A stretch of 64,000 nt of DNA, taken from Candidatus Latescibacterota bacterium. Its GTDB lineage: Bacteria > Latescibacterota > UBA2968 > UBA8231. The notes beneath the pieces are model-generated. The model was given only the letters and a program-made list of their open reading frames with translations. It was not told where the DNA came from and did not search any database. The translations under genes and the position numbers were made by a program. How positions within the stretch are numbered: the stretch's first letter is position 1; every line of letters starts with the position of its first letter. The stretch is taken from positions 2,272,001 to 2,336,000 of the forward strand of contig CBDFJF010000002.1 of the NCBI GenBank assembly GCA_965248265.1, given 5' to 3'. This document shows positions 1 through 64,000 of this stretch, piece after piece.

Positions 1-199
1 GAACTGGGAGTGGTACAACTCCTGGACCGTGCCGCTGTGGCGCGAGGAGTGAGCACGATCGGGACCACGCGGAGGTTCGAGAAGCTGGGGTGGCACTGGT
101 GGCCGGCGGAGAGCGCGGTCATCGTCGTGCTCCTCGGGTTCTGAGCCGCGCCCATCGCCGGCTCCCGCAGGCTGCGCTGCCACCGGGCCGCGTCCGGGG

Positions 200-545
200 G
201 AACCCAGGCTCCGGGCTCTGAAGGCGGGATCGGCGCCGGCGTCTGGGCCGGATCGTACATCTGCGCGTATTCGCCGGGAGCATCCCACGGTTCGTGCGGT
301 CCGGCGAATCCCACGAACACCGCGAAGGGCGGTGAATCGTCGTAGTCGCGGATGAACTGCACGGCCTCGCGGCCCACATAGCTGTCCTCGTAATCCTCGA
401 CCGCATAGGGCTCGGCCACACCGATATGTTCGGGAGGTTGTCGATGCGTTTCTGGAAGTCGTCGCGGTACGCCTCCATCAACCCCTTGGCCTGCCAGGAC
501 TCCGCCATCGGCGACCGGGCTGTCTCCGCGTCGCACAGTTGACCA
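200..545 (-). pseudogene. Internal fragment of a sulfatase-family gene, frameshifted near 410
   Basis: Manual translation EDSYVGREAVQFIRDYDDSPPFAVFVGFAGPHEPWDAPGEYAQMYDP matches the sulfatase PFF..VGF..PH.PW motif; no N-terminus or CxPxR. Boundaries approximate. Confidence 0.65.
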
Positions 546-605
546 TACTTCCAGCCAGCGTAAACATCGAGCCCTGCCCTCCACACGCGGGAGATCCCCG
601 GATCC

Positions 606-1982
606 ATGCCTCAAGACGCAGACGCCTCCCAGAAACTGCTCTTCATCGACGACGCCGATATCGCTTCGACCGAGGGTGTCAAACGCCGTATCCATCCCGC
701 CCGCAAGCACGAAGGCAACCCCGTGGTCACCTCCGACAATGACTGGGAAGCCGCGACGATCCTGATCGGCACCGTGCTGCGGGACGTCGACCAGTACCGG
801 ATGTGGTACCAATCGCCGGCCACTACGCCCGGAGCGAACGGTTTCGACTCCTTCGTGCGCTACCTCCTCCTCTATGCCGAGAGCGAAGACGGACTGACGT
901 GGACCAAGCCGGCCCTCGGCTCTCACCACGACCCCGCCCACACGCGCGACAACAACATCGCCTTCGTCCGGCCAGGTCTCTCGGTGGACGTGAACGCGAG
1001 CGTCCTGCACGCGCCGCACCTGGCTGAGGGCCATGCCTACACGTTGATGACATACGGAGCCGGCTACCACGCGCCGTATGATGGCTACATCCAGGCGTTC
1101 TCGGACGACGGCATCACCTGGACCGACGGCTCGGGGACCCCGGTCATCCCCGGGTTCGGCGACGGGGGATGGTTCTCATACGATGAAACGGACGGCATCG
1201 TGCGCGGATCGGTCTCCTGGGACAAGGCTCCGGGGCTGGTCCTGACGCGGAGTGCGGATGCTGGGGAGTGGGCCCTTCCGTGGCCGGCGGTCGTGCCCGA
1301 CGACGAGGACCGCGCCTGGGAAGAGGACGACCCGGTGAACCGGACCGCCTTCCCGGGCCTGCCCATCTTCCGCTACGGCCCCGTGCTGCTGGGTTTTCTT
1401 CAGGTGCGCCGCGGCCGCGAGACTCCTCAGGGATTCGACGGCGTCACGGATGTCCAGCTCGTGTGCAGCAGGGACGGCATCGACTGGCAGCGTGTCGGCA
1501 ACCGTCACCCGGTGCTGACGCTCGGCGAGGAGGGAGCGTGGGACAGCGGCATGGTGTGGACGGGGAATTCGTTCGTGACCGATGGCGACCGGTCCGTCGT
1601 CCTCTACTCCGGCTGCGAGAAGCGGGTCGGCGCGATGTCGAGGATCACCTGGCCCAAGAGCATCGGCATGGCGTCGTGGCCCAGAGATCGGTTCGCTGGC
1701 CTCGCCGGCGACGGGATCATCGTGACGCGGCCCGCGAGAACCGGCGCAGAGCTGCATGTCAACGCCGACGCGTCTCGAGGTAGCGTGACGGCGGAATTGC
1801 TGAGCTCGAGCGACGAGACCATCGGCGGTTTCGACGCCGACAGCTGCGTCTCCCTGGCTGATCAGGATTCTCTCGACCACCGGTTCCAGTGGCGCGACGG
1901 CGCCCCCGTCGCCCAGGTCGGAGACGTGGCAATCAGGCTGCGGCTGCGTGACGCCGAAGTCTTCTCTCTGTGGTGGCAGTAG
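606..1982 (+). CDS. Putative five-bladed beta-propeller glycoside hydrolase (GH32/43-like) with C-terminal beta-sandwich
   Basis: 458 aa; KLLFIDD start, YRMWY, ESEDGLTW, SRDGIDW, GAWDSG, C-terminal LRDAEVFSLWW. Confidence 0.7.
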   Translation: MPQDADASQKLLFIDDADIASTEGVKRRIHPARKHEGNPVVTSDNDWEAATILIGTVLRDVDQYRMWYQSPATTPGANGFDSFVRYLLLYAESEDGLTWTKPALGSHHDPAHTRDNNIAFVRPGLSVDVNASVLHAPHLAEGHAYTLMTYGAGYHAPYDGYIQAFSDDGITWTDGSGTPVIPGFGDGGWFSYDETDGIVRGSVSWDKAPGLVLTRSADAGEWALPWPAVVPDDEDRAWEEDDPVNRTAFPGLPIFRYGPVLLGFLQVRRGRETPQGFDGVTDVQLVCSRDGIDWQRVGNRHPVLTLGEEGAWDSGMVWTGNSFVTDGDRSVVLYSGCEKRVGAMSRITWPKSIGMASWPRDRFAGLAGDGIIVTRPARTGAELHVNADASRGSVTAELLSSSDETIGGFDADSCVSLADQDSLDHRFQWRDGAPVAQVGDVAIRLRLRDAEVFSLWWQ

Positions 1983-2019
1983 CGCCACCCGCGTTGCGTC
2001 GGCTGAAGGAGGTATTTGA

Positions 2020-3360
2020 GTGACGAACGGAATTGCCAATCCGAACAAGGTGCTGTTCATCGACGGTGCCCAGATCGGCTCGATGCGAGGCGTCGAGCGC
2101 CAGGTCCACGCCGGCGAGAAGTTCGAGGCCAATCCCGTGCTGGGCGGGGACAGCGAGCTGGAACGGCAGACCATCCTGGGAACGGTGCTGAAGGAGAACG
2201 GCCTGTACCGGATGTGGTACCAGTGCGACCGCTTCAAATGGCACAACTATGCCGAGAGCGACGATGGCGTCGAGTGGAGGAAGCCCGTCTTCCGCCGGTA
2301 TCGCGACGCCAACGGCTCACTCGACAACAACCTTTACCTCGACCCCGAGATCCGCAACCACGACTACTCGAGCGTCATGCCGACGCCCCACCAGGGCGGA
2401 GGGCGAGAGTACACGATGATCGCCTACCGCGCCGGCAACCACCATATCTGTCACTCGGAGGACGGCCTCAACTGGACGCCGTGGTCGTCGGAGCCCGTGA
2501 TCCCCGGCTTCGGCGATCTCGGTTGGTACATCTACGACGTCGCCGATGCGCTCTTCCGCGTGATGATCAAGCGCCACCTGCTGGTGCGAGGACGGCGATG
2601 CCGCGTCCAGCACTGGGCGGTCAGCGAAGACGGCTACGACTGGAGCATGCCGCAGCCGGCCATCGTGCCCGATCTGAAAGATGAGGAGTGGACCGGCGGC
2701 GATCCGGACATGAACACGCAGATCTACGGCATACCGATCGCCCGGTACGGCCCCCTACTCGTCGGCTTCATGGACGTTTTCCGCTGCACCGACCCCCGAG
2801 GCATCAACATGGCCGGCGTCATCGACACCCAGCTGGTCAGCAGCAGGGACGGACGGCACTGGGAGCGCGTCGGCGACCGCCGGCCGGTGCTCGAGATGGG
2901 CCCGAAAGGCGCCTGGGACGGCGGCTTCGTCCGCTCTGCCACCGCACTCGTGGAGAGCGGCGACGAGCTGCGCCTCTACTACACAGGCATGGACCACCCG
3001 CACGAGGGGCAGAAGAAGCGGGACTGGAAAAGGGCGATCGGGTTCGTCAGCTGGCGGATGGACGGATTCGTGGGATTGCGCGCCGACGGCGAGGGCGAAG
3101 TCGTCACCGTGGTGCTGGATAACTGCGGCGATCTCCACCTGAATGCCGATGCCTCGGGCGGCAGGGTCAGCGCGGAGATCCTCGGCGAGGATGGGACCGT
3201 GGTGACGGGCTTCGAGGCGGAGAGCTGCACGCCGTTGGAGGGCCGGGACGCGATCGACCACCCGCTTCGGTGGAAGGGCGCTGGCTCGCGAGTGCCCGAG
3301 GGAGTGAGTGTGCGGCTGAAACTGCGCGACGCCGAGGTGTTCTCTCTCTGGTGGGAGTGA
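2020..3360 (+). CDS. Tandem paralogue of the GH32-like propeller protein
   Basis: 446 aa, GTG start after AAGGAGG; same motif series and same C-terminal LRDAEVFSLWW. Confidence 0.72.
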   Translation: MTNGIANPNKVLFIDGAQIGSMRGVERQVHAGEKFEANPVLGGDSELERQTILGTVLKENGLYRMWYQCDRFKWHNYAESDDGVEWRKPVFRRYRDANGSLDNNLYLDPEIRNHDYSSVMPTPHQGGGREYTMIAYRAGNHHICHSEDGLNWTPWSSEPVIPGFGDLGWYIYDVADALFRVMIKRHLLVRGRRCRVQHWAVSEDGYDWSMPQPAIVPDLKDEEWTGGDPDMNTQIYGIPIARYGPLLVGFMDVFRCTDPRGINMAGVIDTQLVSSRDGRHWERVGDRRPVLEMGPKGAWDGGFVRSATALVESGDELRLYYTGMDHPHEGQKKRDWKRAIGFVSWRMDGFVGLRADGEGEVVTVVLDNCGDLHLNADASGGRVSAEILGEDGTVVTGFEAESCTPLEGRDAIDHPLRWKGAGSRVPEGVSVRLKLRDAEVFSLWWE

Positions 3361-3366
3361 TCACTG

Positions 3367-4926
3367 GTGCTGACCAAACTACGGGACGTCAACACTACCG
3401 ATATCAGCGATGCCATCCGGCTCGGTTGCCGATGCATGTGCAACTGCTTCAATGCCGACGACGGCGATATCCCTTACTTCGGCGCAGATGTCCGGCCCGA
3501 GGCCCGGTTGCGTAGCAGTTCCGAGGCGCACACCCCGGGGCGACACCTGAACGCCCTGCTCAACGCCGAGGATGCCCTGGGCATCGAGATCGAAGAAGAT
3601 GCTGTCGACAAGCACGCCAGGGCGGCTTTCTTCTCCTATTCGCGATTGCCTCTTCCCCTGCACCGGGTCGGCGAGCACACGGGTGGAAAGGGCACGCCGA
3701 CTCAGTTGCAGGACCACAATCTGCGCGAGGGTTTCCACGCGCTGTACGCCCTCGCCAAGTACCGCGACTCGGAGATGGCGAGAGAACTCGCCGAGGCCAG
3801 CATCCAGGTCATCTTTGACTACTGGGCCCCGAACGAAGAGTGGGACTTCGAGCGTGTCGAGCGCGATTTGCCCGTCCATATTGCGCGTGGGGGTCAGAAT
3901 ACCTTCATCCAGCGGCTGGCCCGCGCCATGGGGCCGCTCGTCAAGCTCTATCGCGCCACCGGCCACGAGCCGGCCCTCGAACTTGCCGCCGTGCTCAAGG
4001 ACAAAGCGCTACGCGAATACTTCCAGGAAGACGGCGGGTTTTCGACCGAGGTTTTCGGCCGTCACGCCCACTCGACGACATGCGTCCTGTCGTCGCTGGC
4101 GCAGCTGGCCGCGCTGACGGAGGACGAGAGCCTGATGGACCGGGTGAAAGCCTTCTACGACAACGGCCTTGAGGAGATGCGCGACCAGATCGGCTGGTCT
4201 ATAGAGGTGACGGACAGCGAGCCCAGCGGTCGGGGCGAGGCCAACAATACCGGGGATATCGTCGAGACGGCCCTGATTCTGGGCCGCTGGGGCTATTCCG
4301 ACTACTACGCCGATGCCGAGCGGATCCTGCGCAGCCATCTCTTACCGTCCCAGCTGCGCGACGTCTCCTTTGTCGTCGAACCCGACAATCCCGACAAGGT
4401 GGATGGCCGCAGGAACGTAGCTGAACGGCTGCGCGGCGCTTTTGGGTTCCCGGCTCAGTATGGCCACGAGCCATTGGGCATCTGGAAATCCAACAAGCCG
4501 CGGATCGGCTTCAACCTGGATATCGTCGGCGGTGCGGTGGCATCCCTGTGCGAAGCTTACCGGGAGATTGTGCGTTTCGACGGGGAGGGGCACTGGGTCA
4601 ATATGCTTTTCGACTGCCAGACAGAGGATATCGAGATTCAGTCACCCTATACACATCCCCGGCTCGGTGTCCGGGTCAAGCGGCCGGGTCCTCTGCACGT
4701 TCGCCTCCCGCCCTGGGTCGATTCCGACGCTGCCCTCCAAAACGGTTACCTGGTCATCGGGGAGCCTGAGGTCGGCGAGTGGATCTCATTCGACTTCGAG
4801 TTGCCTGTTCACGAGATGACCCTCACCTGGCGCGACACCCAGACTCGGGCTCGTTTACGGGGCGACGAGGTTGTGGCGATGGACAATTTCGGTACGGACC
4901 TGACTTTCTTTGAGCCCTTCGATTGA
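3367..4926 (+). CDS. Putative (alpha/alpha)6-barrel glycosidase, GH127-like
   Basis: 519 aa; HAHSTT, GEANNTGD, LHVRLPPW beta-domain motif; 6 nt after the upstream gene. Confidence 0.55.
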   Translation: MLTKLRDVNTTDISDAIRLGCRCMCNCFNADDGDIPYFGADVRPEARLRSSSEAHTPGRHLNALLNAEDALGIEIEEDAVDKHARAAFFSYSRLPLPLHRVGEHTGGKGTPTQLQDHNLREGFHALYALAKYRDSEMARELAEASIQVIFDYWAPNEEWDFERVERDLPVHIARGGQNTFIQRLARAMGPLVKLYRATGHEPALELAAVLKDKALREYFQEDGGFSTEVFGRHAHSTTCVLSSLAQLAALTEDESLMDRVKAFYDNGLEEMRDQIGWSIEVTDSEPSGRGEANNTGDIVETALILGRWGYSDYYADAERILRSHLLPSQLRDVSFVVEPDNPDKVDGRRNVAERLRGAFGFPAQYGHEPLGIWKSNKPRIGFNLDIVGGAVASLCEAYREIVRFDGEGHWVNMLFDCQTEDIEIQSPYTHPRLGVRVKRPGPLHVRLPPWVDSDAALQNGYLVIGEPEVGEWISFDFELPVHEMTLTWRDTQTRARLRGDEVVAMDNFGTDLTFFEPFD

Positions 4927-5025
4927 TTGTTGGAGCGCCGATAGGTTTCCACCAGCCGCTCGGCCCGGCGCCACATGCGAACTGTCAAATTAGGTGGGTG
5001 GGTATTCATCTATACTTGAGGAGTC

Positions 5026-6762
5026 ATGGCAAGCGATTTCACTCTATCCGCTCTGATTGACTTCCCCGACGATGCGCTGCACGGAGTCTATCACTCTGCA
5101 ACCGTGGACGCCATGATGGCCAAGCTGCGCGAAATGGGTGTCCGGCGGATCTACTGGAACTACTACGGCCCGTATGATGACGGTTTTGTGTGGCGCAAGT
5201 ATGTGCGCGAAGGCGACGAAAGTGTGGTCGAGAGCTACCGCATACTCGGTGATGTCATCGGCGCCGCCGTGCAGGCCGCCAAGAGTCATGGTCTCGAGTT
5301 TTACAGCGTGATAAAGCCCTACGAGACCGGATTCTCGATGATCTACCCCGAGGGCTCGCCCGAAGCCGCTCAATACGGCGTCTTACCGCACCTGGGCAGC
5401 AGAATCCCTCAGGTCATGAAGTTCGTCGCCGAGCACCCTGGCATGCGCATCCGGCGCCGCATGGACGACATACCGGCCGACCTGGCCACGACTCCTGTCC
5501 AGACCATCCGTCTCTTCAAGTGCGACGACCGTCCGACCCGCATCCAGAAGGAGAACCTGGAGATCTGGACGAGTGACAGGAATTACCAGTACCGGTGCAG
5601 AGAACGAGCTTTCGACTATTGTGACCAGGTGACGGACGCCTCCCGCGATTTCGCCGATATGGACGGCAACGTCTTGGCCGCCCGAGGCGCACCGGTGCGC
5701 ACCCTTACCCTTACCGGCCTGGATCTGACGGACAAATTCATCCTGGTGACGACTAATTTCGAGGAGGGCAAAGCGGACTTCGAGAATGCTGCGCTGCACA
5801 TGATCGCCGCCTATGGCCCCGATGGAAGGGAGCTGCCCATCTCGGTGGGTCACGGACTCTCCGTCTGGTGTTCCAACAAGGTCGATTTTCGAAACTGGGG
5901 CCTCGAATTCGACAACGGTCTCTCCCGCTGTGTGGTCCAACTCGATGCACCGAACAGATCCCCCAGCCGAGGCCCGTGGTCGGGTAGCAACGGCTTCGTG
6001 GCTCTCGTGCGCGGCCGGAATGAGTACTTGCCTGCGGCTGTCTGCGGCGGCTACCCGGAGGTTCGCCAATTCTGGCTGTCCCACGTCCAGGCCTGCCTGG
6101 ATGCGGGTGTCGACGGTGTCGATTTCCGGATTGAGAACCACTGCACCCATACCGACGACCCTTTCGCCTATGGCTTCAACGACGTTGTCGTTGAAGAGTA
6201 CCGCCGTCGTTACGGCGCCACCCTCTCCACGCGCGATTTCGACCTGGACAGGCTCGCCGAGATTCAGGGAGAGCACTTCGACCTGTTCCTGGACTCGGCG
6301 GTAGAGATGATTCGCGCCTGTGGGAAACAGACGCAGATCCATCTGAACGTCGAATTCCTGCGACCCGATCCGCGGCCGTCGCGTCACATCGCCTACCCCT
6401 GGAATGTCCGTTACGACTGGCGCGGGTGGCTGGCCAAAGGCTGGTTCGACGAGGCTACCTTACGGACGTATCAAGTGACCCCCGATTTTGTTCTCGAGGA
6501 AGACACTTTTTCTCGGGAAGTTGTCGCCGCCTGCCAGGACCGGGGGATTCCCCTGCATTACAACCGCTATATCAACGGGTCGCCCGAGCACTACGCCGGT
6601 GAACTCGAGCAAGTCTACCGGGATGGCCGCTGTAGCGGTTTCATCGTCTATGAGACGGCGGAGTTGGTCATGAAGCCAGACCCTCAGGGCGGCGTGACCA
6701 CGCAGGGGGGTGTTTTCGAGGCTATCCGCGACAAGGCGAGAGAGTTGGGCATCGCAAATTAG
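5026..6762 (+). CDS. TIM-barrel glycoside hydrolase-like protein (GHL10-like)
   Basis: 578 aa; RBS GAGGAG; YPEVRQFWL..V..CLDAGVDGVDFR, YGFND..VEEYRRRYG. Confidence 0.6.
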   Translation: MASDFTLSALIDFPDDALHGVYHSATVDAMMAKLREMGVRRIYWNYYGPYDDGFVWRKYVREGDESVVESYRILGDVIGAAVQAAKSHGLEFYSVIKPYETGFSMIYPEGSPEAAQYGVLPHLGSRIPQVMKFVAEHPGMRIRRRMDDIPADLATTPVQTIRLFKCDDRPTRIQKENLEIWTSDRNYQYRCRERAFDYCDQVTDASRDFADMDGNVLAARGAPVRTLTLTGLDLTDKFILVTTNFEEGKADFENAALHMIAAYGPDGRELPISVGHGLSVWCSNKVDFRNWGLEFDNGLSRCVVQLDAPNRSPSRGPWSGSNGFVALVRGRNEYLPAAVCGGYPEVRQFWLSHVQACLDAGVDGVDFRIENHCTHTDDPFAYGFNDVVVEEYRRRYGATLSTRDFDLDRLAEIQGEHFDLFLDSAVEMIRACGKQTQIHLNVEFLRPDPRPSRHIAYPWNVRYDWRGWLAKGWFDEATLRTYQVTPDFVLEEDTFSREVVAACQDRGIPLHYNRYINGSPEHYAGELEQVYRDGRCSGFIVYETAELVMKPDPQGGVTTQGGVFEAIRDKARELGIAN

Positions 6763-6807
6763 CCCCCTACTTCCGGGACACGGCACTAGCGCCGCCGAAA
6801 AATAGGC

Positions 6808-6838
6808 TTGACTCCGTACCTTGGTACGGAGTCATATT
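6808..6838 (+). promoter_or_regulatory. MerR-type promoter/operator
   Basis: -35 TTGACT (6808-6813), perfect 12-bp inverted repeat TGACTCCGTACC-tt-GGTACGGAGTCA (6809-6834), candidate -10 CATATT after a 19-bp spacer. Confidence 0.9.
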
Positions 6839-6857
6839 CATGTTAGAGGATGATGCG

Positions 6858-7286
6858 ATGGAACCCTTAACGATAGGCCGCCTCGCCCTTGAGGCCGACG
6901 TCAATGTCGAGACGATCCGCTACTACGAGCGCCGTGCGCTGATTGCTCAGCCTGAAAAACCCACTGACGGATACAGGCGCTATGCCCCGGACATGGTAGC
7001 TCGCCTTCGATTCATCAAGAATGCCCAGGAACTGGGGTTTTCCCTGAAAGAAGTCGCCGAGCTGCTCGAACTACGAATAGACCGCGAGACCGCGTGCGAC
7101 GATGTGAGAGAGCAAGCCGAGGCCAAGATCAGCGACGTCACCTCAAAGATTTCGGCCCTTCAGAAAATGAAAAGAGTACTCAGACAACTGGTCGAGTCAT
7201 GCGATGCCCGAGCTCCCACGGATGAATGCCCGATTCTGCACGCACTAGAAAGGGGAAAAGCAAATGGCAACGAAACGAAAGATTGA
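6858..7286 (+). CDS. merR: Hg(II)-responsive MerR-family regulator
   Basis: TIGRLA..ADVNVETIRYYERR HTH, RLRFIKNAQELGFSL, three conserved Cys (ETACDD, ESCD, ECPIL). Confidence 0.88.
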   Translation: MEPLTIGRLALEADVNVETIRYYERRALIAQPEKPTDGYRRYAPDMVARLRFIKNAQELGFSLKEVAELLELRIDRETACDDVREQAEAKISDVTSKISALQKMKRVLRQLVESCDARAPTDECPILHALERGKANGNETKD

Positions 7287-7530
7287 AATCTTCAGCGCGG
7301 GCTGTGCCGTGTGTGAGGAGGCCACGGAACTGATTCGTCGGATAGCCTGTGACTCTTGTGAGATAACCGTCCTAGATATGCATGACTCGGCGGTCGCGGA
7401 GCGAGCAAGCCGTCTTGGCGTCCGTTCGGTACCAGCGGTAGCTGTGGACGGTAGCCTGGCGGGTTGTTGTGAACATCGCGGTCCCGATGAAGCCGTCCTG
7501 CGATCTGCAGGAATAGGACTCACGACTTGA
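7264..7530 (+). CDS. Small thioredoxin/glutaredoxin-like protein
   Basis: IEIFSAGCAVC, GVRSVPAVAVDG, CC motif; overlaps merR. Confidence 0.8.
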   Translation: MATKRKIEIFSAGCAVCEEATELIRRIACDSCEITVLDMHDSAVAERASRLGVRSVPAVAVDGSLAGCCEHRGPDEAVLRSAGIGLTT

Positions 7531-7554
7531 AAGAATGAGTCGGAGGAGTTAAAT

Positions 7555-8049
7555 ATGGCGGCCGGTTGTTGCAAACTTGAAGACACTTCGGCGGCACAAT
7601 GTCCAACCTGTGGATCCAGGGCGAAATCGGTGCCCTTGACTACCGTAGAACATCTGTCGGCCCCGAAGAAACAGCTGGACGCTGGACCCTACTATATCTG
7701 CTCTACACCGAGCTGCGACGCTGTCTACTTCGCAGGCGACCAGACACTCGAAAAATGCGACCTCCGAGTACGCGTGGGCATCAAAGAAACCGAGGATCCA
7801 ATCCCTGTATGCTACTGTTTCGAGTTCACAGAAAGAACGATCCAAGACGAAGCTCGAAGGCTGGGCTTCAGCAAAATCCAGGATCAGATCAAGAAGGAGA
7901 CTCGCGACGGGGCATGCGAGTGTGAAATTAAGAATCCGGAGGGGAAATGCTGCCTGGGCAATGTGGCTACAGTCGTAAAGCGCGCATTGGCCGAACATGA
8001 CCGGAACGACGAGGTGATAGTGAGCAATGACGAAAGGACATCACAATGA
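7555..8049 (+). CDS. CopZ N-terminal-like Zn/[2Fe-2S]-binding metallochaperone
   Basis: CPTCG, C.TPSCDAVYF, VGIKE, PVCYCF, CECEIKNPEGKCCLG. Confidence 0.8.
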   Translation: MAAGCCKLEDTSAAQCPTCGSRAKSVPLTTVEHLSAPKKQLDAGPYYICSTPSCDAVYFAGDQTLEKCDLRVRVGIKETEDPIPVCYCFEFTERTIQDEARRLGFSKIQDQIKKETRDGACECEIKNPEGKCCLGNVATVVKRALAEHDRNDEVIVSNDERTSQ

Positions 8050-8612
8050 GAGCCGAAAAATTGGGGTTCCTGTCGATTTTCCTGGCCTCCATCTGCTGCG
8101 TCGTACCCGTCAGCCTGGCGCTTCTCGGTCTGGGCGGACTGGGAGTCGGTGCGTTCATAGGAAGCAATCACTGGTACTTCGTGGGCGCGGCGGCTGTTCT
8201 GTTGACTGCCGCCTGGATCAACTTCGTGAAAGAGCGCCGCCGGTGTGCGACGGAGCGATGCGAAATGACCGGTGGAAAGATTGCGCGAGTGACTTTGCCA
8301 GCGGCCACCGTAGCCGTCATTGGATTTGCAGCGTTGAACGCCTTGTCCTATAGCGGAAGTGAGTTGCCGTCACCAACGCTGGTCTCTGACGCTCAAGCGC
8401 AGGTAGTCATCCCGGTGGAGGGCATGACGTGCTTTTCATGCACGGAACATGTCGAGCGCAGCTTGAAGGAAATCGACGGGGTAAACCACGTGACAGCAAG
8501 CGTCCCGCAGAAGTCGGTGACAGTAAAATACCGCAAGGAACTCGTGAGCATTGAACAACTGGTGCAAGCAATCAACCGCACGGGATATCAGGCGAAACTA
8601 CCAGAAGGCTAG
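8046..8612 (+). CDS. MerT-MerP-like fusion (mercuric transporter plus HMA domain)
   Basis: LASICCVVP in the first TM helix, three hydrophobic segments, C-terminal VEGMTCFSC. Confidence 0.82.
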   Translation: MRAEKLGFLSIFLASICCVVPVSLALLGLGGLGVGAFIGSNHWYFVGAAAVLLTAAWINFVKERRRCATERCEMTGGKIARVTLPAATVAVIGFAALNALSYSGSELPSPTLVSDAQAQVVIPVEGMTCFSCTEHVERSLKEIDGVNHVTASVPQKSVTVKYRKELVSIEQLVQAINRTGYQAKLPEG

Positions 8613-8712
8613 CAATAGGAGACAACATTTCGCTGGATCCATTGCCGATCTTTGAATATGACTGCCACCACTACCGATGCGGAAGGTCGGCGTCTGACAT
8701 TTACTCTGATAG

Positions 8713-9066
8713 TTACTTTCGTCTCACCGCGAGCCAGTAAACCAGACCATTGCCCACTAGAACCGCCACGCCCAGACCGATCTGGATTTCTCGTGTCAGA
8801 CCCGTGGGGTACAGCATCGGGAGGATGTAGTTGCCCACGAAATCGTCCGAATAGACGGTTTCGCCAGCCAACAGGCGATATTCCTTTTCCAATGGCGTGA
8901 GGGGGCAGTACCAACCTGTCATCTCCACAAAGGCCGCCCACAGTACCGAGGGGATGTGCAGCCAGGCGATCCGGTGCCAGCGCACGACCGCCAGCACACC
9001 GAATACGACGAAAATGACAAACGTGAGGTGCAGAAGGGCGATAGCGTCCGCGATGAGTCCGAACAT
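8713..9066 (-). CDS. DUF2784 family membrane protein
   Basis: LHLTFVIFVVFG, WLHIP, CPLTPLE, LYPTGLTR. Confidence 0.85.
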   Translation of the reverse strand: MFGLIADAIALLHLTFVIFVVFGVLAVVRWHRIAWLHIPSVLWAAFVEMTGWYCPLTPLEKEYRLLAGETVYSDDFVGNYILPMLYPTGLTREIQIGLGVAVLVGNGLVYWLAVRRK

Positions 9067-9124
9067 CACGCCGCTGAGATGACCGCTACGGCTGACGCGG
9101 ATTGAACAGACGCACGACACTCGC

Positions 9125-9898
9125 TCACGAGCGGCTCGGTTCGCGTAGTACAGTACGGCTGAAATCAAACGAAAGGTCTATGGTATCAATCGGCTTCCCC
9201 GACGCATCGAACTTGTAGGCAAGTTCCTTGAGAATCAAGCGCACGTTGCGCACTTCAGAATGGAGGGGATCGAACACGATGAACCCGCCGTAGTTCTCCC
9301 CCTTATAGATCACCTCATCTTCTCCGTACGTGCTCCATCGCGCGATCCCTATCCGGGTCAAAAACCGAAAATGCTCATTTCCGCTGATGCCCAATATCGA
9401 CCGGTAGTACGACTCCAGACTTTTTCGATCAGCCGCGGGGGAGACGGTATACGATTCCATACGATCTCCACGATCCGTCAGCAGGATGACCTTCAAAGGA
9501 TCCAACCGCATCTTAGAGAAAGTGTAATTGATGACCGACACATTGAACACGGTAAACCGATTCGGCACGTAACCGAAGTTCGGATCCACCCAGTCCCCAT
9601 AGGTGTAGGGATTGCTCGAGAATTCTCCTCCCTTCGACTCCTCGGGGAACATCTCGTTCAATGCCGAATCGGTCATATACTGCACATCAATCGGGGATCC
9701 CTCTAGATCGTAGGAGGCTATTCCGCCATCTCCTATGGAGTGTCCCTCCCGCTCTGACTCTTTTGGCTCGAGGACCGAACGGTACTCGGCTTTCGGCACT
9801 GTCAAGCACGCGGCCAGGGAGGTCAGGGCCATCAACATACCGAAACGCAGGGGGCGGTAGTGTATCATGAGTTCCAACATCAGCGCCTGCGGGCGCAA
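9125..9898 (-). CDS. Hypothetical lipoprotein (start uncertain)
   Basis: 257 aa ORF with lipobox-like LAAC after a hydrophobic stretch. Confidence 0.65.
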   Translation of the reverse strand: MRPQALMLELMIHYRPLRFGMLMALTSLAACLTVPKAEYRSVLEPKESEREGHSIGDGGIASYDLEGSPIDVQYMTDSALNEMFPEESKGGEFSSNPYTYGDWVDPNFGYVPNRFTVFNVSVINYTFSKMRLDPLKVILLTDRGDRMESYTVSPAADRKSLESYYRSILGISGNEHFRFLTRIGIARWSTYGEDEVIYKGENYGGFIVFDPLHSEVRNVRLILKELAYKFDASGKPIDTIDLSFDFSRTVLREPSRS

Positions 9899-10233
9899 CG
9901 GCAGCTGATAGCCGAAGCCATTTCGGATGAGCTGGGCAGCTTCCTCGAAATCACCATGTTACCTGTTGGTGTTAGTAACCTGCCACCGACCGCCGGAATC
10001 TCATCACTCAAACGCCTACCGGTCAAGAAGCCCTGCGAAGTACGGATAGGCCCGATAAGAGGCCATATCGTTAGTCTATACTGGTGGAGGGGTGGTGTCG
10101 AGAGGGTTGGTGGGAGCAGCGGGTTGGGTGTTGAGAATCCCTTCGAAGCTGTCCTCCCGCAAGCATGGACAGTACGTTTTGCGTGAGGTAAGATAGCAGC
10201 CACAGCGGGGTATCCCACGAAAGGAAATCCTTC

Positions 10234-10450
10234 ATGGCGGCGGATTTCGGGGACAAACGGGAATGGTTCCGACAGAAGCGGTTCGGCCTGTTGATCCACT
10301 GGGGGATCTATGCGATTCCCGGCTGGCACGAACAGCACCAGTGGCGGGGCCGCGTGCCCTGGGACGAATACGTCAAGCTCGCGGACCGGTGGAACCCCGT
10401 TCGCTTCGATCCCGATGCCTACCTCGATTTGGCCGCGGAGGTCGGCATAC
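10234..10450 (+). pseudogene. N-terminal fragment of alpha-L-fucosidase (GH29)
   Basis: WFRQKRFGLLIHWGIYAIPG...WNPVRFDP..YLDLAAEVG, then homology stops abruptly. Confidence 0.85.
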
Positions 10451-10582
10451 AGACGGGTGAACCCGTCGAATTCGCCGTGGCGCGGACCGACCATGTCAGC
10501 ATCATGGCCCGTTGACGGCGCGAGCCAGAGAAAACGACGTGGAGCATCTTATTGGCGACATGGGTGGGGCAACGAGGTTGAG

Positions 10583-12496
10583 ATGACAGCGCAATCGAAT
10601 GGGCAGGATGCACCGATCGTACTACCCGACGGAACGCCGTTCCCGCTGTGGGAGGACGAGACGGATTACCGCAAGGTCTACTGCGTGGACCAGCAGCATC
10701 CGGAGGCGGCGGACGACAATCCGGGCACGGAAGCGGAGCCCTTCCAGACCATTCAGGCCGCTGCCGACGTCGTCGAGCCCGGTGAGAAGGTGCTGATCAA
10801 GTCGGGCATCTACCGCGAGCTTGTGCAGCCCCGACGCGGCGGCGCGGGACCGAGGGCGATGATCAGCTACGAGGCCGCTCCGGGCGCCGAGGCCGTCATC
10901 CGCGGTTCGGAAGTGCTGAGTGCGGAGTGGACAAATTCGGAGGGCCGATCGGTGAGTGTGTGGATGGCGGAACTGCCCGCGGCGTTCTTCGAAGGGGACC
11001 ATCCCTTTGCCGTCGTCAACACCACCGACGACGACTTCGAGAACATGCGTTGGGCCCGTGGGGAGCGCGGGCTGGTTCCGCACACGTTGCCCCGGGCCAT
11101 GGTGTTCCAGGACGGCCGCCGACTGACTCAGCTCGGGACGCTCGAGGAGTTGCCCCGGGCCGCGGGGGCGTTCTGGATCGACACAGAGAACCATCGGCTG
11201 CACGTGAATCCCTTCGACCGCAGGAAACCCGGCGCGAGTGTGATGGAGGCGACGGCCCGGCAGTTCCTGTTCAATCCGATGGTGAAGGGATTGGGCTACA
11301 TCGGCATCAAGGGCTTGACCTTCGAGCATGCGGGCAACGGCTTCATTCGCTCTGGACATGGCGCCGTGACGACGTGGTGTGGCCACCACTGGATCATCGA
11401 GGACAACACTCTCTGTCACATGAACTCCACCGCCCTCGAGATCGGCGCACTCACCGAAGAAGGGCCGGGGAGTGGGGATTGGACTGAGCTTGAAAAAACG
11501 GTCGGTGACCATCTGGTAAGACGCAATCATGTCTACGATTGTGGCACCGGCGGCATTCAGGGAACCGCGGTGGCGCGCAGCCTGGTGGCTGACAATCACA
11601 TCCACGATTGCGGCTGGCAGGAAGTGGAGCACATCTGGGAGGCCGCAGGCATCAAGATCCTCCTCACGCTAAATTGTGTGGTGCAGTGCAATCACATTCA
11701 CCACTGTCATGCTTGCACGGGCATCTGGATCGATTGCGGCAATCGCAACTCGCGGGTGTCCCGCAATCTCGTGCACGACATCGCGTCGGTGAACGGGGGT
11801 ATCTTGTTCGAGGCATCGAATGTCCTCAACCTGATCGACCACAACGTCGTCTACGACATGGAAGGCGCCGCCGTTCACCTGCACGACTGCGATCGGGTAC
11901 TGGTGGCCCACAATCTGATGCTGAACTGCACCTTCGCCGCGGTTCACCTGACGAAGAACCAGGGCCGTGACCGCGTGGGCGTGTGCAAGCACAACCGCAT
12001 CGTCAACAACGTCATCGCCCGGTGTCCGGAGGGTTTCGATTACTTCGACAAGGAAAACGTGTCGGACTACAACCTCCTCTCCCGCATGGGCGGCGGTTTC
12101 GACCTGATCGGATGGCAGGCGACCGGACTGGACGCCCACAGCACGACGGCACAGCTCGACGTGGCGATCGATCCCGAGGAACAGAGCATCACCTGGTCAT
12201 CTCAATCCGAGATCCCGGCGGTGACTCGCGACGAGCTCTTGTGTCTCGACTACTTCGGGCGCCCGTATCCCGGGGACGACGTCTCGGTAGGCCCCTTCGT
12301 CGAAGGCTGGGGGCCGGTGTGCCGCCGCCTGAGACTCGTTGCGGTGGACGGTGACACACAGCACACACATGAGAGGGGAATACGGACCAAGGTAGGATCT
12401 GTCGACGGCCGGATGGAGTTGTTCGCCACTGATGGCTCAGGCCTAAGCAGGTATAACACCAACGTATGGGTGATGTGGAGGTACTGGAATGCGTAA
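10583..12496 (+). CDS. Right-handed parallel beta-helix protein (DUF1565-like N-terminus); C-terminal tail probably non-native
   Basis: ADDNPGTEAEPFQTIQAAA, GIYRE, repeated NHIHDC/GIWID/HNVVY motifs; RBS GAGG before ATG 10583. Confidence 0.8.
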   Translation: MTAQSNGQDAPIVLPDGTPFPLWEDETDYRKVYCVDQQHPEAADDNPGTEAEPFQTIQAAADVVEPGEKVLIKSGIYRELVQPRRGGAGPRAMISYEAAPGAEAVIRGSEVLSAEWTNSEGRSVSVWMAELPAAFFEGDHPFAVVNTTDDDFENMRWARGERGLVPHTLPRAMVFQDGRRLTQLGTLEELPRAAGAFWIDTENHRLHVNPFDRRKPGASVMEATARQFLFNPMVKGLGYIGIKGLTFEHAGNGFIRSGHGAVTTWCGHHWIIEDNTLCHMNSTALEIGALTEEGPGSGDWTELEKTVGDHLVRRNHVYDCGTGGIQGTAVARSLVADNHIHDCGWQEVEHIWEAAGIKILLTLNCVVQCNHIHHCHACTGIWIDCGNRNSRVSRNLVHDIASVNGGILFEASNVLNLIDHNVVYDMEGAAVHLHDCDRVLVAHNLMLNCTFAAVHLTKNQGRDRVGVCKHNRIVNNVIARCPEGFDYFDKENVSDYNLLSRMGGGFDLIGWQATGLDAHSTTAQLDVAIDPEEQSITWSSQSEIPAVTRDELLCLDYFGRPYPGDDVSVGPFVEGWGPVCRRLRLVAVDGDTQHTHERGIRTKVGSVDGRMELFATDGSGLSRYNTNVWVMWRYWNA

Positions 12497-13682
12497 GTTC
12501 GCCAATCGTTTTGGACGACTGGGGACCGAAACGGCTTTCAAGGTGGGGGCGGATACGGCCGCCTGGGCAGCAGAAGGTCACAAGGTCTACCCGTTTCATC
12601 TGGGAGATATAAATATTCCCACGCCACAGCATATTGTCGATGCAGCTATGGCTGGGATCAAAGCCGGGAAGACCGGCTATGCTCCCGGAGCTGGAATTGA
12701 TCCTCTTCGTCAGGCGCTGGCCGAGGACATTTCCGTCGACAGGGGCATACAGCTGGAGCCAGAGAACATCTCGGTCCAACCAGGTGGGAAGCCAATTATC
12801 GGCAAGTTTCTCAGTATGGTGTTGGAGGAGGGGTTGGGTGCGCTGTATCCCAACCCGGGATATCCCATTTACGAATCCCAGATCGACTATCTGGGTGCCA
12901 AAGCACTGCCCTACGGCTACTCACCGACAGCCGACGGCTTCGAGATCAACAGAGACGAGATCGAGGCGCAAATCGACGGGAACACCGCTGTACTGATCTT
13001 CAACAACTATCAGAATCCCATTGGAGCAGAATCCAGCGATGGGGAAATGCAGTGGCTGGCCAACCTGGCAAACGAATACGATCTATGGGTTCTGTCCGAC
13101 GAGGCCTACTTCGATATCCGCTATGGAGGTGAGAGCAAAAGTATCGCCAGCCTTCCGGGCATGGCCGAACGGACCGTAATCCTGTACACGTTTTCGAAGA
13201 AATTTGCCATGACCGGTTGGCGTTTGGGTTGCGCAGCGGGTCCCGCCGAGCTGATCGATGGGATCTCCAAACACAATGCGAATCACGAATCCTGCTCGAA
13301 TCACTTTGTCCAGATGGCTGGCATCGCTGCTCTGCAGGGGCCGGACGAACCACAGCAGGCCATCGTGGCTGAACTCCGGAGACGCAGGGACATTCTGGTC
13401 GATAGGCTGCTAGAGATCGATGGCGTGAAAGTAACAAGGCCTGAAACAACATTCTACCTGTTCCCCGATGTTACCGAGGTCTATCAGCGCAAGGGCTATC
13501 AGAATTCGGCTGAGATCAGACGAGAAGCGTTGGAGAAGACGGGAGTTTCATTCTGCTCGCGTGAGCATTTTGGCCGACCTTCGCCCGGGGAAGACAGAGT
13601 TTTCGTTCGGTTTGCGTTTAGCGGCATACCTGTTGACCAGATAGAAGAGGGCCTGGAACGGCTGGCAGCATTCTGGGAATGA
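12489..13682 (+). CDS. PLP-dependent aminotransferase class I/II
   Basis: PGGKPII, NPGYPIY, NNYQNPIG, LSDEAY, FSKKFAMTGWRLG. Confidence 0.93.
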   Translation: MRKFANRFGRLGTETAFKVGADTAAWAAEGHKVYPFHLGDINIPTPQHIVDAAMAGIKAGKTGYAPGAGIDPLRQALAEDISVDRGIQLEPENISVQPGGKPIIGKFLSMVLEEGLGALYPNPGYPIYESQIDYLGAKALPYGYSPTADGFEINRDEIEAQIDGNTAVLIFNNYQNPIGAESSDGEMQWLANLANEYDLWVLSDEAYFDIRYGGESKSIASLPGMAERTVILYTFSKKFAMTGWRLGCAAGPAELIDGISKHNANHESCSNHFVQMAGIAALQGPDEPQQAIVAELRRRRDILVDRLLEIDGVKVTRPETTFYLFPDVTEVYQRKGYQNSAEIRREALEKTGVSFCSREHFGRPSPGEDRVFVRFAFSGIPVDQIEEGLERLAAFWE

Positions 13683-13851
13683 TCCCGGGAACACTCAAGC
13701 TCACCCACCCACATCATCCCTGGGATTGAGCCGTGGAGGGGAACTTGCCCGAAATGCTCGAGCAATGGATGATTCACAGAGTGACTCGGGGGGGTGATTA
13801 CCACAGCGGGACGCTGGTCACCGACCCGCGCTCGGCGGCACACATGAGCGC

Positions 13852-13960
13852 GTCTTCGGAGTATCCGACAGGGACTGGCCCCTGTATGATGTGAAGCACG
13901 GCCGCCAAGCCATCGGCTACCATCCAGAGGGCAAGTCCATCGTGCCCCTGGACAAGCGGG
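13852..13960 (+). pseudogene. C-terminal shard of an NAD-dependent epimerase paralogue
   Basis: VFGVSDRDWPLYDVKHGRQAIGYHPEGKS aligns with VFGVSDSNSDRYDIEHGQRAIGYYPQDRS of 62707..63402. Confidence 0.7.
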
Positions 13961-13978
13961 AAAAAGCACTTTCCCGAT

Positions 13979-14707
13979 TTAAACCTTCGGTTGCTCGAGG
14001 ACAACCTGGACACCAAGACCCCAGAACTGCTCTCTGACATCGGGCGAATAGGTGCGGAAACACACCCCGACGCCCGTGCCTTCGAGTGACCTGACGGCGT
14101 ACTCCACGCAGTCATCGACCGATTTCAAACCGTGATTGGGATGAGAATCGAGACTGAGGGCGAGATCGGTTGGACCGAACGAGACGCAATCCACTCCCGG
14201 CCTGACCAGTTTGTGGACATTCTGTACGGCGTCGACGGACTCGACCTGGATCCACAGCACGCCGAAGGAATTCCAGAAAGCGGTGTACTCGCTGAAATCT
14301 CCGTGCTCCTTCTCTTCTCGCCGGTGACGCCCGCCGACACTGCGGTAGCCGTCCTGCGGATAGTAGAAATACTTCACGGCCTCATCGACCGTCGACTCCA
14401 ACTCTACCTGAGGAACCTCGATCCCGCATGGGCCGAGGTCGAGGTAGTTGCCGACCAGGTAGGTGAGGAAGGTGTGCTTGATGCGGAAGTTGACGAACAC
14501 GTCGGCCTCAGCGGCCATGTCGCAAAAGGCGGCCAGCGTCTCCTCATTGAGAGGAGAATGCTGACCGTCGACGGAGACGAAGTCGTAGTCGTCAGAAGAC
14601 AGGATCCGGTCGAAGCGGTCCTTGCCCGTGTTCATCGGCATGCCCACGCCGACGAGCCTGTCCCCATCGTGATACCGCTTCTTCAAACCGATTGCCGAAT
14701 CGAACAC
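13979..14707 (-). CDS. HpcH/HpaI aldolase family protein
   Basis: DFVSVDGQHSP, LDLGPCGIEVPQVE, YYPQDGYRS, IQVES, FGPTDL; GTG start with AAGGAGG. Confidence 0.85.
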   Translation of the reverse strand: MFDSAIGLKKRYHDGDRLVGVGMPMNTGKDRFDRILSSDDYDFVSVDGQHSPLNEETLAAFCDMAAEADVFVNFRIKHTFLTYLVGNYLDLGPCGIEVPQVELESTVDEAVKYFYYPQDGYRSVGGRHRREEKEHGDFSEYTAFWNSFGVLWIQVESVDAVQNVHKLVRPGVDCVSFGPTDLALSLDSHPNHGLKSVDDCVEYAVRSLEGTGVGVCFRTYSPDVREQFWGLGVQVVLEQPKV

Positions 14708-15040
14708 AACGCCCTCCTTCAGGTTTTCAAGATCCTCACAGGGTAACACGCTTGCCCGTCCGTGTCGATTCGGCGACCACGCCGACCGGCCAGACACTGT
14801 TGCGTCCCCATCTCTCGCTGCCAGCTGCCACTGCGCCCGCTGGCGCTGATCGGAGGACGCTACCCACGCCCCATCCTTCACCGCACCACGATCAACGCAT
14901 AAGCACGGCTCTCAACGCCCTCAAAAATTCTCAAACGCCGCTTGACCGACTCACGATGTAATGCCGTTTATAACCACTACACATTCAACAGCAGCACGGT
15001 TGGCGCTATGCATTGAACTCGGCAACCGCGGCACGTTCCT

Positions 15041-15166
15041 CAGGGTCGCAGGGCAGCGGGACAATACACAATCAACTGGGACGGGACCGACGACGACGGT
15101 CATTCGCTCGCGACCGGTGTCTACATTGCCCGCCTGACAGCAGGTGGTGCGGTGGTGACCAGGAAG
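15041..15166 (+). pseudogene. Shard of an FlgD-Ig/T9SS-like C-terminal sorting domain
   Basis: Manual translation QGRRAAGQYTINWDGTDDDGHSLATGVYIARLTAGGAVVTRK. Confidence 0.7.
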
Positions 15167-15191
15167 CCCACGGAAGATAGATTCAACTGAT

Positions 15192-16805
15192 ATGGCCACC
15201 AGGGACAACACCGTAGATGTCCTCGTGATCGGGGCTGGCATGTCCGGCGGCGCCTTCACGTGGAGTTTGAGCGAGGCCGGCATCCAGGTTATGTGCCTTG
15301 AGCAGGGGGACTGGCTCGACCCGGCAACCTACACCAGCACCCATGACGATTGGCAGCAGCAGATCTACTCCGACTTCAGCCTGGACCCGAATGTTCGCGG
15401 CCGGCGCGAAGACTATCCGGTAAACAGCGACGACTCTCCGATCACGCCGCTGATGTTCAACGCCGTCGGCGGCAGCGGGATTCACTGGGGCGCCCACCAC
15501 CCGCGGATGCGACCGTCGGACTTCAAGACCAATACGCTCGACGGCGTGGGCGACGACTGGCCGCTAACCTATTACGACCTCGAGCCGTTCTTCGACCTCA
15601 ATGACAGGATGACCGGCATCGCCGGCCTCAACGGCAATCCGGCCTACCCGCCGATGCCGCCCAGGCAGACGGGCCCGATCCGGCTGGGCAAGGTAGGGAA
15701 CAAGCTGGCGGAGGGGTTCGAGAAGCTGGGGTGGCACTGGTGGCCGGCGGAGAGCGCGATAAACTCCGCGCCCTACGATGGTCGGCCCGCGTGCACGTAT
15801 GGAGGACCGTGCATCACCGGGTGTCCCAACCGTTCGAAATCGAGCTCCGATGTGACCTACTGGCCGAAGGCGATCGCGAACGGAGCGGTGTTGAAAACCG
15901 GCGCGCGCGTGGCGGAGATCGTCGTCGGAAACGATGGACTCGCGGAACGGGTTGTGTACTACGATCGCAACGGAGCTGTCCAGGAGCAGAAGGCCCGGGT
16001 GGTCGTCCTGGCCTGCAACGGGATCGGTACGCCGCGTCTGCTGCTGAACTCTACATCCGCACGGTTTCCCGAGGGACTGGCGAACAGCAGCGGGCTCGTC
16101 GGGAAGAATCTGATGCTGCATCCGATAGCGGTGACCATGGGCGCGTTCGACGAGGACCTCGAGGCCCATAAGGGGCCGCTGGCCCTCACGATCACGAGCT
16201 ACGAGCATTATGAGACCGACACCTCGCGAGGGTTCGTCAGGGGGTACCAACTGCAGGGCAACCGCGACCTCGGTCCGGTCAACACCGCGCTTGGAGGTCA
16301 AGTGGAGCAACCGGTGCCCTGGGGTGAGGACCATCACCGCGCGTTCGATGAACGAATAGGTCGGGTAATTCCTATCGCCGCGGTCGGGGAGGACCTTCCA
16401 GAGCTTCACAACGAGGTCGTGTTGGACCCGGATCTGACCGACGGCGACGGCATTGCAGCGCCCAAAGTCAACTACATCCAGGCGGACAACAGCAAGAAAA
16501 TGATGGCACACGCCATCGCCCGTGCCACCGAAGCGCTGCAAGCGGCAGGAGCCAGGAAAGTGCTCGCCAACCCTTTGTTGAAAGGGGGCGGGTTCCACCT
16601 CATGGGCACGGCGCGAATGGGAACGGACCGCGGTAATTCGGTAGTGGACGAGTGGGGACGGGCCCACGACGTCAAGAATCTCTTCATCATCGACGGCAGC
16701 CTGTTCGTCACCAGCGGGGGTGTCAATCCCACCTCGACGATCCAGGCGTTGGCGCTGCGCAGCGCCGATTACGTCAAACGCAACGCCAGGAATATCCTAG
16801 ACTGA
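15192..16805 (+). CDS. GMC family FAD oxidoreductase
   Basis: VLVIGAGMSG, VGGSGIHWG, CTYGGPCITGC, LVGKNLMLHP, HLMGTARMG, NPTSTIQALA. Confidence 0.95.
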   Translation: MATRDNTVDVLVIGAGMSGGAFTWSLSEAGIQVMCLEQGDWLDPATYTSTHDDWQQQIYSDFSLDPNVRGRREDYPVNSDDSPITPLMFNAVGGSGIHWGAHHPRMRPSDFKTNTLDGVGDDWPLTYYDLEPFFDLNDRMTGIAGLNGNPAYPPMPPRQTGPIRLGKVGNKLAEGFEKLGWHWWPAESAINSAPYDGRPACTYGGPCITGCPNRSKSSSDVTYWPKAIANGAVLKTGARVAEIVVGNDGLAERVVYYDRNGAVQEQKARVVVLACNGIGTPRLLLNSTSARFPEGLANSSGLVGKNLMLHPIAVTMGAFDEDLEAHKGPLALTITSYEHYETDTSRGFVRGYQLQGNRDLGPVNTALGGQVEQPVPWGEDHHRAFDERIGRVIPIAAVGEDLPELHNEVVLDPDLTDGDGIAAPKVNYIQADNSKKMMAHAIARATEALQAAGARKVLANPLLKGGGFHLMGTARMGTDRGNSVVDEWGRAHDVKNLFIIDGSLFVTSGGVNPTSTIQALALRSADYVKRNARNILD

Positions 16806-16817
16806 TCAGGGACTGCC

Positions 16818-17297
16818 ATGCCGGCAAATCCACCAGAAGAAGGTCTCTACTTATCAGATCAACGGCGCGCGCTGCTGAGCAGCGTACTCGACTGCCTGGT
16901 TCCAGCGACTGACAGTCTCCCGGGCGCCGGCGCTCTGGGTGTGGCCGGGCACGTCGAAAGGAGTGCGAGCCGCTTCGTGAGTACAAGGAGGCTCCTGTCC
17001 GAAGGGCTCAGAGCCATTGACATCACCGGCGTGAAGGGGCATTCCCACCAGTTTGCCGATCTGTCCGATTGCGACAAGGTAGACGTACTCAAGCAGGTTG
17101 AGGTGGAGCGCCCCAGCTTCTTCGAGTTTCTGGTGCAGCACGCGTATGTCGGCTACTACTCGAATCCTACGGTGCTGCGAGAGAAGGGCCTGCCGTTGCG
17201 GCCACCACAGCCTGAGGGTTACGAGCTTGCCGAGTTCGATGCGTCCCTCCTTGACAACGTGCGGAGTCGCGAGAAGGTCTACAGAGAGGCGCGGTAG
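16818..17297 (+). CDS. Gluconate 2-dehydrogenase subunit 3-like protein
   Basis: LDCLVP...PGA..LGV, FADLS, GYYSNP; directly follows the GMC gene. Confidence 0.85.
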   Translation: MPANPPEEGLYLSDQRRALLSSVLDCLVPATDSLPGAGALGVAGHVERSASRFVSTRRLLSEGLRAIDITGVKGHSHQFADLSDCDKVDVLKQVEVERPSFFEFLVQHAYVGYYSNPTVLREKGLPLRPPQPEGYELAEFDASLLDNVRSREKVYREAR

Positions 17298-17369
17298 CGA
17301 ATGCTAAACGAAAAACCAGCAGTTCAACTATCACGCCATACAGGCGTCGCCGCCCGTCGCGCCCATTAA

Positions 17370-18908
17370 TCAGCTGGCCTCCACAAACTGGAACGCGTAG
17401 AGCTTTGCCGAACGCATCGTGACGCGCATCCGGACAGGCCGGCCGCTCAGCGAGCCGACGTCGGGGCCTCCCCGCCACCAGACCTCCTGCGCGACGCCGT
17501 TCCGGTCGACCGACACGGCGTCCTCGAACGTGTACCCGGGAAACGGCTTGCCGCCTTCGTCCTGGAGCTCGACCCACGCTTCGCCCATGGCGCCACAGTC
17601 GATGTTCAGCAGCAGACGGTTGCCTGCGAACTCGATCGGTGGCGTCACGAACCACCCGTCATCTGGTCCCGCATCCACCGAGACAAAACCGTCCAGACGC
17701 TGTTTGGCCTGCCAGATGCGCACGTCGCGCTCATATTGACCGTGGGTGCACGCCCCCTCGGCGCAGTACTGGTAGATGAAGTTTCCCCGCCGGACCAGCC
17801 CTACGCCCATGTAGACAGATCCCCCGAGCTGCGGCTCGTCCATCAGACCAAGGCCAACGTAGGGCGTACGGAAGCGCTCGAAGGTGACGCCGTCGCGGCT
17901 AACGGCGAGCTGCACATCGAGTGGGCCGCCGTTCTTGTGTTGCCCTCGATCGTCCCGCCCATGGCTGTTCTGCCCCTCGTAATGCCTGTATAGGGTCGGG
18001 AAGGCAAAGATTGCGTCGTCCGCCCATACGTATGGATTGACACAGGGCGTGTAGATGTCGGTGGCTGGCGGATCACGCTCGTCACCCGTTATGATCTCCG
18101 GGGCGCACTGCGGCGGCATCCGGTCGTACAACCCCACCGGGCTCCTAGGCAATGTGTTGTCCTCATCAAAATTGAACGGCAACTGCGTTAGCGAGGGCGA
18201 GGTCAGACGGGTGACCGTCCGCCTTCTCCCGGGCACGGGCGACGCGCCGCGCAGGTACGCAACGTAGGTGCCGGCGCCGGCATCGTAGAGGACCTGGTTC
18301 TGCGAGTCGCAGCGAAAGGGAACGACGACTCCGCTGCGCTGCCGGCGCCACGATATGCCATCCTCGGAATGGAGCAGGTACAACCCGGCGTGGACTGGCC
18401 GGCTGCCGTCGGGGGCGTCGTAACCGCCGAAGTACGTATCCCGGGCCTCGTCCCAGATCGGCGGCTCGGTGCGCTCGCCCAGCGTTCCCACGAACCAGAA
18501 CCTGCTGCCGCACGTCTCATTGGGGTCGAGAAACGGCGTGCCGACCGCGCCGGGCATGACCACGTTGTTGTGAGCCAGTCCCTCCACCTCGAACCGGTCC
18601 ACCGGCGCCAGCTCCCAGTCGATGCCGTCGTCCGACCAGGCCAGGCAGCACATGTACCCTACGTGATCACGTTCACGCATCTCGTCCGGCCTCAGGAGGT
18701 AGTACAGCCAGAAACGACCGTCCACGTCGAGTACCGTGTGGTAGTGACGGGCGTGCAGGCCGGGGAGGGACGGCAGATTGATAGGTGTGCGCTGCAAGGG
18801 GGGATTGACCGTGAACTGCAGGTCTGCGGACGACTCGACGAAGCGACGGTCAAACAGCAGCTGTTTGCGTGTGCCTACAGGCCATACCTGAGTTGTTTTT
18901 GCCATCAT
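17370..18908 (-). CDS. GH32-like beta-propeller protein
   Basis: KQLLFD, SDDGIDW, HSEDGISW, DSQN, VSRDG, RLDGFVS, AKLYAFQF. Confidence 0.72.
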   Translation of the reverse strand: MMAKTTQVWPVGTRKQLLFDRRFVESSADLQFTVNPPLQRTPINLPSLPGLHARHYHTVLDVDGRFWLYYLLRPDEMRERDHVGYMCCLAWSDDGIDWELAPVDRFEVEGLAHNNVVMPGAVGTPFLDPNETCGSRFWFVGTLGERTEPPIWDEARDTYFGGYDAPDGSRPVHAGLYLLHSEDGISWRRQRSGVVVPFRCDSQNQVLYDAGAGTYVAYLRGASPVPGRRRTVTRLTSPSLTQLPFNFDEDNTLPRSPVGLYDRMPPQCAPEIITGDERDPPATDIYTPCVNPYVWADDAIFAFPTLYRHYEGQNSHGRDDRGQHKNGGPLDVQLAVSRDGVTFERFRTPYVGLGLMDEPQLGGSVYMGVGLVRRGNFIYQYCAEGACTHGQYERDVRIWQAKQRLDGFVSVDAGPDDGWFVTPPIEFAGNRLLLNIDCGAMGEAWVELQDEGGKPFPGYTFEDAVSVDRNGVAQEVWWRGGPDVGSLSGRPVRMRVTMRSAKLYAFQFVEAS

Positions 18909-18929
18909 CCTCTCCTTCTCCTGGGATTT

Positions 18930-21386
18930 CTATTCGAACCACATCGTGCCGAATCGCTCAACGTTGTGGAACGAGCCGAACGTCGGGCGCCAGGTCGAGA
19001 GTTCGCGCTGCCACCCATCCTTGCCAACCATCTTGTAGAAATGGTTCCTGCAGAAATTAGCCAACCACGGTTTGTCCTTCGTGGGGTGGGTGAGGTCAAG
19101 CGAGGCCAGCGGAATCACCAGTTCCGCCGTCCACTCGTTCTCAGCCGTTGACGCCTCGTACACCACCCCGCGGGCATCCCATCTCATCATGCCCTTGTTG
19201 AATGGGGTGGTCCTGTCCGGGTGGAAGTTGTCCGTGTAGATGTTGTCCGGCCCGACGACGAACTGGTACTTCTTGACTCCCTGGACAAAGAACAATTCGC
19301 AGCTGTCGTCGGCCATCCAGATCGAGTCGTCCTCGCTCCCGGGTGGGAGCGTTCGACGAGGCGGGAGCCCGCTCAGCGATGCGCGAATCCCCACGTAGAG
19401 GTTCTCATCGTCCCGCACAAAGCGCATCTCCGTCTGACCATGCACATCCACGCGGTTGAAGCTGTCGCAGAAGTTCCCTGCCACGGCCGCGGTGCGCCAG
19501 AACGCATCGGTGAGTTTGCCGTCGACGATCGGCTTGCCGACAGCCACCTTGACACTGATTGCGTCGTTCTCGACCTCCCTCTGTAGTGCGGCACTCAAGC
19601 GCTCGCTCGCGGCTTCAAAGGGCAGGAAGCCTTTCAGTGTTCGAGCGGCGCGTGCATGATAGGGCTGCTGCCCCCGCGAGACCCGTTCCGCCTCTCTGAG
19701 ATACTCCATGGCCTTCTGCACGAATGCCTCGGGATAGACCTGACCCCAGACACTTCTGTAGTCCCAGAGTTCGGACTTGTTGTTGGGGTCCATGTACGCC
19801 GCTTCCATCACCTCATAGAACTGCTGGACCGAAGGACCGGCCGGCCCGTAGAACTCTTCATAGAACTCGGCCAGCATAGCATCGACGTCCTGATCCAGAT
19901 TCCACATCAGCTTCATGGCGATGTAGACGTTGAGCGAGTCGAAGATCCAGTCCGCCCAGCTCCCGTGGCCGGTGATGTCGACGCCCTCGCTGTCGTACTT
20001 GGTGAACGCGAGCACGCGCCCTTTCACGCGGCCGCGCTCCAGCGCGAACCAATCCTGAATCACGTGCGGGAAGATGGTCGGCGCGCCGTACGTGCCTTTG
20101 TCGTAGCGCGGATTGTTCCAGTAATCCCAGACATAGATGTGGTCTGTCTTCTCGGACCAGTCCGTGATGCGCTCCAGATGGGACGCTCTCGCGTTCGCAT
20201 CGGTCGCGAGATTCTGTGAGGCGGAACCGATGCATAGTGTTACTCCTATGTTCGACTCCAGATCGACGTTCTCTGGTATTGCCGAGTAATCGGAGTATGA
20301 GGCGCAGGTGATGACGCGCTCAGGGTGGGTCTTTCGAACCTCACGGGCCACTCTGTTGACGAAACCCCAGACGTAATCACTGTGCCGCGCACCACTGGGC
20401 TTCTCGTCGTCGACCTCAGCCTGGCAGTCCTCGCACCTGCACATGTGCGCTCCCATGCTGTCGCCGGGCATGACGGACGAGTAGCGCAGCCAGGGCTTGT
20501 CGTCGAATTCCTTCCGCTTGTCGGCGATCGTCTGCGCCAGAACGAACTCGTCACTGAAGCAGACGTGGCCGCCCATACTGCCCTCCTGGATCAGCGTGTG
20601 TCCGGCGTCTTGCAGCGCGAACCACTCGGGATGCTCCTCGCCGAAGCGACTCGGCCAGTCGTTGAACGAGTGCATGCCGATCGGGCTGCCACCCGGAGCT
20701 CCCCAGCGCATGCGGCGCCACCATTTCCACATGTCCTCGTGGGTGAAATCCGCCTCGTCGTGATACGAGTTGAACGCAAACCGCGTGTCGAAGGTCGGTG
20801 CACCGCCCCAGCGTACCCCGTCCACAGCCAGTGTCGCGTGTTTCGGCACGACCCGGCCCAGCTCGCCAGGCCAGTACCAACGCACACCGACGACGCGTTC
20901 GAGAAACTCATAGACCGCATACAGCGTGCCGAAGGGAAGTAGCGCGTTGGACACGGGACCCGGGTCGTACTCCGAATCGCCGCCGCTCAACAGCAGGGCC
21001 TGACCGGCGCGCGATACGACCCAGTTGTCAGGCGCCAGATAGCGTGGTGCCAGCCCCAAGCGCTCCGTCAGTTGGGTCGCACCCACCTGGATCGTCGGTC
21101 CCGTGATCGGCTGGCCGTCCTCGGCCACGGGCAGCTGGGTGCCCGTGCTGAGCTCGAGATGCTCGTTCAGTTCCTGTACTGCATAGCGAACCGTTTGGGT
21201 GGCGTTTCTGCCGATCACGATGGTCGCCGCAGGCTTGCCGTCCCGGACCAGGACGAGGGACCCGCTTGCCGGTTCCAGGCCGGCGACTCGGTTGGGCTGC
21301 TGTGGGGGGGAATCCTTTGAGACTAAGGTGCCCGGACGGACGACCAGACAGCAGACGGCGAGTGCGATGAGGCGGAAGAGTCTCAT
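18930..21386 (-). CDS. Secreted DUF4838 protein with C-terminal CBM9-like sugar-binding domain
   Basis: Signal peptide, GTLYAVYEFLE..GVRWYWPG, HPEWFAL, CRCEDC, DGKLTD..W, WTAELVIP, WLANFCR. Confidence 0.8.
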   Translation of the reverse strand: MRLFRLIALAVCCLVVRPGTLVSKDSPPQQPNRVAGLEPASGSLVLVRDGKPAATIVIGRNATQTVRYAVQELNEHLELSTGTQLPVAEDGQPITGPTIQVGATQLTERLGLAPRYLAPDNWVVSRAGQALLLSGGDSEYDPGPVSNALLPFGTLYAVYEFLERVVGVRWYWPGELGRVVPKHATLAVDGVRWGGAPTFDTRFAFNSYHDEADFTHEDMWKWWRRMRWGAPGGSPIGMHSFNDWPSRFGEEHPEWFALQDAGHTLIQEGSMGGHVCFSDEFVLAQTIADKRKEFDDKPWLRYSSVMPGDSMGAHMCRCEDCQAEVDDEKPSGARHSDYVWGFVNRVAREVRKTHPERVITCASYSDYSAIPENVDLESNIGVTLCIGSASQNLATDANARASHLERITDWSEKTDHIYVWDYWNNPRYDKGTYGAPTIFPHVIQDWFALERGRVKGRVLAFTKYDSEGVDITGHGSWADWIFDSLNVYIAMKLMWNLDQDVDAMLAEFYEEFYGPAGPSVQQFYEVMEAAYMDPNNKSELWDYRSVWGQVYPEAFVQKAMEYLREAERVSRGQQPYHARAARTLKGFLPFEAASERLSAALQREVENDAISVKVAVGKPIVDGKLTDAFWRTAAVAGNFCDSFNRVDVHGQTEMRFVRDDENLYVGIRASLSGLPPRRTLPPGSEDDSIWMADDSCELFFVQGVKKYQFVVGPDNIYTDNFHPDRTTPFNKGMMRWDARGVVYEASTAENEWTAELVIPLASLDLTHPTKDKPWLANFCRNHFYKMVGKDGWQRELSTWRPTFGSFHNVERFGTMWFE

Positions 21387-21422
21387 GTGTTGGCCTCCTT
21401 GTGTCGCGTGTTGTGCACAGAT

Positions 21423-21836
21423 CTACTCTCTGACGTTCGCGCCCAACTGCTCCAGCAACCCGAGACCGTCCCAGTTGTCCCAGCCTTCCATGATCTGGCC
21501 ATCGACCATGCGGTCGAAGCTCATCCCGGTGACTTTGATGCGCTTGCTGGTAGGCGCAATGCCTTCGTACACACCCTTGTGCGTTCCAGTCAGTGTCCAG
21601 CGCGTAGCTACCTTGTCGCCTTCCGCGACCACGTCCTCGAGGTCGATGTGGATGTCTGGGAAGGCCTCGAGCAGCATGTTCCACTGCGCTTTGAAGGCGT
21701 CGAGCGAAGTCCCGAAGTTGGGATTGTGCCCTACGGCATCAGCGGCGATGTAGTCGTCTGCCGCATCCACATTGGCCTGGTTCCAGACCTCCTCAAAGAA
21801 GGCGTGGACTCTTTCCTTGTTTGTTTTCACGGACAT
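21423..21836 (-). CDS. SnoaL-like ester cyclase
   Basis: FFEEVWN, AFPDI, AEGDKV..RWTLTGTHKG..GIAPT, WD.LGLLEQLG. Confidence 0.9.
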   Translation of the reverse strand: MSVKTNKERVHAFFEEVWNQANVDAADDYIAADAVGHNPNFGTSLDAFKAQWNMLLEAFPDIHIDLEDVVAEGDKVATRWTLTGTHKGVYEGIAPTSKRIKVTGMSFDRMVDGQIMEGWDNWDGLGLLEQLGANVRE

Positions 21837-21948
21837 GCACGTCCCCCTCGATTCAAGTTGGTAGTGTCGTTGCGTGGAAACCATAACGACCGGCGCGGGT
21901 GTTGGCCAGCAGCTGACGCCGGAGTCGATGAACGACCGGGTGGAGTCC

Positions 21949-22960
21949 TCACAGATCGTGGAAGGGGTAGAGCTTGCGGCCCAAATTCTGGAAGCGGCTC
22001 TCAACGACTTCGGGCGCGTGAACGGAAGGTTCCGAAACAACATGGATGGCGCCCGCCCACGGCTCGAAACCGGCGCGAAAGTGACCAGCTGACGTGACGC
22101 CGATATAGCGCATCTTTTTCGGGTCGAGGTCGAGGGTGCGCGCGAAGGCGACGCCGTAGGGCTGTTCGCGATGACTCACTAACAACACGTGGACACCGTC
22201 CTGATGGATGTGGGCGGACGGCCCCATGTTGCCCTCTAAGCCGCGGTTTCTCGGCCCTTCATAACGAAAATGGCCATCTGACAGCGCCACCACTTCCGCG
22301 GTCATGGATACCGGCTCGCCCTGGACCGGCGTCGACTTTGCTCCGACCTCGATGTCGATGGTCGCGCCCACGCCGATTTTGCGGCATTCCTCCACCGCCT
22401 CCGGGTCGACGATGTAGAGGATGCAGGCGTCCTGCAGTTTTTCCTCGACGAACGTTCGCAACATGCCCGTGCTGTCGCCGGGAGAACCGCCCCCCGTGTT
22501 GTCACTGCGATCCGCGAAGATGACCGGGTAGTGACCGGCCTTATCTGACTCGGCGAGACACTCTCGCGTCGAAAACCACTCATTCTGCCAGTCAGCCCGG
22601 CGCTCCCAGAGAACCGCAGACCACACCCGGGCGAGCTTCGATCTCGTGCAGCCGGACGATCGCATCTTTCATGGGTGGATGGTCGGTGATCTGGTTCATT
22701 CCGCAGACCAGGGGCAGCTGGTGCAACGCCATCGTGGGGCGCAGACCCTGCTGGAGCGCGCGGTGCATGATCTGGGCGCAATCGCGCCCACGATCCTCCT
22801 GGTCGATCTCGGGGTACGTCTCATGGCCGATCAGCACATCCGCCATCGCCACCATGGCGCCGTGCAGGTCGAGGAGGACGCCGTCGAGCGGACCAGCGGC
22901 TCGCATCCGCTCCAGCATGTCGCCGAGGATTTCATCGAAGACAGAGCGCGGGTGGGCATC
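21949..22960 (-). pseudogene. MlrC (M81 metallopeptidase) remnant: 5' truncated, internal deletions, frameshift
   Basis: LDGVLLDLHGAM and ETYPEID in one frame, ADRSDNTGGGSPGDST in another; the DLHAN segment is missing. Confidence 0.85.
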
Positions 22961-22968
22961 TGTCGCTA

Positions 22969-23394
22969 GTCCTCGGCGCCACGGGAGACGATGGGGATCC
23001 CGATACCAAGGACACAATCGATCAGGTGAGTAGCCGCGTCGCGGCCGTGGTGGCGTATTTTCCGCCGACCGACTTGCGTCTGTGGGTGAATCCCGGATCG
23101 CTGTACTACGAGAGATTTCCCGCTTTGCGGTTTGACCCCGACCGGGCAGACGAGGTGTCGCCGGCGCTGCACGCCAGTATGGACGACGCACCGATGTTGT
23201 TGATCCACGGAGATAAGGACGAACTTGTGCCCATCAAGCATAGCGAGCAGATGCTTGCGGCGTGCAAGGACAATAACGTCGAATGCGAATTAGTGGTCAT
23301 CGAGGGCGCGGCTCATGAATTCAGTGGCAGCGATGCGAATCGTGCCGCGGAAGCAAGGCTGGCGTGGTTTGAGAAGCACCTGAAGTCGCAGTGA
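22969..23394 (+). pseudogene. C-terminal fragment of an alpha/beta-hydrolase esterase
   Basis: SSRVAAVVAYFPPTD, LLIHGDKDELVP, GAAHEF; nucleophile GxSxG region absent. Confidence 0.8.
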
Positions 23395-23494
23395 GGCTGT
23401 ATGTCCAGGGTCGTATTGGGTGACAGGCTGTCGGACTTGTAGGACGCACGACGGTGTTCGGTGAAGGCATCCATGATGAGGAACACCCAAGGAC

Positions 23495-23568
23495 GGAAGT
23501 ACAAGAGCCCTTTTTGGTGATTCACGAGTCTCGACGTGAGTATTTGGCGCCATCGGGGGGTAGGATCG
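23495..23568 (-). repeat. Repeat R copy 1 (short, degenerate); putative IS91/ISCR oriIS end
   Basis: ggaagtacaagagccctttttggtgattcacgagtctcgacgtgagtatttggcgccatcggggggtaggatcg matches copies 2-4; terminal 5 nt missing. Confidence 0.85.
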
Positions 23569-23582
23569 CGCCTGTTGCCAGC

Positions 23583-25574
23583 TCAGTACACGCGCAACGT
23601 GTTGCCCACCGTGCCGGTCAGGACATCGACGACGAGCCAGCAGCCGCCGACGACGATCTGACCGAGGGCGACGCCCATGAAGAAGGGCACGGTCCGGCGG
23701 TAGAGGGCGGCCCCCCCGAACCTGAGGACGATCGCTTTGATCAGCCACGCGAGAAAGATCGAGCACCAGATCTGACTCATGACCCAACCCATGCTCGCGG
23801 CAAAACCGATGGGATGCAACGGCCACCAGATCCAATGGTTGCGAACGAAGATCAGGACGCCCATCAGGAAGGCGCCGGCGCCGGTCCAGAGCCAGCCGAT
23901 GAAATCGGGGCCGGTCGGGTTGAGGATTTTCTGCATGGCGAACTTGGAGGGATTATCGGCAAAGCCGGTGAAGTACTGTGCGTGGAGGTTTACGGCGCCA
24001 TGAGTATAGGCCAGGTGCAGGGTGTACCAGGTGGAAACAGTCAGGCTGATGAACATGGCCGCGGCAATGCCCCAGAGCAGGCGGCGGCGGTTGCCGCGCA
24101 GTTCGGAATCCAGGTCGCTGCCAAGGCGCATGGCATTGACCAGAGGGGCGGTCATGAAGACGAGCATATCGCCGATCCAGACGACGGTATAGCCCAATGC
24201 GACCAGGCCCTTGATACCCAGGGCCGGCACGCCGACGGCGCTGACGGCGAATCCGCTGGGTACCATACCGGGGGTAATCGTCGGGGTCCCCACCTCGGCG
24301 ACTATGCGCGCCAGGGCCACGAGAATACAGAGGGCGGTGACGACGACGAGCGCGGCGATCCACAAGGGCAGCCCGCTCTGCCACAGCCACAGGGTCATCA
24401 TCGTCGCGCCCATCGCGAACCCGCCGATACAGAAGCGGTACGAGGCCATCTCACCGGTTTCTCGTCCCGGCCGCCAGGCTTTGCGTAAGACATCCGCCAG
24501 ATGGGCGCGCGCCGTCCACAAGCCGTAGCCGACGAGTACCGCCAGAGCTCCCATCATCTGGTGCCCTATCCCCGCGATAGACCACTCGCCGAGCTGATCG
24601 CTGTGGTTGAGGTGCAGGCTGCGGAGAAGGCCGTCTTCCAGCGCGTGCAGCAGGTAAAAGACCCAGAGGCTGAGGGAGAGCTGGGTGCCGATGAGATAGG
24701 CGAAGCCGAGCATGATGAAGTTGATGCCGATGCTCAGCGTGACGCTGTCGCGCACAAAGGTCAGCTGGGTTCGCAAGGTCGGGGAGGGCACGCCGGGAAA
24801 GTAGTGCTGCAGAGCCTCGAGGCTGCCGAGGACGAAAGGGATCGCCAGGCCGATCCAGATAAGGGGATTGCGGAAGAAGGGTTTGAGCAGCCTGCCACCC
24901 TCGTCCTGGATCATGGCCAGGGGAACCTGCGCCATCGGATAGGCCAGGCGCTCGTTGTCGACCCATTGGCGCCGCAAGATGCTCATCAACGAAATCAGGG
25001 TCAGGTAAAACGCCGCGTAGAACAGGAGCCAGCTACCCAGAGGTAAGAGCCAGGCGGACCAGGGAATTCGAGCGCCGCGTCCCTGGCCTTCGTAGAAGGC
25101 GTTGATGGCCTCCTCGTCGGCGACAACCATCCAGCTTGCCAGGTGCGGATGAATCAGCGTGGCCCACTGATTTTCGGGCGTGGCGTAGTAGAAGGTGCCG
25201 GTGATCATCGGCAGCAGCATACCGACGACGCCGCGGGTGGGTATGGCGGTGGCGACGGCCATCATGACGAAGATCGTCAGCAATTCGCCGCGGCTGAAGG
25301 CCCAGGCGCGCTTGAGTGCGCCGAGGAAAAGGTGCAGGGTCAACAGCAATACGAAAAGCAGGAAGAAGGCTGCCGGCGTGACCGAGCTCAACCCCATGCG
25401 GGTGCCCTGGATGACCATGCTGCCGTAGGGAACACCTACGGCGATAAACCCCGCCAACCCGCAACCGCAGATAATTGCCCGCATGGTGACACCTGAGGAG
25501 GCGTTGTCCCCGGTCACGGTCCTGTCGAGGTGGCCGCGGAAGTCGGTGGGAAGCTCTCGGCGCAAGGGGCTCAT
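23583..25574 (-). CDS. Polytopic membrane protein, DUF6785/DUF6784 putative peptide transporter (start may be about 60-90 nt downstream)
   Basis: 663 aa, many TM segments; YYATPENQW, LRRQWVDNERLAYP, WWPLHPIGF, PFFMGVALG. Confidence 0.8.
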   Translation of the reverse strand: MSPLRRELPTDFRGHLDRTVTGDNASSGVTMRAIICGCGLAGFIAVGVPYGSMVIQGTRMGLSSVTPAAFFLLFVLLLTLHLFLGALKRAWAFSRGELLTIFVMMAVATAIPTRGVVGMLLPMITGTFYYATPENQWATLIHPHLASWMVVADEEAINAFYEGQGRGARIPWSAWLLPLGSWLLFYAAFYLTLISLMSILRRQWVDNERLAYPMAQVPLAMIQDEGGRLLKPFFRNPLIWIGLAIPFVLGSLEALQHYFPGVPSPTLRTQLTFVRDSVTLSIGINFIMLGFAYLIGTQLSLSLWVFYLLHALEDGLLRSLHLNHSDQLGEWSIAGIGHQMMGALAVLVGYGLWTARAHLADVLRKAWRPGRETGEMASYRFCIGGFAMGATMMTLWLWQSGLPLWIAALVVVTALCILVALARIVAEVGTPTITPGMVPSGFAVSAVGVPALGIKGLVALGYTVVWIGDMLVFMTAPLVNAMRLGSDLDSELRGNRRRLLWGIAAAMFISLTVSTWYTLHLAYTHGAVNLHAQYFTGFADNPSKFAMQKILNPTGPDFIGWLWTGAGAFLMGVLIFVRNHWIWWPLHPIGFAASMGWVMSQIWCSIFLAWLIKAIVLRFGGAALYRRTVPFFMGVALGQIVVGGCWLVVDVLTGTVGNTLRVY

Positions 25575-25654
25575 CCGCTGAAGGCGTGATTATCGGTCAT
25601 GCGGGTCGAGGGGCGAGTCCGTCGCGAATAGCAAAGGCTCTCCTTTTTCCGAAC

Positions 25655-25804
25655 GTTTAGGAAGTACAAGAGCCCTTTTTCTTGATTCACGAGTCCGGAC
25701 GTGAGTATTTGGCGCCATCGGTGGGTAGGATCGGATACATCACAGGTGGCCGGCCCACCGGAGGCCTGTACATGATGACCATCCTGCAGTGACGGTGCTC
25801 CACT
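25655..25804 (-). repeat. Repeat R copy 2 (150 bp); putative IS91/ISCR oriIS end next to GTTC
   Basis: 147/150 identical to 32707..32856 by manual comparison; flank gaac at 25651-25654 reads GTTC on the minus strand. Confidence 0.9.
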
Positions 25805-25820
25805 TTCCCATTTTTGCCAA

Positions 25821-26021
25821 GCCGGATTGTCGTGCAGATCGAGCAGCGGTGCCACGCCCAACGCGACCAGAGTCGGTGTTGAGGGAGGGCATTCGCTGGA
25901 ATCCTGCCTGAAATACTGCGTTCGCAGCTAACCGGATCGACTCAGGCGCTGCAGTTGGAGCACGGGGCCATGGGTCGTAGTAGACGACATCGCCCGTGCG
26001 CGTGAAGAAGCTCGGCGAAAG
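25821..26021. repeat. Direct repeat D copy 1 (about 200 bp)
   Basis: About 6 differences (2 indels) from 27669..27867. Confidence 0.92.
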
Positions 26022-26074
26022 ATGTCTCAGCCGCCGAACCGGTTTTGACAGCTGCCCAGTTGGCGGATTCGGCC

Positions 26075-27451
26075 TCAACCGGTCTGCGATTGCCAGGGCC
26101 CCGTGATGGCCAGCGTGATGCCCGGACTCTGGATGTTCACGTAGAGCGTCCTGCCGTCCGCCGAAAAGGTGGCCCCGGCGAACTCGGACCCGTTGTAGGC
26201 GTTGCGCCCGAACTTGTAGAGCTCGCCGTCGGGTGTTACGCCGACGAGGAACTGCTGCTCCGGACCGTCTTCGCACAGGATGAGATCGCCCCACGGAGTC
26301 ACCGTCACGTTGTCCGCGTTCTCTACGAGGTCGGTGTCGTTGGGCTCGATAAAGAGCTCGAGCGTGCCCGGCGCGCTGGATTCGTCGGCCGTGCCCTCGT
26401 GCGCACTCGGCATGTAGCGCCAGATCTGTCCCTTCTTTTTAGCGCCACCGTTCGTGCAGGCGAAATACACCGCCTCACGTCCATACCACATGCCTTCACC
26501 ACGGGCGAAGACGGCTGCCCCTTTGGCGTGCCCCTGGTAGCGCAGGTCGTTTTCGGGCGACTCGACGTTCTCGATGTCGATCCAGCGCACACTGAACTGC
26601 TCTCCCGGTTGCACCGAGTGCTCTTCCCAGTTGCGCGTGTCCAGGCCCGGGCGGTCGGCGACGACGAGGGCCTGTAGTCTGCCGCCCTCGGCCAGCCGCG
26701 CCGGCCGCTGCGGAATGTATCGGTAAATCAGGCTGTCACTGGTGTCTTCCGTCTGGTAGACGATTCCCGACCTCGGATCGACGGCGACGGCTTCGTGCAC
26801 GAACCGACCCATCTCACGGAGCGGCAGGGGCGCAGCCCGATGGGTCCGGGCCCTCACCGGCACTTCGAAGTTGTATCCGTGGTCCTTTTCGAGGTCGTCA
26901 CCGGCTTTTTGTGTGGTCTCTTCGCAGGTGATCCAGCTTCCCCAGGGGGTGGGCCCGCCGGCGCAATTGCCCACCGTGCCCGCCAGGCTCATGTAGTGAT
27001 GCTCGCGTTCTCCAGCGGCGCTGAGGACGATCGTGCTGGTACCGCCCATGGGAGGATGTCCATGGGCAAGGTCATAGAACGCCTCCTCCGGCAGCTTCTT
27101 CAACTGGAAATTCTCGAGTCCGGTATCGGTACACTCGTCGTAGTTGCGACTCAGCTCGTGGTTACAGACCAGAATCGTGCGGCCATCGCTGCCCGCGAAT
27201 GCCGCCATGGCATCGGGCGCTCCCGGCACCGGGAGACCGTCATCCATGGGGTCTCCCGTACGGGACAGCACGCGGTAGGAGAACGCTTCCGGCAGGTCGA
27301 TGATCCGGTGCGGGTCGGAGAACAGGCGGCCGTAGCCGAAGCGTTCGGTCATCAGGCCCTCAGCGGCCCAGGCGACGTGGCGCTGCAGACCGTGGAATCC
27401 AATGGTGATAGCAGCGGCAGATTTCAGGAAGTGGCGTCTCGTTACGGGCAT
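26075..27451 (-). CDS. phoX: PhoX-family (DUF839) alkaline phosphatase, Tat-exported
   Basis: TRRHFLK signal, NHE, NCAGGPTPWGSWITCEE, GRFVHEA, RGEG, DNVT, LCED, SEFAG..FS.DG..LYVNIQ.PG. Confidence 0.9.
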   Translation of the reverse strand: MPVTRRHFLKSAAAITIGFHGLQRHVAWAAEGLMTERFGYGRLFSDPHRIIDLPEAFSYRVLSRTGDPMDDGLPVPGAPDAMAAFAGSDGRTILVCNHELSRNYDECTDTGLENFQLKKLPEEAFYDLAHGHPPMGGTSTIVLSAAGEREHHYMSLAGTVGNCAGGPTPWGSWITCEETTQKAGDDLEKDHGYNFEVPVRARTHRAAPLPLREMGRFVHEAVAVDPRSGIVYQTEDTSDSLIYRYIPQRPARLAEGGRLQALVVADRPGLDTRNWEEHSVQPGEQFSVRWIDIENVESPENDLRYQGHAKGAAVFARGEGMWYGREAVYFACTNGGAKKKGQIWRYMPSAHEGTADESSAPGTLELFIEPNDTDLVENADNVTVTPWGDLILCEDGPEQQFLVGVTPDGELYKFGRNAYNGSEFAGATFSADGRTLYVNIQSPGITLAITGPWQSQTG

Positions 27452-27574
27452 GTCATGCTCCTTTCCTCGGCGCGGGCAGAGTAGTGCCCCGATCCGTACA
27501 ACACAAGTTAGAAACGATCACTGAACGTCTCACGCCACGGCCGGTTGATTTGTCGAGACGACATCTGCCCACCT

Positions 27575-27673
27575 GCTTTGGGTTACGGCGTCCCACAGGA
27601 GGAAGCCTATCCAGCTAGAGTGCAGGCACGCCTCGACTCGGCTCGGGATGCCGTTGCGCATCGTCAACGCCGG
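27575..27673 (+). pseudogene. Shard of a GDSL/TesA-like arylesterase
   Basis: LGYGVPQEEAYPARVQARLDSA, then frameshifted RIVNAG. Confidence 0.55.
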
Positions 27674-27867
27674 TTGTCGTGCAGATCGAGCAGCGGTGCC
27701 ACGCCCAATGCGACCAGAGTCGGCGTTGAGGGAGGGCATTCGCTGGACTCCTGCCTGAAATACTGCGTTCGCAGCTAACCGGATCGACTCAGGCGCTGCA
27801 GTTGGAGCACGGGGCCATAGGTCGTAGTAGACGACATCGCCCGTGCCGTGAAGAAGCTCGGCGAAAG
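27669..27867. repeat. Direct repeat D copy 2
   Basis: Same orientation as 25821..26021; the pair brackets phoX. Confidence 0.92.
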
Positions 27868-27905
27868 CGCCGACCATGTGGGATAGGCACTCTGTCCATC
27901 AGCTC

Positions 27906-28108
27906 TAGTGTCCCGTCGCAGAAATATGTCGATATTCTTCCGCCGATTCATCCCCGCTCGCGGCGTGGGACCGAACTCTTGGAGTTCGGCCTCGTCCCTG
28001 AGCGCCTTCGCTCGCCGTATCCGACTGATACGACTTGCTCAGGCGCCTTGCGAGCAGGGTCGCCTCGGCGGCCAAATTTTGTCAACCTATTTCTGCGACG
28101 GGACACTA
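27906..28108. mobile_element. MITE, IS630-type (about 200 bp, TA duplication in CTAG context)
   Basis: Perfect 19-bp terminal inverted repeats GTGTCCCGTCGCAGAAATA (27908-27926 and 28088-28106), TA on both sides, no transposase. Confidence 0.85.
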
Positions 28109-28109
28109 G

Positions 28110-28412
28110 GTGCTTGCCCATCAGATCGCAGCAGGCCATGTCGAGGTTGAACGGACCGGTACTCATCACGTGGTCGAAGGGATCCGTGCCGATGTAGGGA
28201 TCCAAAAACTCCTGTGCGAACGTGGGTCCGACGCTCTCGCCAAGGCCGACCAACCCAGTGTCTGTATGAAACTTGTAGAGTGTGACTTGCTCGGTCATGG
28301 CGAAATGATGGTACTGCTTGCGGATTCGCTCCTCGTAGGGAACCTGGAGCGGGACTTGACACTCCATCAGGACCAAGGGTATCCCGGTGTACGGGATCGC
28401 CAGCCGATTCAT
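28110..28412 (-). pseudogene. N-terminal fragment of a mandelate racemase/enolase-superfamily gene, ending at the MITE
   Basis: LYKFHTDTGLVGLGE, YIGTDPF, LDMACCDLMGKHL, then MITE sequence. Confidence 0.8.
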
Positions 28413-28559
28413 TCGATCGCATGTGGCCACGGGTTTGGGAGATGATGAAACAATGTCCACTATTGATCGAGTGCCAGTGCTGGCAGTGGAGAACCTGGAT
28501 CGGGACGACTATCTTGTCGCCGAAGGACTGACCGGGACGTAAGATCATTTCAAGCAGGG

Positions 28560-29708
28560 ATGAACGGGATGAAAAGCTCTCAACCATACCAACTTGCCAT
28601 CATCCGCTCTGGAAAAACCGGCCGTGTTTCATCCTGGGACACCTCCGGTCGCAACAAGGACCGCTGGATCCTGGATCCAGGAGAGAGTCGCGTGCTCGCC
28701 GATATCGATGGCCCCGGGCTGATCACGCACATATGGATGACGCAACCCAGACATTACCGTGAGTGTCTGCTCAAGTTTACCTGGGACAACGCTCGCCATC
28801 CGAGCATCGTCTGTCCACTTGGAGACTTCTTCGGCCTGGGGCACAACATCGTCAACTCATACCAGTCTCACCTGTTTACGGCGTCAGCGCGAACGGACAA
28901 TCAGTTCAACAGCTTCTGCGCGCTCAACAGCTATGCCCCCATGCCGTTCCGTGAGCGCGCCGTCGTCGAACTCGTCAACGAGAGTTCCGAACAGCATGTC
29001 CAGTATTTCTACCTTGACTACGAAGCGCTCGAAGACAACCCGGATGAGCATCTCGGTTACTTTCACGCCGAATTTCGCAGGGAAAACCCATTCGGTGGCT
29101 GGGGACATGAGATCACTGTCAACGTACCGGAAGCCGACGTCGTCAACAAGGAGAGGATGGCGTGGGACAGCAACTACGTCATTCTCGAAACGAAGGGACG
29201 GGGTCACTACGTGGGCTGCAACCTGTCGGTTACCAATTTCCAGGGCACATGGTGGGGTGAGGGGGATGACATGATCTGGGTCGACGGCTACAAATGGCCT
29301 CCCGATCTGCACGGAACCGGCAGCGAGGATTATCTGAACCAGGCCTACGGCATGCAGGACAATGCCTTTCTCAGGAACGGCTCGTCGATTCATGAGGATA
29401 ACACCGGCGGGTACCAGACGAGTTACGTACACCACCTCGAAAACCCGGTCCGCTTTTCGCGCGAAATCAAGGTGACGATCGAGCACGGTCACGCCAATCA
29501 CCTGGCCAATGAGATGAGCAGCGTTGCGTACTGGTACGCGGAAGAGCCAACGAAGGTGGCGAAGGTACCGGCCGTCGCCAAGAGGATGGAGGTGAAGCGG
29601 GACAACCAGGGTGAGTGGCTGCACGAGAAGCGGACACAGTCCACTTCCAATCAAGTTCCGCTCAACCGCGAGATGCGCGCGAGCAAACAGAAATTCAAGA
29701 GCAAATGA
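28560..29708 (+). CDS. DUF2961 / GH172 glycoside hydrolase
   Basis: SSWD.SGRN.D, GPGLITHIWMT, PLGDFFG, WWGEGDD, GTGSEDY, IEHGHAN. Confidence 0.92.
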   Translation: MNGMKSSQPYQLAIIRSGKTGRVSSWDTSGRNKDRWILDPGESRVLADIDGPGLITHIWMTQPRHYRECLLKFTWDNARHPSIVCPLGDFFGLGHNIVNSYQSHLFTASARTDNQFNSFCALNSYAPMPFRERAVVELVNESSEQHVQYFYLDYEALEDNPDEHLGYFHAEFRRENPFGGWGHEITVNVPEADVVNKERMAWDSNYVILETKGRGHYVGCNLSVTNFQGTWWGEGDDMIWVDGYKWPPDLHGTGSEDYLNQAYGMQDNAFLRNGSSIHEDNTGGYQTSYVHHLENPVRFSREIKVTIEHGHANHLANEMSSVAYWYAEEPTKVAKVPAVAKRMEVKRDNQGEWLHEKRTQSTSNQVPLNREMRASKQKFKSK

Positions 29709-29719
29709 GGAGTGGAGGG

Positions 29720-31018
29720 ATGAACGAGGAACGCTTCGCGCGGATCCTACTCGCGTGGTTGATTTTACCGGGGTTGATCTCTGCTGAGCAGAGCCGCCCG
29801 GTGCCCGCTTTCCCAGGTGCGGAAGGTTTCGGGAAATACGCCGTTGGCGGACGCGGTGGGTCTATCTATTCCGTCACCAATCTGGACGACGCTGGACCCG
29901 GCTCTCTGCGCGAGGCGGTCAGTCGACCGAACCGAATTGTCGTCTTTCGGGTCTCCGGCACTATCGACCTCCAGTCACCTCTCGAAATCGCACAATCCAA
30001 TCTCACCATCGCCGGACAAACGGCCCCGGGTGACGGCATTTGCCTCAAGGGGAGTGGGACCTACATCAATGCCAACGACGTGGTCGTGCGCTATCTGCGC
30101 TGCCGGCCGGGCGACGAACAGAAGGAGCCGCACGATGGTCTCTCCATTTCGGGCGGCAAGCGCATCATCGTGGATCATTGCTCGGTGTCGTGGTCGGTCG
30201 ATGAGGCCCTCTCGGTTACGGGAACGACGACGGACGATATCACCATCCAGTGGTGTTTCGTGACGGAGAGTCTGGATGATTCCGTTCATCCCAAGGGTCC
30301 GCATGGAATGGGATCGTTGCTGCGGTTGCAGGATGGGCACTTGTCGATGCATCACAATCTCTACGCCCATCACCAGACGCGAAATCCGGCGATAGCCTCG
30401 TACAAAGACAGAACCATGCTTCTCGACTTTCGCAACAACGTCGTCTACGACTGGGGCGGGCATCCGTGCACGGGCGCCAAGGCCGGCTACTATGCGCGCT
30501 TGAACTACGTCGGCAACTACCTGCGGAGTGGAGCCTCCACGCTCGAGCAGAGAAGGGATTGGGCTTTCTTCGGCTGGAGCGTGGACACTCAGGTCTACCA
30601 GGCACAGAATCTGATCAACGGCAAAGACCTCGGTTGGGGCATGTTCCTGCGGACGTACTCAAAGGCAGCGCAAGCCTTCGGAGCCGAACCCGTTCAGACC
30701 GAGCCGGCCGAAGTCGCCTTCGACCGCGTTCTCGCCGAGGCGGGGGCTACTCGTCCGCGTCGAGATGCCGTCGACACTCGTATTGTGTCCCAGGTCAAAC
30801 ACAGGACGGGGCAAATCATCGACTCCCAGAGCCAGGTGGGAGGATGGCCTGCGCTCGAGTCTGCCCAACCGCCGCCTGACAGCGATGGGGACGGCATGCC
30901 CGACTCATGGGAACGGCAGATGGAGCTGCTACCCGATGACCCCGGCGACGGCAAGCTGGATCGAGACGGTGACGGCTACACCAATGTCGAAGAGTATCTG
31001 AACGGCACCGAGCCATGA
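29720..31018 (+). CDS. Pectate lyase (PL1-like), secreted
   Basis: AFPGAEGFG...GGRGG, GSLREA, GQTAPGDGI, DHCSVSWSVDE, RNP, DSDGDGMPD.WE, DGYTNVEEYLN. Confidence 0.92.
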   Translation: MNEERFARILLAWLILPGLISAEQSRPVPAFPGAEGFGKYAVGGRGGSIYSVTNLDDAGPGSLREAVSRPNRIVVFRVSGTIDLQSPLEIAQSNLTIAGQTAPGDGICLKGSGTYINANDVVVRYLRCRPGDEQKEPHDGLSISGGKRIIVDHCSVSWSVDEALSVTGTTTDDITIQWCFVTESLDDSVHPKGPHGMGSLLRLQDGHLSMHHNLYAHHQTRNPAIASYKDRTMLLDFRNNVVYDWGGHPCTGAKAGYYARLNYVGNYLRSGASTLEQRRDWAFFGWSVDTQVYQAQNLINGKDLGWGMFLRTYSKAAQAFGAEPVQTEPAEVAFDRVLAEAGATRPRRDAVDTRIVSQVKHRTGQIIDSQSQVGGWPALESAQPPPDSDGDGMPDSWERQMELLPDDPGDGKLDRDGDGYTNVEEYLNGTEP

Positions 31019-31068
31019 TGCACCACATCCTCGGCAGTGCTCGCGGCACTCTCGTTGGCCTTTAAGGG

Positions 31069-31096
31069 TTGATATCAGTATCAATAGTGATACTAT
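31069..31096 (+). promoter_or_regulatory. Toxin-antitoxin promoter with operator inverted repeat
   Basis: TTGATA (31069) -16 nt- TACTAT with extended TG; inverted repeat AGTATCA-atag-TGATACT (31077-31094). Confidence 0.65.
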
Positions 31097-31103
31097 TAGG
31101 GAG

Positions 31104-31160
31104 CAGGTGCTACAGGCAATCGACAAGCTGGAGTATGAACATGGCGACGAAGAAGGATAA
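31104..31160 (+). pseudogene. Last 18 codons of a HicA-like toxin
   Basis: QVLQAIDKLEYEHGDEEG* overlapping the hicB start; resembles HicA C-termini. Confidence 0.6.
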
Positions 31161-31470
31161 ATACACCTACCGGGTAACATGGTCCGAGGATGACCGTGAA
31201 TACGTTGGTGTATGCGCGGAGTTTCCGAGTTTGAGCTGGTTGGCGTCGACCCAGGAGGGTGCTCTCAAGGGGATTCGGAGAGTCGTCAACCGCGTTGTGA
31301 AGGATCTTGCGTCAGCCGGAGAGCCCGTCCCTGAACCGCTGGCGGCCAAGAACTTCAGTGGCCGGTTTCTAGTACGTGTTCCGGAGGAGGTCCACCGGCG
31401 TCTCGCGATACATGCCGCCGAAACGGGTGTAAGTCTAAATCGTCTCGTCAGCGCAAAGTTGAGCCGCTGA
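31141..31470 (+). CDS. hicB: HicB family antitoxin
   Basis: YTYRVTWSEDD.EYVG.CAEFPSLSWLA, FSGRFLVRVPEEVHRRLA..AAE.GVSLN. Confidence 0.9.
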   Translation: MATKKDKYTYRVTWSEDDREYVGVCAEFPSLSWLASTQEGALKGIRRVVNRVVKDLASAGEPVPEPLAAKNFSGRFLVRVPEEVHRRLAIHAAETGVSLNRLVSAKLSR

Positions 31471-31490
31471 CAGCGCAGGGGGAAGACAGC

Positions 31491-32513
31491 ATGGCAACTG
31501 TAGCATTCATCACCGAAGACGGAGCTTCTCACCGTCCTGCTTACCAGCAGGCGATCCGCGATGTCGACCTGATCGAGCGCGCGGTGCTGGTGGATTCGGA
31601 TGGTGCCACCTTCGATGAGACTCAACAGGTCTGCGGGGAAAAAGTCGCCGGATGCGAGACCTCCATCGACTCCATGTTGGAGACGGTTCGTCCGGATATG
31701 GCTATCGTGACGATGAAGGGGGCACACGCTCCGCCGGTGATCCGCCCGCTGCTCGAAGCGGGCATCCATGTCCTGGCCGAAAAGCCAGCCTGCGTCGATC
31801 CCGATGACTTCGCCGATCTGGCCGTACTGGCTGGTCGCAAGGGGGTTCACCTCATGCTGGCGTTCGCCCAGCGTCTGCACCAGCCGAACATCGACGCCTG
31901 CCGCATAGTCGCAGACGGGGAAATCGGCGAGCTGTATGCCGTGCAGGCCACCCAGGTGGACGACCAGGCTCGCATTCAGCGGCGCCTCGACAGGGGGGAC
32001 TGGACCTTCATCAAGGCCTTGGCCGGTGGCGGCCATCTGTCATGGCTGGGGATCCACACGGTCGACCAGATCCGCTTTCTCACCGGCCTCGAGGTCGAGG
32101 CCGTCTCGGCGATGACGCCCGTCGTCGGCGGCACTTCCATCGACGTCGAGGATCTGGCCACCGTCAGCATGCGATTCGCTGGTGGCGCTCACGGGGCGCT
32201 GTTCTCGGGGTACCTGATGCCAGAGAAGGGGCACTCGTCGATGACGGTGTACGGGTCAGAGGGCTGGGTCCGATTGAATGCCGCCGAGCGTGGTCAGCTA
32301 GAATGGCGGCGCGTCGGATCCCCTAAGCGGGTCATCAGCTACTCCGGCCATGCGGGCGGGTACACCCCATGGGTGGAGCGCACGCTGCAAGCCTGCCTGG
32401 GACAGTGTGAACCGCCGCTGGCGGCTGCCGACGGACTCGCCGCACTGCAGATCGTCCACGCCGCCTACCGTTCGAGTGAGACGGGGCGGACCGTGGAGAT
32501 CGCCCGGAGCTAG
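31491..32513 (+). CDS. Gfo/Idh/MocA oxidoreductase
   Basis: HVLAEKP, GGGHLSWLGIHTVD, DVEDLA. Confidence 0.9.
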   Translation: MATVAFITEDGASHRPAYQQAIRDVDLIERAVLVDSDGATFDETQQVCGEKVAGCETSIDSMLETVRPDMAIVTMKGAHAPPVIRPLLEAGIHVLAEKPACVDPDDFADLAVLAGRKGVHLMLAFAQRLHQPNIDACRIVADGEIGELYAVQATQVDDQARIQRRLDRGDWTFIKALAGGGHLSWLGIHTVDQIRFLTGLEVEAVSAMTPVVGGTSIDVEDLATVSMRFAGGAHGALFSGYLMPEKGHSSMTVYGSEGWVRLNAAERGQLEWRRVGSPKRVISYSGHAGGYTPWVERTLQACLGQCEPPLAAADGLAALQIVHAAYRSSETGRTVEIARS

Positions 32514-32526
32514 ACGATCAGCGCCA

Positions 32527-32706
32527 TCATCCCTTGAACTCGATACTGACGGAATCGAGCTGGATGCAACCCTCCGGCACCCGCGACCTCCAGACGGGGT
32601 AATCCAGGATGTGGGGATCGCCATCGATCGAACCCATGGGCTCGACCTGCAGCGGGTAGAGGACGAAGAGGATGTCCGCGTTGACATCACCGAGAATCGT
32701 CGTCAC
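32527..32706 (-). pseudogene. 3' fragment of an unidentified gene starting exactly at the fixed end of repeat R copy 3
   Basis: Protein-like frame TTILGDVNADILFVLYPL...QLDSVSIEFKG* with no start of its own. Confidence 0.45.
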
Positions 32707-32856
32707 GTGTAGGAAGTACAAGAGCCCTTTTTCGTGATTCACGAGTCCGGACGTGAGTATTTGGCGCCATCGGTGGGTAGGGTCGGATACATCACAGGTG
32801 GCCGGCCCACCGGAGGCCTGTACATGATGACCATCCTGCAGTGACGGTGCTCCACT
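32707..32856 (-). repeat. Repeat R copy 3 (150 bp); putative oriIS end
   Basis: 147/150 identical to copy 2; ends 7 nt from the amidohydrolase stop codon. Confidence 0.9.
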
Positions 32857-32863
32857 CTGTCCA

Positions 32864-33700
32864 TCAGCTCTCCGCCCTTTTCAACAGGGCCATCAGGTTT
32901 TCGCCGACAATGAGGTCGCGGTCGCCGTCGCTCAGAAACGGCATTTTCCAGAACAGACCAAGCGTCTGCGAATAGGTCTGATGATTGAGACACGGCGTGT
33001 AGTCGGAGGCGAACAGCAGTCGCCCGACGCCAAACGCTTCGATTAATGCCTCGACAAGGGGCCATGCCAGTTCGTACGGATGATCGTACGACAGCTCTGT
33101 TATGGCGTAGAACCCGCTCAGCTTGACGCACACCTGCGGAAATCGAGCCAGAGCGATTACCGCTTTCAACCTGTCGCGCGCCTGCGCCTGGTCGATCAGC
33201 CCACTGACTTTGTCAGGCAGACCCAGATGGGATATGATCAGTCGAAGCTCGCGGTGACGGCCGAGGATTTCCTGCCACACGTCCCAAGCGTCTCCTCTCC
33301 AGTTGACGCTGAGGATCCACTGCTGGGCGATCAGCCACTCCCAGATCTCGTCGGGGCAGGCACGCACGGCGTCCGCGCTCCGAGGGTACATGGTCAATCC
33401 GATAACACCCTCATCGCGCCATTGCTCAAGCTCCTCGATCCCGGGTGCGTCGTCGGGCTCCACGTGGGTCGCCGGACGGACCCAGTCGTAATTTGATTGA
33501 AGGCCGATTACGAATTCGTTGTTTCTCTCGTTTCCTTCGCAGCGGCGATAACAGACGATGAGAGCCGCCGCCACGTCACTCTCCTTTGCGAGAGAATCGA
33601 AGCAGGCTGCCTCGTCCATGTGAACGCCCGGCCGGTCCGGGAACGAACCTCCCAGGGGTTTTTCGAAGAGGTGGATATGCGCGTCGGCTCGCTGTGCCAT
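32864..33700 (-). CDS. Amidohydrolase_2 family protein
   Basis: DAHIHLF, ISHLGLP, VKLSGFY, LLFASDY; RBS GGAG. Confidence 0.88.
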   Translation of the reverse strand: MAQRADAHIHLFEKPLGGSFPDRPGVHMDEAACFDSLAKESDVAAALIVCYRRCEGNERNNEFVIGLQSNYDWVRPATHVEPDDAPGIEELEQWRDEGVIGLTMYPRSADAVRACPDEIWEWLIAQQWILSVNWRGDAWDVWQEILGRHRELRLIISHLGLPDKVSGLIDQAQARDRLKAVIALARFPQVCVKLSGFYAITELSYDHPYELAWPLVEALIEAFGVGRLLFASDYTPCLNHQTYSQTLGLFWKMPFLSDGDRDLIVGENLMALLKRAES

Positions 33701-34044
33701 GTCGTGTCTCCGTTCTCAATTATTGGGGGCGACCGGTGCCGTTTCCTGGGCGCCCCAGTGCTGTTCCAGATCGCCCTGCGAGTCACTCTGGATTCCACCA
33801 CGCTCAAACCGGCATCGCCCTTGCGCCGAGCAGCCCTCAACTCGGTAATATAGACGCACGCCAGGCGGCGAACATGCAGTACCGACGATGACAATCACCG
33901 GAGAGGATGGCAAGTCCATCGTTGAGGTGATGGACGTGGCTTTCTCCCACGGTGGATCTACACGACCTTCTTTCCAACAATCCTGCGGACGTGTCCCCGA
34001 AAGTTAGAACGAGTAGTCGTCCAGAGACAGGACAGGGAACACCC

Positions 34045-35640
34045 ATGTACATTCATTCGAGATCAGTTGCAGAGAAAGTGTTCGACGTCTGGCGAAGCCC
34101 AGGCCGATTTACCAAAAACCCTGACATCATCCGCCTGGAGTCCGGCCGTCTTCTCCTCGTCTACTCCGACACCGAGTCACACTGGGGAGAATCGAAGCAG
34201 ATTCTGACGATCCTGTACAGCGACGATGACGGGAACACGTGGGCCAAATTGAGCGAAGTGGCGAGCGCTGACCGAAGCAGAGGTGATGAACGCCTGGTCA
34301 CGCCGCGGATCAGCCTGCTCAGTGACGGCCGCATTGCCGTCATCTGCGACCATGACGATTTCAGCCACTTCCACGAAGATCAGCCACCCGGCAACTGGAT
34401 CTGGTGGAGCTTCGATGAGGGCACGACCTGGGACGGTCCCCACAAACCAGACATCGGAGGCTTTGAGCCCGACCGCATTACTGAACTGCCGGATGGACGC
34501 CTGGCCGTCAGTGCGCACATCATGTTGCGCGAAAGCCAGGAATTCGCCGTGATCATGACCTCGTCGGCAGATGGCGGCCAGAGTTGGGGCAACCGTGTCA
34601 TCGTCGCCCATGATGGCTATCACCAGTTTTGCGAAGGAGCCATCATCGTCCTCGACGGCGGCGGGGAGCTGGCCTGCGTCATGCGCGAAAATCACTCCGC
34701 CGGCATCCCCTGCTTCGTCGCTTTTTCTCAGGACAATGGAGAGACTTGGAGCGATCCACAGATGTGTCCCTTCGCTCTGCACCGTCCGTACGTGAAACAA
34801 CTCGACGACGGCCGCTGCATGGCCACTGGACGTCACGTAAACGGTGGCCTGGGGTGTTACGCCTGGATCGGCGATTTGAAAGAAGAGGCGGGCACCTACG
34901 CCATCGGGGGTCCGCGCAGAAAATACGCCGCTTCAATAAGCAACGGCGCACTCACGATCGAAAACAGACCCGAGCACGAATGCCGCTACAGCCTGCTGCC
35001 ACCACGGGACCGCTTCAGCACTGTCGACTTCGAAGCGGAGTTGAAAGTATCAGGTCCTCCGGGAGAGCCCGTGGCGTTCATGTCCTGCGGCAGCATAGGT
35101 GCCCTCGTCCAAATCGGCGCTGATTTCATCACCCTTGGCGGGAGCCGGAGCACCGACCTTCACAGGAAAGTCGATTTCTCTCGCCCGAGAGCGATTGCCA
35201 TCAGGCACAAAGGAGGATTACTACGAGTGCAGGTAGACGGCGAGGACACGATCTATCACAACGTCTTTCGGGGAGAGACCCAGCTCGCAGATCCCCGCAC
35301 CGAGCGGCCAGATATGCGCACCATGTTCGGCCAGTGGGGTTACACCGGTACGAGTACCTGGACAACCGTTTCATTCGCGAGCCAGAACCGAACGTTCGAA
35401 GACTGGTCCTGGAACTGGTCGGCTGCTTCTGGCGATTACCCCGACCAGTACCAACGCGACCGCATGGTGCAGATCCACGCCAATCACCCCGATCAGAAAC
35501 CCAAACCGGATCACGGCTACTCCTCCTGGCTCTGCCTGCCTGACGGTCGAGTCCTTCTGGTCGACTACACCAACCTTGGAGACGCACCCGGCAAGAGCCA
35601 CATCGTTGGGGTGCACCTCACTGTCGATGATCTCGCATGA
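34045..35640 (+). CDS. BNR/Asp-box sialidase-like protein
   Basis: Asp boxes SDDDGNTW, SFDEGTTW, SADGGQSW, SQDNGETW; DHGYS. Confidence 0.82.
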   Translation: MYIHSRSVAEKVFDVWRSPGRFTKNPDIIRLESGRLLLVYSDTESHWGESKQILTILYSDDDGNTWAKLSEVASADRSRGDERLVTPRISLLSDGRIAVICDHDDFSHFHEDQPPGNWIWWSFDEGTTWDGPHKPDIGGFEPDRITELPDGRLAVSAHIMLRESQEFAVIMTSSADGGQSWGNRVIVAHDGYHQFCEGAIIVLDGGGELACVMRENHSAGIPCFVAFSQDNGETWSDPQMCPFALHRPYVKQLDDGRCMATGRHVNGGLGCYAWIGDLKEEAGTYAIGGPRRKYAASISNGALTIENRPEHECRYSLLPPRDRFSTVDFEAELKVSGPPGEPVAFMSCGSIGALVQIGADFITLGGSRSTDLHRKVDFSRPRAIAIRHKGGLLRVQVDGEDTIYHNVFRGETQLADPRTERPDMRTMFGQWGYTGTSTWTTVSFASQNRTFEDWSWNWSAASGDYPDQYQRDRMVQIHANHPDQKPKPDHGYSSWLCLPDGRVLLVDYTNLGDAPGKSHIVGVHLTVDDLA

Positions 35641-36203
35641 AGTCCGGATTTTGCTGCAAGCGCCACGAGAAGATTACCGCCTCCCTTGCCCGGACTATCG
35701 GCAAAGTCTCCTTTTAACGCTCCCACCAGTACCAATATCCAACGCAGCGAGAGCTGTCAGACACACCCAAAGTGGTCTGTACCTATTATACGTGGAAGAA
35801 TAGAGGGCGTTATCGCTACTTCGGTCTAGAGCGTCGGGGCGGCGTGCCTTGGGCGTGGAGGTACGCGGGCCCCGGCACCGACGTCGTGTGCGTTGGTTAG
35901 GGCTGGATATTTTCAGAAAGGGGTTGCCTGCAACGGTGAACCCCAGCGACATCTACCGCGCCAGGCGCACCGGGGCCGAGGGTCAATCAGGTGAGGTGAT
36001 TCAGTCGATGTCAGGCGCCCAGACGCGGCTCCGGCGGGCCTCCAGAAAGCTCTAGTTCTCAATTTCCAGATCTCGATATTCTGGATTCTGGTCGGAGTGG
36101 CGCTGCGAGGAGCACGTGACCTACGTGCGCTGTTGCCGTCTACGGGAGATCGACTGAAGCGTACGAGCGCTCGACCGACACGTCTGGCGCGTCCCGGTTC
36201 GGC

Positions 36204-37556
36204 TCACTCCAGGGTGTTGGAGAAGCGCCGCTCCGGCGTGGCGGGGACTCGGTCGACGAGGCGGTTGGGGCCGTCAGCCTGTTTGTGCAGCTCGAAGGCG
36301 TCGTAGAGCTCTCCGGTGACGGTGACGGCCCGGTAGCGCAGCGTGTCGGTGTCGATGGTGATCAGCTGATAGAGCTGCGTGTTCTCGGCTCCCCGGGCCA
36401 TCCAGCGATCCTCCGTCAATTGGTACATCTTGGGACCGCTGACGGAGACGACGTACATCGTGCCGCTGGAATCGCGCACGGCGGCGCCCGTGGGCAGGTT
36501 GCGACCGCGGGCGTAGGAGTGGTCGTGCCCCTGCAGAACGAGGTCGACGCCGTAGCGGTCGTAGCGCGGCTTGAAGAGCTCGCGCAGTGCCTGGTTGTCG
36601 CGTCCTTTCGCCGACGAGAACAGGGGGTGGTGGTGCGTGACCACCGTCCACCGGTTCGGGTTCGCCTGGAGCACGCCATCCAGCCATTGTGCCTGTTTTC
36701 TCAGCTGCTCGTTCGAGTTCAAGACAACGAAACGCACGTCCTGCACGTCGAGCCAGTAGACGGATTCCTCGAGTCCGGCTGGGCCGTTCAGAGGTAGGGC
36801 AAACGTCGGCCGCCAGTGATGGGAGAGACGGCGCGTGTCGTCGACCGTGGCGTACTCGTGATTGCCGGGCACGGGAATGGCCGGCACCATGGCGTGGATG
36901 AAGCTGCCCGCGTCGAACCACTCGCCCCATTCCCGGTCGCTCTCGGCGCTGTTGACGAGGTCGCCGGCGTGCAGCATGAGACGGGCGCGTGGCGCGTCGC
37001 TGAAGGCCGAGCGGATCGCCCGCGACCAGAGTGAGAGAATCGAGTTCTGCGCGTCTCCGAAATAGATGAAGGTGAACGGCTCGGCCTGGTGGCTGGCCGT
37101 GCGAAAGTGGAACCATTCGCTCCACGTCGAACGGCCGTCGCCGACCCGGTAGGCGTAGAGGGTCGCCGGCTCGAGGCCGTCGAATTCGACTTCGTGGAAA
37201 CGCGCCGGCCCGCTGTCAGCACGGAGGATCTGCGAGACGGAAGGCAGACGCTGCGCCAATTTCTCGAAACGCGGGGAGGCGTCGGCGCGCGCGATTTCGG
37301 CGAAGCCACTATCGGCGTCCGCGGCTGTGCGCCAGCTGACGGCCTGCGTCGTGGCCGGATCGGAACGCCAGGTCAGGCAGATGCGGTCCGGGCGCGAGCC
37401 GCGAGCGCCCCCGGCGTCGATGCCGGCGTCGCAACCCGCCCAACCCGCACCCAGGGAGGCCAGCGCGAGAATCACCAGAGGATGTGCCATGGCGAGATAT
37501 CGCGGGTTCCCGCGCGTGCGGTCCGTCATCAGCGAATTAGAGGCGCGTGAGCACAT
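36204..37556 (-). CDS. Purple acid phosphatase-type metallophosphoesterase with FN3-like domain
   Basis: FGDAQ, HAGDLV, PGNHE, HHP, QGHDHSY; RBS GGAGGA before ATG 37556. Confidence 0.9.
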   Translation of the reverse strand: MCSRASNSLMTDRTRGNPRYLAMAHPLVILALASLGAGWAGCDAGIDAGGARGSRPDRICLTWRSDPATTQAVSWRTAADADSGFAEIARADASPRFEKLAQRLPSVSQILRADSGPARFHEVEFDGLEPATLYAYRVGDGRSTWSEWFHFRTASHQAEPFTFIYFGDAQNSILSLWSRAIRSAFSDAPRARLMLHAGDLVNSAESDREWGEWFDAGSFIHAMVPAIPVPGNHEYATVDDTRRLSHHWRPTFALPLNGPAGLEESVYWLDVQDVRFVVLNSNEQLRKQAQWLDGVLQANPNRWTVVTHHHPLFSSAKGRDNQALRELFKPRYDRYGVDLVLQGHDHSYARGRNLPTGAAVRDSSGTMYVVSVSGPKMYQLTEDRWMARGAENTQLYQLITIDTDTLRYRAVTVTGELYDAFELHKQADGPNRLVDRVPATPERRFSNTLE

Positions 37557-37765
37557 CGGATCCTCCTCCGACGGAATATCGACCAAAGCCATTGAAGTGT
37601 CCATCCTTGTCTGCTCGCGGTCTCGACAGAGCAAGAAGCTGATCCGGCGGCGTGGGAACACTACGACCATGCTGACGCCCAGGGTGTATGAGCAGGGTGA
37701 GAAGAAGGAGTGCGAGCGCGAGCCGGTCCGGTCGAGATTCCTGAAGCCATGTGTAGCAGTGTTGC

Positions 37766-38383
37766 TCAATCAATCAGGTTGTTTTCGATGTAGTCCCAGT
37801 TGCAGGCCACACCCAACCCCGGCTCCTGGGACACTTCGACATACCCTGCGTCGTCCATGGGATCATAGAGCTTCGTGAGATGAGGCGGCGGTGTCTCGTG
37901 ATCGAGCTGGGGGCGTAACAACCCGCGCTCGTAGTAGCGGCACGTCGCCTCGGGCGATGCGGCCGCCAGGTGCACCTGCGCGGCGCCGAACGCGTGCAAC
38001 TCACATTGAAGCCCGTAGAGCTGACAGAGATTGATGACCTTCCAGCAGCCTGTGATGCCGCCGTAGTACTGGTCGATGCGCAGCATGTTGCATGCTCCCT
38101 GCAGCAGCCATTCTGCCCTTGCGAAGGGCCCTCCTTTGACATGCTCTGGGGAGCAGATTGCTATCTGCGTCTCCCTCGTCAGACGCCGGTAGGCCTCGGT
38201 CCGGGTTTCGGGCATAGGATGCTCGAGCCAGTAGTAGTTCAGCTTCTCGAGCTCGCGCGCCACCCAGAGTGATTCCTCGAGGGTGTATACACCGAATGGA
38301 TCCAGCATGAGCACGATGTCGTCACCGACGGCTTCGCGCACGGCTCTGCAGATCTCGATGTCTTCTTTCGGGAATCCGGGCAA
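37766..38383 (-). pseudogene. C-terminal half of an enolase-superfamily (mandelate racemase-like) gene
   Basis: AVREAVGDDIVLMLD, WLEHP, GGITG, ELH, YYERG, PGLG; N-terminal capping domain absent. Confidence 0.82.
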
Positions 38384-39020
38384 CTGGGGAGCTGGCTAGG
38401 GCCCGTTGGGTAGAAGATTGCCCGCGTCTTGGTGTCGAATGAAAATCTGAGCTTTTGTGATGGACGGGATGGGTACTTTGGCCTTGCGGGGGCTGGGCGA
38501 GGGTGGATTCCGGCCCCGGCTTTGGTTACGCACCGATCCCGTCGGATCAGGCAGCGTAATCGAACTCAGACTGCTGGGAAGTCCTTGCCTGGGCGATGGG
38601 TGGAGGGCGAGCCGGCAGACCGACACCCTCAAGGTAAGACCGAATGGAGTGGTTCTACGACGCAAAAGGCTGATTCCGGTCGCAGATTTCAGTTCGAATC
38701 TCGGACCGGTGCTATGCAGAAGGAAGCCCTGCATGTACAATGTTATACAGTCTGTATGAACATAGTTACGCTGCTGAAAGAACCGCTGATCTGCAAGCCA
38801 CCGGCGTCCAATACCTCACGTTCAAGAAAGCCAAGGGAAAGTAAATCATCTCACACAAGACCTCGCATGAGCGGGCCCGACGGTGCGTGGCGCTCGCCGA
38901 GAGCGAGGACTTTCGGCGATCTCCGAATCCCGCTTGATCCTCCAGTCGGGCCTGATCGACGAGGCCGACATCGAGAATCACGGGATGGTTGGGTTAAGAA
39001 ATTCGCCTTCGCGCTTAGCG

Positions 39021-39887
39021 TTATGCAAGCGCCTCGAAATACCTCTTCTCGCGCATCCAATCAATCCAGCGTTGACGTCTCGGGCGATTGTCGGGATTGG
39101 CTATCCAGTCCGGGTGGTACTCCGGTCTCAGCTTATCAAAGGTCTCCTTAGCGCGCGCCGCCCGAACCTTACGCGAAAGAAGCACTTGCTCGTTTATGGC
39201 TTCGTCTTCTTCAGGCGAAACGGCTTGCTTAATAAAAATCATCGATAACATGCGCCTACCATTTGACCCTCCTGTACTGGCATGCCAAACCCTGAAATCA
39301 AAGACAATAATATCGCCCGGATTCACGGAGCAGATAAAGGCGGGGACTTCACAAATATCGAAACCAGTGTCTGAATCTGAATCAGCATTAGTAACCTTAG
39401 TGTCCCGCTCGAGACCGTCATGCTTTGGTTTGCGCATTTCGATTTGCTTTATATCGTCATGCAGTGGGTAACTGTGTGATCCAGGGATTACGCGTAGGGC
39501 GCCATTATTGCCATTGAGCGGCTGTAAATAAGTGACCACCTTAATCCCGTGCATTCGTCGAAAATTGGAATCGGGATGCCAGGCTGTATCACCAGATTTA
39601 CTGGAAGCATTGCAGGAAATCCCGTAAAATCCATCCGTATATATTGAATCTACAATTTCGATTATCCGTGAATCTTCCAATAGCGATCCCGTAAATGGAG
39701 TATCCGGTCCAAGGTTGGGCCAGCTCATGGACAACAATTTTTCTGCTTTAGATTTTGCATCCGTGGTCGTCGCCAATTTAGCATCAAACTCTGCGTTTAA
39801 CTTGTGGACTTCCTCCACACTGAGAACATTCCTCAGGATGAGAACCCCAAAAGTATTGAAATAGCCGACTTGTGCCTGAGTAAGCAT
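39021..39887 (-). CDS. Phytanoyl-CoA dioxygenase (PhyH) family, low GC
   Basis: YFNTFG.LILRNV, WHPD, GALRVIPGSH, PGDIIVFD..VWHAS. Confidence 0.9.
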   Translation of the reverse strand: MLTQAQVGYFNTFGVLILRNVLSVEEVHKLNAEFDAKLATTTDAKSKAEKLLSMSWPNLGPDTPFTGSLLEDSRIIEIVDSIYTDGFYGISCNASSKSGDTAWHPDSNFRRMHGIKVVTYLQPLNGNNGALRVIPGSHSYPLHDDIKQIEMRKPKHDGLERDTKVTNADSDSDTGFDICEVPAFICSVNPGDIIVFDFRVWHASTGGSNGRRMLSMIFIKQAVSPEEDEAINEQVLLSRKVRAARAKETFDKLRPEYHPDWIANPDNRPRRQRWIDWMREKRYFEALA

Positions 39888-40114
39888 CTTTTTTAATAAA
39901 AACATGATAGGAAATCTGATTTTGACACGGTGTTGACGGAGCTTACGTTAACCTGGCACGCCCAGCTCGTCAACGGGTTGACTCCTTGTAAGTCGGTAGG
40001 GCTGCCGGCCCGGCCACCGGCGATCGCACCACCTCGGGCCTCGCCCCAGCCCGAGTTCGCAGCCTGAGGCCTCTTTCGATCGCCGCCAACGCCGGCCGCA
40101 CGGCCTCGTCGGGC

Positions 40115-40550
40115 TCAAGCGCCATTTCGAGCGCCTAACGTTGTCACACCACCCTCCCGCCAGACGGCGCACCCCAGCCATACCCAGGCAAGGCCTAATG
40201 GGACAGCCAGAAAGGCACGCCTATCCTGAGAACTGGTAAGAGTGAACAGCAGCGCGCCGACGATGAGCAGGGTAGCCGCCGCGCGCGGAAGCACTTTTGC
40301 CCGGAGGGTGGCGAGACCGAACAGGGCGAAGCCGGCGGTCAGTGTTCCGAGGGCCACCATGACGATCACAAAGGCGTTCTCGATGTCCAAGGCCTGTCCA
40401 AGGCGCGCAGCTCCCATTAGAGCGAGTCCAATCCATGGGAGGGCGAACCCTGCCTTTCCGACCAACCCCATCCGCTTGGCCTGCTGGAAATACGCGCCCG
40501 TTAGCCCGACCATGATCAGCGAAAGGAAAATCATGGCCAAGATGTTGAAG
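40115..40550 (-). pseudogene. Hypothetical membrane protein, probably 5' truncated
   Basis: Several hydrophobic segments (LFGLATLRAKVLPR, GLAWVWLG); 5' end collides with an opposite-strand fragment. Confidence 0.5.
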
Positions 40551-40609
40551 TTTCCCCATCCCCCTCTACCAATGCCGCCACGTGGAACGACGGGCAAAGA
40601 TGCATCACG

Positions 40610-41045
40610 CCAGTGCAAGAAGAACAACCCCGAGTTCGTGGATTGCGTCTTCTTCATACCTCATTCATCGTCACACGAGGGAGCAGTGTGCGTGGCTGCT
40701 GTTCAGAACGAGATACAAGACAACGGTCGCTGGTCTCCATCTTCCGAGGTGCGGCCAGTGCTGCAGAATGAGGTCGTAGCCGCTGAGGCGCGCGAAACAC
40801 GGGGCAAGTACTCCGACCTAAAGAACACGAAAACAAAGACCAAGACGAGCAACGCAGCAATCAATGATGCCGCGTACCAGATCACAATTGCCACACAAGC
40901 GATTGCGCGCCAGGCTAGTCAGTTCATGGGGAAACTCTCTGGATCCGCAACGGAGCCACCGCCGTGGACGACTCAGCTGTTCATGCCTGCCATAGTCACG
41001 TCTGCGCACCTCTTCGTATGCGACTACAGCCCCGATGACGTTGCG
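40610..41045 (+). pseudogene. Internal fragment of a hypothetical protein (possibly nuclease-like)
   Basis: Protein-like stretch QCKKNNPEFVDCVFF...AINDAAYQITIATQA...FMPAIVTSAHLFVCDY, lacking start and stop context. Confidence 0.4.
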
Positions 41046-41083
41046 CCACAGACTGACACAGGCTGCGATGGTGAGTGTCATGG

Positions 41084-43171
41084 TCAAACCTCCCCGTCAT
41101 CCGGGTCCCGCGCGGGATCGGGGCCACCGGGCACTCTGGATGTCCCGAAGTGGTCCGGATTGAAATACCAGATCATGCCCTTGTCCGCTCCGACCACGAC
41201 CTCCCATGCGCCGTCGCCGTCCCAATCCACGACGGCCGGATGGACACCGTGACGCCAGAACTCCAGTGGCTCGCCGTCATCGTCGAAGAGCAACACTTCC
41301 GGACGCTTGAACACAGGCTCGGTGTTCGCACCGGTATTCCGACACAACAGCAGGTAACTGGCCTTGAAGGCGCTGTGGTATTGCGGTCCGACACCCAGGA
41401 CCAGATCCCAGCGTCCGTCGCCGTTCCAGTCGACGACGTCAATCTTGGTGCGACCGCGACGATCGCCAAGCTGGCCGGCGAGGTGGACGCCGTGGGTCTT
41501 GATGATGTCACCGTCCTCGTAGCGCAGCTTTTCACCCGCCTGCAGACCGGGTAAGTCGTCCCGTCCGGTGCGGCGGAATATGGCCAGATCGAGGTCGCGG
41601 TCCATGGTCACCAGATCGGGCAGTCCGTCGCCGGTGAAGTCGGCGGCTCCGGGTCGCACGCGCCAAGGGCCCAACAGGGTCTCCTGTCCGCAGTGGAGAC
41701 GCAGCGGTGGGTGAAGCCGCGGCCGCTCGCGGGATCCACGGTTGGGGTACCAGTCGTACAATCCGATCATGTCGCCGACGATCAAATCGAGCAACCCGTC
41801 GCCGTCCCAATCCACGAGCAGTGGGTTGCTGTAACCGCCGTTGAAGCCGTCGCTGGGACCCTGTGATGAGCCCCAGTGGTGTCCGGCCGCGGGGTTGGGC
41901 TTGGCATAGCGCCTGATCTCCTCGTTGCCGACGCGCACCCGCTCCGGAGGCGCAAAGCGGAGCGGATCCGTGGAGAGGGTGCGGTACCAGAAGAGGTAAC
42001 CCTCCACGCCCCCGACAACCAGGTCGGCCATGCCGGTGCCGCGCCAGTCGCCGGTCGTTGGCACGCTGAACTGTCCGCCGTTCACGTGGGGATCGTACTG
42101 TTTGATCTTTCGGGGGTCGTCGTAGATTGGCCGGCCTTCGTCGTCGTCGCCCCGGTAACGGCACCAGTAGACGTTAGACGAGGTGTCAGTGGCGATCAGG
42201 TCGGCACGGCCCTCAACCACCAGGTCACCGGTGTCGATGGCCGTGAACGCAGCGTGGCGGGTGAAGGGCGCGCCCTGAAGCGAGAGCAGCTCGGTTATCT
42301 CACCCCAGGTGGGTACGTCGCCGGCCTCGATCAGCGGCAGGTGCCACAGGTCACCGTAGTAGCCGGTGGCCAGTAACCCCTTCGACGCGTCGTCAGGGTC
42401 GACGGCGCAGACGGTACCGCCGGCGTCCTCGAACGGACCATTCCCGGCGGGCACTTCGACACGCCCGGCGTGAGTGAACTCGAAGCGGCCGTCTGTTCCC
42501 GTGTTGCGGAACAGGTGCAGTGACCACGATGGGACCGGACCTTTCCAGCGACCGTCCCTGGTGTAGCGCTCGCGCATGTCCTCCTCATCGCCTCCACCAC
42601 GAGGGTTCACCTCCTGATCGATGACCTTGACGACCAAGTCGGCCAGTCCGTCGCCGTTCCAGTCGAACGCGGCCTGCTTCTTGTGCGTCTCAGTGAACTC
42701 CATGCCCACATAGTGCACGAAGTCGCCCTCCGTGCGATGCGAGGGTGTACCGTTGCTGGAAGATATCGCCATGATCGGACCGAAGCCGATCGAATTCGGC
42801 GCCACGATGGCCTCAACATGGCCGTCGCCGTTGAAGTCACCCTTGGTCAGCACCGTTCCGCACAGACCGGTATCGTCCTCCGGGTTGCGGTCTCGATGCG
42901 GCGCCCGCGAGGTCGCCCCCCACTGTAGACCGCGATCGACGATGGGCGTGCCGTTGGGCAGAGCGTCGATGACCTTGAAGGAGTAGAGGTCGGCGCTGGA
43001 ACCGATCAACTCGAGCCGGCCGTCGCCGTCGAGGTCGAAGATGTTGACGAGCAGGTGTCCGGAGCCTGAGCAGTAGATGAACAGGTCGCCCAACTGGCTC
43101 GGGTCGCCGAGGGTCAACGGGGCGCCGTCTCCGCTGTTGCCGGTGGGGATGGGACGTGGGAAGTCGGTCAT
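41084..43171 (-). CDS. FG-GAP/VCBS repeat beta-propeller protein
   Basis: Repeated DLDGDG, DFNGDG, DWNGDGLADL, DWDGDGLLDL, DFTGDGLPDL; RBS AGGAG. Confidence 0.88.
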   Translation of the reverse strand: MTDFPRPIPTGNSGDGAPLTLGDPSQLGDLFIYCSGSGHLLVNIFDLDGDGRLELIGSSADLYSFKVIDALPNGTPIVDRGLQWGATSRAPHRDRNPEDDTGLCGTVLTKGDFNGDGHVEAIVAPNSIGFGPIMAISSSNGTPSHRTEGDFVHYVGMEFTETHKKQAAFDWNGDGLADLVVKVIDQEVNPRGGGDEEDMRERYTRDGRWKGPVPSWSLHLFRNTGTDGRFEFTHAGRVEVPAGNGPFEDAGGTVCAVDPDDASKGLLATGYYGDLWHLPLIEAGDVPTWGEITELLSLQGAPFTRHAAFTAIDTGDLVVEGRADLIATDTSSNVYWCRYRGDDDEGRPIYDDPRKIKQYDPHVNGGQFSVPTTGDWRGTGMADLVVGGVEGYLFWYRTLSTDPLRFAPPERVRVGNEEIRRYAKPNPAAGHHWGSSQGPSDGFNGGYSNPLLVDWDGDGLLDLIVGDMIGLYDWYPNRGSRERPRLHPPLRLHCGQETLLGPWRVRPGAADFTGDGLPDLVTMDRDLDLAIFRRTGRDDLPGLQAGEKLRYEDGDIIKTHGVHLAGQLGDRRGRTKIDVVDWNGDGRWDLVLGVGPQYHSAFKASYLLLCRNTGANTEPVFKRPEVLLFDDDGEPLEFWRHGVHPAVVDWDGDGAWEVVVGADKGMIWYFNPDHFGTSRVPGGPDPARDPDDGEV

Positions 43172-43281
43172 GATCTCTCCTCGATTCGCAGTTTTCTGCC
43201 ACGTATCATAAACAGATGGACCTTCAGTCAGGAGAGTGAACCCGTGCCACTGACATCAACTCGTCGACGAAGTCCGCGGGT

Positions 43282-43371
43282 AGAATCGTCGCTGTTTACC
43301 GGATAGTCTTCGCGCAGGGCCCGGACGTTGGGGTCCATACTGAAGTCGGAGTAGATGTGTTGCTGCCAGTC
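43282..43371 (-). pseudogene. 90-bp shard of a GMC oxidoreductase paralogue
   Basis: DWQQHIYSDFSMDPNVRALREDYPVNSDDS versus DWQQQIYSDFSLDPNVRGRREDYPVNSDDS at 15348-15437. Confidence 0.85.
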
Positions 43372-43457
43372 GATCCCGCCACGGCCAGCCCCCTCAGATC
43401 ACCATCCACCATGGGCCCGAGACGCCCACCCACCTCCTGCTGCCGGTGTGTGCCTGA

Positions 43458-44408
43458 TCATCCCTCTATCGGAATGACCGGCTCGCCCCGGGTCTGTGTC
43501 CGCCACATGAAGCGAGTTTTCGTATTCTCCATCGGGCGGCGGGAATGTAGCAGCATCCGATTGTCCCAGACGACGACCTGGCCAAGTTGCCATTTGTGGC
43601 AGTAGCAGAACTGCTCCTGGGTGGCGTGGGCCCATAGCTCATCCAGCAACGCCTCGCTCTCTTCCAGTTCCATGCCGAGGATGTAGCCGTTGGTGCGGCG
43701 ACCCAGGAAAAGCGCCTCACAATCGGCGTCTTGTATTCGGCGCACCATGGGATGGGCATGGCCGAGGGCCTCCGCTGGCGACCCCGGGGCGCTCATGCCG
43801 GGTCGCAGGACGCCGCTGCTGCCGTAGGTGGAGTCGTGTTTGAGGCGCAGGCTCAGGACACGCTGTCTGAGATCGGCCGGCAACTGCTGTGCCGCCATCA
43901 CCTGGTTGCAGAAGTCGGTGTCGCCCCCTTCGTCGGGTACCTCGCGCGCGTGCAGCAGGCTGAACGTCGGAGGGACTTCCAGGTAGGACATGTCGGTATG
44001 CCATTCCCACTCGCCGAAGAACTTCGGATCGACGGACTCGGTTTCTAGGCTCTGTGGATCGAGGTTGCCGATGAAACCCAAGTACGGATCGATACCTTTA
44101 TCGCGTAGCGCCGCATCCTGCTCCTCGACGGACAGCTGCTGTTCCTCGGCAGATCCCTTCTTGCCGATTCCGTCGATCAATCCCGGAGCGTACTCGTTTT
44201 CGCCGAACACGGCGGTGAGGGCGTGGAGCTCTTCCGATTCCAGGAGCCTGCCGAAGGGGAAACAGAGAAGCCCCCGGGATCTCCGGTGGGCGTCCCGGAT
44301 TTCGACCTTCTCATCCTCCGAAACGGCTCCCGGGTCGACTCCCAAAATCTCGAGGCCGAATGGGGCTCCATCGATGGATCTAACCGTCAGTCGCGTATTG
44401 TCCGTCAT
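43458..44408 (-). CDS. TauD/TfdA family 2-oxoglutarate dioxygenase
   Basis: WHTDMSY, GGDTDF, HPMVR, WDNRMLLHSR. Confidence 0.92.
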   Translation of the reverse strand: MTDNTRLTVRSIDGAPFGLEILGVDPGAVSEDEKVEIRDAHRRSRGLLCFPFGRLLESEELHALTAVFGENEYAPGLIDGIGKKGSAEEQQLSVEEQDAALRDKGIDPYLGFIGNLDPQSLETESVDPKFFGEWEWHTDMSYLEVPPTFSLLHAREVPDEGGDTDFCNQVMAAQQLPADLRQRVLSLRLKHDSTYGSSGVLRPGMSAPGSPAEALGHAHPMVRRIQDADCEALFLGRRTNGYILGMELEESEALLDELWAHATQEQFCYCHKWQLGQVVVWDNRMLLHSRRPMENTKTRFMWRTQTRGEPVIPIEG

Positions 44409-44553
44409 GTTTGCGTCCGATGTTGGCGTTGCCTTTTGCTCAAGCCCGGCGACCTCGCCTTCAGGCGTAGGTGCCGTAGCGCTCTACCAACTCTATGGCA
44501 AATGACAGCCTCCTTGAGGTCGATTTTCTCCTCCAGTTCCACAGCGATGGCCC

Positions 44554-45921
44554 CTATGCCTGCCATCGCGTTTGTGCATTCCACTCTGCCAACCGCTCTT
44601 GCAGGTCCTCTTCCGGGTCGGCTCCTGAACCGAACAGATTGTGCTGCTGATAGGGATCGTCGCGCAGATCGTAGAATTGGCCGCCCTCCGCGGCGAAGGA
44701 ACGCAGGTCGCCATCCAGGACTCTGCCGTATAGATGCGTTGACGTGCGCAGGCCGATCTCGCACCTGGTCGTCTCGATAAAGGCGCCGTTCTCGGCCAGC
44801 TCCGCGCATTCGCCCCGCAGGATCGGTGCCAGCGAACGCCCCTGTACGCTGGTCGGCACCGACGCCCCGCACAGGTCCAGAATAGTCGGCATCACGTCGA
44901 TGGTCTGCGCCACTTGAGTGCTGTTCACCTTCGACCCGTGACCGCTCCGGAAGATCATGGGAATGCGGATAGACTCCTCGATGAGCAGCATCTTGTTGAA
45001 GCGGTGTTGGGAGCCCAGGTTGTCTCCGTGATCGGAGAGGAAGACCACGATCGTGTTGTCGGCCAGGCCGCTGGTTTCGATGCCGTTCAACAGCCGGCCC
45101 ACGGTATCGTCCACCCAGGTTGTCAATCCGTAGTAGAGGGCGACGAGATGCCGCAGGTCGAAGTTCTCTGGCAAGTACTCCGTATACGGCAGGTGCTGCT
45201 CGTAATACAGGAAGTCCCAAAGATATATCTTGAACAAGTGTTCGTTCCAAGGCAGCTCGCCGTCGATATACACATTGGGCCGGAGCGGTACTTCATCGGG
45301 GCCGTACATGTTCAGATACTTCTCCGGTGCATCGGCCAACGGCATATGCGGCGGCGATATGTTGTAGAACATGAAGAAGGGCCGTTCATGTTTCGCTTTT
45401 AGAAAAGCGCCCACGCGTTCGGCCTCGAAGTCTACGCTGAAACCCTCGACCACCTCGCCCAGTCCGGTGTTCTCGATGAAGGTCTGTCCGGTGTGGCGGT
45501 GATGGACACGTGGAAAGAGCGCGGAGTCGAAACCAACCAGGTGCGGCGCCGGATGCACGTGCCATTTGCCGAACAGGGCCGTCTCGTATCCCTGGGCGCG
45601 CAAGGCCTCGGCCACGGTCGTGTCGCGCAGCCAGGTGCGCTCCTGCAACGGGTACGCCCAATCTATGTTCGGGTCTTCCCAATACCCCGGCTTCAGGTGG
45701 TCCAGGAACCCCGTGCACGTGCGACTGAACTGGCCCGTCAACAGACAGGAGCGGGCCGGCATACACACCGGATTGTTGGTTGCGGCCAGTTCGAAACGCG
45801 TCCCTTGACTTGCGAGGCGGTCGATATGAGGCGTGCGGACGACCTCGTTGCCGTAGCACCCCACCTCGAAAGCACGCAACTGGTCGCATGTGCAAAGAAC
45901 GACGTTCGGTGCGTTTACCAT
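44554..45921 (-). CDS. Formylglycine-dependent sulfatase
   Basis: DQLR, TPHIDRLA, CMPARSCLLTG, GKWH, PPH, SDHG. Confidence 0.95.
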   Translation of the reverse strand: MVNAPNVVLCTCDQLRAFEVGCYGNEVVRTPHIDRLASQGTRFELAATNNPVCMPARSCLLTGQFSRTCTGFLDHLKPGYWEDPNIDWAYPLQERTWLRDTTVAEALRAQGYETALFGKWHVHPAPHLVGFDSALFPRVHHRHTGQTFIENTGLGEVVEGFSVDFEAERVGAFLKAKHERPFFMFYNISPPHMPLADAPEKYLNMYGPDEVPLRPNVYIDGELPWNEHLFKIYLWDFLYYEQHLPYTEYLPENFDLRHLVALYYGLTTWVDDTVGRLLNGIETSGLADNTIVVFLSDHGDNLGSQHRFNKMLLIEESIRIPMIFRSGHGSKVNSTQVAQTIDVMPTILDLCGASVPTSVQGRSLAPILRGECAELAENGAFIETTRCEIGLRTSTHLYGRVLDGDLRSFAAEGGQFYDLRDDPYQQHNLFGSGADPEEDLQERLAEWNAQTRWQA

Positions 45922-45989
45922 CTTCCTTCCGTCCTGTTCCAGTAGTCAGCAGCTGTAACGACTCGCAGACACGATAGCGCTCTCTGGGC

Positions 45990-46195
45990 TCCCGCATGCC
46001 GAAGCCGCGCAAGTATATGCGGGTGACGTTGTTGACGTTGCCGTAGAACGCGCGCACCTCCGGATCCGGGTCGTGGAAGAACATCGGCGGGATAATGGAA
46101 TCGTCGGCGAGATACGGACGATTGCGGTGGCCGTAGTAGGTTTGCACACTCTTGCGCACTTTCTCGGTCTCGCGGCCCGTGGCCGGTGCAGCACC
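45990..46195 (-). pseudogene. C-terminal fragment, probably PhyH-like dioxygenase
   Basis: HRATGRETEKVRKSVQTYYGHRNRPYL...PEVRAFYG; no N-terminus. Confidence 0.45.
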
Positions 46196-46357
46196 GACAC
46201 GCTAAATAGGCAAGCGCATAGTGAGGATAAAGGTCATAGTCGTGAGACGGATAGACAAGCGGTGACGTGTCAACACCAATCGTGGGCAAATGTCGGGTCT
46301 CCGTTCAGTTGAGGATAGGTGTGTAGGGACGGTTGTTCTTGAGGACACGGTTTGTGC

Positions 46358-46453
46358 CGCCACCGATCGAGTTCGCAGGCAACCGTCTGCTGCTGAACAT
46401 CGACTGCAGCGCCATGGGCGAAGCGTGGGTCGAGCTCCAGGACGAAAGCGGCA
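46358..46453 (+). repeat. About 95-bp near-identical inverted copy of 17549..17644 (GH32-like gene interior)
   Basis: PPIEFAGNRLLLNIDCSAMGEAWVELQDESG versus PPIEFAGNRLLLNIDCGAMGEAWVELQDEGG; about 3 nt differences. Confidence 0.9.
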
Positions 46454-46538
46454 GCGATGGCGGGGTGGTTGAAACTGCGCTGAAGGGGGATCTGCGAGTC
46501 CGGGAGATGGTCGTCAGGGGGATGATCATCTGGGATGA

Positions 46539-47288
46539 TTAGTCGAGCAAGCTCGACCGCAGTCGGGCAACTTCCTCTTTGCCGAGGCCAATCCTCTCTA
46601 CGTACTTGGCAATACCACCATACTTGGTCTGCATGTGCTCGAGAACAATCTCCATCGTCTGCTCCGCAGAATAGGCTCTGCTGAATTCCTCCAGAGTCGC
46701 CTCGCTACCGTGTTCGCGTCGAAAATCGTCGCGATCGCGGGGCCAGAGGTAGTGTGCACTCAGTGCGTAGTCCGCAACAATGGTTCCGTCGGGCACTCGG
46801 GCGAGACCAAGCAACAGTGCTGAGACGAGTCCGGTGCGATCCTTGCCGGCGGCGCAGTTGTAGAGCCCGGGCAGCGCCCCCGGTGCGGCGAAGACCCTGA
46901 GGGTCTCGAGCAACCTTTCCTGCCGTTCGTCTATCCAGTACTTGTAACTCTCAGCTGTCCTCAACTCGGAGGGAAGATCTGCTGGTGGTACGGCACGGGT
47001 TGTTCCCTCGATCAGTACATCGATGTGGACGTACGTCGGCGCCGACGTGGAGGAGGCAAAAACAGACGGTTGCTCAGCGAGCTCGCTCGGCAGTCTCAAG
47101 TCGACGATCGTCTGCAGGCCGAAATCGACGAGCGACTGCTGAGCCGCGGGCGTGAGCTTGTCCAGGCAAGCGGCGCGCAGGAAAACGCCCCAGTTCGTCT
47201 GGCCGCCGTCCACCGTGTCGTAGCCCCCGAGGTCCCTGATATTGTATCCACCTTCGAGGTCGAGATGTCTCTGTCCGTTGGTATGCAT
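46539..47288 (-). CDS. Tyrosine-protein phosphatase (Y_phosphatase3 type)
   Basis: NIRDLGGY, IVDLR, NCAAGKDRTG, DYALS. Confidence 0.92.
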   Translation of the reverse strand: MHTNGQRHLDLEGGYNIRDLGGYDTVDGGQTNWGVFLRAACLDKLTPAAQQSLVDFGLQTIVDLRLPSELAEQPSVFASSTSAPTYVHIDVLIEGTTRAVPPADLPSELRTAESYKYWIDERQERLLETLRVFAAPGALPGLYNCAAGKDRTGLVSALLLGLARVPDGTIVADYALSAHYLWPRDRDDFRREHGSEATLEEFSRAYSAEQTMEIVLEHMQTKYGGIAKYVERIGLGKEEVARLRSSLLD

Positions 47289-47302
47289 GTGGTAACTATC
47301 CC

Positions 47303-47554
47303 TTACTGGTGTGTGTTTGCGAGTGGACCGCCGACACGCTGCGCTCGGTCGCTATTCGAAGAGGAGCCACCCATAAATACATCGTCGAAGGAATCCTTGT
47401 AGATGGCCAGTTGCTTACGGCGAATATGGCGAACCTGGTTGACGCTGAGGCCGAAATGGTTGGCAATCTTCTGATTGATGCGGTGAGGATTCCACCGGTC
47501 CAAGATCAACTGCTGGATGATCTCGTGTTCCTGAGTGGTCAGTTCCTTGCCCAT
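47303..47554 (-). CDS. Short helix-turn-helix-like ORF, possibly a fragment
   Basis: NQKIANHFGLSVNQVRHIRRK. Confidence 0.4.
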   Translation of the reverse strand: MGKELTTQEHEIIQQLILDRWNPHRINQKIANHFGLSVNQVRHIRRKQLAIYKDSFDDVFMGGSSSNSDRAQRVGGPLANTHQ

Positions 47555-48081
47555 GCAACAAACTTAAAAAACGGGGACGTGCAGGAAAAGAAGGGCGAAG
47601 TGTATGGTTGTATGGGTGTGAGTGACTGCCCTCAAGGGCTGGCTCTCGAGTCCTGTCCGCTTCGCTGTTTCTTTGCGCTTTGCGAAGTTACCTCTGGATC
47701 ATCCAGCGCACGCAGCGCTCTCGCCCGAACCAGCTTCATCGCCGGGGTCGGTCCGAAACCTTGACCTCCGCAAACCAGCCCTCATGTCGGGGATGCAGCC
47801 TCTAACAGAGAGATCACCTGGTCGAAACTTTTGGCGTCAGCGGAGAGTTCGTGCGGATTCAGGGTATGTGGACCTTCACCCTACCGGGTTGCCCACCCCA
47901 AGCCGCCCACTCCAATGGGGATGACCCCGTCGACGTTTAGGAAGTACAAAGGCCCTTTTCGTGATCCACGAGTCCGGACGTGAGTATTTGGCGCCATTGG
48001 TGGGTAGGATCGGATTGATACTTCCCCAAGAGAGTGGACACCTCGAAGCGCCAAGTTAAATTTCTGGCAGGAGGTGTTCTT

Positions 48082-48369
48082 ATGTCACGCAAGTATGATC
48101 GTGAGTTTAAGCTCGAGGCCATTCGCCTGGCCGCAGAAGAAGGGGTATCGGCCCGAGGGGTCGAGCAACGATTGGGTTTAAGTGCAGGCATTATCAGTCG
48201 TTGGAAGAGAGAATTGAAGGTCCAAGGAGATGAAGCCTTCCCAGGTACCGGCCATTTAGGTGATCACGACGAGGAGGTCCGCCGTTTGCGGCGTGAGCTG
48301 GCGCGGGTGTCCCAGGAACGAGATATCCTAAAAAAGGCGGCGGCCTTCTTCGCCAACGAGTCCAGATGA
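48082..48369 (+). CDS. IS3 transposase OrfA
   Basis: RKYDREFKLEAIRL, ERDILKKAAAFFA; RBS GGAGG. Confidence 0.95.
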   Translation: MSRKYDREFKLEAIRLAAEEGVSARGVEQRLGLSAGIISRWKRELKVQGDEAFPGTGHLGDHDEEVRRLRRELARVSQERDILKKAAAFFANESR

Positions 48370-49235
48370 GGTATCGCTTCATCGAGGTGGAGAAGGCGAT
48401 GTACCCGGTCACTATGTTGTGTCGCGTGCTGCGGGTGTCGCGTAGCGGTTTCTACGCCTGGCAGCAGCGCCCGATCAGTCCTCGAGCTGAGCAGACTCGG
48501 CGACTGGATGTCGAGATCAACAAGTTGTTTGAAGCCAGCAAGCGGCGCTCCGGTAGCCCAAAGATCACCCGCGCCCTGATAGACGGAGGCTGGCAGGTGG
48601 GCGAGAATCGCGTTGCACGGCGCATGCGTGTGTTGGGTCTGCGTTCGATTGTGCGACGCCGTTTCAAGGTGACGACCAACTCGCAACATCGATTTGCGGT
48701 GGCGCCGAACCGTTTGCAGCGCGATTTCACCGCACAGCGCCCCAATCAAGTGTGGGTCAGCGACCTGACCTACCTCAGCGTCGGTCGCGGCTGGTTGTAT
48801 TTGGTCGTCGTCATCGACCTGTACTCCAGGCGCGTGGTGGGTTGGGCGTTGAGCTCGGCACTGGATCACCGCGTGGCGCTGGTCGCGCTGCAGCGGGCTG
48901 TAGCTCAACGTCGTCCGCCGAGGGGTCTGATCATCCATTCCGATCGCGGCGTTCAATACGCCTGCACCGCGTTCACTAACTGGGTCAGCAAACACGGCTT
49001 TGTGCAGAGTATGAGCCGTAAGGGCGACTGCTGGGATAACGCCGTGGCTGAGTCCTTCTTCCATCTGCTCAAGACCGAGTTGACCTACCACGAACACTGG
49101 CTCAACTACCGGGCCGCGTATCGCAGCCTGTTCGACTACATCGAGATTTTTTACAATCGAGAAAGGAGTCATTCCACCCTGGATTACGCAACACCCGCAG
49201 CATTCGAGCAGCATTCAACCAAACTTGCTGCTTGA
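48366..49235 (+). CDS. IS3 transposase OrfB (DDE)
   Basis: WVSDLTY, HSDRGVQY, SMSRKGDCWDNAVAESFF; ATGA overlap with orfA. Confidence 0.96.
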   Translation: MRYRFIEVEKAMYPVTMLCRVLRVSRSGFYAWQQRPISPRAEQTRRLDVEINKLFEASKRRSGSPKITRALIDGGWQVGENRVARRMRVLGLRSIVRRRFKVTTNSQHRFAVAPNRLQRDFTAQRPNQVWVSDLTYLSVGRGWLYLVVVIDLYSRRVVGWALSSALDHRVALVALQRAVAQRRPPRGLIIHSDRGVQYACTAFTNWVSKHGFVQSMSRKGDCWDNAVAESFFHLLKTELTYHEHWLNYRAAYRSLFDYIEIFYNRERSHSTLDYATPAAFEQHSTKLAA

Positions 49236-49375
49236 CGGTGTCCATTTTTCCGGGGGAGTATCAGATACATCACAATTATCTCCGTACCCCGTCGATCCGC
49301 GCTGGTTGATGATTAGCACCGCGTATCCCACTCCGGCCAACATCTGAAAGTCGAAAGAGAACAGTGACCTCCCGT

Positions 49376-52024
49376 CTACTGTCCGTCTACCGGAACAACC
49401 ACCCGGAACCCGGTGACCTTGAGCCGGCTGCCGCCGTGGTTGCGGAAGCGGTAGGCCGACCGACAGTGCCAGGGTAAATCCCGCCAGGATCCGCCTCGAA
49501 CGACGCGATGCCGGCCCGACCCCGGTCCCTCGGGGTCAAGATCGCCTGCATCGGCGTAGGAATCCCGGTAATAATCACGGGTCCACTCCGAGACGTTGCC
49601 GTGCATGTCGTAGAGGCCCCAGGCGTTGGGCGCCAAACTGCCAACCGGAATCGTCTTTTGGCGGTATTCGCCCTTCCTGCCACTGCCGTAGGCGCCGTGG
49701 CCGTCGTAGTTTGCCTCCTCTACGGCAATGGTCTCGCCGGTGTGGAACGCCGTAGTCGTGCCGGCTCGGCATGCGTACTCCCACTCGGCCTCCGTGGGCA
49801 GACGTACGTGTGTTCCGATTCGGGCTGACAGAGCCCGGCAGAACTCCTCGGCGCCTGACCAGGAAATGTTCTCCACAGGGTGATGTGGGTAGAACTCCTG
49901 GAACCAACTGGGATTCTTGTCCATAACGCGTCTGTACTGATACTGCGTCACCTCGTGGACGCCCATATAGAACGGTTTGCTGATGGTCACCTCGCGCCGG
50001 GGACCCTCGTCGTAATCGCGGTGCCCCTCTGCAGGGGCCGAGCCCATCACAAACGTGCCCGCGGGGATGCGACCAAGATTCATCGTGACGCCATGACCGA
50101 GATCGACCGTGAGGAATTTCTCACCCGTGTCCCACATGCCGGCACTGGTGGGTGCGGCGTTTGAGAAGTCGGGACTCGACTCGAGGCGTCGCTTGACGCC
50201 CTCGAGGCGTCGGCGTAACGGCGCTTCGGCCAGAATGTCCTGATCCGCGATCTGCTCCAGGAAATCGGTCGCCGCCTCCAGGGCCTTTAGACCCTCGTCC
50301 CGACTCTCTGGTGTGGACTCTTGTGCCCACGGTGCACAGCAGTCGTGGGCTTCCATGAACAGTTGGTAAGCCCGAAGTGCGTCGCGGTCCCTCTGGACGC
50401 GGCGCTCGATCACGTCCTGTCGGGCGAGATCTCGCGCCTGGTCGAGGTACGGAAACAGCTTTTCGAAGACCTCGGGCGTAAAGGCCTCGAAGCCGAGGAC
50501 ATAGTTGTGAATGTCAGGTCCCTTTCCGACCCGGTTCAACTCGCGATAGTAGGCCTCCATAGGCTCGGCCGCTTCCTGGAAATACAGATCGAAGTACTCC
50601 CGGATTAGGGCCTCGTCATCCAGGTCGGCATCCCACAGCATCTTGGAGACGATGTAGAGAGTCAGGTCGTTGTCCGGGCTGCGTCCCAGGATCTCACCGC
50701 TGTAGCCGCGGACGCTGCCCAGATCGCGGTAGTAGCGGATGCGCTTGCCGATGATCCAGGTCTGCGGCGTCGACAGGCGGCTTCCCGGTTCGATCCACTC
50801 GTAGATCAGCAGATTGTCTGCCACCTGTTTCCACATACCCAGTCGCCGCCTGTACTCTTCGTTGTTCGGGCAATCCGGGTCTTCAATCCCATGGAGGATG
50901 CAGAAATCCTTGCCCATGACGATCGTGTTCAGCACCTGCGGATGGGCCTTGAGTGCTACCGTTCCGTCAGCGCGCACCGGAACACCGCCGTGGTGAGTGC
51001 CGTACTCGCCCAGATACGCAAACAGCCGGCCCGGGTGGGTCTTGCTGACCTCGGCGGCCACCTGGTTGTTGAAATGCAGCAACCGCGTACCCACGCCGAT
51101 CGCCGGGTCGGGATCGTCCAGCGCCCGGCAGCGGTCGCACTCGCACCAATCTTCGGCGTCGTTGGCGCTCAGCGAAAAGGAGCGCTCCGTCGGACTGCGT
51201 TGAAATCTTGCCCGAGCAGCGTCCACGGCGAGCTGCACCACGTCCGGGTTGCTGAGGCACAGCTGGCCTTCCTGTGAGGTCATCGGAATCCGCCGCCCCT
51301 TCTGGCGCACATAGGAGAAATACTCCGGGTGCTGATCGAAATAGCGATCCGAGGAGCACCATTGTTCGTAGGCATGTCCGTGACGGATCTTGCTGACCCA
51401 GCCGAGTCGGCTCTTCATTAACCACGATTGCCACGCTTGCTTCGTTCTCTCGGTCAGCGTGGGCTGGACGTGACCGTTGTTCCACGGGCTTCGATATTCG
51501 AAGTCCGGTTTGCTGACGAGGTTCAACTCGGGCACTGCGATCGTCGGGCGGTGGGGCACGTGTTCGCCATCTGGGTTCGGGTTGAAGAAACGGCAACCCA
51601 GCTCCTCCAGCAGCGCGAAGGCCGCATAGCGCGTCCCGTGAAAGGAATACTCCGACTCGTGCGCCAGGTGTCCGACGACGACCAGGCGGCTCGGAAACGA
51701 TTTCAGGATGTAGCCGTTCCCGCCCAGGTGTTCCTCGTCCAGCAGCGGACCGACCAATTGTTTGACGGCGGCGCTTTGGCCGATGAGCACCACCGGGCCG
51801 GCCGGCGGCTCGTCGGTTTCCGCGATCGGCACCTCGGCCCCGGACATTTTGCGCAGATAGCGCTGCAGGTCTTGCGCGGCGGCGCGGTCCACGTTGGTGG
51901 GATTGGCGCTCAGCACAAGAGTCGCGCGGGGTTTGCCGTTCTCCACGAGTGTCAGGGGCGTCGCCCACGCTGTCGAGCTAGAGAGCAGTGCGAACAGTAG
52001 CCACCAGAGGGGTCTGTGTTTCAT
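49376..52024 (-). CDS. Secreted DUF4838 protein fused to an FGE-sulfatase (SUMF1-like) domain
   Basis: Signal peptide; HPEYF, LCLSNPDV, WCECDRC; C-terminal RLPTEAEWEYACRAG, PNAWGLYDMHGNVSEW, RVVRGGSW, GFRVV. Confidence 0.88.
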   Translation of the reverse strand: MKHRPLWWLLFALLSSSTAWATPLTLVENGKPRATLVLSANPTNVDRAAAQDLQRYLRKMSGAEVPIAETDEPPAGPVVLIGQSAAVKQLVGPLLDEEHLGGNGYILKSFPSRLVVVGHLAHESEYSFHGTRYAAFALLEELGCRFFNPNPDGEHVPHRPTIAVPELNLVSKPDFEYRSPWNNGHVQPTLTERTKQAWQSWLMKSRLGWVSKIRHGHAYEQWCSSDRYFDQHPEYFSYVRQKGRRIPMTSQEGQLCLSNPDVVQLAVDAARARFQRSPTERSFSLSANDAEDWCECDRCRALDDPDPAIGVGTRLLHFNNQVAAEVSKTHPGRLFAYLGEYGTHHGGVPVRADGTVALKAHPQVLNTIVMGKDFCILHGIEDPDCPNNEEYRRRLGMWKQVADNLLIYEWIEPGSRLSTPQTWIIGKRIRYYRDLGSVRGYSGEILGRSPDNDLTLYIVSKMLWDADLDDEALIREYFDLYFQEAAEPMEAYYRELNRVGKGPDIHNYVLGFEAFTPEVFEKLFPYLDQARDLARQDVIERRVQRDRDALRAYQLFMEAHDCCAPWAQESTPESRDEGLKALEAATDFLEQIADQDILAEAPLRRRLEGVKRRLESSPDFSNAAPTSAGMWDTGEKFLTVDLGHGVTMNLGRIPAGTFVMGSAPAEGHRDYDEGPRREVTISKPFYMGVHEVTQYQYRRVMDKNPSWFQEFYPHHPVENISWSGAEEFCRALSARIGTHVRLPTEAEWEYACRAGTTTAFHTGETIAVEEANYDGHGAYGSGRKGEYRQKTIPVGSLAPNAWGLYDMHGNVSEWTRDYYRDSYADAGDLDPEGPGSGRHRVVRGGSWRDLPWHCRSAYRFRNHGGSRLKVTGFRVVVPVDGQ

Positions 52025-52193
52025 GGTCGGGTTTCCCGATTCCAGATGTTTGCGGTGGGACTGCGGGACTAGTGGGTATAAAACGCATTACCGGGAGTCG
52101 GTCAAGTGATTTGTGCTTACTTGTCCCATACTCAAAACCCGGTTAGGCTCCCACTGGCATGGTGCGAGCGGTTCAACCAACGGAGATGAGACG

Positions 52194-53564
52194 ATGTCAC
52201 AATCCGGGCACGACCTGACGAAAAGCCAGCTGTTCCTCGACGACACCTGGATCGAAGACCAGGCCATGCTGACGCGTGTGTGGCATGCGGCCGAGATCTA
52301 TCCCGAACCGGTCCTGCGGCCCGAGACACCGTGGGAAGGCACGACTCTGTCGATGTACGGGACCGTGCTCAGGATGGGGGACGTCTGGCGCATGTATTAC
52401 GGGACGTCGAATCCCCACGAAGAGCCCTTGGTATGCGTGGCCGAAAGCGCGGACGGTCTGCACTGGACCCGCCCGGTCCTCGACATTCACGAGTACCGGG
52501 GCAGCACGGCGAACAACATAGTCAGGCGCAATGTAGTGTGCCCTTCCGTCTACTGGGACCCGGAGGATGACGTCCCTTTCAGAAGCATGGTCTACCGACG
52601 AACGGGAGGGGAGGCCGATGGGCTCTATGGCGTGGTCAGCGACGATGGGTATCACTGGACCGAGCTCGACGAGCGCCTCATTCCAAAGCCCCCTACGGGC
52701 GACGTCCACTACCTGTGGTCGAGCAGGGTTGACGGCAAGTACATCGTCACGCACAAGACCAGGAACCTGGCACTGGAGCGGGCCATGCGGACCGTGGCCA
52801 TTACCGAAAGCAGCGACTTCCGCTCCTTCGAGCCATCGCAACTGATCCTCAAGTCCGACCTCAACGATCCCGCCGACGTACAGTATCACGGCATGGTGGG
52901 ATTCGAGTATGGCGACATGTACCTGGGACTGGCGGAGCGCTGGTTCGGTTCGCCCAGTCATATCGAACTGCTGCTCGTGTGGAGCCACGACCGTGTGAAC
53001 TGGCACTTGCCTCCAACCAGAGTACCATTCATCGGGCCGACGTACTACTGGAATCAGGGATGGTCGACCTGCTCAACCCAGGGGCCCATCCAGGTCGGCA
53101 ACCAGCTCAGGTTCTACTTCGGTGGCCGGAGCGGCTGCCACATTCACGTGAAGGCAGGGCCCAGAAAAGTCGGCGTCGTCGGGTTTGCGCAGATAACCGT
53201 CGACCGGTTTGCGTCTATCTCCGCCGGCTACATGGACGGACAGCTCATCACCAAACCCATGAGATGGCCAGGTGGCGACCTGATCCTCAACGCTTCGACC
53301 ACTCGGTTCCCGGACGAAGACCCGCGGCTCAAGGGGGGCGAAATGTCGATCGAGGTCTGGGATGGGGACGGTCAACCGATCGAGGGCTACTGCGGGGACC
53401 GACGGGCGCCGTTCACCGAAAACACACCTTCTCGGGGCGACGTGGATGCTGCCACGATCCGGTGGCCAGACGACAAGAGTATGAAGGAGCTCGCGGGCAG
53501 AGAAATCCGACTGGTCTTCTACATGCGGGACTCACATCTGTACAGCTTCAGAAGCAGCGGTTGA
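52194..53564 (+). CDS. GH32-like beta-propeller protein
   Basis: QLFLDD, WRMYY, ESADGLHWTRP, SDDGYHW, DRFAS, LYSF. Confidence 0.72.
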   Translation: MSQSGHDLTKSQLFLDDTWIEDQAMLTRVWHAAEIYPEPVLRPETPWEGTTLSMYGTVLRMGDVWRMYYGTSNPHEEPLVCVAESADGLHWTRPVLDIHEYRGSTANNIVRRNVVCPSVYWDPEDDVPFRSMVYRRTGGEADGLYGVVSDDGYHWTELDERLIPKPPTGDVHYLWSSRVDGKYIVTHKTRNLALERAMRTVAITESSDFRSFEPSQLILKSDLNDPADVQYHGMVGFEYGDMYLGLAERWFGSPSHIELLLVWSHDRVNWHLPPTRVPFIGPTYYWNQGWSTCSTQGPIQVGNQLRFYFGGRSGCHIHVKAGPRKVGVVGFAQITVDRFASISAGYMDGQLITKPMRWPGGDLILNASTTRFPDEDPRLKGGEMSIEVWDGDGQPIEGYCGDRRAPFTENTPSRGDVDAATIRWPDDKSMKELAGREIRLVFYMRDSHLYSFRSSG

Positions 53565-53583
53565 GTCGCTCGGATCGAGTGAA

Positions 53584-54702
53584 TCAAGTCTTGTGACGGG
53601 CCAACTGCTCCATGTACCACTCCCGTCCCATGAGCTCCTTCTTGTAGTTCCACCGTTTGGGGATCGGTTTGACTGTCAGCTGGCGGTCCTGGAGCGGCGG
53701 CGCCACCGGAACGTGTCCCCGCCTGGCCGATTCCCGGAGCGCGATCGTCGTCTCCATGGAACGAAGCATGTCGGCGCCGCTGGCTCTTGGCTCGCTACCG
53801 TGATCGAGAGCATCCACGATGGATTGCACGTGGGCGTCCAAGGTCGTCTGCGTCGGAAGAAGCCAACCGTTTTCGTCGAAGGACTCCGTGCGGTCGCGGC
53901 TCCCGGACAGAGCTTCGGGCTTCTCCTCGACGAGCGCGCTCCTGTCGTTGCTGTCTGAAGTCGTGAAGAGCCTGTATGAGTAGCCGTCGTAGGAGAAAAC
54001 ACCCCCCTCGCAAACCACATCAAGACCGCGTTTGGCTCCAGACCGGTAATGGGCGTAGCAATGCATCCCGTTGGTGAACTTGATTAACCCGCCCACACCC
54101 TTCATCACAGCCTGCTCGTCACTGAAGGCGTCGCCCTCTACCTCGCCGACGACGTACTCGACGTCGGAGTCATGGGCGAACAGGTTGACGACGGGCAGCC
54201 ATTGACATCCGATCTGGTTGAGGTTGTGGTAGAGGTCGACGTACAGAGCAGCGCCGAGCCGGCCAGAGTCTATGATGTCGCGGGCTTTCCAAAGCTGGGG
54301 ATAGTTTCTCTGTACGTAGCCGACGGAGAACTGGATATTCCGGCTCCGGGACTGTTCAACCATCCGGTCTGCGTCCGCCAGAGTAGCCGCAAAGGGTTTC
54401 TCGCAGAATACCGCCTTCACGTCCTCTTCCAGGCAACCTAGCACCGTGTCGACGTTCGCTCGGACGGGGAGTACTGGGGCGGCGACATCGATATGTTCAT
54501 TCCGAAGCATCTGGCGGAAGTCAGAGTAACCGGGAACGCCGAATCGATCGCAGAAAAGAGACAGGTTCTCCGAATCTGTATCGACGGCAGCCACGACCTG
54601 AGTGCGCGGATGGAACTTGTAGCCGCGGGCATGCGTCGACCCCATCCGTCCGACGCCTATCATGCCGACGCGGTAGACGGGTTGTGCCTTTTCAGTACTC
54701 AA
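53584..54702 (-). CDS. Gfo/Idh/MocA oxidoreductase
   Basis: VGMIGVGRMG, VFCEKP; TTG start with GAGGAGG RBS. Confidence 0.88.
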   Translation of the reverse strand: MSTEKAQPVYRVGMIGVGRMGSTHARGYKFHPRTQVVAAVDTDSENLSLFCDRFGVPGYSDFRQMLRNEHIDVAAPVLPVRANVDTVLGCLEEDVKAVFCEKPFAATLADADRMVEQSRSRNIQFSVGYVQRNYPQLWKARDIIDSGRLGAALYVDLYHNLNQIGCQWLPVVNLFAHDSDVEYVVGEVEGDAFSDEQAVMKGVGGLIKFTNGMHCYAHYRSGAKRGLDVVCEGGVFSYDGYSYRLFTTSDSNDRSALVEEKPEALSGSRDRTESFDENGWLLPTQTTLDAHVQSIVDALDHGSEPRASGADMLRSMETTIALRESARRGHVPVAPPLQDRQLTVKPIPKRWNYKKELMGREWYMEQLARHKT

Positions 54703-54814
54703 GATGGACCTCCTCAGCAGCGTACCGAGCTTTGGCCGGATCACATAGTCTCACTGACGTAGGGCAGTGGCCCTCAAGTGGCCGCCCGAGTACAATGTAG
54801 TCAGGAGGTAATCG

Positions 54815-55339
54815 ATGAATCAACGCCCCGTCGTCCGCGCCCTCAAGCGCTTTTGCTCTGACTTCAAGCCTATCAGAGACCGCCTGGCAACATTGGGCGC
54901 GATTCACGTACGGACTTGCCGCCAGATCGACTACCTGTTCCGCGTCCCAGGAAGGGAAACCTCCCGGGTCAAGTTGCGAATCGAAGGCGATCGGCAGAAG
55001 ATCTCTGTCTACGAAAAGAATCAGGCTGGCCGTCGCCCTGAGGACGTTCAATCCTTTGAGTTGTCCGAGCCGCGTATCAAGGAGATCCTTCAGGCGATCT
55101 TGCCCGTTCATGTCGTCGTTCAGAAGAATCGCGAAGAATGGAACTATCGGAATGCGATCTTTCATCTCGACACCGTCGAGGAAATCGGGCAGGTATTTGA
55201 AATTGAGTTCGTCCTTGCGGACGACGGTGACAATCCAGGGTGCGAATTTTACGAGCAGGAGTTTGGGGCATTCCTGGGTAAGGTGATCGATGGCTCAAAT
55301 GAAGATGTGTTGGCAGCAAAGACAGACGTCACCTTCTGA
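54815..55339 (+). CDS. CYTH-domain (class IV adenylate cyclase-like) protein
   Basis: QIDYLF, KLR, K.RE, HLDTVEEIG..FEIE; RBS AGGAGG. Confidence 0.8.
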   Translation: MNQRPVVRALKRFCSDFKPIRDRLATLGAIHVRTCRQIDYLFRVPGRETSRVKLRIEGDRQKISVYEKNQAGRRPEDVQSFELSEPRIKEILQAILPVHVVVQKNREEWNYRNAIFHLDTVEEIGQVFEIEFVLADDGDNPGCEFYEQEFGAFLGKVIDGSNEDVLAAKTDVTF

Positions 55340-55347
55340 CGCGACAT

Positions 55348-56964
55348 TCAGGCGACAGGGCCACTCGTCAGGTCTCTGTAATTCACGTATATCTCGACGT
55401 GCGCAACTACCAGTGGTGGTTCAATACGTTCGTCTCTCTGGATGAGGTGGACAGCTACTTCGTGCATCCCCTTCTCCGCTTGCTCGGGCCGCAGGTTGCA
55501 CACCAACCAGCTGTTGTCCTCGACGTCTGTGATGCCGAGTTTGTCACTGCTTGGCTGGTCAGGGTCGGGCCCGGCCACGTCGCGCACCTCGACGTCTGCC
55601 AGGGTCTCCCCATCCAGAATGATCTGGACCTGGTCCCCTGTGGGAGAGAATTGCTCCATCTCGATCTGCAGTTGGACGCTCTCCAGCCTGCCAGCGCTGG
55701 CCTCCATCACGACGTCGTCGTGGACGGGAACGTGAAAGACGGGACCGGGAACCTTGCCTGTGCGATACAGCGTGACCGGAGTCTCGCCATAGATGCGGTC
55801 GTGGGTGTCGCGTCCGTCGCTGCCGGCCGTGGTGCGGTGGACGGCGCAATAGACCTTGTTCAGGGAGCGCAGCGTTTCGGGTGTGCCGATCGTGGTCAGC
55901 AGCTCCCGGCGAGTAGTTTCGTTGGCACCCCAGTTGAAGGTATAGATGCCGTCCGCTCCCCGGTCCCAGTAACTTTGGGCCGTCGCCCGGAAAAAACCGT
56001 TGCGAAACTGGTTGTGGCGAATGAGACGACGGGTTTGCTGCCTGCCATCGCTGTCGAACCCGCCGTAAAACAGGGTGTCGGTCCCCTCCACCATTGAAGC
56101 GAAGGTCTCGACCTCGACGCCCGGATCTGTGCCTGAGACCCCACCACAGATTACGATGTCGCACAGCCCTTGCTCTATCCACGACTCGACATCGTACCCC
56201 ATGCGCCGGCACGACTCCATGGTCGCGGCCACGCGCACCGCGAGGTAGAACGGTCTGCCTCTGCGGTCCGCCATCTCCTGTGTCATTTCGCGGACCTCGG
56301 CGACCAGATCGGTCATCGTATACCGCAGGCGGTAAGCGTAATCGGCTGGCAGATGAAACCCATGCCGCTGCCAGTCCAGCTCCAGGCCATCCCAGTCGGC
56401 CTGCCCACAGGCCTCGGTGATCTGCAGGAGCTTGTGGTCCCTGACTTCGGGTATGGCGAAGTTCCAGGCAATGGACGCGGCGGCATGTATCGAGTCGCCC
56501 AGGCACCATTCAGGATGGTCCTTACGCAGCTGCGTAAGGCCGCCCTTCCTCACGCCGCGGGCCTGCTTCGGCGAAAGACCGCGGAAATGGTTGTCGTTCA
56601 TGCGGATGGAGGTATAGACATCGACCCCGATCTCGTGGCCCCGCTCGACCAGCGCAGGGTAGGGGTTGTCGCCACCATCGAACTTGACCCGCAGGTTCTC
56701 AGATTGCCGCATGGCGCGCACGTTGGGATACTTCCGGCCAACCGGGTCGCCTGTGAACTCCAGAGATTGGGATGGCCATCCGGCCTCATGCGAGCCCACA
56801 CACCAGAACAGCGCCCCAACCTGCGTGTCGACGATGGGTGCATAGGTCTTGTCCAGCCAGCGCTCCACGGACTGCGGGTACTCCGACCTGCCGAGTGTGC
56901 CTCCGTCCCAGTTGTAGATGATACCGTAGGATGGAGGCGGAGTTCCCGAGGTATTCGCGCTCAC
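55348..56964 (-). CDS. GHL10-like TIM-barrel protein
   Basis: IIYNWDG, SIRMNDNH, NFAIPEVR, DGLELDWQRH, GADGIYTFN. Confidence 0.7.
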   Translation of the reverse strand: MSANTSGTPPPSYGIIYNWDGGTLGRSEYPQSVERWLDKTYAPIVDTQVGALFWCVGSHEAGWPSQSLEFTGDPVGRKYPNVRAMRQSENLRVKFDGGDNPYPALVERGHEIGVDVYTSIRMNDNHFRGLSPKQARGVRKGGLTQLRKDHPEWCLGDSIHAAASIAWNFAIPEVRDHKLLQITEACGQADWDGLELDWQRHGFHLPADYAYRLRYTMTDLVAEVREMTQEMADRRGRPFYLAVRVAATMESCRRMGYDVESWIEQGLCDIVICGGVSGTDPGVEVETFASMVEGTDTLFYGGFDSDGRQQTRRLIRHNQFRNGFFRATAQSYWDRGADGIYTFNWGANETTRRELLTTIGTPETLRSLNKVYCAVHRTTAGSDGRDTHDRIYGETPVTLYRTGKVPGPVFHVPVHDDVVMEASAGRLESVQLQIEMEQFSPTGDQVQIILDGETLADVEVRDVAGPDPDQPSSDKLGITDVEDNSWLVCNLRPEQAEKGMHEVAVHLIQRDERIEPPLVVAHVEIYVNYRDLTSGPVA

Positions 56965-57168
56965 ACCCAGTTCTCATCTTCCAGGTGAATGGTGCCATTA
57001 ATGGTGTCCGACATTCTGTATTCCTTACTCGTCTGGAGGCCATCTTGATACGTGATAGTATGCGACGACGCCTGGCTTACCCGCAAGATGCACGGCCAAG
57101 ACCCTCCACTGTTCATCCATCGTTCGGTTCACTACAATCAGAGTTCCCCCAAACTCAGGAGACTCCCG

Positions 57169-58740
57169 ATGATCAAACCGCGTCTTATCTACTACAACGA
57201 TGCCCATCACTTCCACGCGAAGAGGATCGAACCACCAGCGAGCGTACATATGCTTCAGTGGCCGGTGAACGAGGTGCTCGGTACCGGCGTCGATCTCCTC
57301 GTGTTCGGCATTGGCTACGGCGACGTCTACTTCTACAACAGCAAGGTCGGCCGCGTGGTCGGTCAAAAGAAGGAGGTTTGGGAGAATTACATCGACTGGC
57401 GGATCATGCGCATGGTGGAAGAGGCGCAGAAGAAGGGCACAGACCAGCTGAGAGAGGTCATCAACCGGGGGCGAACGACGGGGATGCCGGTATTCCCGAG
57501 CTTGAAGCTGCAGTCCGGTAACCCCCAGTATGCCGGGCGTTGCGGTCTGCTCAAGTGGGAACACGGCAAAGAGGTATGCATTGACGAGTCCGGAAAGGCG
57601 GAGTGGTCCTACGATTTCGCCAACGAACTGGTACGGCAGGACAAACTCGCCGTGCTCAGGGAGTTAATGGACGACTACGGCGCCGATGGCATCGAATTGG
57701 ACTTCATGTTCGGCAGCCAGTACTTCAAGAGTGCCGAGGTCGAGGGCAACACCCCTCTGATGAGCCGCTTCATCGCCCAGGTGCGCGGACTGGCCCGAGA
57801 GATCGGTGAAAAGCAGGGCAGGGAGATACCGATCATGGTCCGCGTGCCCCTCAAGCGGGAGGACAACCTGGCCATGGGCCTCGACGTCGAGACCTGGTTC
57901 AAAGAAGGCAGCATCGACCTTGTAGTGGGACAGGACACCAACATTCTCGCCGAGAGCGGGGTGCAGGCGGAATGGATGCCGGATGCCGCGAATGCGGCCG
58001 GGGGTGGTGCCTACTATCGCCCGCCCAGGCGCGTGTACGACGAGCGCGTGGGCTTGCCGAGCATCGAGATGTACCGGGCGCTCGGGCAGACCCTTCAATG
58101 GCAGGGATTCGCCGGCATGTACCACGGGTACCTGCTGTGGCCGTTCAGCGACAGGGAGTACAGCATTCTTCGTGAAGTCGCCTACCCAGAGGCCCACGCA
58201 CGGAGCACGAAACGCTACATACTCCAGCCTCGAGAGGGGGTCGAGGGCGAGCCCACGTCGACTCCCGAGCGGGTGTTGCCGGTACAGCTCGAGGAGGGGG
58301 AGACCGTGTCCCTCAACATACTGGTAGCCGACGACATCGACAGCGCCAAGGCGGACGGAGAGATGCGCCGGCCCATCCTGACCATTCGTTACTCGTCCTA
58401 CTGCAACGAAGACGAGATCGAGATCCGCTTCAACGGCCGGGTCCTCGCTGATGACGAGGCCGAGATCACCGACGAACGGGCCATCGAAATCAAAACCCGT
58501 CTCAGCGGCAGCATGTCGGTCCAGGCTCCCTTGGGAATGGCGGTCCATTGGTTCCGCTACAAGCTGACGCTCGACGACCTCAAGCGCGGGCAAAACCTGC
58601 TGGAGATCGAGACCAGGAAACAGGCTGTGAGGGCCGGCTTCGTCCGCAGTGTCAACGGAGTAGAGATTCAGACCCGCTACCGGGACTATACCCGCCCGGA
58701 AGGCTTCGACGTGGAGCGAGTTGCTCCACTGTCGGCATAG
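57169..58740 (+). CDS. GHL10-like TIM-barrel protein
   Basis: LIYYNDAHH, YDFANELVR, DGIELDF, GLDVETW; RBS AGGAG. Confidence 0.7.
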   Translation: MIKPRLIYYNDAHHFHAKRIEPPASVHMLQWPVNEVLGTGVDLLVFGIGYGDVYFYNSKVGRVVGQKKEVWENYIDWRIMRMVEEAQKKGTDQLREVINRGRTTGMPVFPSLKLQSGNPQYAGRCGLLKWEHGKEVCIDESGKAEWSYDFANELVRQDKLAVLRELMDDYGADGIELDFMFGSQYFKSAEVEGNTPLMSRFIAQVRGLAREIGEKQGREIPIMVRVPLKREDNLAMGLDVETWFKEGSIDLVVGQDTNILAESGVQAEWMPDAANAAGGGAYYRPPRRVYDERVGLPSIEMYRALGQTLQWQGFAGMYHGYLLWPFSDREYSILREVAYPEAHARSTKRYILQPREGVEGEPTSTPERVLPVQLEEGETVSLNILVADDIDSAKADGEMRRPILTIRYSSYCNEDEIEIRFNGRVLADDEAEITDERAIEIKTRLSGSMSVQAPLGMAVHWFRYKLTLDDLKRGQNLLEIETRKQAVRAGFVRSVNGVEIQTRYRDYTRPEGFDVERVAPLSA

Positions 58741-58764
58741 CCAAACACGAGAAGAGGTGAACGT

Positions 58765-59003
58765 ATGCACGTTCTGATTACAGGCGCCGCCGGCATCATT
58801 GGAACGGTGCTGGGCTGACCGGCCCAAGCCGCAAGATCACCCCAAGCAACTGAGCCACGACGACTGCGTCAGAGTCTTCGAGCAGGCGATCACGCATCCG
58901 GGAGTCAAGTGGGAGCTGGTCTTCGGCGTCTCCGACAGCAACTCGGACCGATACCGATATCGAGCACGGACAGCGGGCCATCGGCTACTATCCACAGATC
59001 GCT
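58765..59003 (+). pseudogene. Internally deleted, frameshifted copy of the epimerase gene at 62707
   Basis: First 16 codons joined to the last ~190 nt; near-identical to 62707-62754 and 63189-63379. Confidence 0.92.
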
Positions 59004-59137
59004 GACGACTGGTGGGACGCAAGCTGTGGCGCATAGTCGACTCCTCTCAGTCCCAGCACGATCGTCGGGTCGCAGTGCAGATCGAGAATACCGATGTTTT
59101 AGACACGAATGCCGTGGATCATCCATGCCGTAACCCG

Positions 59138-59987
59138 TCACTTGGCCCAGAACGGCTGCGTCCAGGCGAACTGCTCGCCGTCGCCCCAGCACTCGAAGCG
59201 CACGTACTGCCATGTTGACTGCATGTCGAGGGAGATGGCGCTGTCATCCGTGATCGCCACGCGACGCCCGACTGCCGACACGCCGACGATGCGCCTGGCG
59301 TTCTCGGTCTCGACGGTGATGCGACTACCCCGGACGGCGATGCGTGAGATCTCGACGCCGGATGAGGCGTAGAAACGGCCGGCCTTCAGGGCCTCCCGGA
59401 TGCCGCTCACCGAGCGCTCATGGGCGCAGACGACGTTCCAGCCATTACCGATGTCTTCATCGCTGTGGCTGTCGTCATTGGCGAAGCCCCAGAGCCGTCG
59501 TCCCTGGCTCAACAGCAAGTCCCACTTGTTCGTGCAATACGGGGTGCCCTGAAGCCGGTTGATGAGTCCGTTGTAGATCTCGAGACCGTGGTAGCCGATC
59601 CATTCCTGCATCTGCGTGATTTTCGTACCGTCGAACTCGCTCTGCCAGGCCGGCGCCGGCGCCGATACCGTCTATGACTTTTTGGCGCGGCATCAGCGGT
59701 TCGACAAGGCGGTCCGGCGCCACATGCAGGATGTGCGGCCCGTTGGCGCTAATTTCGTTGCCGGGCATCATGATCATGCCCTTGTTGTTCCAGGTCCGGA
59801 ATTCCTTGCTCGCGGTATATATGTCGTGGTCGGAGATGGCGAGAAAATCATGTCCGAGTTTGGCGTACTTGTTGATGACTGTCTGCGGTTTGTTTTTGCC
59901 GTCGGTTTTCGTCGTGTGGGTATGCAGGTTACCGCGCAGCCACTGGCTTTTTGTGAGATTGCGGTAGGGATGATCGATTCCAGGCAT
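59138..59987 (-). pseudogene. PHP-domain (CehA/McbA-like) metallohydrolase, frameshifted near 59645
   Basis: GNLHTHT..DG, ISDHD, GNE in one frame; LEIYNG, ANDDSH, GRFYASSG, AWTQP in another. Confidence 0.88.
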
Positions 59988-60084
59988 GTGCGGGTCTCCT
60001 GACAGGCGCTGAGGTTGTAGATATTAAGCGTAGTTTGCGATCTTCAGTCAACGGAGACTGCTCGCCATCTTCTCCTCGACACGA

Positions 60085-60970
60085 CCTGATTTTCGTGTGC
60101 GAAAAACCTATCTCCGCCACGCTCGCGGACGCCGATCGCATGGTCGAGGCGTGCCGCGCCAACGGTGCCAAGTTCGGGGCCGGCGACATGTTTCGCAATT
60201 ACGAGCAGCTGTGGAGCGCACGCGAGATGATCGACGCCGGTGAGATCGGTGAAGTGATCGCGATCGTCAATCACGGCGCCGCCAACTCCGGCAGCGGTTG
60301 CCAGGATCTGAGCGTCATCCGTCTGTTCGCCGGGGACGCTCCAGTGGAATGGGTGGTCGGTTGGTCGACCGGCACGCCCATGGATCAATCCCTCGGCACG
60401 GTCGACGCGTCCAGTGATCACGACCAGGAGCTGGGCGGAACGATCCGCTTCACCAACGCCATCACGGCCCATATCCTCGACAGGCGTGGTCCTCTGCGCG
60501 GAGTGGAAGTCATCTGCGAGCGCGGGGTTTTTGCCAGCGACTACACCTCATTCGAGCTGCATAGAGGCCCGCAAGGAGACGGCAGTCGACAGAATCGTTC
60601 CGACATGGTGGAAGTGACGGGCCTTTTCGAGGACTCGGTCGATTGGGGCGATCACCGCGTCGACGGCTGGATGGGGATGGCCTCTCGGCAGGCCGACACC
60701 GCGCAGTCGATGATCGACGCACTCGACAGGGACATCGAGCCCAGAGCCAATGGTGAGAATGGGCGCGACGTGCTCGAACTGGCCATCGCCATGCGCGAGT
60801 CCGAGCGCCGGAACTTTGAACCCGTGAAGATGCCCCTGGAAGATCGAACCCTCCAGATCGTTCCCGCCGCCGGCCGCACGTACTGGAAGAGGGAAGTCTA
60901 CGGCGAGGAATGGTACGCCCAGCGGTTGGCGAGCCAGAAGCGGGACGGCCCTGCGGGAAGCACGTCGTGA
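60085..60970 (+). pseudogene. Gfo/Idh/MocA oxidoreductase lacking the Rossmann N-terminus
   Basis: Homology begins at CEKPISATLADADRMV; paralogous to 53584..54702 through the C-terminal WY..QLA-like tail. Confidence 0.8.
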
Positions 60971-62007
60971 GGTTGGTCGTCCTCTCCTACAGTCACCACG
61001 GCCGCAGTCTGGGTCGTACAGCGGACGATGTCGGCCACCACATCGCCGGAGTCATGGACGCCGAGGAGGGTCCGCGCTCGCAGCTGCAAGCAGACTTCGA
61101 TTGCCCCGGATTCGAAACAGCGGGCGCATGCCTCGATGCGGTCAAACCAGACGCCGTCTTGGTCTCGGGGAAACACATCGAGATACCCGTTCACATTCAG
61201 GCTTGCGTCGACCGGCGCATTCCCTACCTGGTAGACAAACCGTTTGCCGATTGCGCCGCTCGCCTCAGGCCGGTAGCCGAGGATTCCGAGAGACACGGCG
61301 TTTTCAGCGCGCTGACGCTGCCCAATCGCGCCAGCCGCATCGTCGCCACAGCGCGGAAAATGGTCGCCGATGGCAGCCTCGGTACTCTCGTCCTCTACAG
61401 CAGCAGGCTTAACAACGGCCCACCGATGCGCTACGATCCGACCCCGTCCGCGTGGCACAACGACCCCGCCGTTTCCGGAGGCGGCTGTTGGGCCACCGAG
61501 GCGGCGCACGGCATCGACACCTATCTGCAGTTTGTCGGCGACCGCCCGGTAACGGTGGTCGGAGCCATCATGTCGAACGCCATGTACGGCCGCGAGATAG
61601 AGGACAGCGCCGTGGGCATGCTGCGCAGCGAGGATGGCGTCACCGGCATCATCGAGTCCGGTTACACCTTCCCCGCGGGAGGACACGGCGGCGATCATTT
61701 CTTCCGCTTCGTCGGATCCAAAGCCTCCGTATTCGCTCTCTACGGCAAAGGCGGGGAGCCCCTGATCGAGGTTCACTCCGCCGCCGGTGTCGAGTTCAGT
61801 GAGGACCTCCCGCACGGTGAGCGGATGAGCCGAGTAATCGATGCGGGCTTGACCGCTCTGCAGGAGGGCCGAGCCGCCGACACGAGCATCCGCGACGCCG
61901 TCCGCATCCTCGAGATTCAGGACGCCGTCTACGACCACGCCAGAGCGAACCCCGTGACCAACGGACCGCATCCGATGGGGCCGGCGGCCGCAAGGCCGAC
62001 AAAATGA
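60967..62007 (+). CDS. Gfo/Idh/MocA oxidoreductase
   Basis: GTG overlapping the upstream TGA; LVDKP, SGGGC..EAAHGID, IEDSA. Confidence 0.85.
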   Translation: MRLVVLSYSHHGRSLGRTADDVGHHIAGVMDAEEGPRSQLQADFDCPGFETAGACLDAVKPDAVLVSGKHIEIPVHIQACVDRRIPYLVDKPFADCAARLRPVAEDSERHGVFSALTLPNRASRIVATARKMVADGSLGTLVLYSSRLNNGPPMRYDPTPSAWHNDPAVSGGGCWATEAAHGIDTYLQFVGDRPVTVVGAIMSNAMYGREIEDSAVGMLRSEDGVTGIIESGYTFPAGGHGGDHFFRFVGSKASVFALYGKGGEPLIEVHSAAGVEFSEDLPHGERMSRVIDAGLTALQEGRAADTSIRDAVRILEIQDAVYDHARANPVTNGPHPMGPAAARPTK

Positions 62008-62280
62008 GGAAACGCGCTGAATAGGGGCGCGTCACCCCGAGGGGCCTCGGCGTGTCAGGTCACAGGAGCTGTAGGGGGCAAGTGGACTCAGGATATGAGG
62101 CGGGAGGTGCACGATAATTTCCATCAAAGGGAGTCAACCGATATAAAGGCAGGAAGATGAGAGGTGTTCATTTCAATAGCCCCGGGTGATGCTGCTGGGT
62201 AAGTTGAGACAGTGTTACATCCATCAGCCTGGGCGAGAGATCCATGACGTCCAATCTGTAGAAGAGGTTCGCTTGGCGAA

Positions 62281-62396
62281 GAATATCTGCTCGACGTCGG
62301 CTGCGGCGACGGACTGATGGCTTGGGAGCGCTCGAACACCTCCGTGACGGGCACGTTACCTTTAGCGAAATCTCGGAGGACGTGCTGTCGCAGTGC
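62281..62396 (+). pseudogene. Shard of a class I SAM-dependent methyltransferase
   Basis: LLDVGCGDGLMA, then frameshift to LGALE...VTFSEISEDVLSQC. Confidence 0.65.
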
Positions 62397-62533
62397 GTGC
62401 TGACGGTTCCAGCGCTTTCTTCGACGCAGGCCAGACTGGCTGCCCACGAGGGAGTGCTGATCGGTCTCCTTCCTCGCACGCTGGAAGCCCGGGAGAGCCG
62501 TATCTGGCCTGAGATCGACTGAGGATGGGAAAC

Positions 62534-62569
62534 ATGAGTCTGCTGGGAATCGACATTGGCACTACGGGG
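62534..62569 (+). pseudogene. First 12 codons of an FGGY sugar kinase, with RBS
   Basis: GAGG then MSLLGIDIGTTG; homology ends there. Confidence 0.6.
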
Positions 62570-62706
62570 CAAAGACCGTATGCGCGCAACGAATGCGACG
62601 ATGCCGGTCTCACCCGCAAGGTGCACGGAGATGCCTCCCTGTTCGTCGGTCGTCAGGTCCAGTACAATTGTTGTCCCAAGTGTGAACGAGAAAGGAGGGC
62701 GAACGT

Positions 62707-63402
62707 ATGCGCGTACTGATTACAGGCGCCGCCGGCATCATTGGAACCGTGCTGACGAAGGGCCTGAAAGACCGCTACGAGTTGCACGGGCTCGATCGGG
62801 ATCCTATGCCGCTGATGGACCACGCAACCATCGGCGACATCTCGGATTTTGAGACAGTCTATGAGGCCTCGCGCGGTATGGACGCGATAATCCATCTGAC
62901 AACCGCCAAGAGTGAGGAAAAGGATTGGGAAGGAGCTCTGAAAACGAGCTTCCGGGGTACCTACAACACCTTTGAGGCGGCCCGCCAGAACGGCGTACGC
63001 CGTGTTGTTTACGCCAGCCGGGCAGCCGTCGTGGACCCCTACCCACCCGGCGTCAAGCTGACCATGGATCTGTACCCTCTACCCGAAAGCCTCTACACCA
63101 TCAGCAAGATTTTCGCCGAGGGTCTGGCCCGCATGTACACCAACAAGCACGGGCTGGAAACCGTGGGGATTCGCGTTGGAAACCTGAAGGCTGACCGGCC
63201 CAAGCCGCAAGATCACCCCAAGCAACTGAGCCACGACGACTGCGTCAGGGTCTTCGAGCAGGCGATCACGCATCCGGGAGTCAAGTGGGAGCTGGTCTTC
63301 GGCGTCTCCGACAGCAACTCGGACCGATACGATATCGAGCACGGACAGCGGGCCATCGGCTACTATCCACAGGATCGCTCTACGGTGCAGGAGGACGGAT
63401 GA
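62707..63402 (+). CDS. NAD-dependent epimerase/dehydratase (uronate dehydrogenase-like)
   Basis: VLITGAAGIIG, YAS, YTISK, LSHDD, FGVS; RBS AAGGAGG. Confidence 0.9.
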   Translation: MRVLITGAAGIIGTVLTKGLKDRYELHGLDRDPMPLMDHATIGDISDFETVYEASRGMDAIIHLTTAKSEEKDWEGALKTSFRGTYNTFEAARQNGVRRVVYASRAAVVDPYPPGVKLTMDLYPLPESLYTISKIFAEGLARMYTNKHGLETVGIRVGNLKADRPKPQDHPKQLSHDDCVRVFEQAITHPGVKWELVFGVSDSNSDRYDIEHGQRAIGYYPQDRSTVQEDG

Positions 63403-63450
63403 GAGCTTGGGTGACGGCGCAGGGTGCGTAGCAGACGTCCTGGGATACGT

Positions 63451-64000
63451 TCAGCTCAACCTCACCCAGTGCCTGAAAAGAGGCTTGGCCTTTTCCGGCA
63501 GCGCTGCGTGGACCTCCGGCGCCAGGGGTACCAGCTCATTCTCTGTCATGCCCGTCTCATCCACCATGCGGGCGCGTTCGTCGGAGCCCGGCATCAGCAC
63601 ATCCAGATTGAGCCACCACGGCGCGTAACGAACAGGGACGCCGACTCGAGGTTGGTCGCTGCGGTTGGTAGCGACCGCGTGCCACAGGCGGCTGTCAAAT
63701 ACGAGCACGCTGCCGGCGTCGCCGGTGGCCTGCACTTGGGTCGGGTAGGGTGCGGATGGGTCCACGCCGTTGTCGCCCGTCGGATTGGTACTGGACCGAT
63801 GACTGCCGGGGACGACGAAGGTGCCGCCTGTTTCATTCGTAAAGGGCGATAGCATCCATATCGTCGTCAGGTGCATGACTGCGTCGGGATAGGGCGTCGG
63901 GATGTGCCCGGCGTTGTGTTGGTTGAATGGCCAGTCGGCATGCCATTCGCCGCGCTCGTTGCCCGGGAAGTTGATCGCCGCCGTCGTCATGGAGATCCGC
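63451..64000 (-). CDS. PhyH family dioxygenase, partial (runs off the window)
   Basis: WHADWP, GGTFVVPGSH, GSVLVFDSRLWHA. Confidence 0.88.
   Translation of the reverse strand, partial: RISMTTAAINFPGNERGEWHADWPFNQHNAGHIPTPYPDAVMHLTTIWMLSPFTNETGGTFVVPGSHRSSTNPTGDNGVDPSAPYPTQVQATGDAGSVLVFDSRLWHAVATNRSDQPRVGVPVRYAPWWLNLDVLMPGSDERARMVDETGMTENELVPLAPEVHAALPEKAKPLFRHWVRLS

Follow-up and report, generated by a model that had tools for sequence, protein, structure and literature searches.

A family of short, transposase-less ISCR-type origin ends in a catabolic gene island of a Candidatus Latescibacterota bacterium

Does a short repeat, R, which recurs four times in the same orientation behind complete genes, mark genes that were carried along by a rolling-circle transposon? 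This question is raised by a stretch of 64,000 nt (the window) from the genome of a Candidatus Latescibacterota bacterium, for which a preliminary description had proposed an array of oriIS-tagged gene cassettes, moved in trans by a Y2 HUH transposase and stacked into an island. We find a genuine ISCR/IS91-type oriIS at the fixed end of R, but nothing that shows that neighbouring genes were carried, and a reading of the R copies as tags of mobile gene cassettes is therefore not supported.

Repeat R in the window and the identity of its fixed end

Repeat search and sequence reading both recovered the four co-oriented copies (Table 1), the search delimiting a four-copy family at 23495-23568, 25660-25733, 32712-32785 and 47939-48012 (members matching the reference copy at 78-100%) and a 152-nt pair at 25653-25804 and 32705-32856 (98% identity); this pair, copies 2 and 3 (150-152 nt), has both boundaries in common and differs in the flanks on both sides. 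By blastn of R against the whole genome, 7 copies were found in 7.32 Mb, all with one sharp end in common and with an inward extent of 74-152 nt. The fixed left end, lacking its 5 terminal nt in copy 1, and the variable right end had been described correctly, and the pattern is general genome-wide. Their distribution is far from random: the 4 window copies fit into 24.5 kb and the other 3 into 14.8 kb of contig C1, two of the latter pointing towards each other over 383 nt that contain no gene. On the minus strand, copies 2 and 4 end ...CTTGTACTTCCTAAAC and copy 3 ends ...CTACAC. Both internal dyads described before, TCACG-N8-CGTGA and GGTGG-CCGGC-CCACC, could be read in the sequence.

The distances from gene to repeat agree with those given before: copy 1 lies 14 nt past the stop of the DUF6785 gene (gene end 23583), copy 2 is reached from phoX via repeat D, the gap at copy 3 is 7 nt, and at copy 4 about 100 nt lie between the end of the R homology and the DUF4838-FGE stop codon (gene end 49376). 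Towards the other side, a possible ATG of an M81/MlrC-like gene follows copy 1 after about 21 nt, and the DUF6785 start codon (25574) follows copy 2 after 80 nt. Pfam bears out the proposed cargo genes (transporter, phoX, amidohydrolase, DUF4838-FGE) as DUF6785+DUF6784, PhoX, Amidohydro_2 and DUF4838+FGE-sulfatase. That each R follows a complete co-oriented gene holds for all four copies in the window, but for none of the three on C1 and not for the single metagenome copy (read by eye). Likewise, the window is transposase-free in having no intact Y2 gene, but an IS3 transposase lies inside copy 4 and a 33-residue Y2 fragment at 38550-38648, past which no oriIS-like end was detected. The splitting of copy 4 by an insertion sequence was confirmed; the IS3-family element is flanked by a 3-bp duplication, GAT, and has 6 identical copies in the genome. 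Repeat D has no further copies elsewhere in the genome. The debris of the island includes a split M81/MlrC gene. Among assembled contigs of the likely source sample, one (22000-24367) bridges copy 1 with zero differences, and copy 3 is entered from each side (29270-32764 and 32827-34137).

Table 1. Positions of R copies, genes and other features in the window
Feature	Position	Strand	Remarks
Weak oriIS-like end, resident 'TTATCG' type	10019..10044	-	Score 16.8, within the range where chance hits occur; then GTAC
R copy 1	23495..23568	-	74 nt; last 5 nt of oriIS terminus missing; shortest copy inward
DUF6785+DUF6784 membrane protein gene	23583..25574	-	663 aa, Pfam; between R copies 2 and 1
R copy 2	25655..25804	-	About 150 nt; complete terminus at 25655 (...AAAAAGGGCTCTTGTACTTCCTAAAC), then GTTC
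Repeat D, first copy	25818..25999		Second copy 27665-27846, 96-97% identity
PhoX alkaline phosphatase gene	26075..27451	-	458 aa, Pfam; repeat D on both sides
MITE-like element	27905-28109		41-nt inverted ends
R copy 3	32707..32856	-	About 150 nt; terminus then GTGA; 7 nt past amidohydrolase stop (32864)
Amidohydro_2 gene	32864..33700	-	278 aa, Pfam; just inside R copy 3
Y2 (IS91/ISCR-family) transposase gene fragment	38550..38648	-	Final 33 residues only
R copy 4, terminus-proximal part	47935..48015	-	81 nt; terminus at 47935, then GTCG
IS3-family insertion sequence	48016..49263	+	1248 bp; two overlapping ORFs; rve, HTH_21 domains; inserted in R copy 4
R copy 4, inner remainder (GATACATCACA)	49264..49275	-	About 11 nt beyond IS3 insertion
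DUF4838 + FGE-sulfatase gene	49376..52024	-	882 aa, Pfam; inside R copy 4

The last 29 nt of R find their best match exactly on the oriIS terminus of ISCR1, ISCR2 and ISCR-rmtC in three annotated plasmid records, with 21, 20 and 23 of 29 nt identical, scores attained by 0, 3 and 0 of 500 shuffled queries, respectively. The likeness to ISCR1 and ISCR2 proposed before was thereby borne out by alignment, and it extends to resident elements. The plasmid termini lie 230-254 nt past the transposase stop codon, and the resident Y2 elements, whose transposases share 39-41% identity with their counterparts in ISCR1 and ISCR2, end 225-226 nt past it (two measured). These resident elements end ...TAAAGGGCTCTTATCGTGCCTAACC before GTTC and ...GGTGCTTTATCGGTCCTATAC before GTAG, and R ends ...AAAAGGGCTCTTGTACTTCCTAAAC before GTTC, the flanks over the R termini being GTTC, GTCG and GTGA. 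In PMC13181058, the final 82 bp of IS91 are described as sufficient, and GTTC, CTTG and GTCC are given as IS91-family targets with a conserved T at position 2. The retained length is at least about 79 nt in all 8 R copies (7 genomic and the metagenome copy).

R combines a terminal box, conserved over about 27 nt and abutting GTNN, with two small subterminal palindromes and another conserved box at about 65-88 nt inward, beyond which variable sequence follows. R, a second family, R2, and the end at C2:1778106 have a 22-nt box in common, located 64-75 nt from the terminus, with 15-17 of 22 matches (14 in the diverged copy C1:733158) against a null mean of 11.5 (sd 1.1, maximum 18). The stretches between terminal and inner boxes are unrelated among the three.

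Orphan ends across the genome and the DNA they share

A terminus profile, built from 11 ends of which 8 come from this genome, which makes the census partly circular with respect to the latter, detected 39 oriIS-like ends scoring 19 or more, compared to 1 in a shuffled genome; R copy 2 has the top score (39.1). GT follows 28 of the 39 ends (binomial P ~1e-26), T occupies the second flank position in 33, and GTTC is the commonest tetranucleotide. Only 4 ends show a transposase fragment in the inner 800 nt, two further ones have a short 3' transposase fragment by coordinate comparison, and about 33 of the 39, belonging to several independent families, are without a transposase gene. As had been expected, the genome does encode IS91-family Y2 transposases: 16 Pfam matches were obtained, 4 of them over the full profile length in open reading frames 486-534 aa long. 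The 53 Y2 gene loci comprise 6 of full length, 37 with the 3' part only, 8 internal and 2 with the 5' part only, where '3' part only' follows our own cut-offs (up to 70 missing residues tolerated at the C end and up to 40 at the N end).

Searches of 75 further genomes from the family and 167 from the phylum gave no copy of R, and the exact terminus motif of R occurs elsewhere in 1 other genome record (185,579 species) and 1 metagenome contig, neither occurrence adjoining a transposase gene. A copy downstream of a Y2_Tnp gene, which would have identified a master element, was found neither in this genome nor in its closest relative nor in two public collections scanned by terminus motif. Comparison of the R interior with the 3' region of transposase-linked ends stayed below a z of 2 in 9 of 9 cases. 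A recurring gene-R junction was likewise found nowhere among the sequences searched, and no terIS was recognised on the far side of any cargo.

Inward homology between ends ranges from 27 to 374 nt, and 413 nt is the most that any two orphan ends of the genome have in common. With only 74-152 nt in common to the R copies, the proposal of captured genes in oriIS-tagged cassettes finds no support; the co-oriented stacking is real, but its cause may be another than the proposed stacking of cassettes. Short adjacent DNA does travel with oriIS-like ends. A 237-nt unit, present twice at 100% identity, consists of 159 nt that match an intact resident element's end at 99% identity and of 78 nt of foreign DNA, and in family R2 about 255 nt are common to 6 copies and about 331 nt to 4, two pairs having different further extensions. 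One R2 site is common to this genome and the relative, with the same outer flank and different inner DNA. The stretches of carried-along DNA documented here measure 78 to about 160 nt and contain no gene. The inner boundaries of R, read by eye, show no one consistent target-like tetranucleotide (AGTG/GTGG, GGTC, CATG, CCTG, TGTG, CGAT).

Origin of the R copies

We propose that the R copies are probably short, transposase-less derivatives of an ISCR-like (IS91-family, Y2 HUH) rolling-circle transposon, inserted or left as short units in intergenic gaps, and not cassette tags. Copying would start at the nick beside oriIS, run inward and stop early, and the product, a 5'-truncated 'miniature', would be inserted beside another GTNN site, with mobilisation presumably provided in trans; copying from an orphan end would carry along a little of the DNA inside. 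The four window copies would then be insertions or relics in intergenic gaps of a highly plastic catabolic island, whose neighbouring genes may already have been in place. This fixed-origin, early-stopping model is suggested by the match of the pattern to the experimentally shown 'miniature' fragments of IS801. It is also favoured by the 3'-biased truncation of the Y2 genes, by the nested homology, by short units that recur with different flanks, and by the shared inner box and the retained length, both suggestive of a working end. According to Bardaji et al. 2011 (PMC3189936), right-end fragments of 229, 360 and 679 nt make up 26% of IS801 transposition events, adjacent DNA of 290-1431 nt is rarely mobilised, and miniatures are recognised by a target-like tetranucleotide at the fragment start. 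We count against early termination that R has no master among the sequences searched, that its inner boundaries are heterogeneous and that copy 1, with its terminal 5 nt missing and the shortest inward extent, is truncated at both ends, so that deletion also acts at this locus.

The same truncation and the same boundaries would suit dead relics, i.e. complete ISCR-like elements eroded by deletion, insertion and recombination, with R never having moved as a short unit, a history that we regard as possible but not probable. It is in line with the debris in the island (the Y2 fragment, the IS3 element in copy 4, the MITE-like element, the split M81/MlrC gene), with the absence of synteny with the closest relative beyond 17347-21400 and with what the IS801 authors (PMC3189936) conclude for most genomic fragments, namely reorganisation and not transposition. 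However, random decay fails to predict 37 3'-only against 2 5'-only Y2 fragments, units that begin and end alike at separate loci, as R copies 2 and 3 and the 100% identical 237-nt pair do, and the survival of both conserved boxes in all R copies. Seven or eight independent decays would also be unlikely to leave not one R copy with a remnant of the transposase gene.

We consider it unlikely that each R marks a non-autonomous unit of complete cargo gene plus oriIS, moved by Y2 in trans through one-ended read-through upstream and stacked head to tail. The true oriIS end, the Y2 transposases, the short transduction of inner DNA (78 nt; nested R2 extensions) and the shared R2 site agree with such units, as does the mobilisation of mini-elements and adjacent DNA in trans reported for IS91 and IS801 (PMC13181058, PMC3189936). 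Co-oriented neighbouring ends 243, 648, 1158 and 2165 nt apart would fit landing on GTNN at the inner terminus of a resident unit, and the 2165-nt interval, from the GTTC flank of copy 2 to copy 1, contains a single complete gene, DUF6785. A single-gene mobile unit would also explain its isolation between two R copies: its orthologues (70-79% aa identity) belong to a different genus of the same family, they share DNA homology with it only over 25602-23583, and none of their usual neighbours is present. However, the contexts of the orthologues vary among relatives too, and the lone gene is therefore weak evidence for a mobile unit. Moreover, no two ends share any cargo, the searches above gave no gene-R junction elsewhere and at most 413 nt of inward homology among orphan ends, and neither a cognate transposase with an R-type end nor a terIS beyond any cargo was recognised; the C1 copies, with their geneless 383 nt, do not follow co-oriented genes, and the G+C content of the R-delimited segments (0.601-0.628) is no different from that of the genome (mean 0.596, sd 0.025).

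A host regulatory or structural element (outward promoter like POUT of ISCR1, terminator or small RNA), spread with or selected beside genes, is highly improbable. Outward promoters in the ISCR1 oriIS end (PMC13393415), the stable hairpins in R and the placement of copies 2 and 1 before a real and a possible start codon would suit it. However, no R copy scanned contains a sigma-70-like promoter or an intrinsic-terminator-like site, weak evidence since the promoters of this phylum may be of another type; no Rfam family matches (1 hit elsewhere, E 0.67), and such an element would account neither for the variability of the inner end nor for the resemblance to transposon termini. An integron-like array with R as attC-type site after each cassette gene was rejected: the co-oriented genes with an imperfectly palindromic repeat behind each of them, and a junction ...CTAAAC/GTTC which we take to be loosely like integron core sites, are outweighed by the single fixed end without a paired inverse core site at the inner end, the ISCR-type terminus and the lack of an integron integrase, no TIGR02249 match reaching the 265-bit cut-off (best locus, on the other contig, in two pieces of 138 and 101 bits without profile positions 178-232; sub-threshold matches in 14 of 14 control genomes too).

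Relation to known elements

With ISCR1 and ISCR2/ISVsa3, R shares the terminal oriIS AAAAGGG..TT.T/A..TTCCTA.AC (20-23 of 29 nt identical), subterminal palindromes and a GTNN flank (GTCA in ISCR2), and the genome shares with them complete copies ending about 225-255 nt behind the stop of a transposase, here 39-41% identical. Unlike ISCR, R is without a transposase gene and only 74-152 nt long, its terminus subtype TTGTAC.TCCTA.AC stands behind no transposase gene searched, its host is of an environmental marine lineage and its neighbours are catabolic and not resistance genes. The IS801 miniatures are similarly transposase-less, keep the origin end, vary in inward length and stem from a rolling-circle element with sloppy termination that occasionally carries adjacent DNA, and their 3'-retaining bias is found here genome-wide. 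In contrast to R, the IS801 master resides in the same genome and its fragments start with a target-like tetranucleotide; R is shorter, and here several independent families with about 33 orphan ends occur in one genome. MITEs are also short, non-coding, multi-copy and dependent on a transposase in trans, but R has neither terminal inverted repeats nor target duplication and its ends are functionally different, one being variable, in contrast to the MITE-like element nearby with its 41-nt inverted ends.

The proposed analogy to eukaryotic non-autonomous Helitrons holds for the rolling-circle HUH logic with one initiation-defining end, for leaky termination, for non-autonomous copies outnumbering autonomous ones and for the capture of flanking DNA. 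It does not extend to gene capture, which in Helitrons is demonstrable and repeated for gene fragments and here reaches 78 to about 160 nt without a gene; the IS91-family transposase, unlike that of Helitrons, has no helicase domain. As a kind of element R is known, as a family it is new, and it is one family within a genome-wide population of orphan oriIS ends.

The fixed end of repeat R

In the window, repeat R lies in four minus-strand copies, at the places and with the fixed end and varying inward extent that the preliminary description had attributed to it, as a repeat search and the sequence itself confirmed (see table). The copies have one sharp end in common, which on the minus strand reads ...AAAAGGGC(T/C)(C/T)TTGTACTTCCTAAAC in copies 2 and 4 and ...CTACAC in copy 3; the terminus is complete in three of the four. 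Copies 2 and 3 share both boundaries and neither flank, and are 98% identical over 150-152 nt. The whole 7.32-Mb genome contains seven copies, four of them in a 24.5-kb stretch of the window and three in a 14.8-kb stretch of the contig C1. Among assembled contigs from the likely source sample, copy 1 is bridged and copy 3 is entered from both sides, which confirms these junctions, and no trustworthy circular or empty form was met among these contigs, which as such cannot display circles or rare forms; uncovered parts and small shares of two seawater runs were excluded as evidence. A 1248-bp IS3-family element, flanked by a 3-bp duplication, splits copy 4. The six genome copies of this element do not differ over their 1248 nt (100% identity), so its activity is recent.

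Repeat R and other features; positions are those of the window unless a contig is named
Feature	Position	Strand	Remarks
R copy 1	23495-23568	minus	Terminus 5 nt short; inward homology about 74 nt; gene just inside: DUF6785/DUF6784, minus strand
R copy 2	25655-25804	minus	25660-25733 in the four-copy family, 25653-25804 in the pair with copy 3; inward homology about 150 nt; gene just inside: PhoX (via repeat D), minus strand
R copy 3	32707-32856	minus	32712-32785 in the four-copy family, 32705-32856 in the pair with copy 2; inward homology about 150 nt; gene just inside: Amidohydro_2, minus strand
R copy 4	47935-49274	minus	Split by the IS3-family element; 47939-48012 in the four-copy family; inward homology about 92 nt; gene just inside: DUF4838-FGE, minus strand
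R copy on C1	733158		Terminus complete
R copy on C1	732568		Tip cut
R copy on C1	747229		Ends ...CTAAAA
512-aa protein gene	17347-18930	minus	ORF 17370-18908; no Pfam family
Inverted piece of the 512-aa gene	46349-46453		105 nt
M81/MlrC-type peptidase gene	21949-23191		Apparently split into two overlapping ORFs: DUF1485 part 22592-23191, MlrC_C part 21949-22665
Repeat D	25818-26021 and 27665-27867		Direct, about 200 nt, 96-97% identity
MITE-like element	27905-28109		About 205 nt; 41-nt inverted ends, 80% complementary
Y2 transposase fragment	38550-38648		33 residues
PhyH-family dioxygenase gene	39021-39905		G+C 0.466, GC3 0.48
IS3-family insertion sequence	48016-49263		Target duplication GAT

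The nature of the sharp end became apparent from three annotated plasmid records carrying ISCR1, ISVsa3 and an IS91-family element beside rmtC. In each plasmid locus of about 2.8 kb, the best match of the last 29 nt of R falls exactly on the known terminus of oriIS, the origin end of these rolling-circle transposons, 230-254 nt after the stop codon, with 21, 20 and 23 of 29 positions identical, a level reached by 0, 3 and 0 of 500 shuffled queries. The likeness to ISCR origin ends that the preliminary description had pointed out thus holds against real plasmid sequences. Resident relatives of these elements are present as well: PF04986, the Y2 transposase profile, has 16 matches in the genome, four of which cover it entirely in open frames of 486-534 aa, and the resident products are 39-41% identical to the ISCR1 and ISCR2/ISVsa3 transposases. 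In the two resident elements measured, the end lies 225 and 226 nt past the stop codon; the termini read ...TAAAGGGCTCTTATCGTGCCTAACC before GTTC, ...GGTGCTTTATCGGTCCTATAC before GTAG and similar, and they are visibly of the same kind as the terminus of R. By our count, R agrees with the terminus of the resident element C2:2467284 at 23 of 29 positions.

Described targets of the IS91 family are GTTC, CTTG and GTCC; their second base is a conserved T, no target duplication arises, and the tetranucleotide beside oriIS is essential (PMC13181058). Behind the R terminus we read GTTC, GTGA and GTCG (copy 1 being truncated), and by eye the flanks of 25653-25804 and 32705-32856, the only two copies in which a duplication can be judged, have no repeat in common that reaches 3 nt. 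Within about 50 nt of the terminus, DNA folding predicts two hairpins, each with a 5-bp stem and an 8-nt loop. R therefore combines the terminal consensus, the target tetranucleotide, the subterminal palindromes and the absence of a target duplication by which IS91/ISCR ends are recognised, and its fixed end is very probably an oriIS of this type. No Y2 gene lies beside any of the seven copies, the window holding only a 33-residue fragment, and R is consequently a derivative of an element end and not a family element in its own right. The repeat search detected no inverted arms bounding R, which separates it from MITEs with their terminal inverted repeats and target duplications.

Orphan ends and truncated elements across the genome

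A terminus profile built from 11 ends, eight of this genome and three from plasmids, so that the census is partly circular for those eight, detected 39 oriIS-like ends scoring at least 19 in the genome versus one in the shuffled genome. GT flanks 28 of the 39 (P about 1e-26) and T occupies the second flank base in 33, with GTTC (6), GTCG (4) and GTCC (3) as the commonest tetranucleotides, and these flanks carry the signature of IS91-family targets (PMC13181058). A transposase fragment is located at most 800 nt inside the end in four of the 39, and in two more by coordinates against a looser search, leaving about 33 ends without a transposase gene, i.e. orphan ends. The 39 ends form several families, each with a common terminus and with inward homology varying from 27 to 374 nt. 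Orientation relative to GC skew is not significantly biased (23 agreeing and 16 disagreeing, own count). A second island at C1:728186-747356 comprises six oriIS-like ends in 19 kb, of R, of the further orphan families R2 and R3 and of a resident type; among them are a co-oriented pair of ends spaced by 243 nt and an inverted pair of R copies spaced by 383 nt.

The transposase genes themselves are mostly truncated in one direction. By tblastn with the genome's own Y2 proteins and thresholds set by us, 53 Y2 loci were found, of which 6 are full length, 37 retain only the 3' part proximal to oriIS, 8 are internal and 2 are 5' only; counting 3'-only fragments across the family by Pfam profile range was dropped, since long intact ORFs too match only the second half of the profile. 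Y2 matches number 38 and 19 in two other genomes of the family and 25 in the closest relative. Under random decay, or if later insertions had split the elements, 5' and 3' parts would be about equally frequent. Truncated ends also exist as discrete units. Over the 159 nt with which the intact element C2:1844057 ends, the orphans C2:2691340 and C2:2692498 match it at 99%; with one another they agree at 100% over 237 nt, the additional 78 nt being unrelated DNA, so that in this sister family the orphan contains a continuous piece of a full-length master. In R2, six copies (three here, three in the closest relative, which belongs to another genus) share about 255 nt, four of them about 331 nt, and two different pairs have different further extensions in common. 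Such nested homology is the expected product of repeated initiation at a fixed origin and variable termination, with little inner DNA carried each time. That the R copies are pure decay relics is unlikely in our view, as both the 37:2 excess of 3' over 5' parts and the discrete units are poorly explained by it.

The one direct precedent that word searches of the literature returned for orphan or non-autonomous oriIS elements, a kind of search by which the absence of others is not provable, is IS801 of Pseudomonas syringae, for which right-end fragments of 229, 360 and 679 nt are reported to make up 26% of transposition events and mobilisation of 290-1431 nt of adjacent DNA 0.7% (PMC3189936). 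With the same reservation, these searches returned no paper on such ends outside proteobacteria; a CR2-sul2 paper concerns integrase-mediated movement and has no bearing on orphan ends (PMC9376610). R resembles the IS801 miniatures in its intact origin end and in the presence of the same discrete unit at separate loci with unrelated flanks, and differs from them in that no full-length master of which it would be a continuous piece was found in this genome, in the closest relative, in 167 other genomes of the phylum or in the two collections scanned with the terminus motif. At the inner boundary, the IS801 authors require a consistent tetranucleotide (PMC3189936). Read by eye, the inner boundaries of R are AGTG/GTGG (2 copies), GGTC, CATG, CCTG (2 copies, including one on the metagenome contig L033, which has the same inner boundary as C1:733158), TGTG and CGAT, hence no single motif, and GT within 1 nt of the boundary in three of six boundary classes is not significant. 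Because these boundaries share no consistent tetranucleotide, and because the IS801 authors regard most fragments already present in genomes as products of reorganisation (PMC3189936), the mechanism for R is one that we infer.

No transposase gene with an R-type end, which the preliminary description had expected in the genome or its community, came to light. In this genome and in the closest relative, the elements end in types TTATCG..CCTA..C or CATTTTACCTATAC and none in the R type, and the interior of R does not resemble the transposase-linked ends of the genome (z below 2 in 9 comparisons). The exact terminus motif, searched in one genome per species over 185,579 species, matched only the relative, in three co-oriented R2 copies within 8 kb, none behind a transposase gene. 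In the metagenome collection it matched one contig, L033, which holds a further orphan copy of R, about 98 nt long, next to GTCC and likewise not behind a transposase gene, while a motif from the R interior gave 0 matches in metagenome contigs. R was found in 0 of 75 family genomes (one 25-nt match at chance level, E 0.006) and 0 of 167 other genomes of the phylum.

What connects R to other orphans is a second box. A 22-nt stretch resembling GTGTAnCCnATCCTACCCAC is common to R, R2 and the end C2:1778106, 64-75 nt from the terminus, with 14-17 of 22 positions matching (15-17 except for the diverged C1:733158, with 14) relative to a null mean of 11.5 (sd 1.1, maximum 18), and by eye it is present in R3 at C1:746986 as well. 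The sequence between the terminal box and the 22-nt box is unrelated among R, R2 and C2:1778106, and the superfamily is characterised by two boxes that are conserved and lie a fixed distance apart. All eight R copies, the seven of the genome and the metagenome copy, retain about 79 nt or more, and 82 bp are reported to suffice as a working origin end of IS91 (PMC13181058); this retention may point to selection for function. Between this genome and the relative, which a genome search assigns to different genera, R2 is 99% identical, so that either these short units or their surrounding DNA pass from one lineage to another. On a contig of the relative (L020, 7845-7889), the terminus of one R2 copy is duplicated in tandem over 21 nt (two overlapping matches end at 7869 and 7890); compared with C2:1897799, its outer flank is the same and its inner DNA different.

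Genes next to the ends

The preliminary description had each R together with its upstream gene as a unit moved in trans and stacked into an island. We consider it quite improbable that R ends mobilised complete neighbouring genes in this way. Cargo and end do not appear to have been copied together: the longest inward homology between any two orphan ends is 413 nt, the genes adjacent to R are not common to different copies, and the junction of gene and R has no second context in any collection searched. The rule that R follows a co-oriented gene fails on C1, where it applies to 0 of 3 copies, two facing each other across 383 nt and the third abutting a plus-strand gene. Segments delimited by R have ordinary G+C and no distinctive composition, and no terIS, the terminator end, was recognised beside the cargo; in related elements, whose left ends were defined from pairs, terIS contains an imperfect palindrome and differs between families, too strongly for a generic search. 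The DNA after copy 2 reads GTTC and then a small palindrome, but any unit behind an oriIS end starts with its flank by construction.

The spacing of the ends is compatible with units of this kind. Adjacent co-oriented ends lie 243, 648, 1158 and 2165 nt apart, far more frequently than by chance, as would fit units that land on the GTNN where a resident unit has its inner terminus. Exactly one complete gene, of the DUF6785 family, is enclosed by the 2165 nt from copy 2 to copy 1; it has orthologues (70-79% aa) in another genus, its best paralogue in this genome and its best match in the closest relative are only 55% identical, and the neighbours of the orthologues are all absent here. However, the contexts of the orthologues vary among the relatives too, and the lone DUF6785 gene is for this reason weak evidence for a cassette. 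The DUF6785 membrane-protein family as a whole is hugely expanded in the family to which this bacterium belongs, with at least 15 matches per genome in most of its 76 genomes.

The closest relative is devoid of R, and its match to the window, at about 89%, is confined to 17347-21400, which is multi-copy there; as the remainder of 21.4-64 kb is not syntenic, empty sites cannot be read from it. A contig of the seawater metagenome run X1 contains a putative joint 26021->32852 with 18 letters in between and 88% likeness, which would link the amidohydrolase gene to the region of D and R copy 2 in a related organism, there in the position that phoX has here, and which we treat as a lead and not as a finding; a joint 37020->23615 in runs X3 and X5 is uninterpretable.

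Several other features accompany R in the window. Repeat D brackets phoX, occurs nowhere else in the genome and may be either the scar of a duplication or the edge of a segment that was replaced. The M81/MlrC gene just outside copy 1 has its first 146 profile positions out of frame and is probably a frameshifted pseudogene. The PhyH-family gene lies 372 nt upstream of the Y2 fragment on the same strand and is probably foreign, its G+C and GC3 comparing with a genome mean of 0.596 (sd 0.025). The MITE-like element has about 20 genome matches by blastn, several at 88-97% over about 200 nt, and many at 76-85% in the closest relative, and contig depth over it is several-fold above that of its neighbours. 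The 512-aa gene is present in 7 copies in this genome (83-86% DNA identity, gene only) and in 5-6 in the relative, next to DUF4838 genes. The 1.58-kb segment carrying it was considered as a transposase, some copies being beside oriIS ends, and rejected, since the product is an ordinary-enzyme-like paralogue and its position relative to the ends is inconsistent; the gene belongs to an amplified paralogue family.

Origin of the R family and its implications

Taken together, the reading that we favour takes R as a new family of miniatures, derived from origin ends and devoid of a transposase, which would stem from early-terminated rolling-circle transposition and now lie in gaps between the genes of a plastic catabolic island. 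Early termination of transposition from a fixed origin would yield just such origin-end miniatures.

A bolder version, which we rate as improbable, takes the superfamily of R, R2, R3 and C2:1778106 as live transposase-less origins that are fired in trans by a Y2 transposase, copy inner DNA from tens of bases to whole genes and form head-to-tail arrays, the DUF6785 unit being a captured cassette. If this were true, landing head-to-tail on inner GTNN termini would build the co-oriented arrays, the 2165-nt unit would be a captured single-gene cassette, and the origins would be one of the main forces that shuffle catabolic genes in these marine bacteria, as a counterpart to the non-autonomous Helitrons. 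A purely regulatory role of R finds no support, with no Rfam family matched and no promoter-like or terminator-like site detected by scans of R, and an integron-like cassette array with R as attC is excluded, as no TIGR02249 match to an integron integrase reaches the cut-off and R has a single conserved end without paired core sites, which matches ISCR termini.

IS91/ISCR elements have been studied almost only as carriers of resistance and virulence genes in proteobacteria. The environmental marine lineage considered here harbours a large and mostly decapitated population of them, as seen from the predominance of orphans among its ends and of 3' parts among its transposase fragments. In this population, the early termination that IS801 displayed in the laboratory can be viewed in nature and across a whole genome, and short stretches of DNA next to an orphan origin are seen to be copied anew from it. 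For annotation, the 27-nt terminal box together with GTNN flags ends that are invisible to gene callers and IS finders. If the bolder version held, which goes beyond what the present data show, catabolic islands would be assembled by means of these ends. What makes the system notable is the scale and clarity of the orphan population, a two-box architecture without a known master, and the shuffling of genes that it may bring about.
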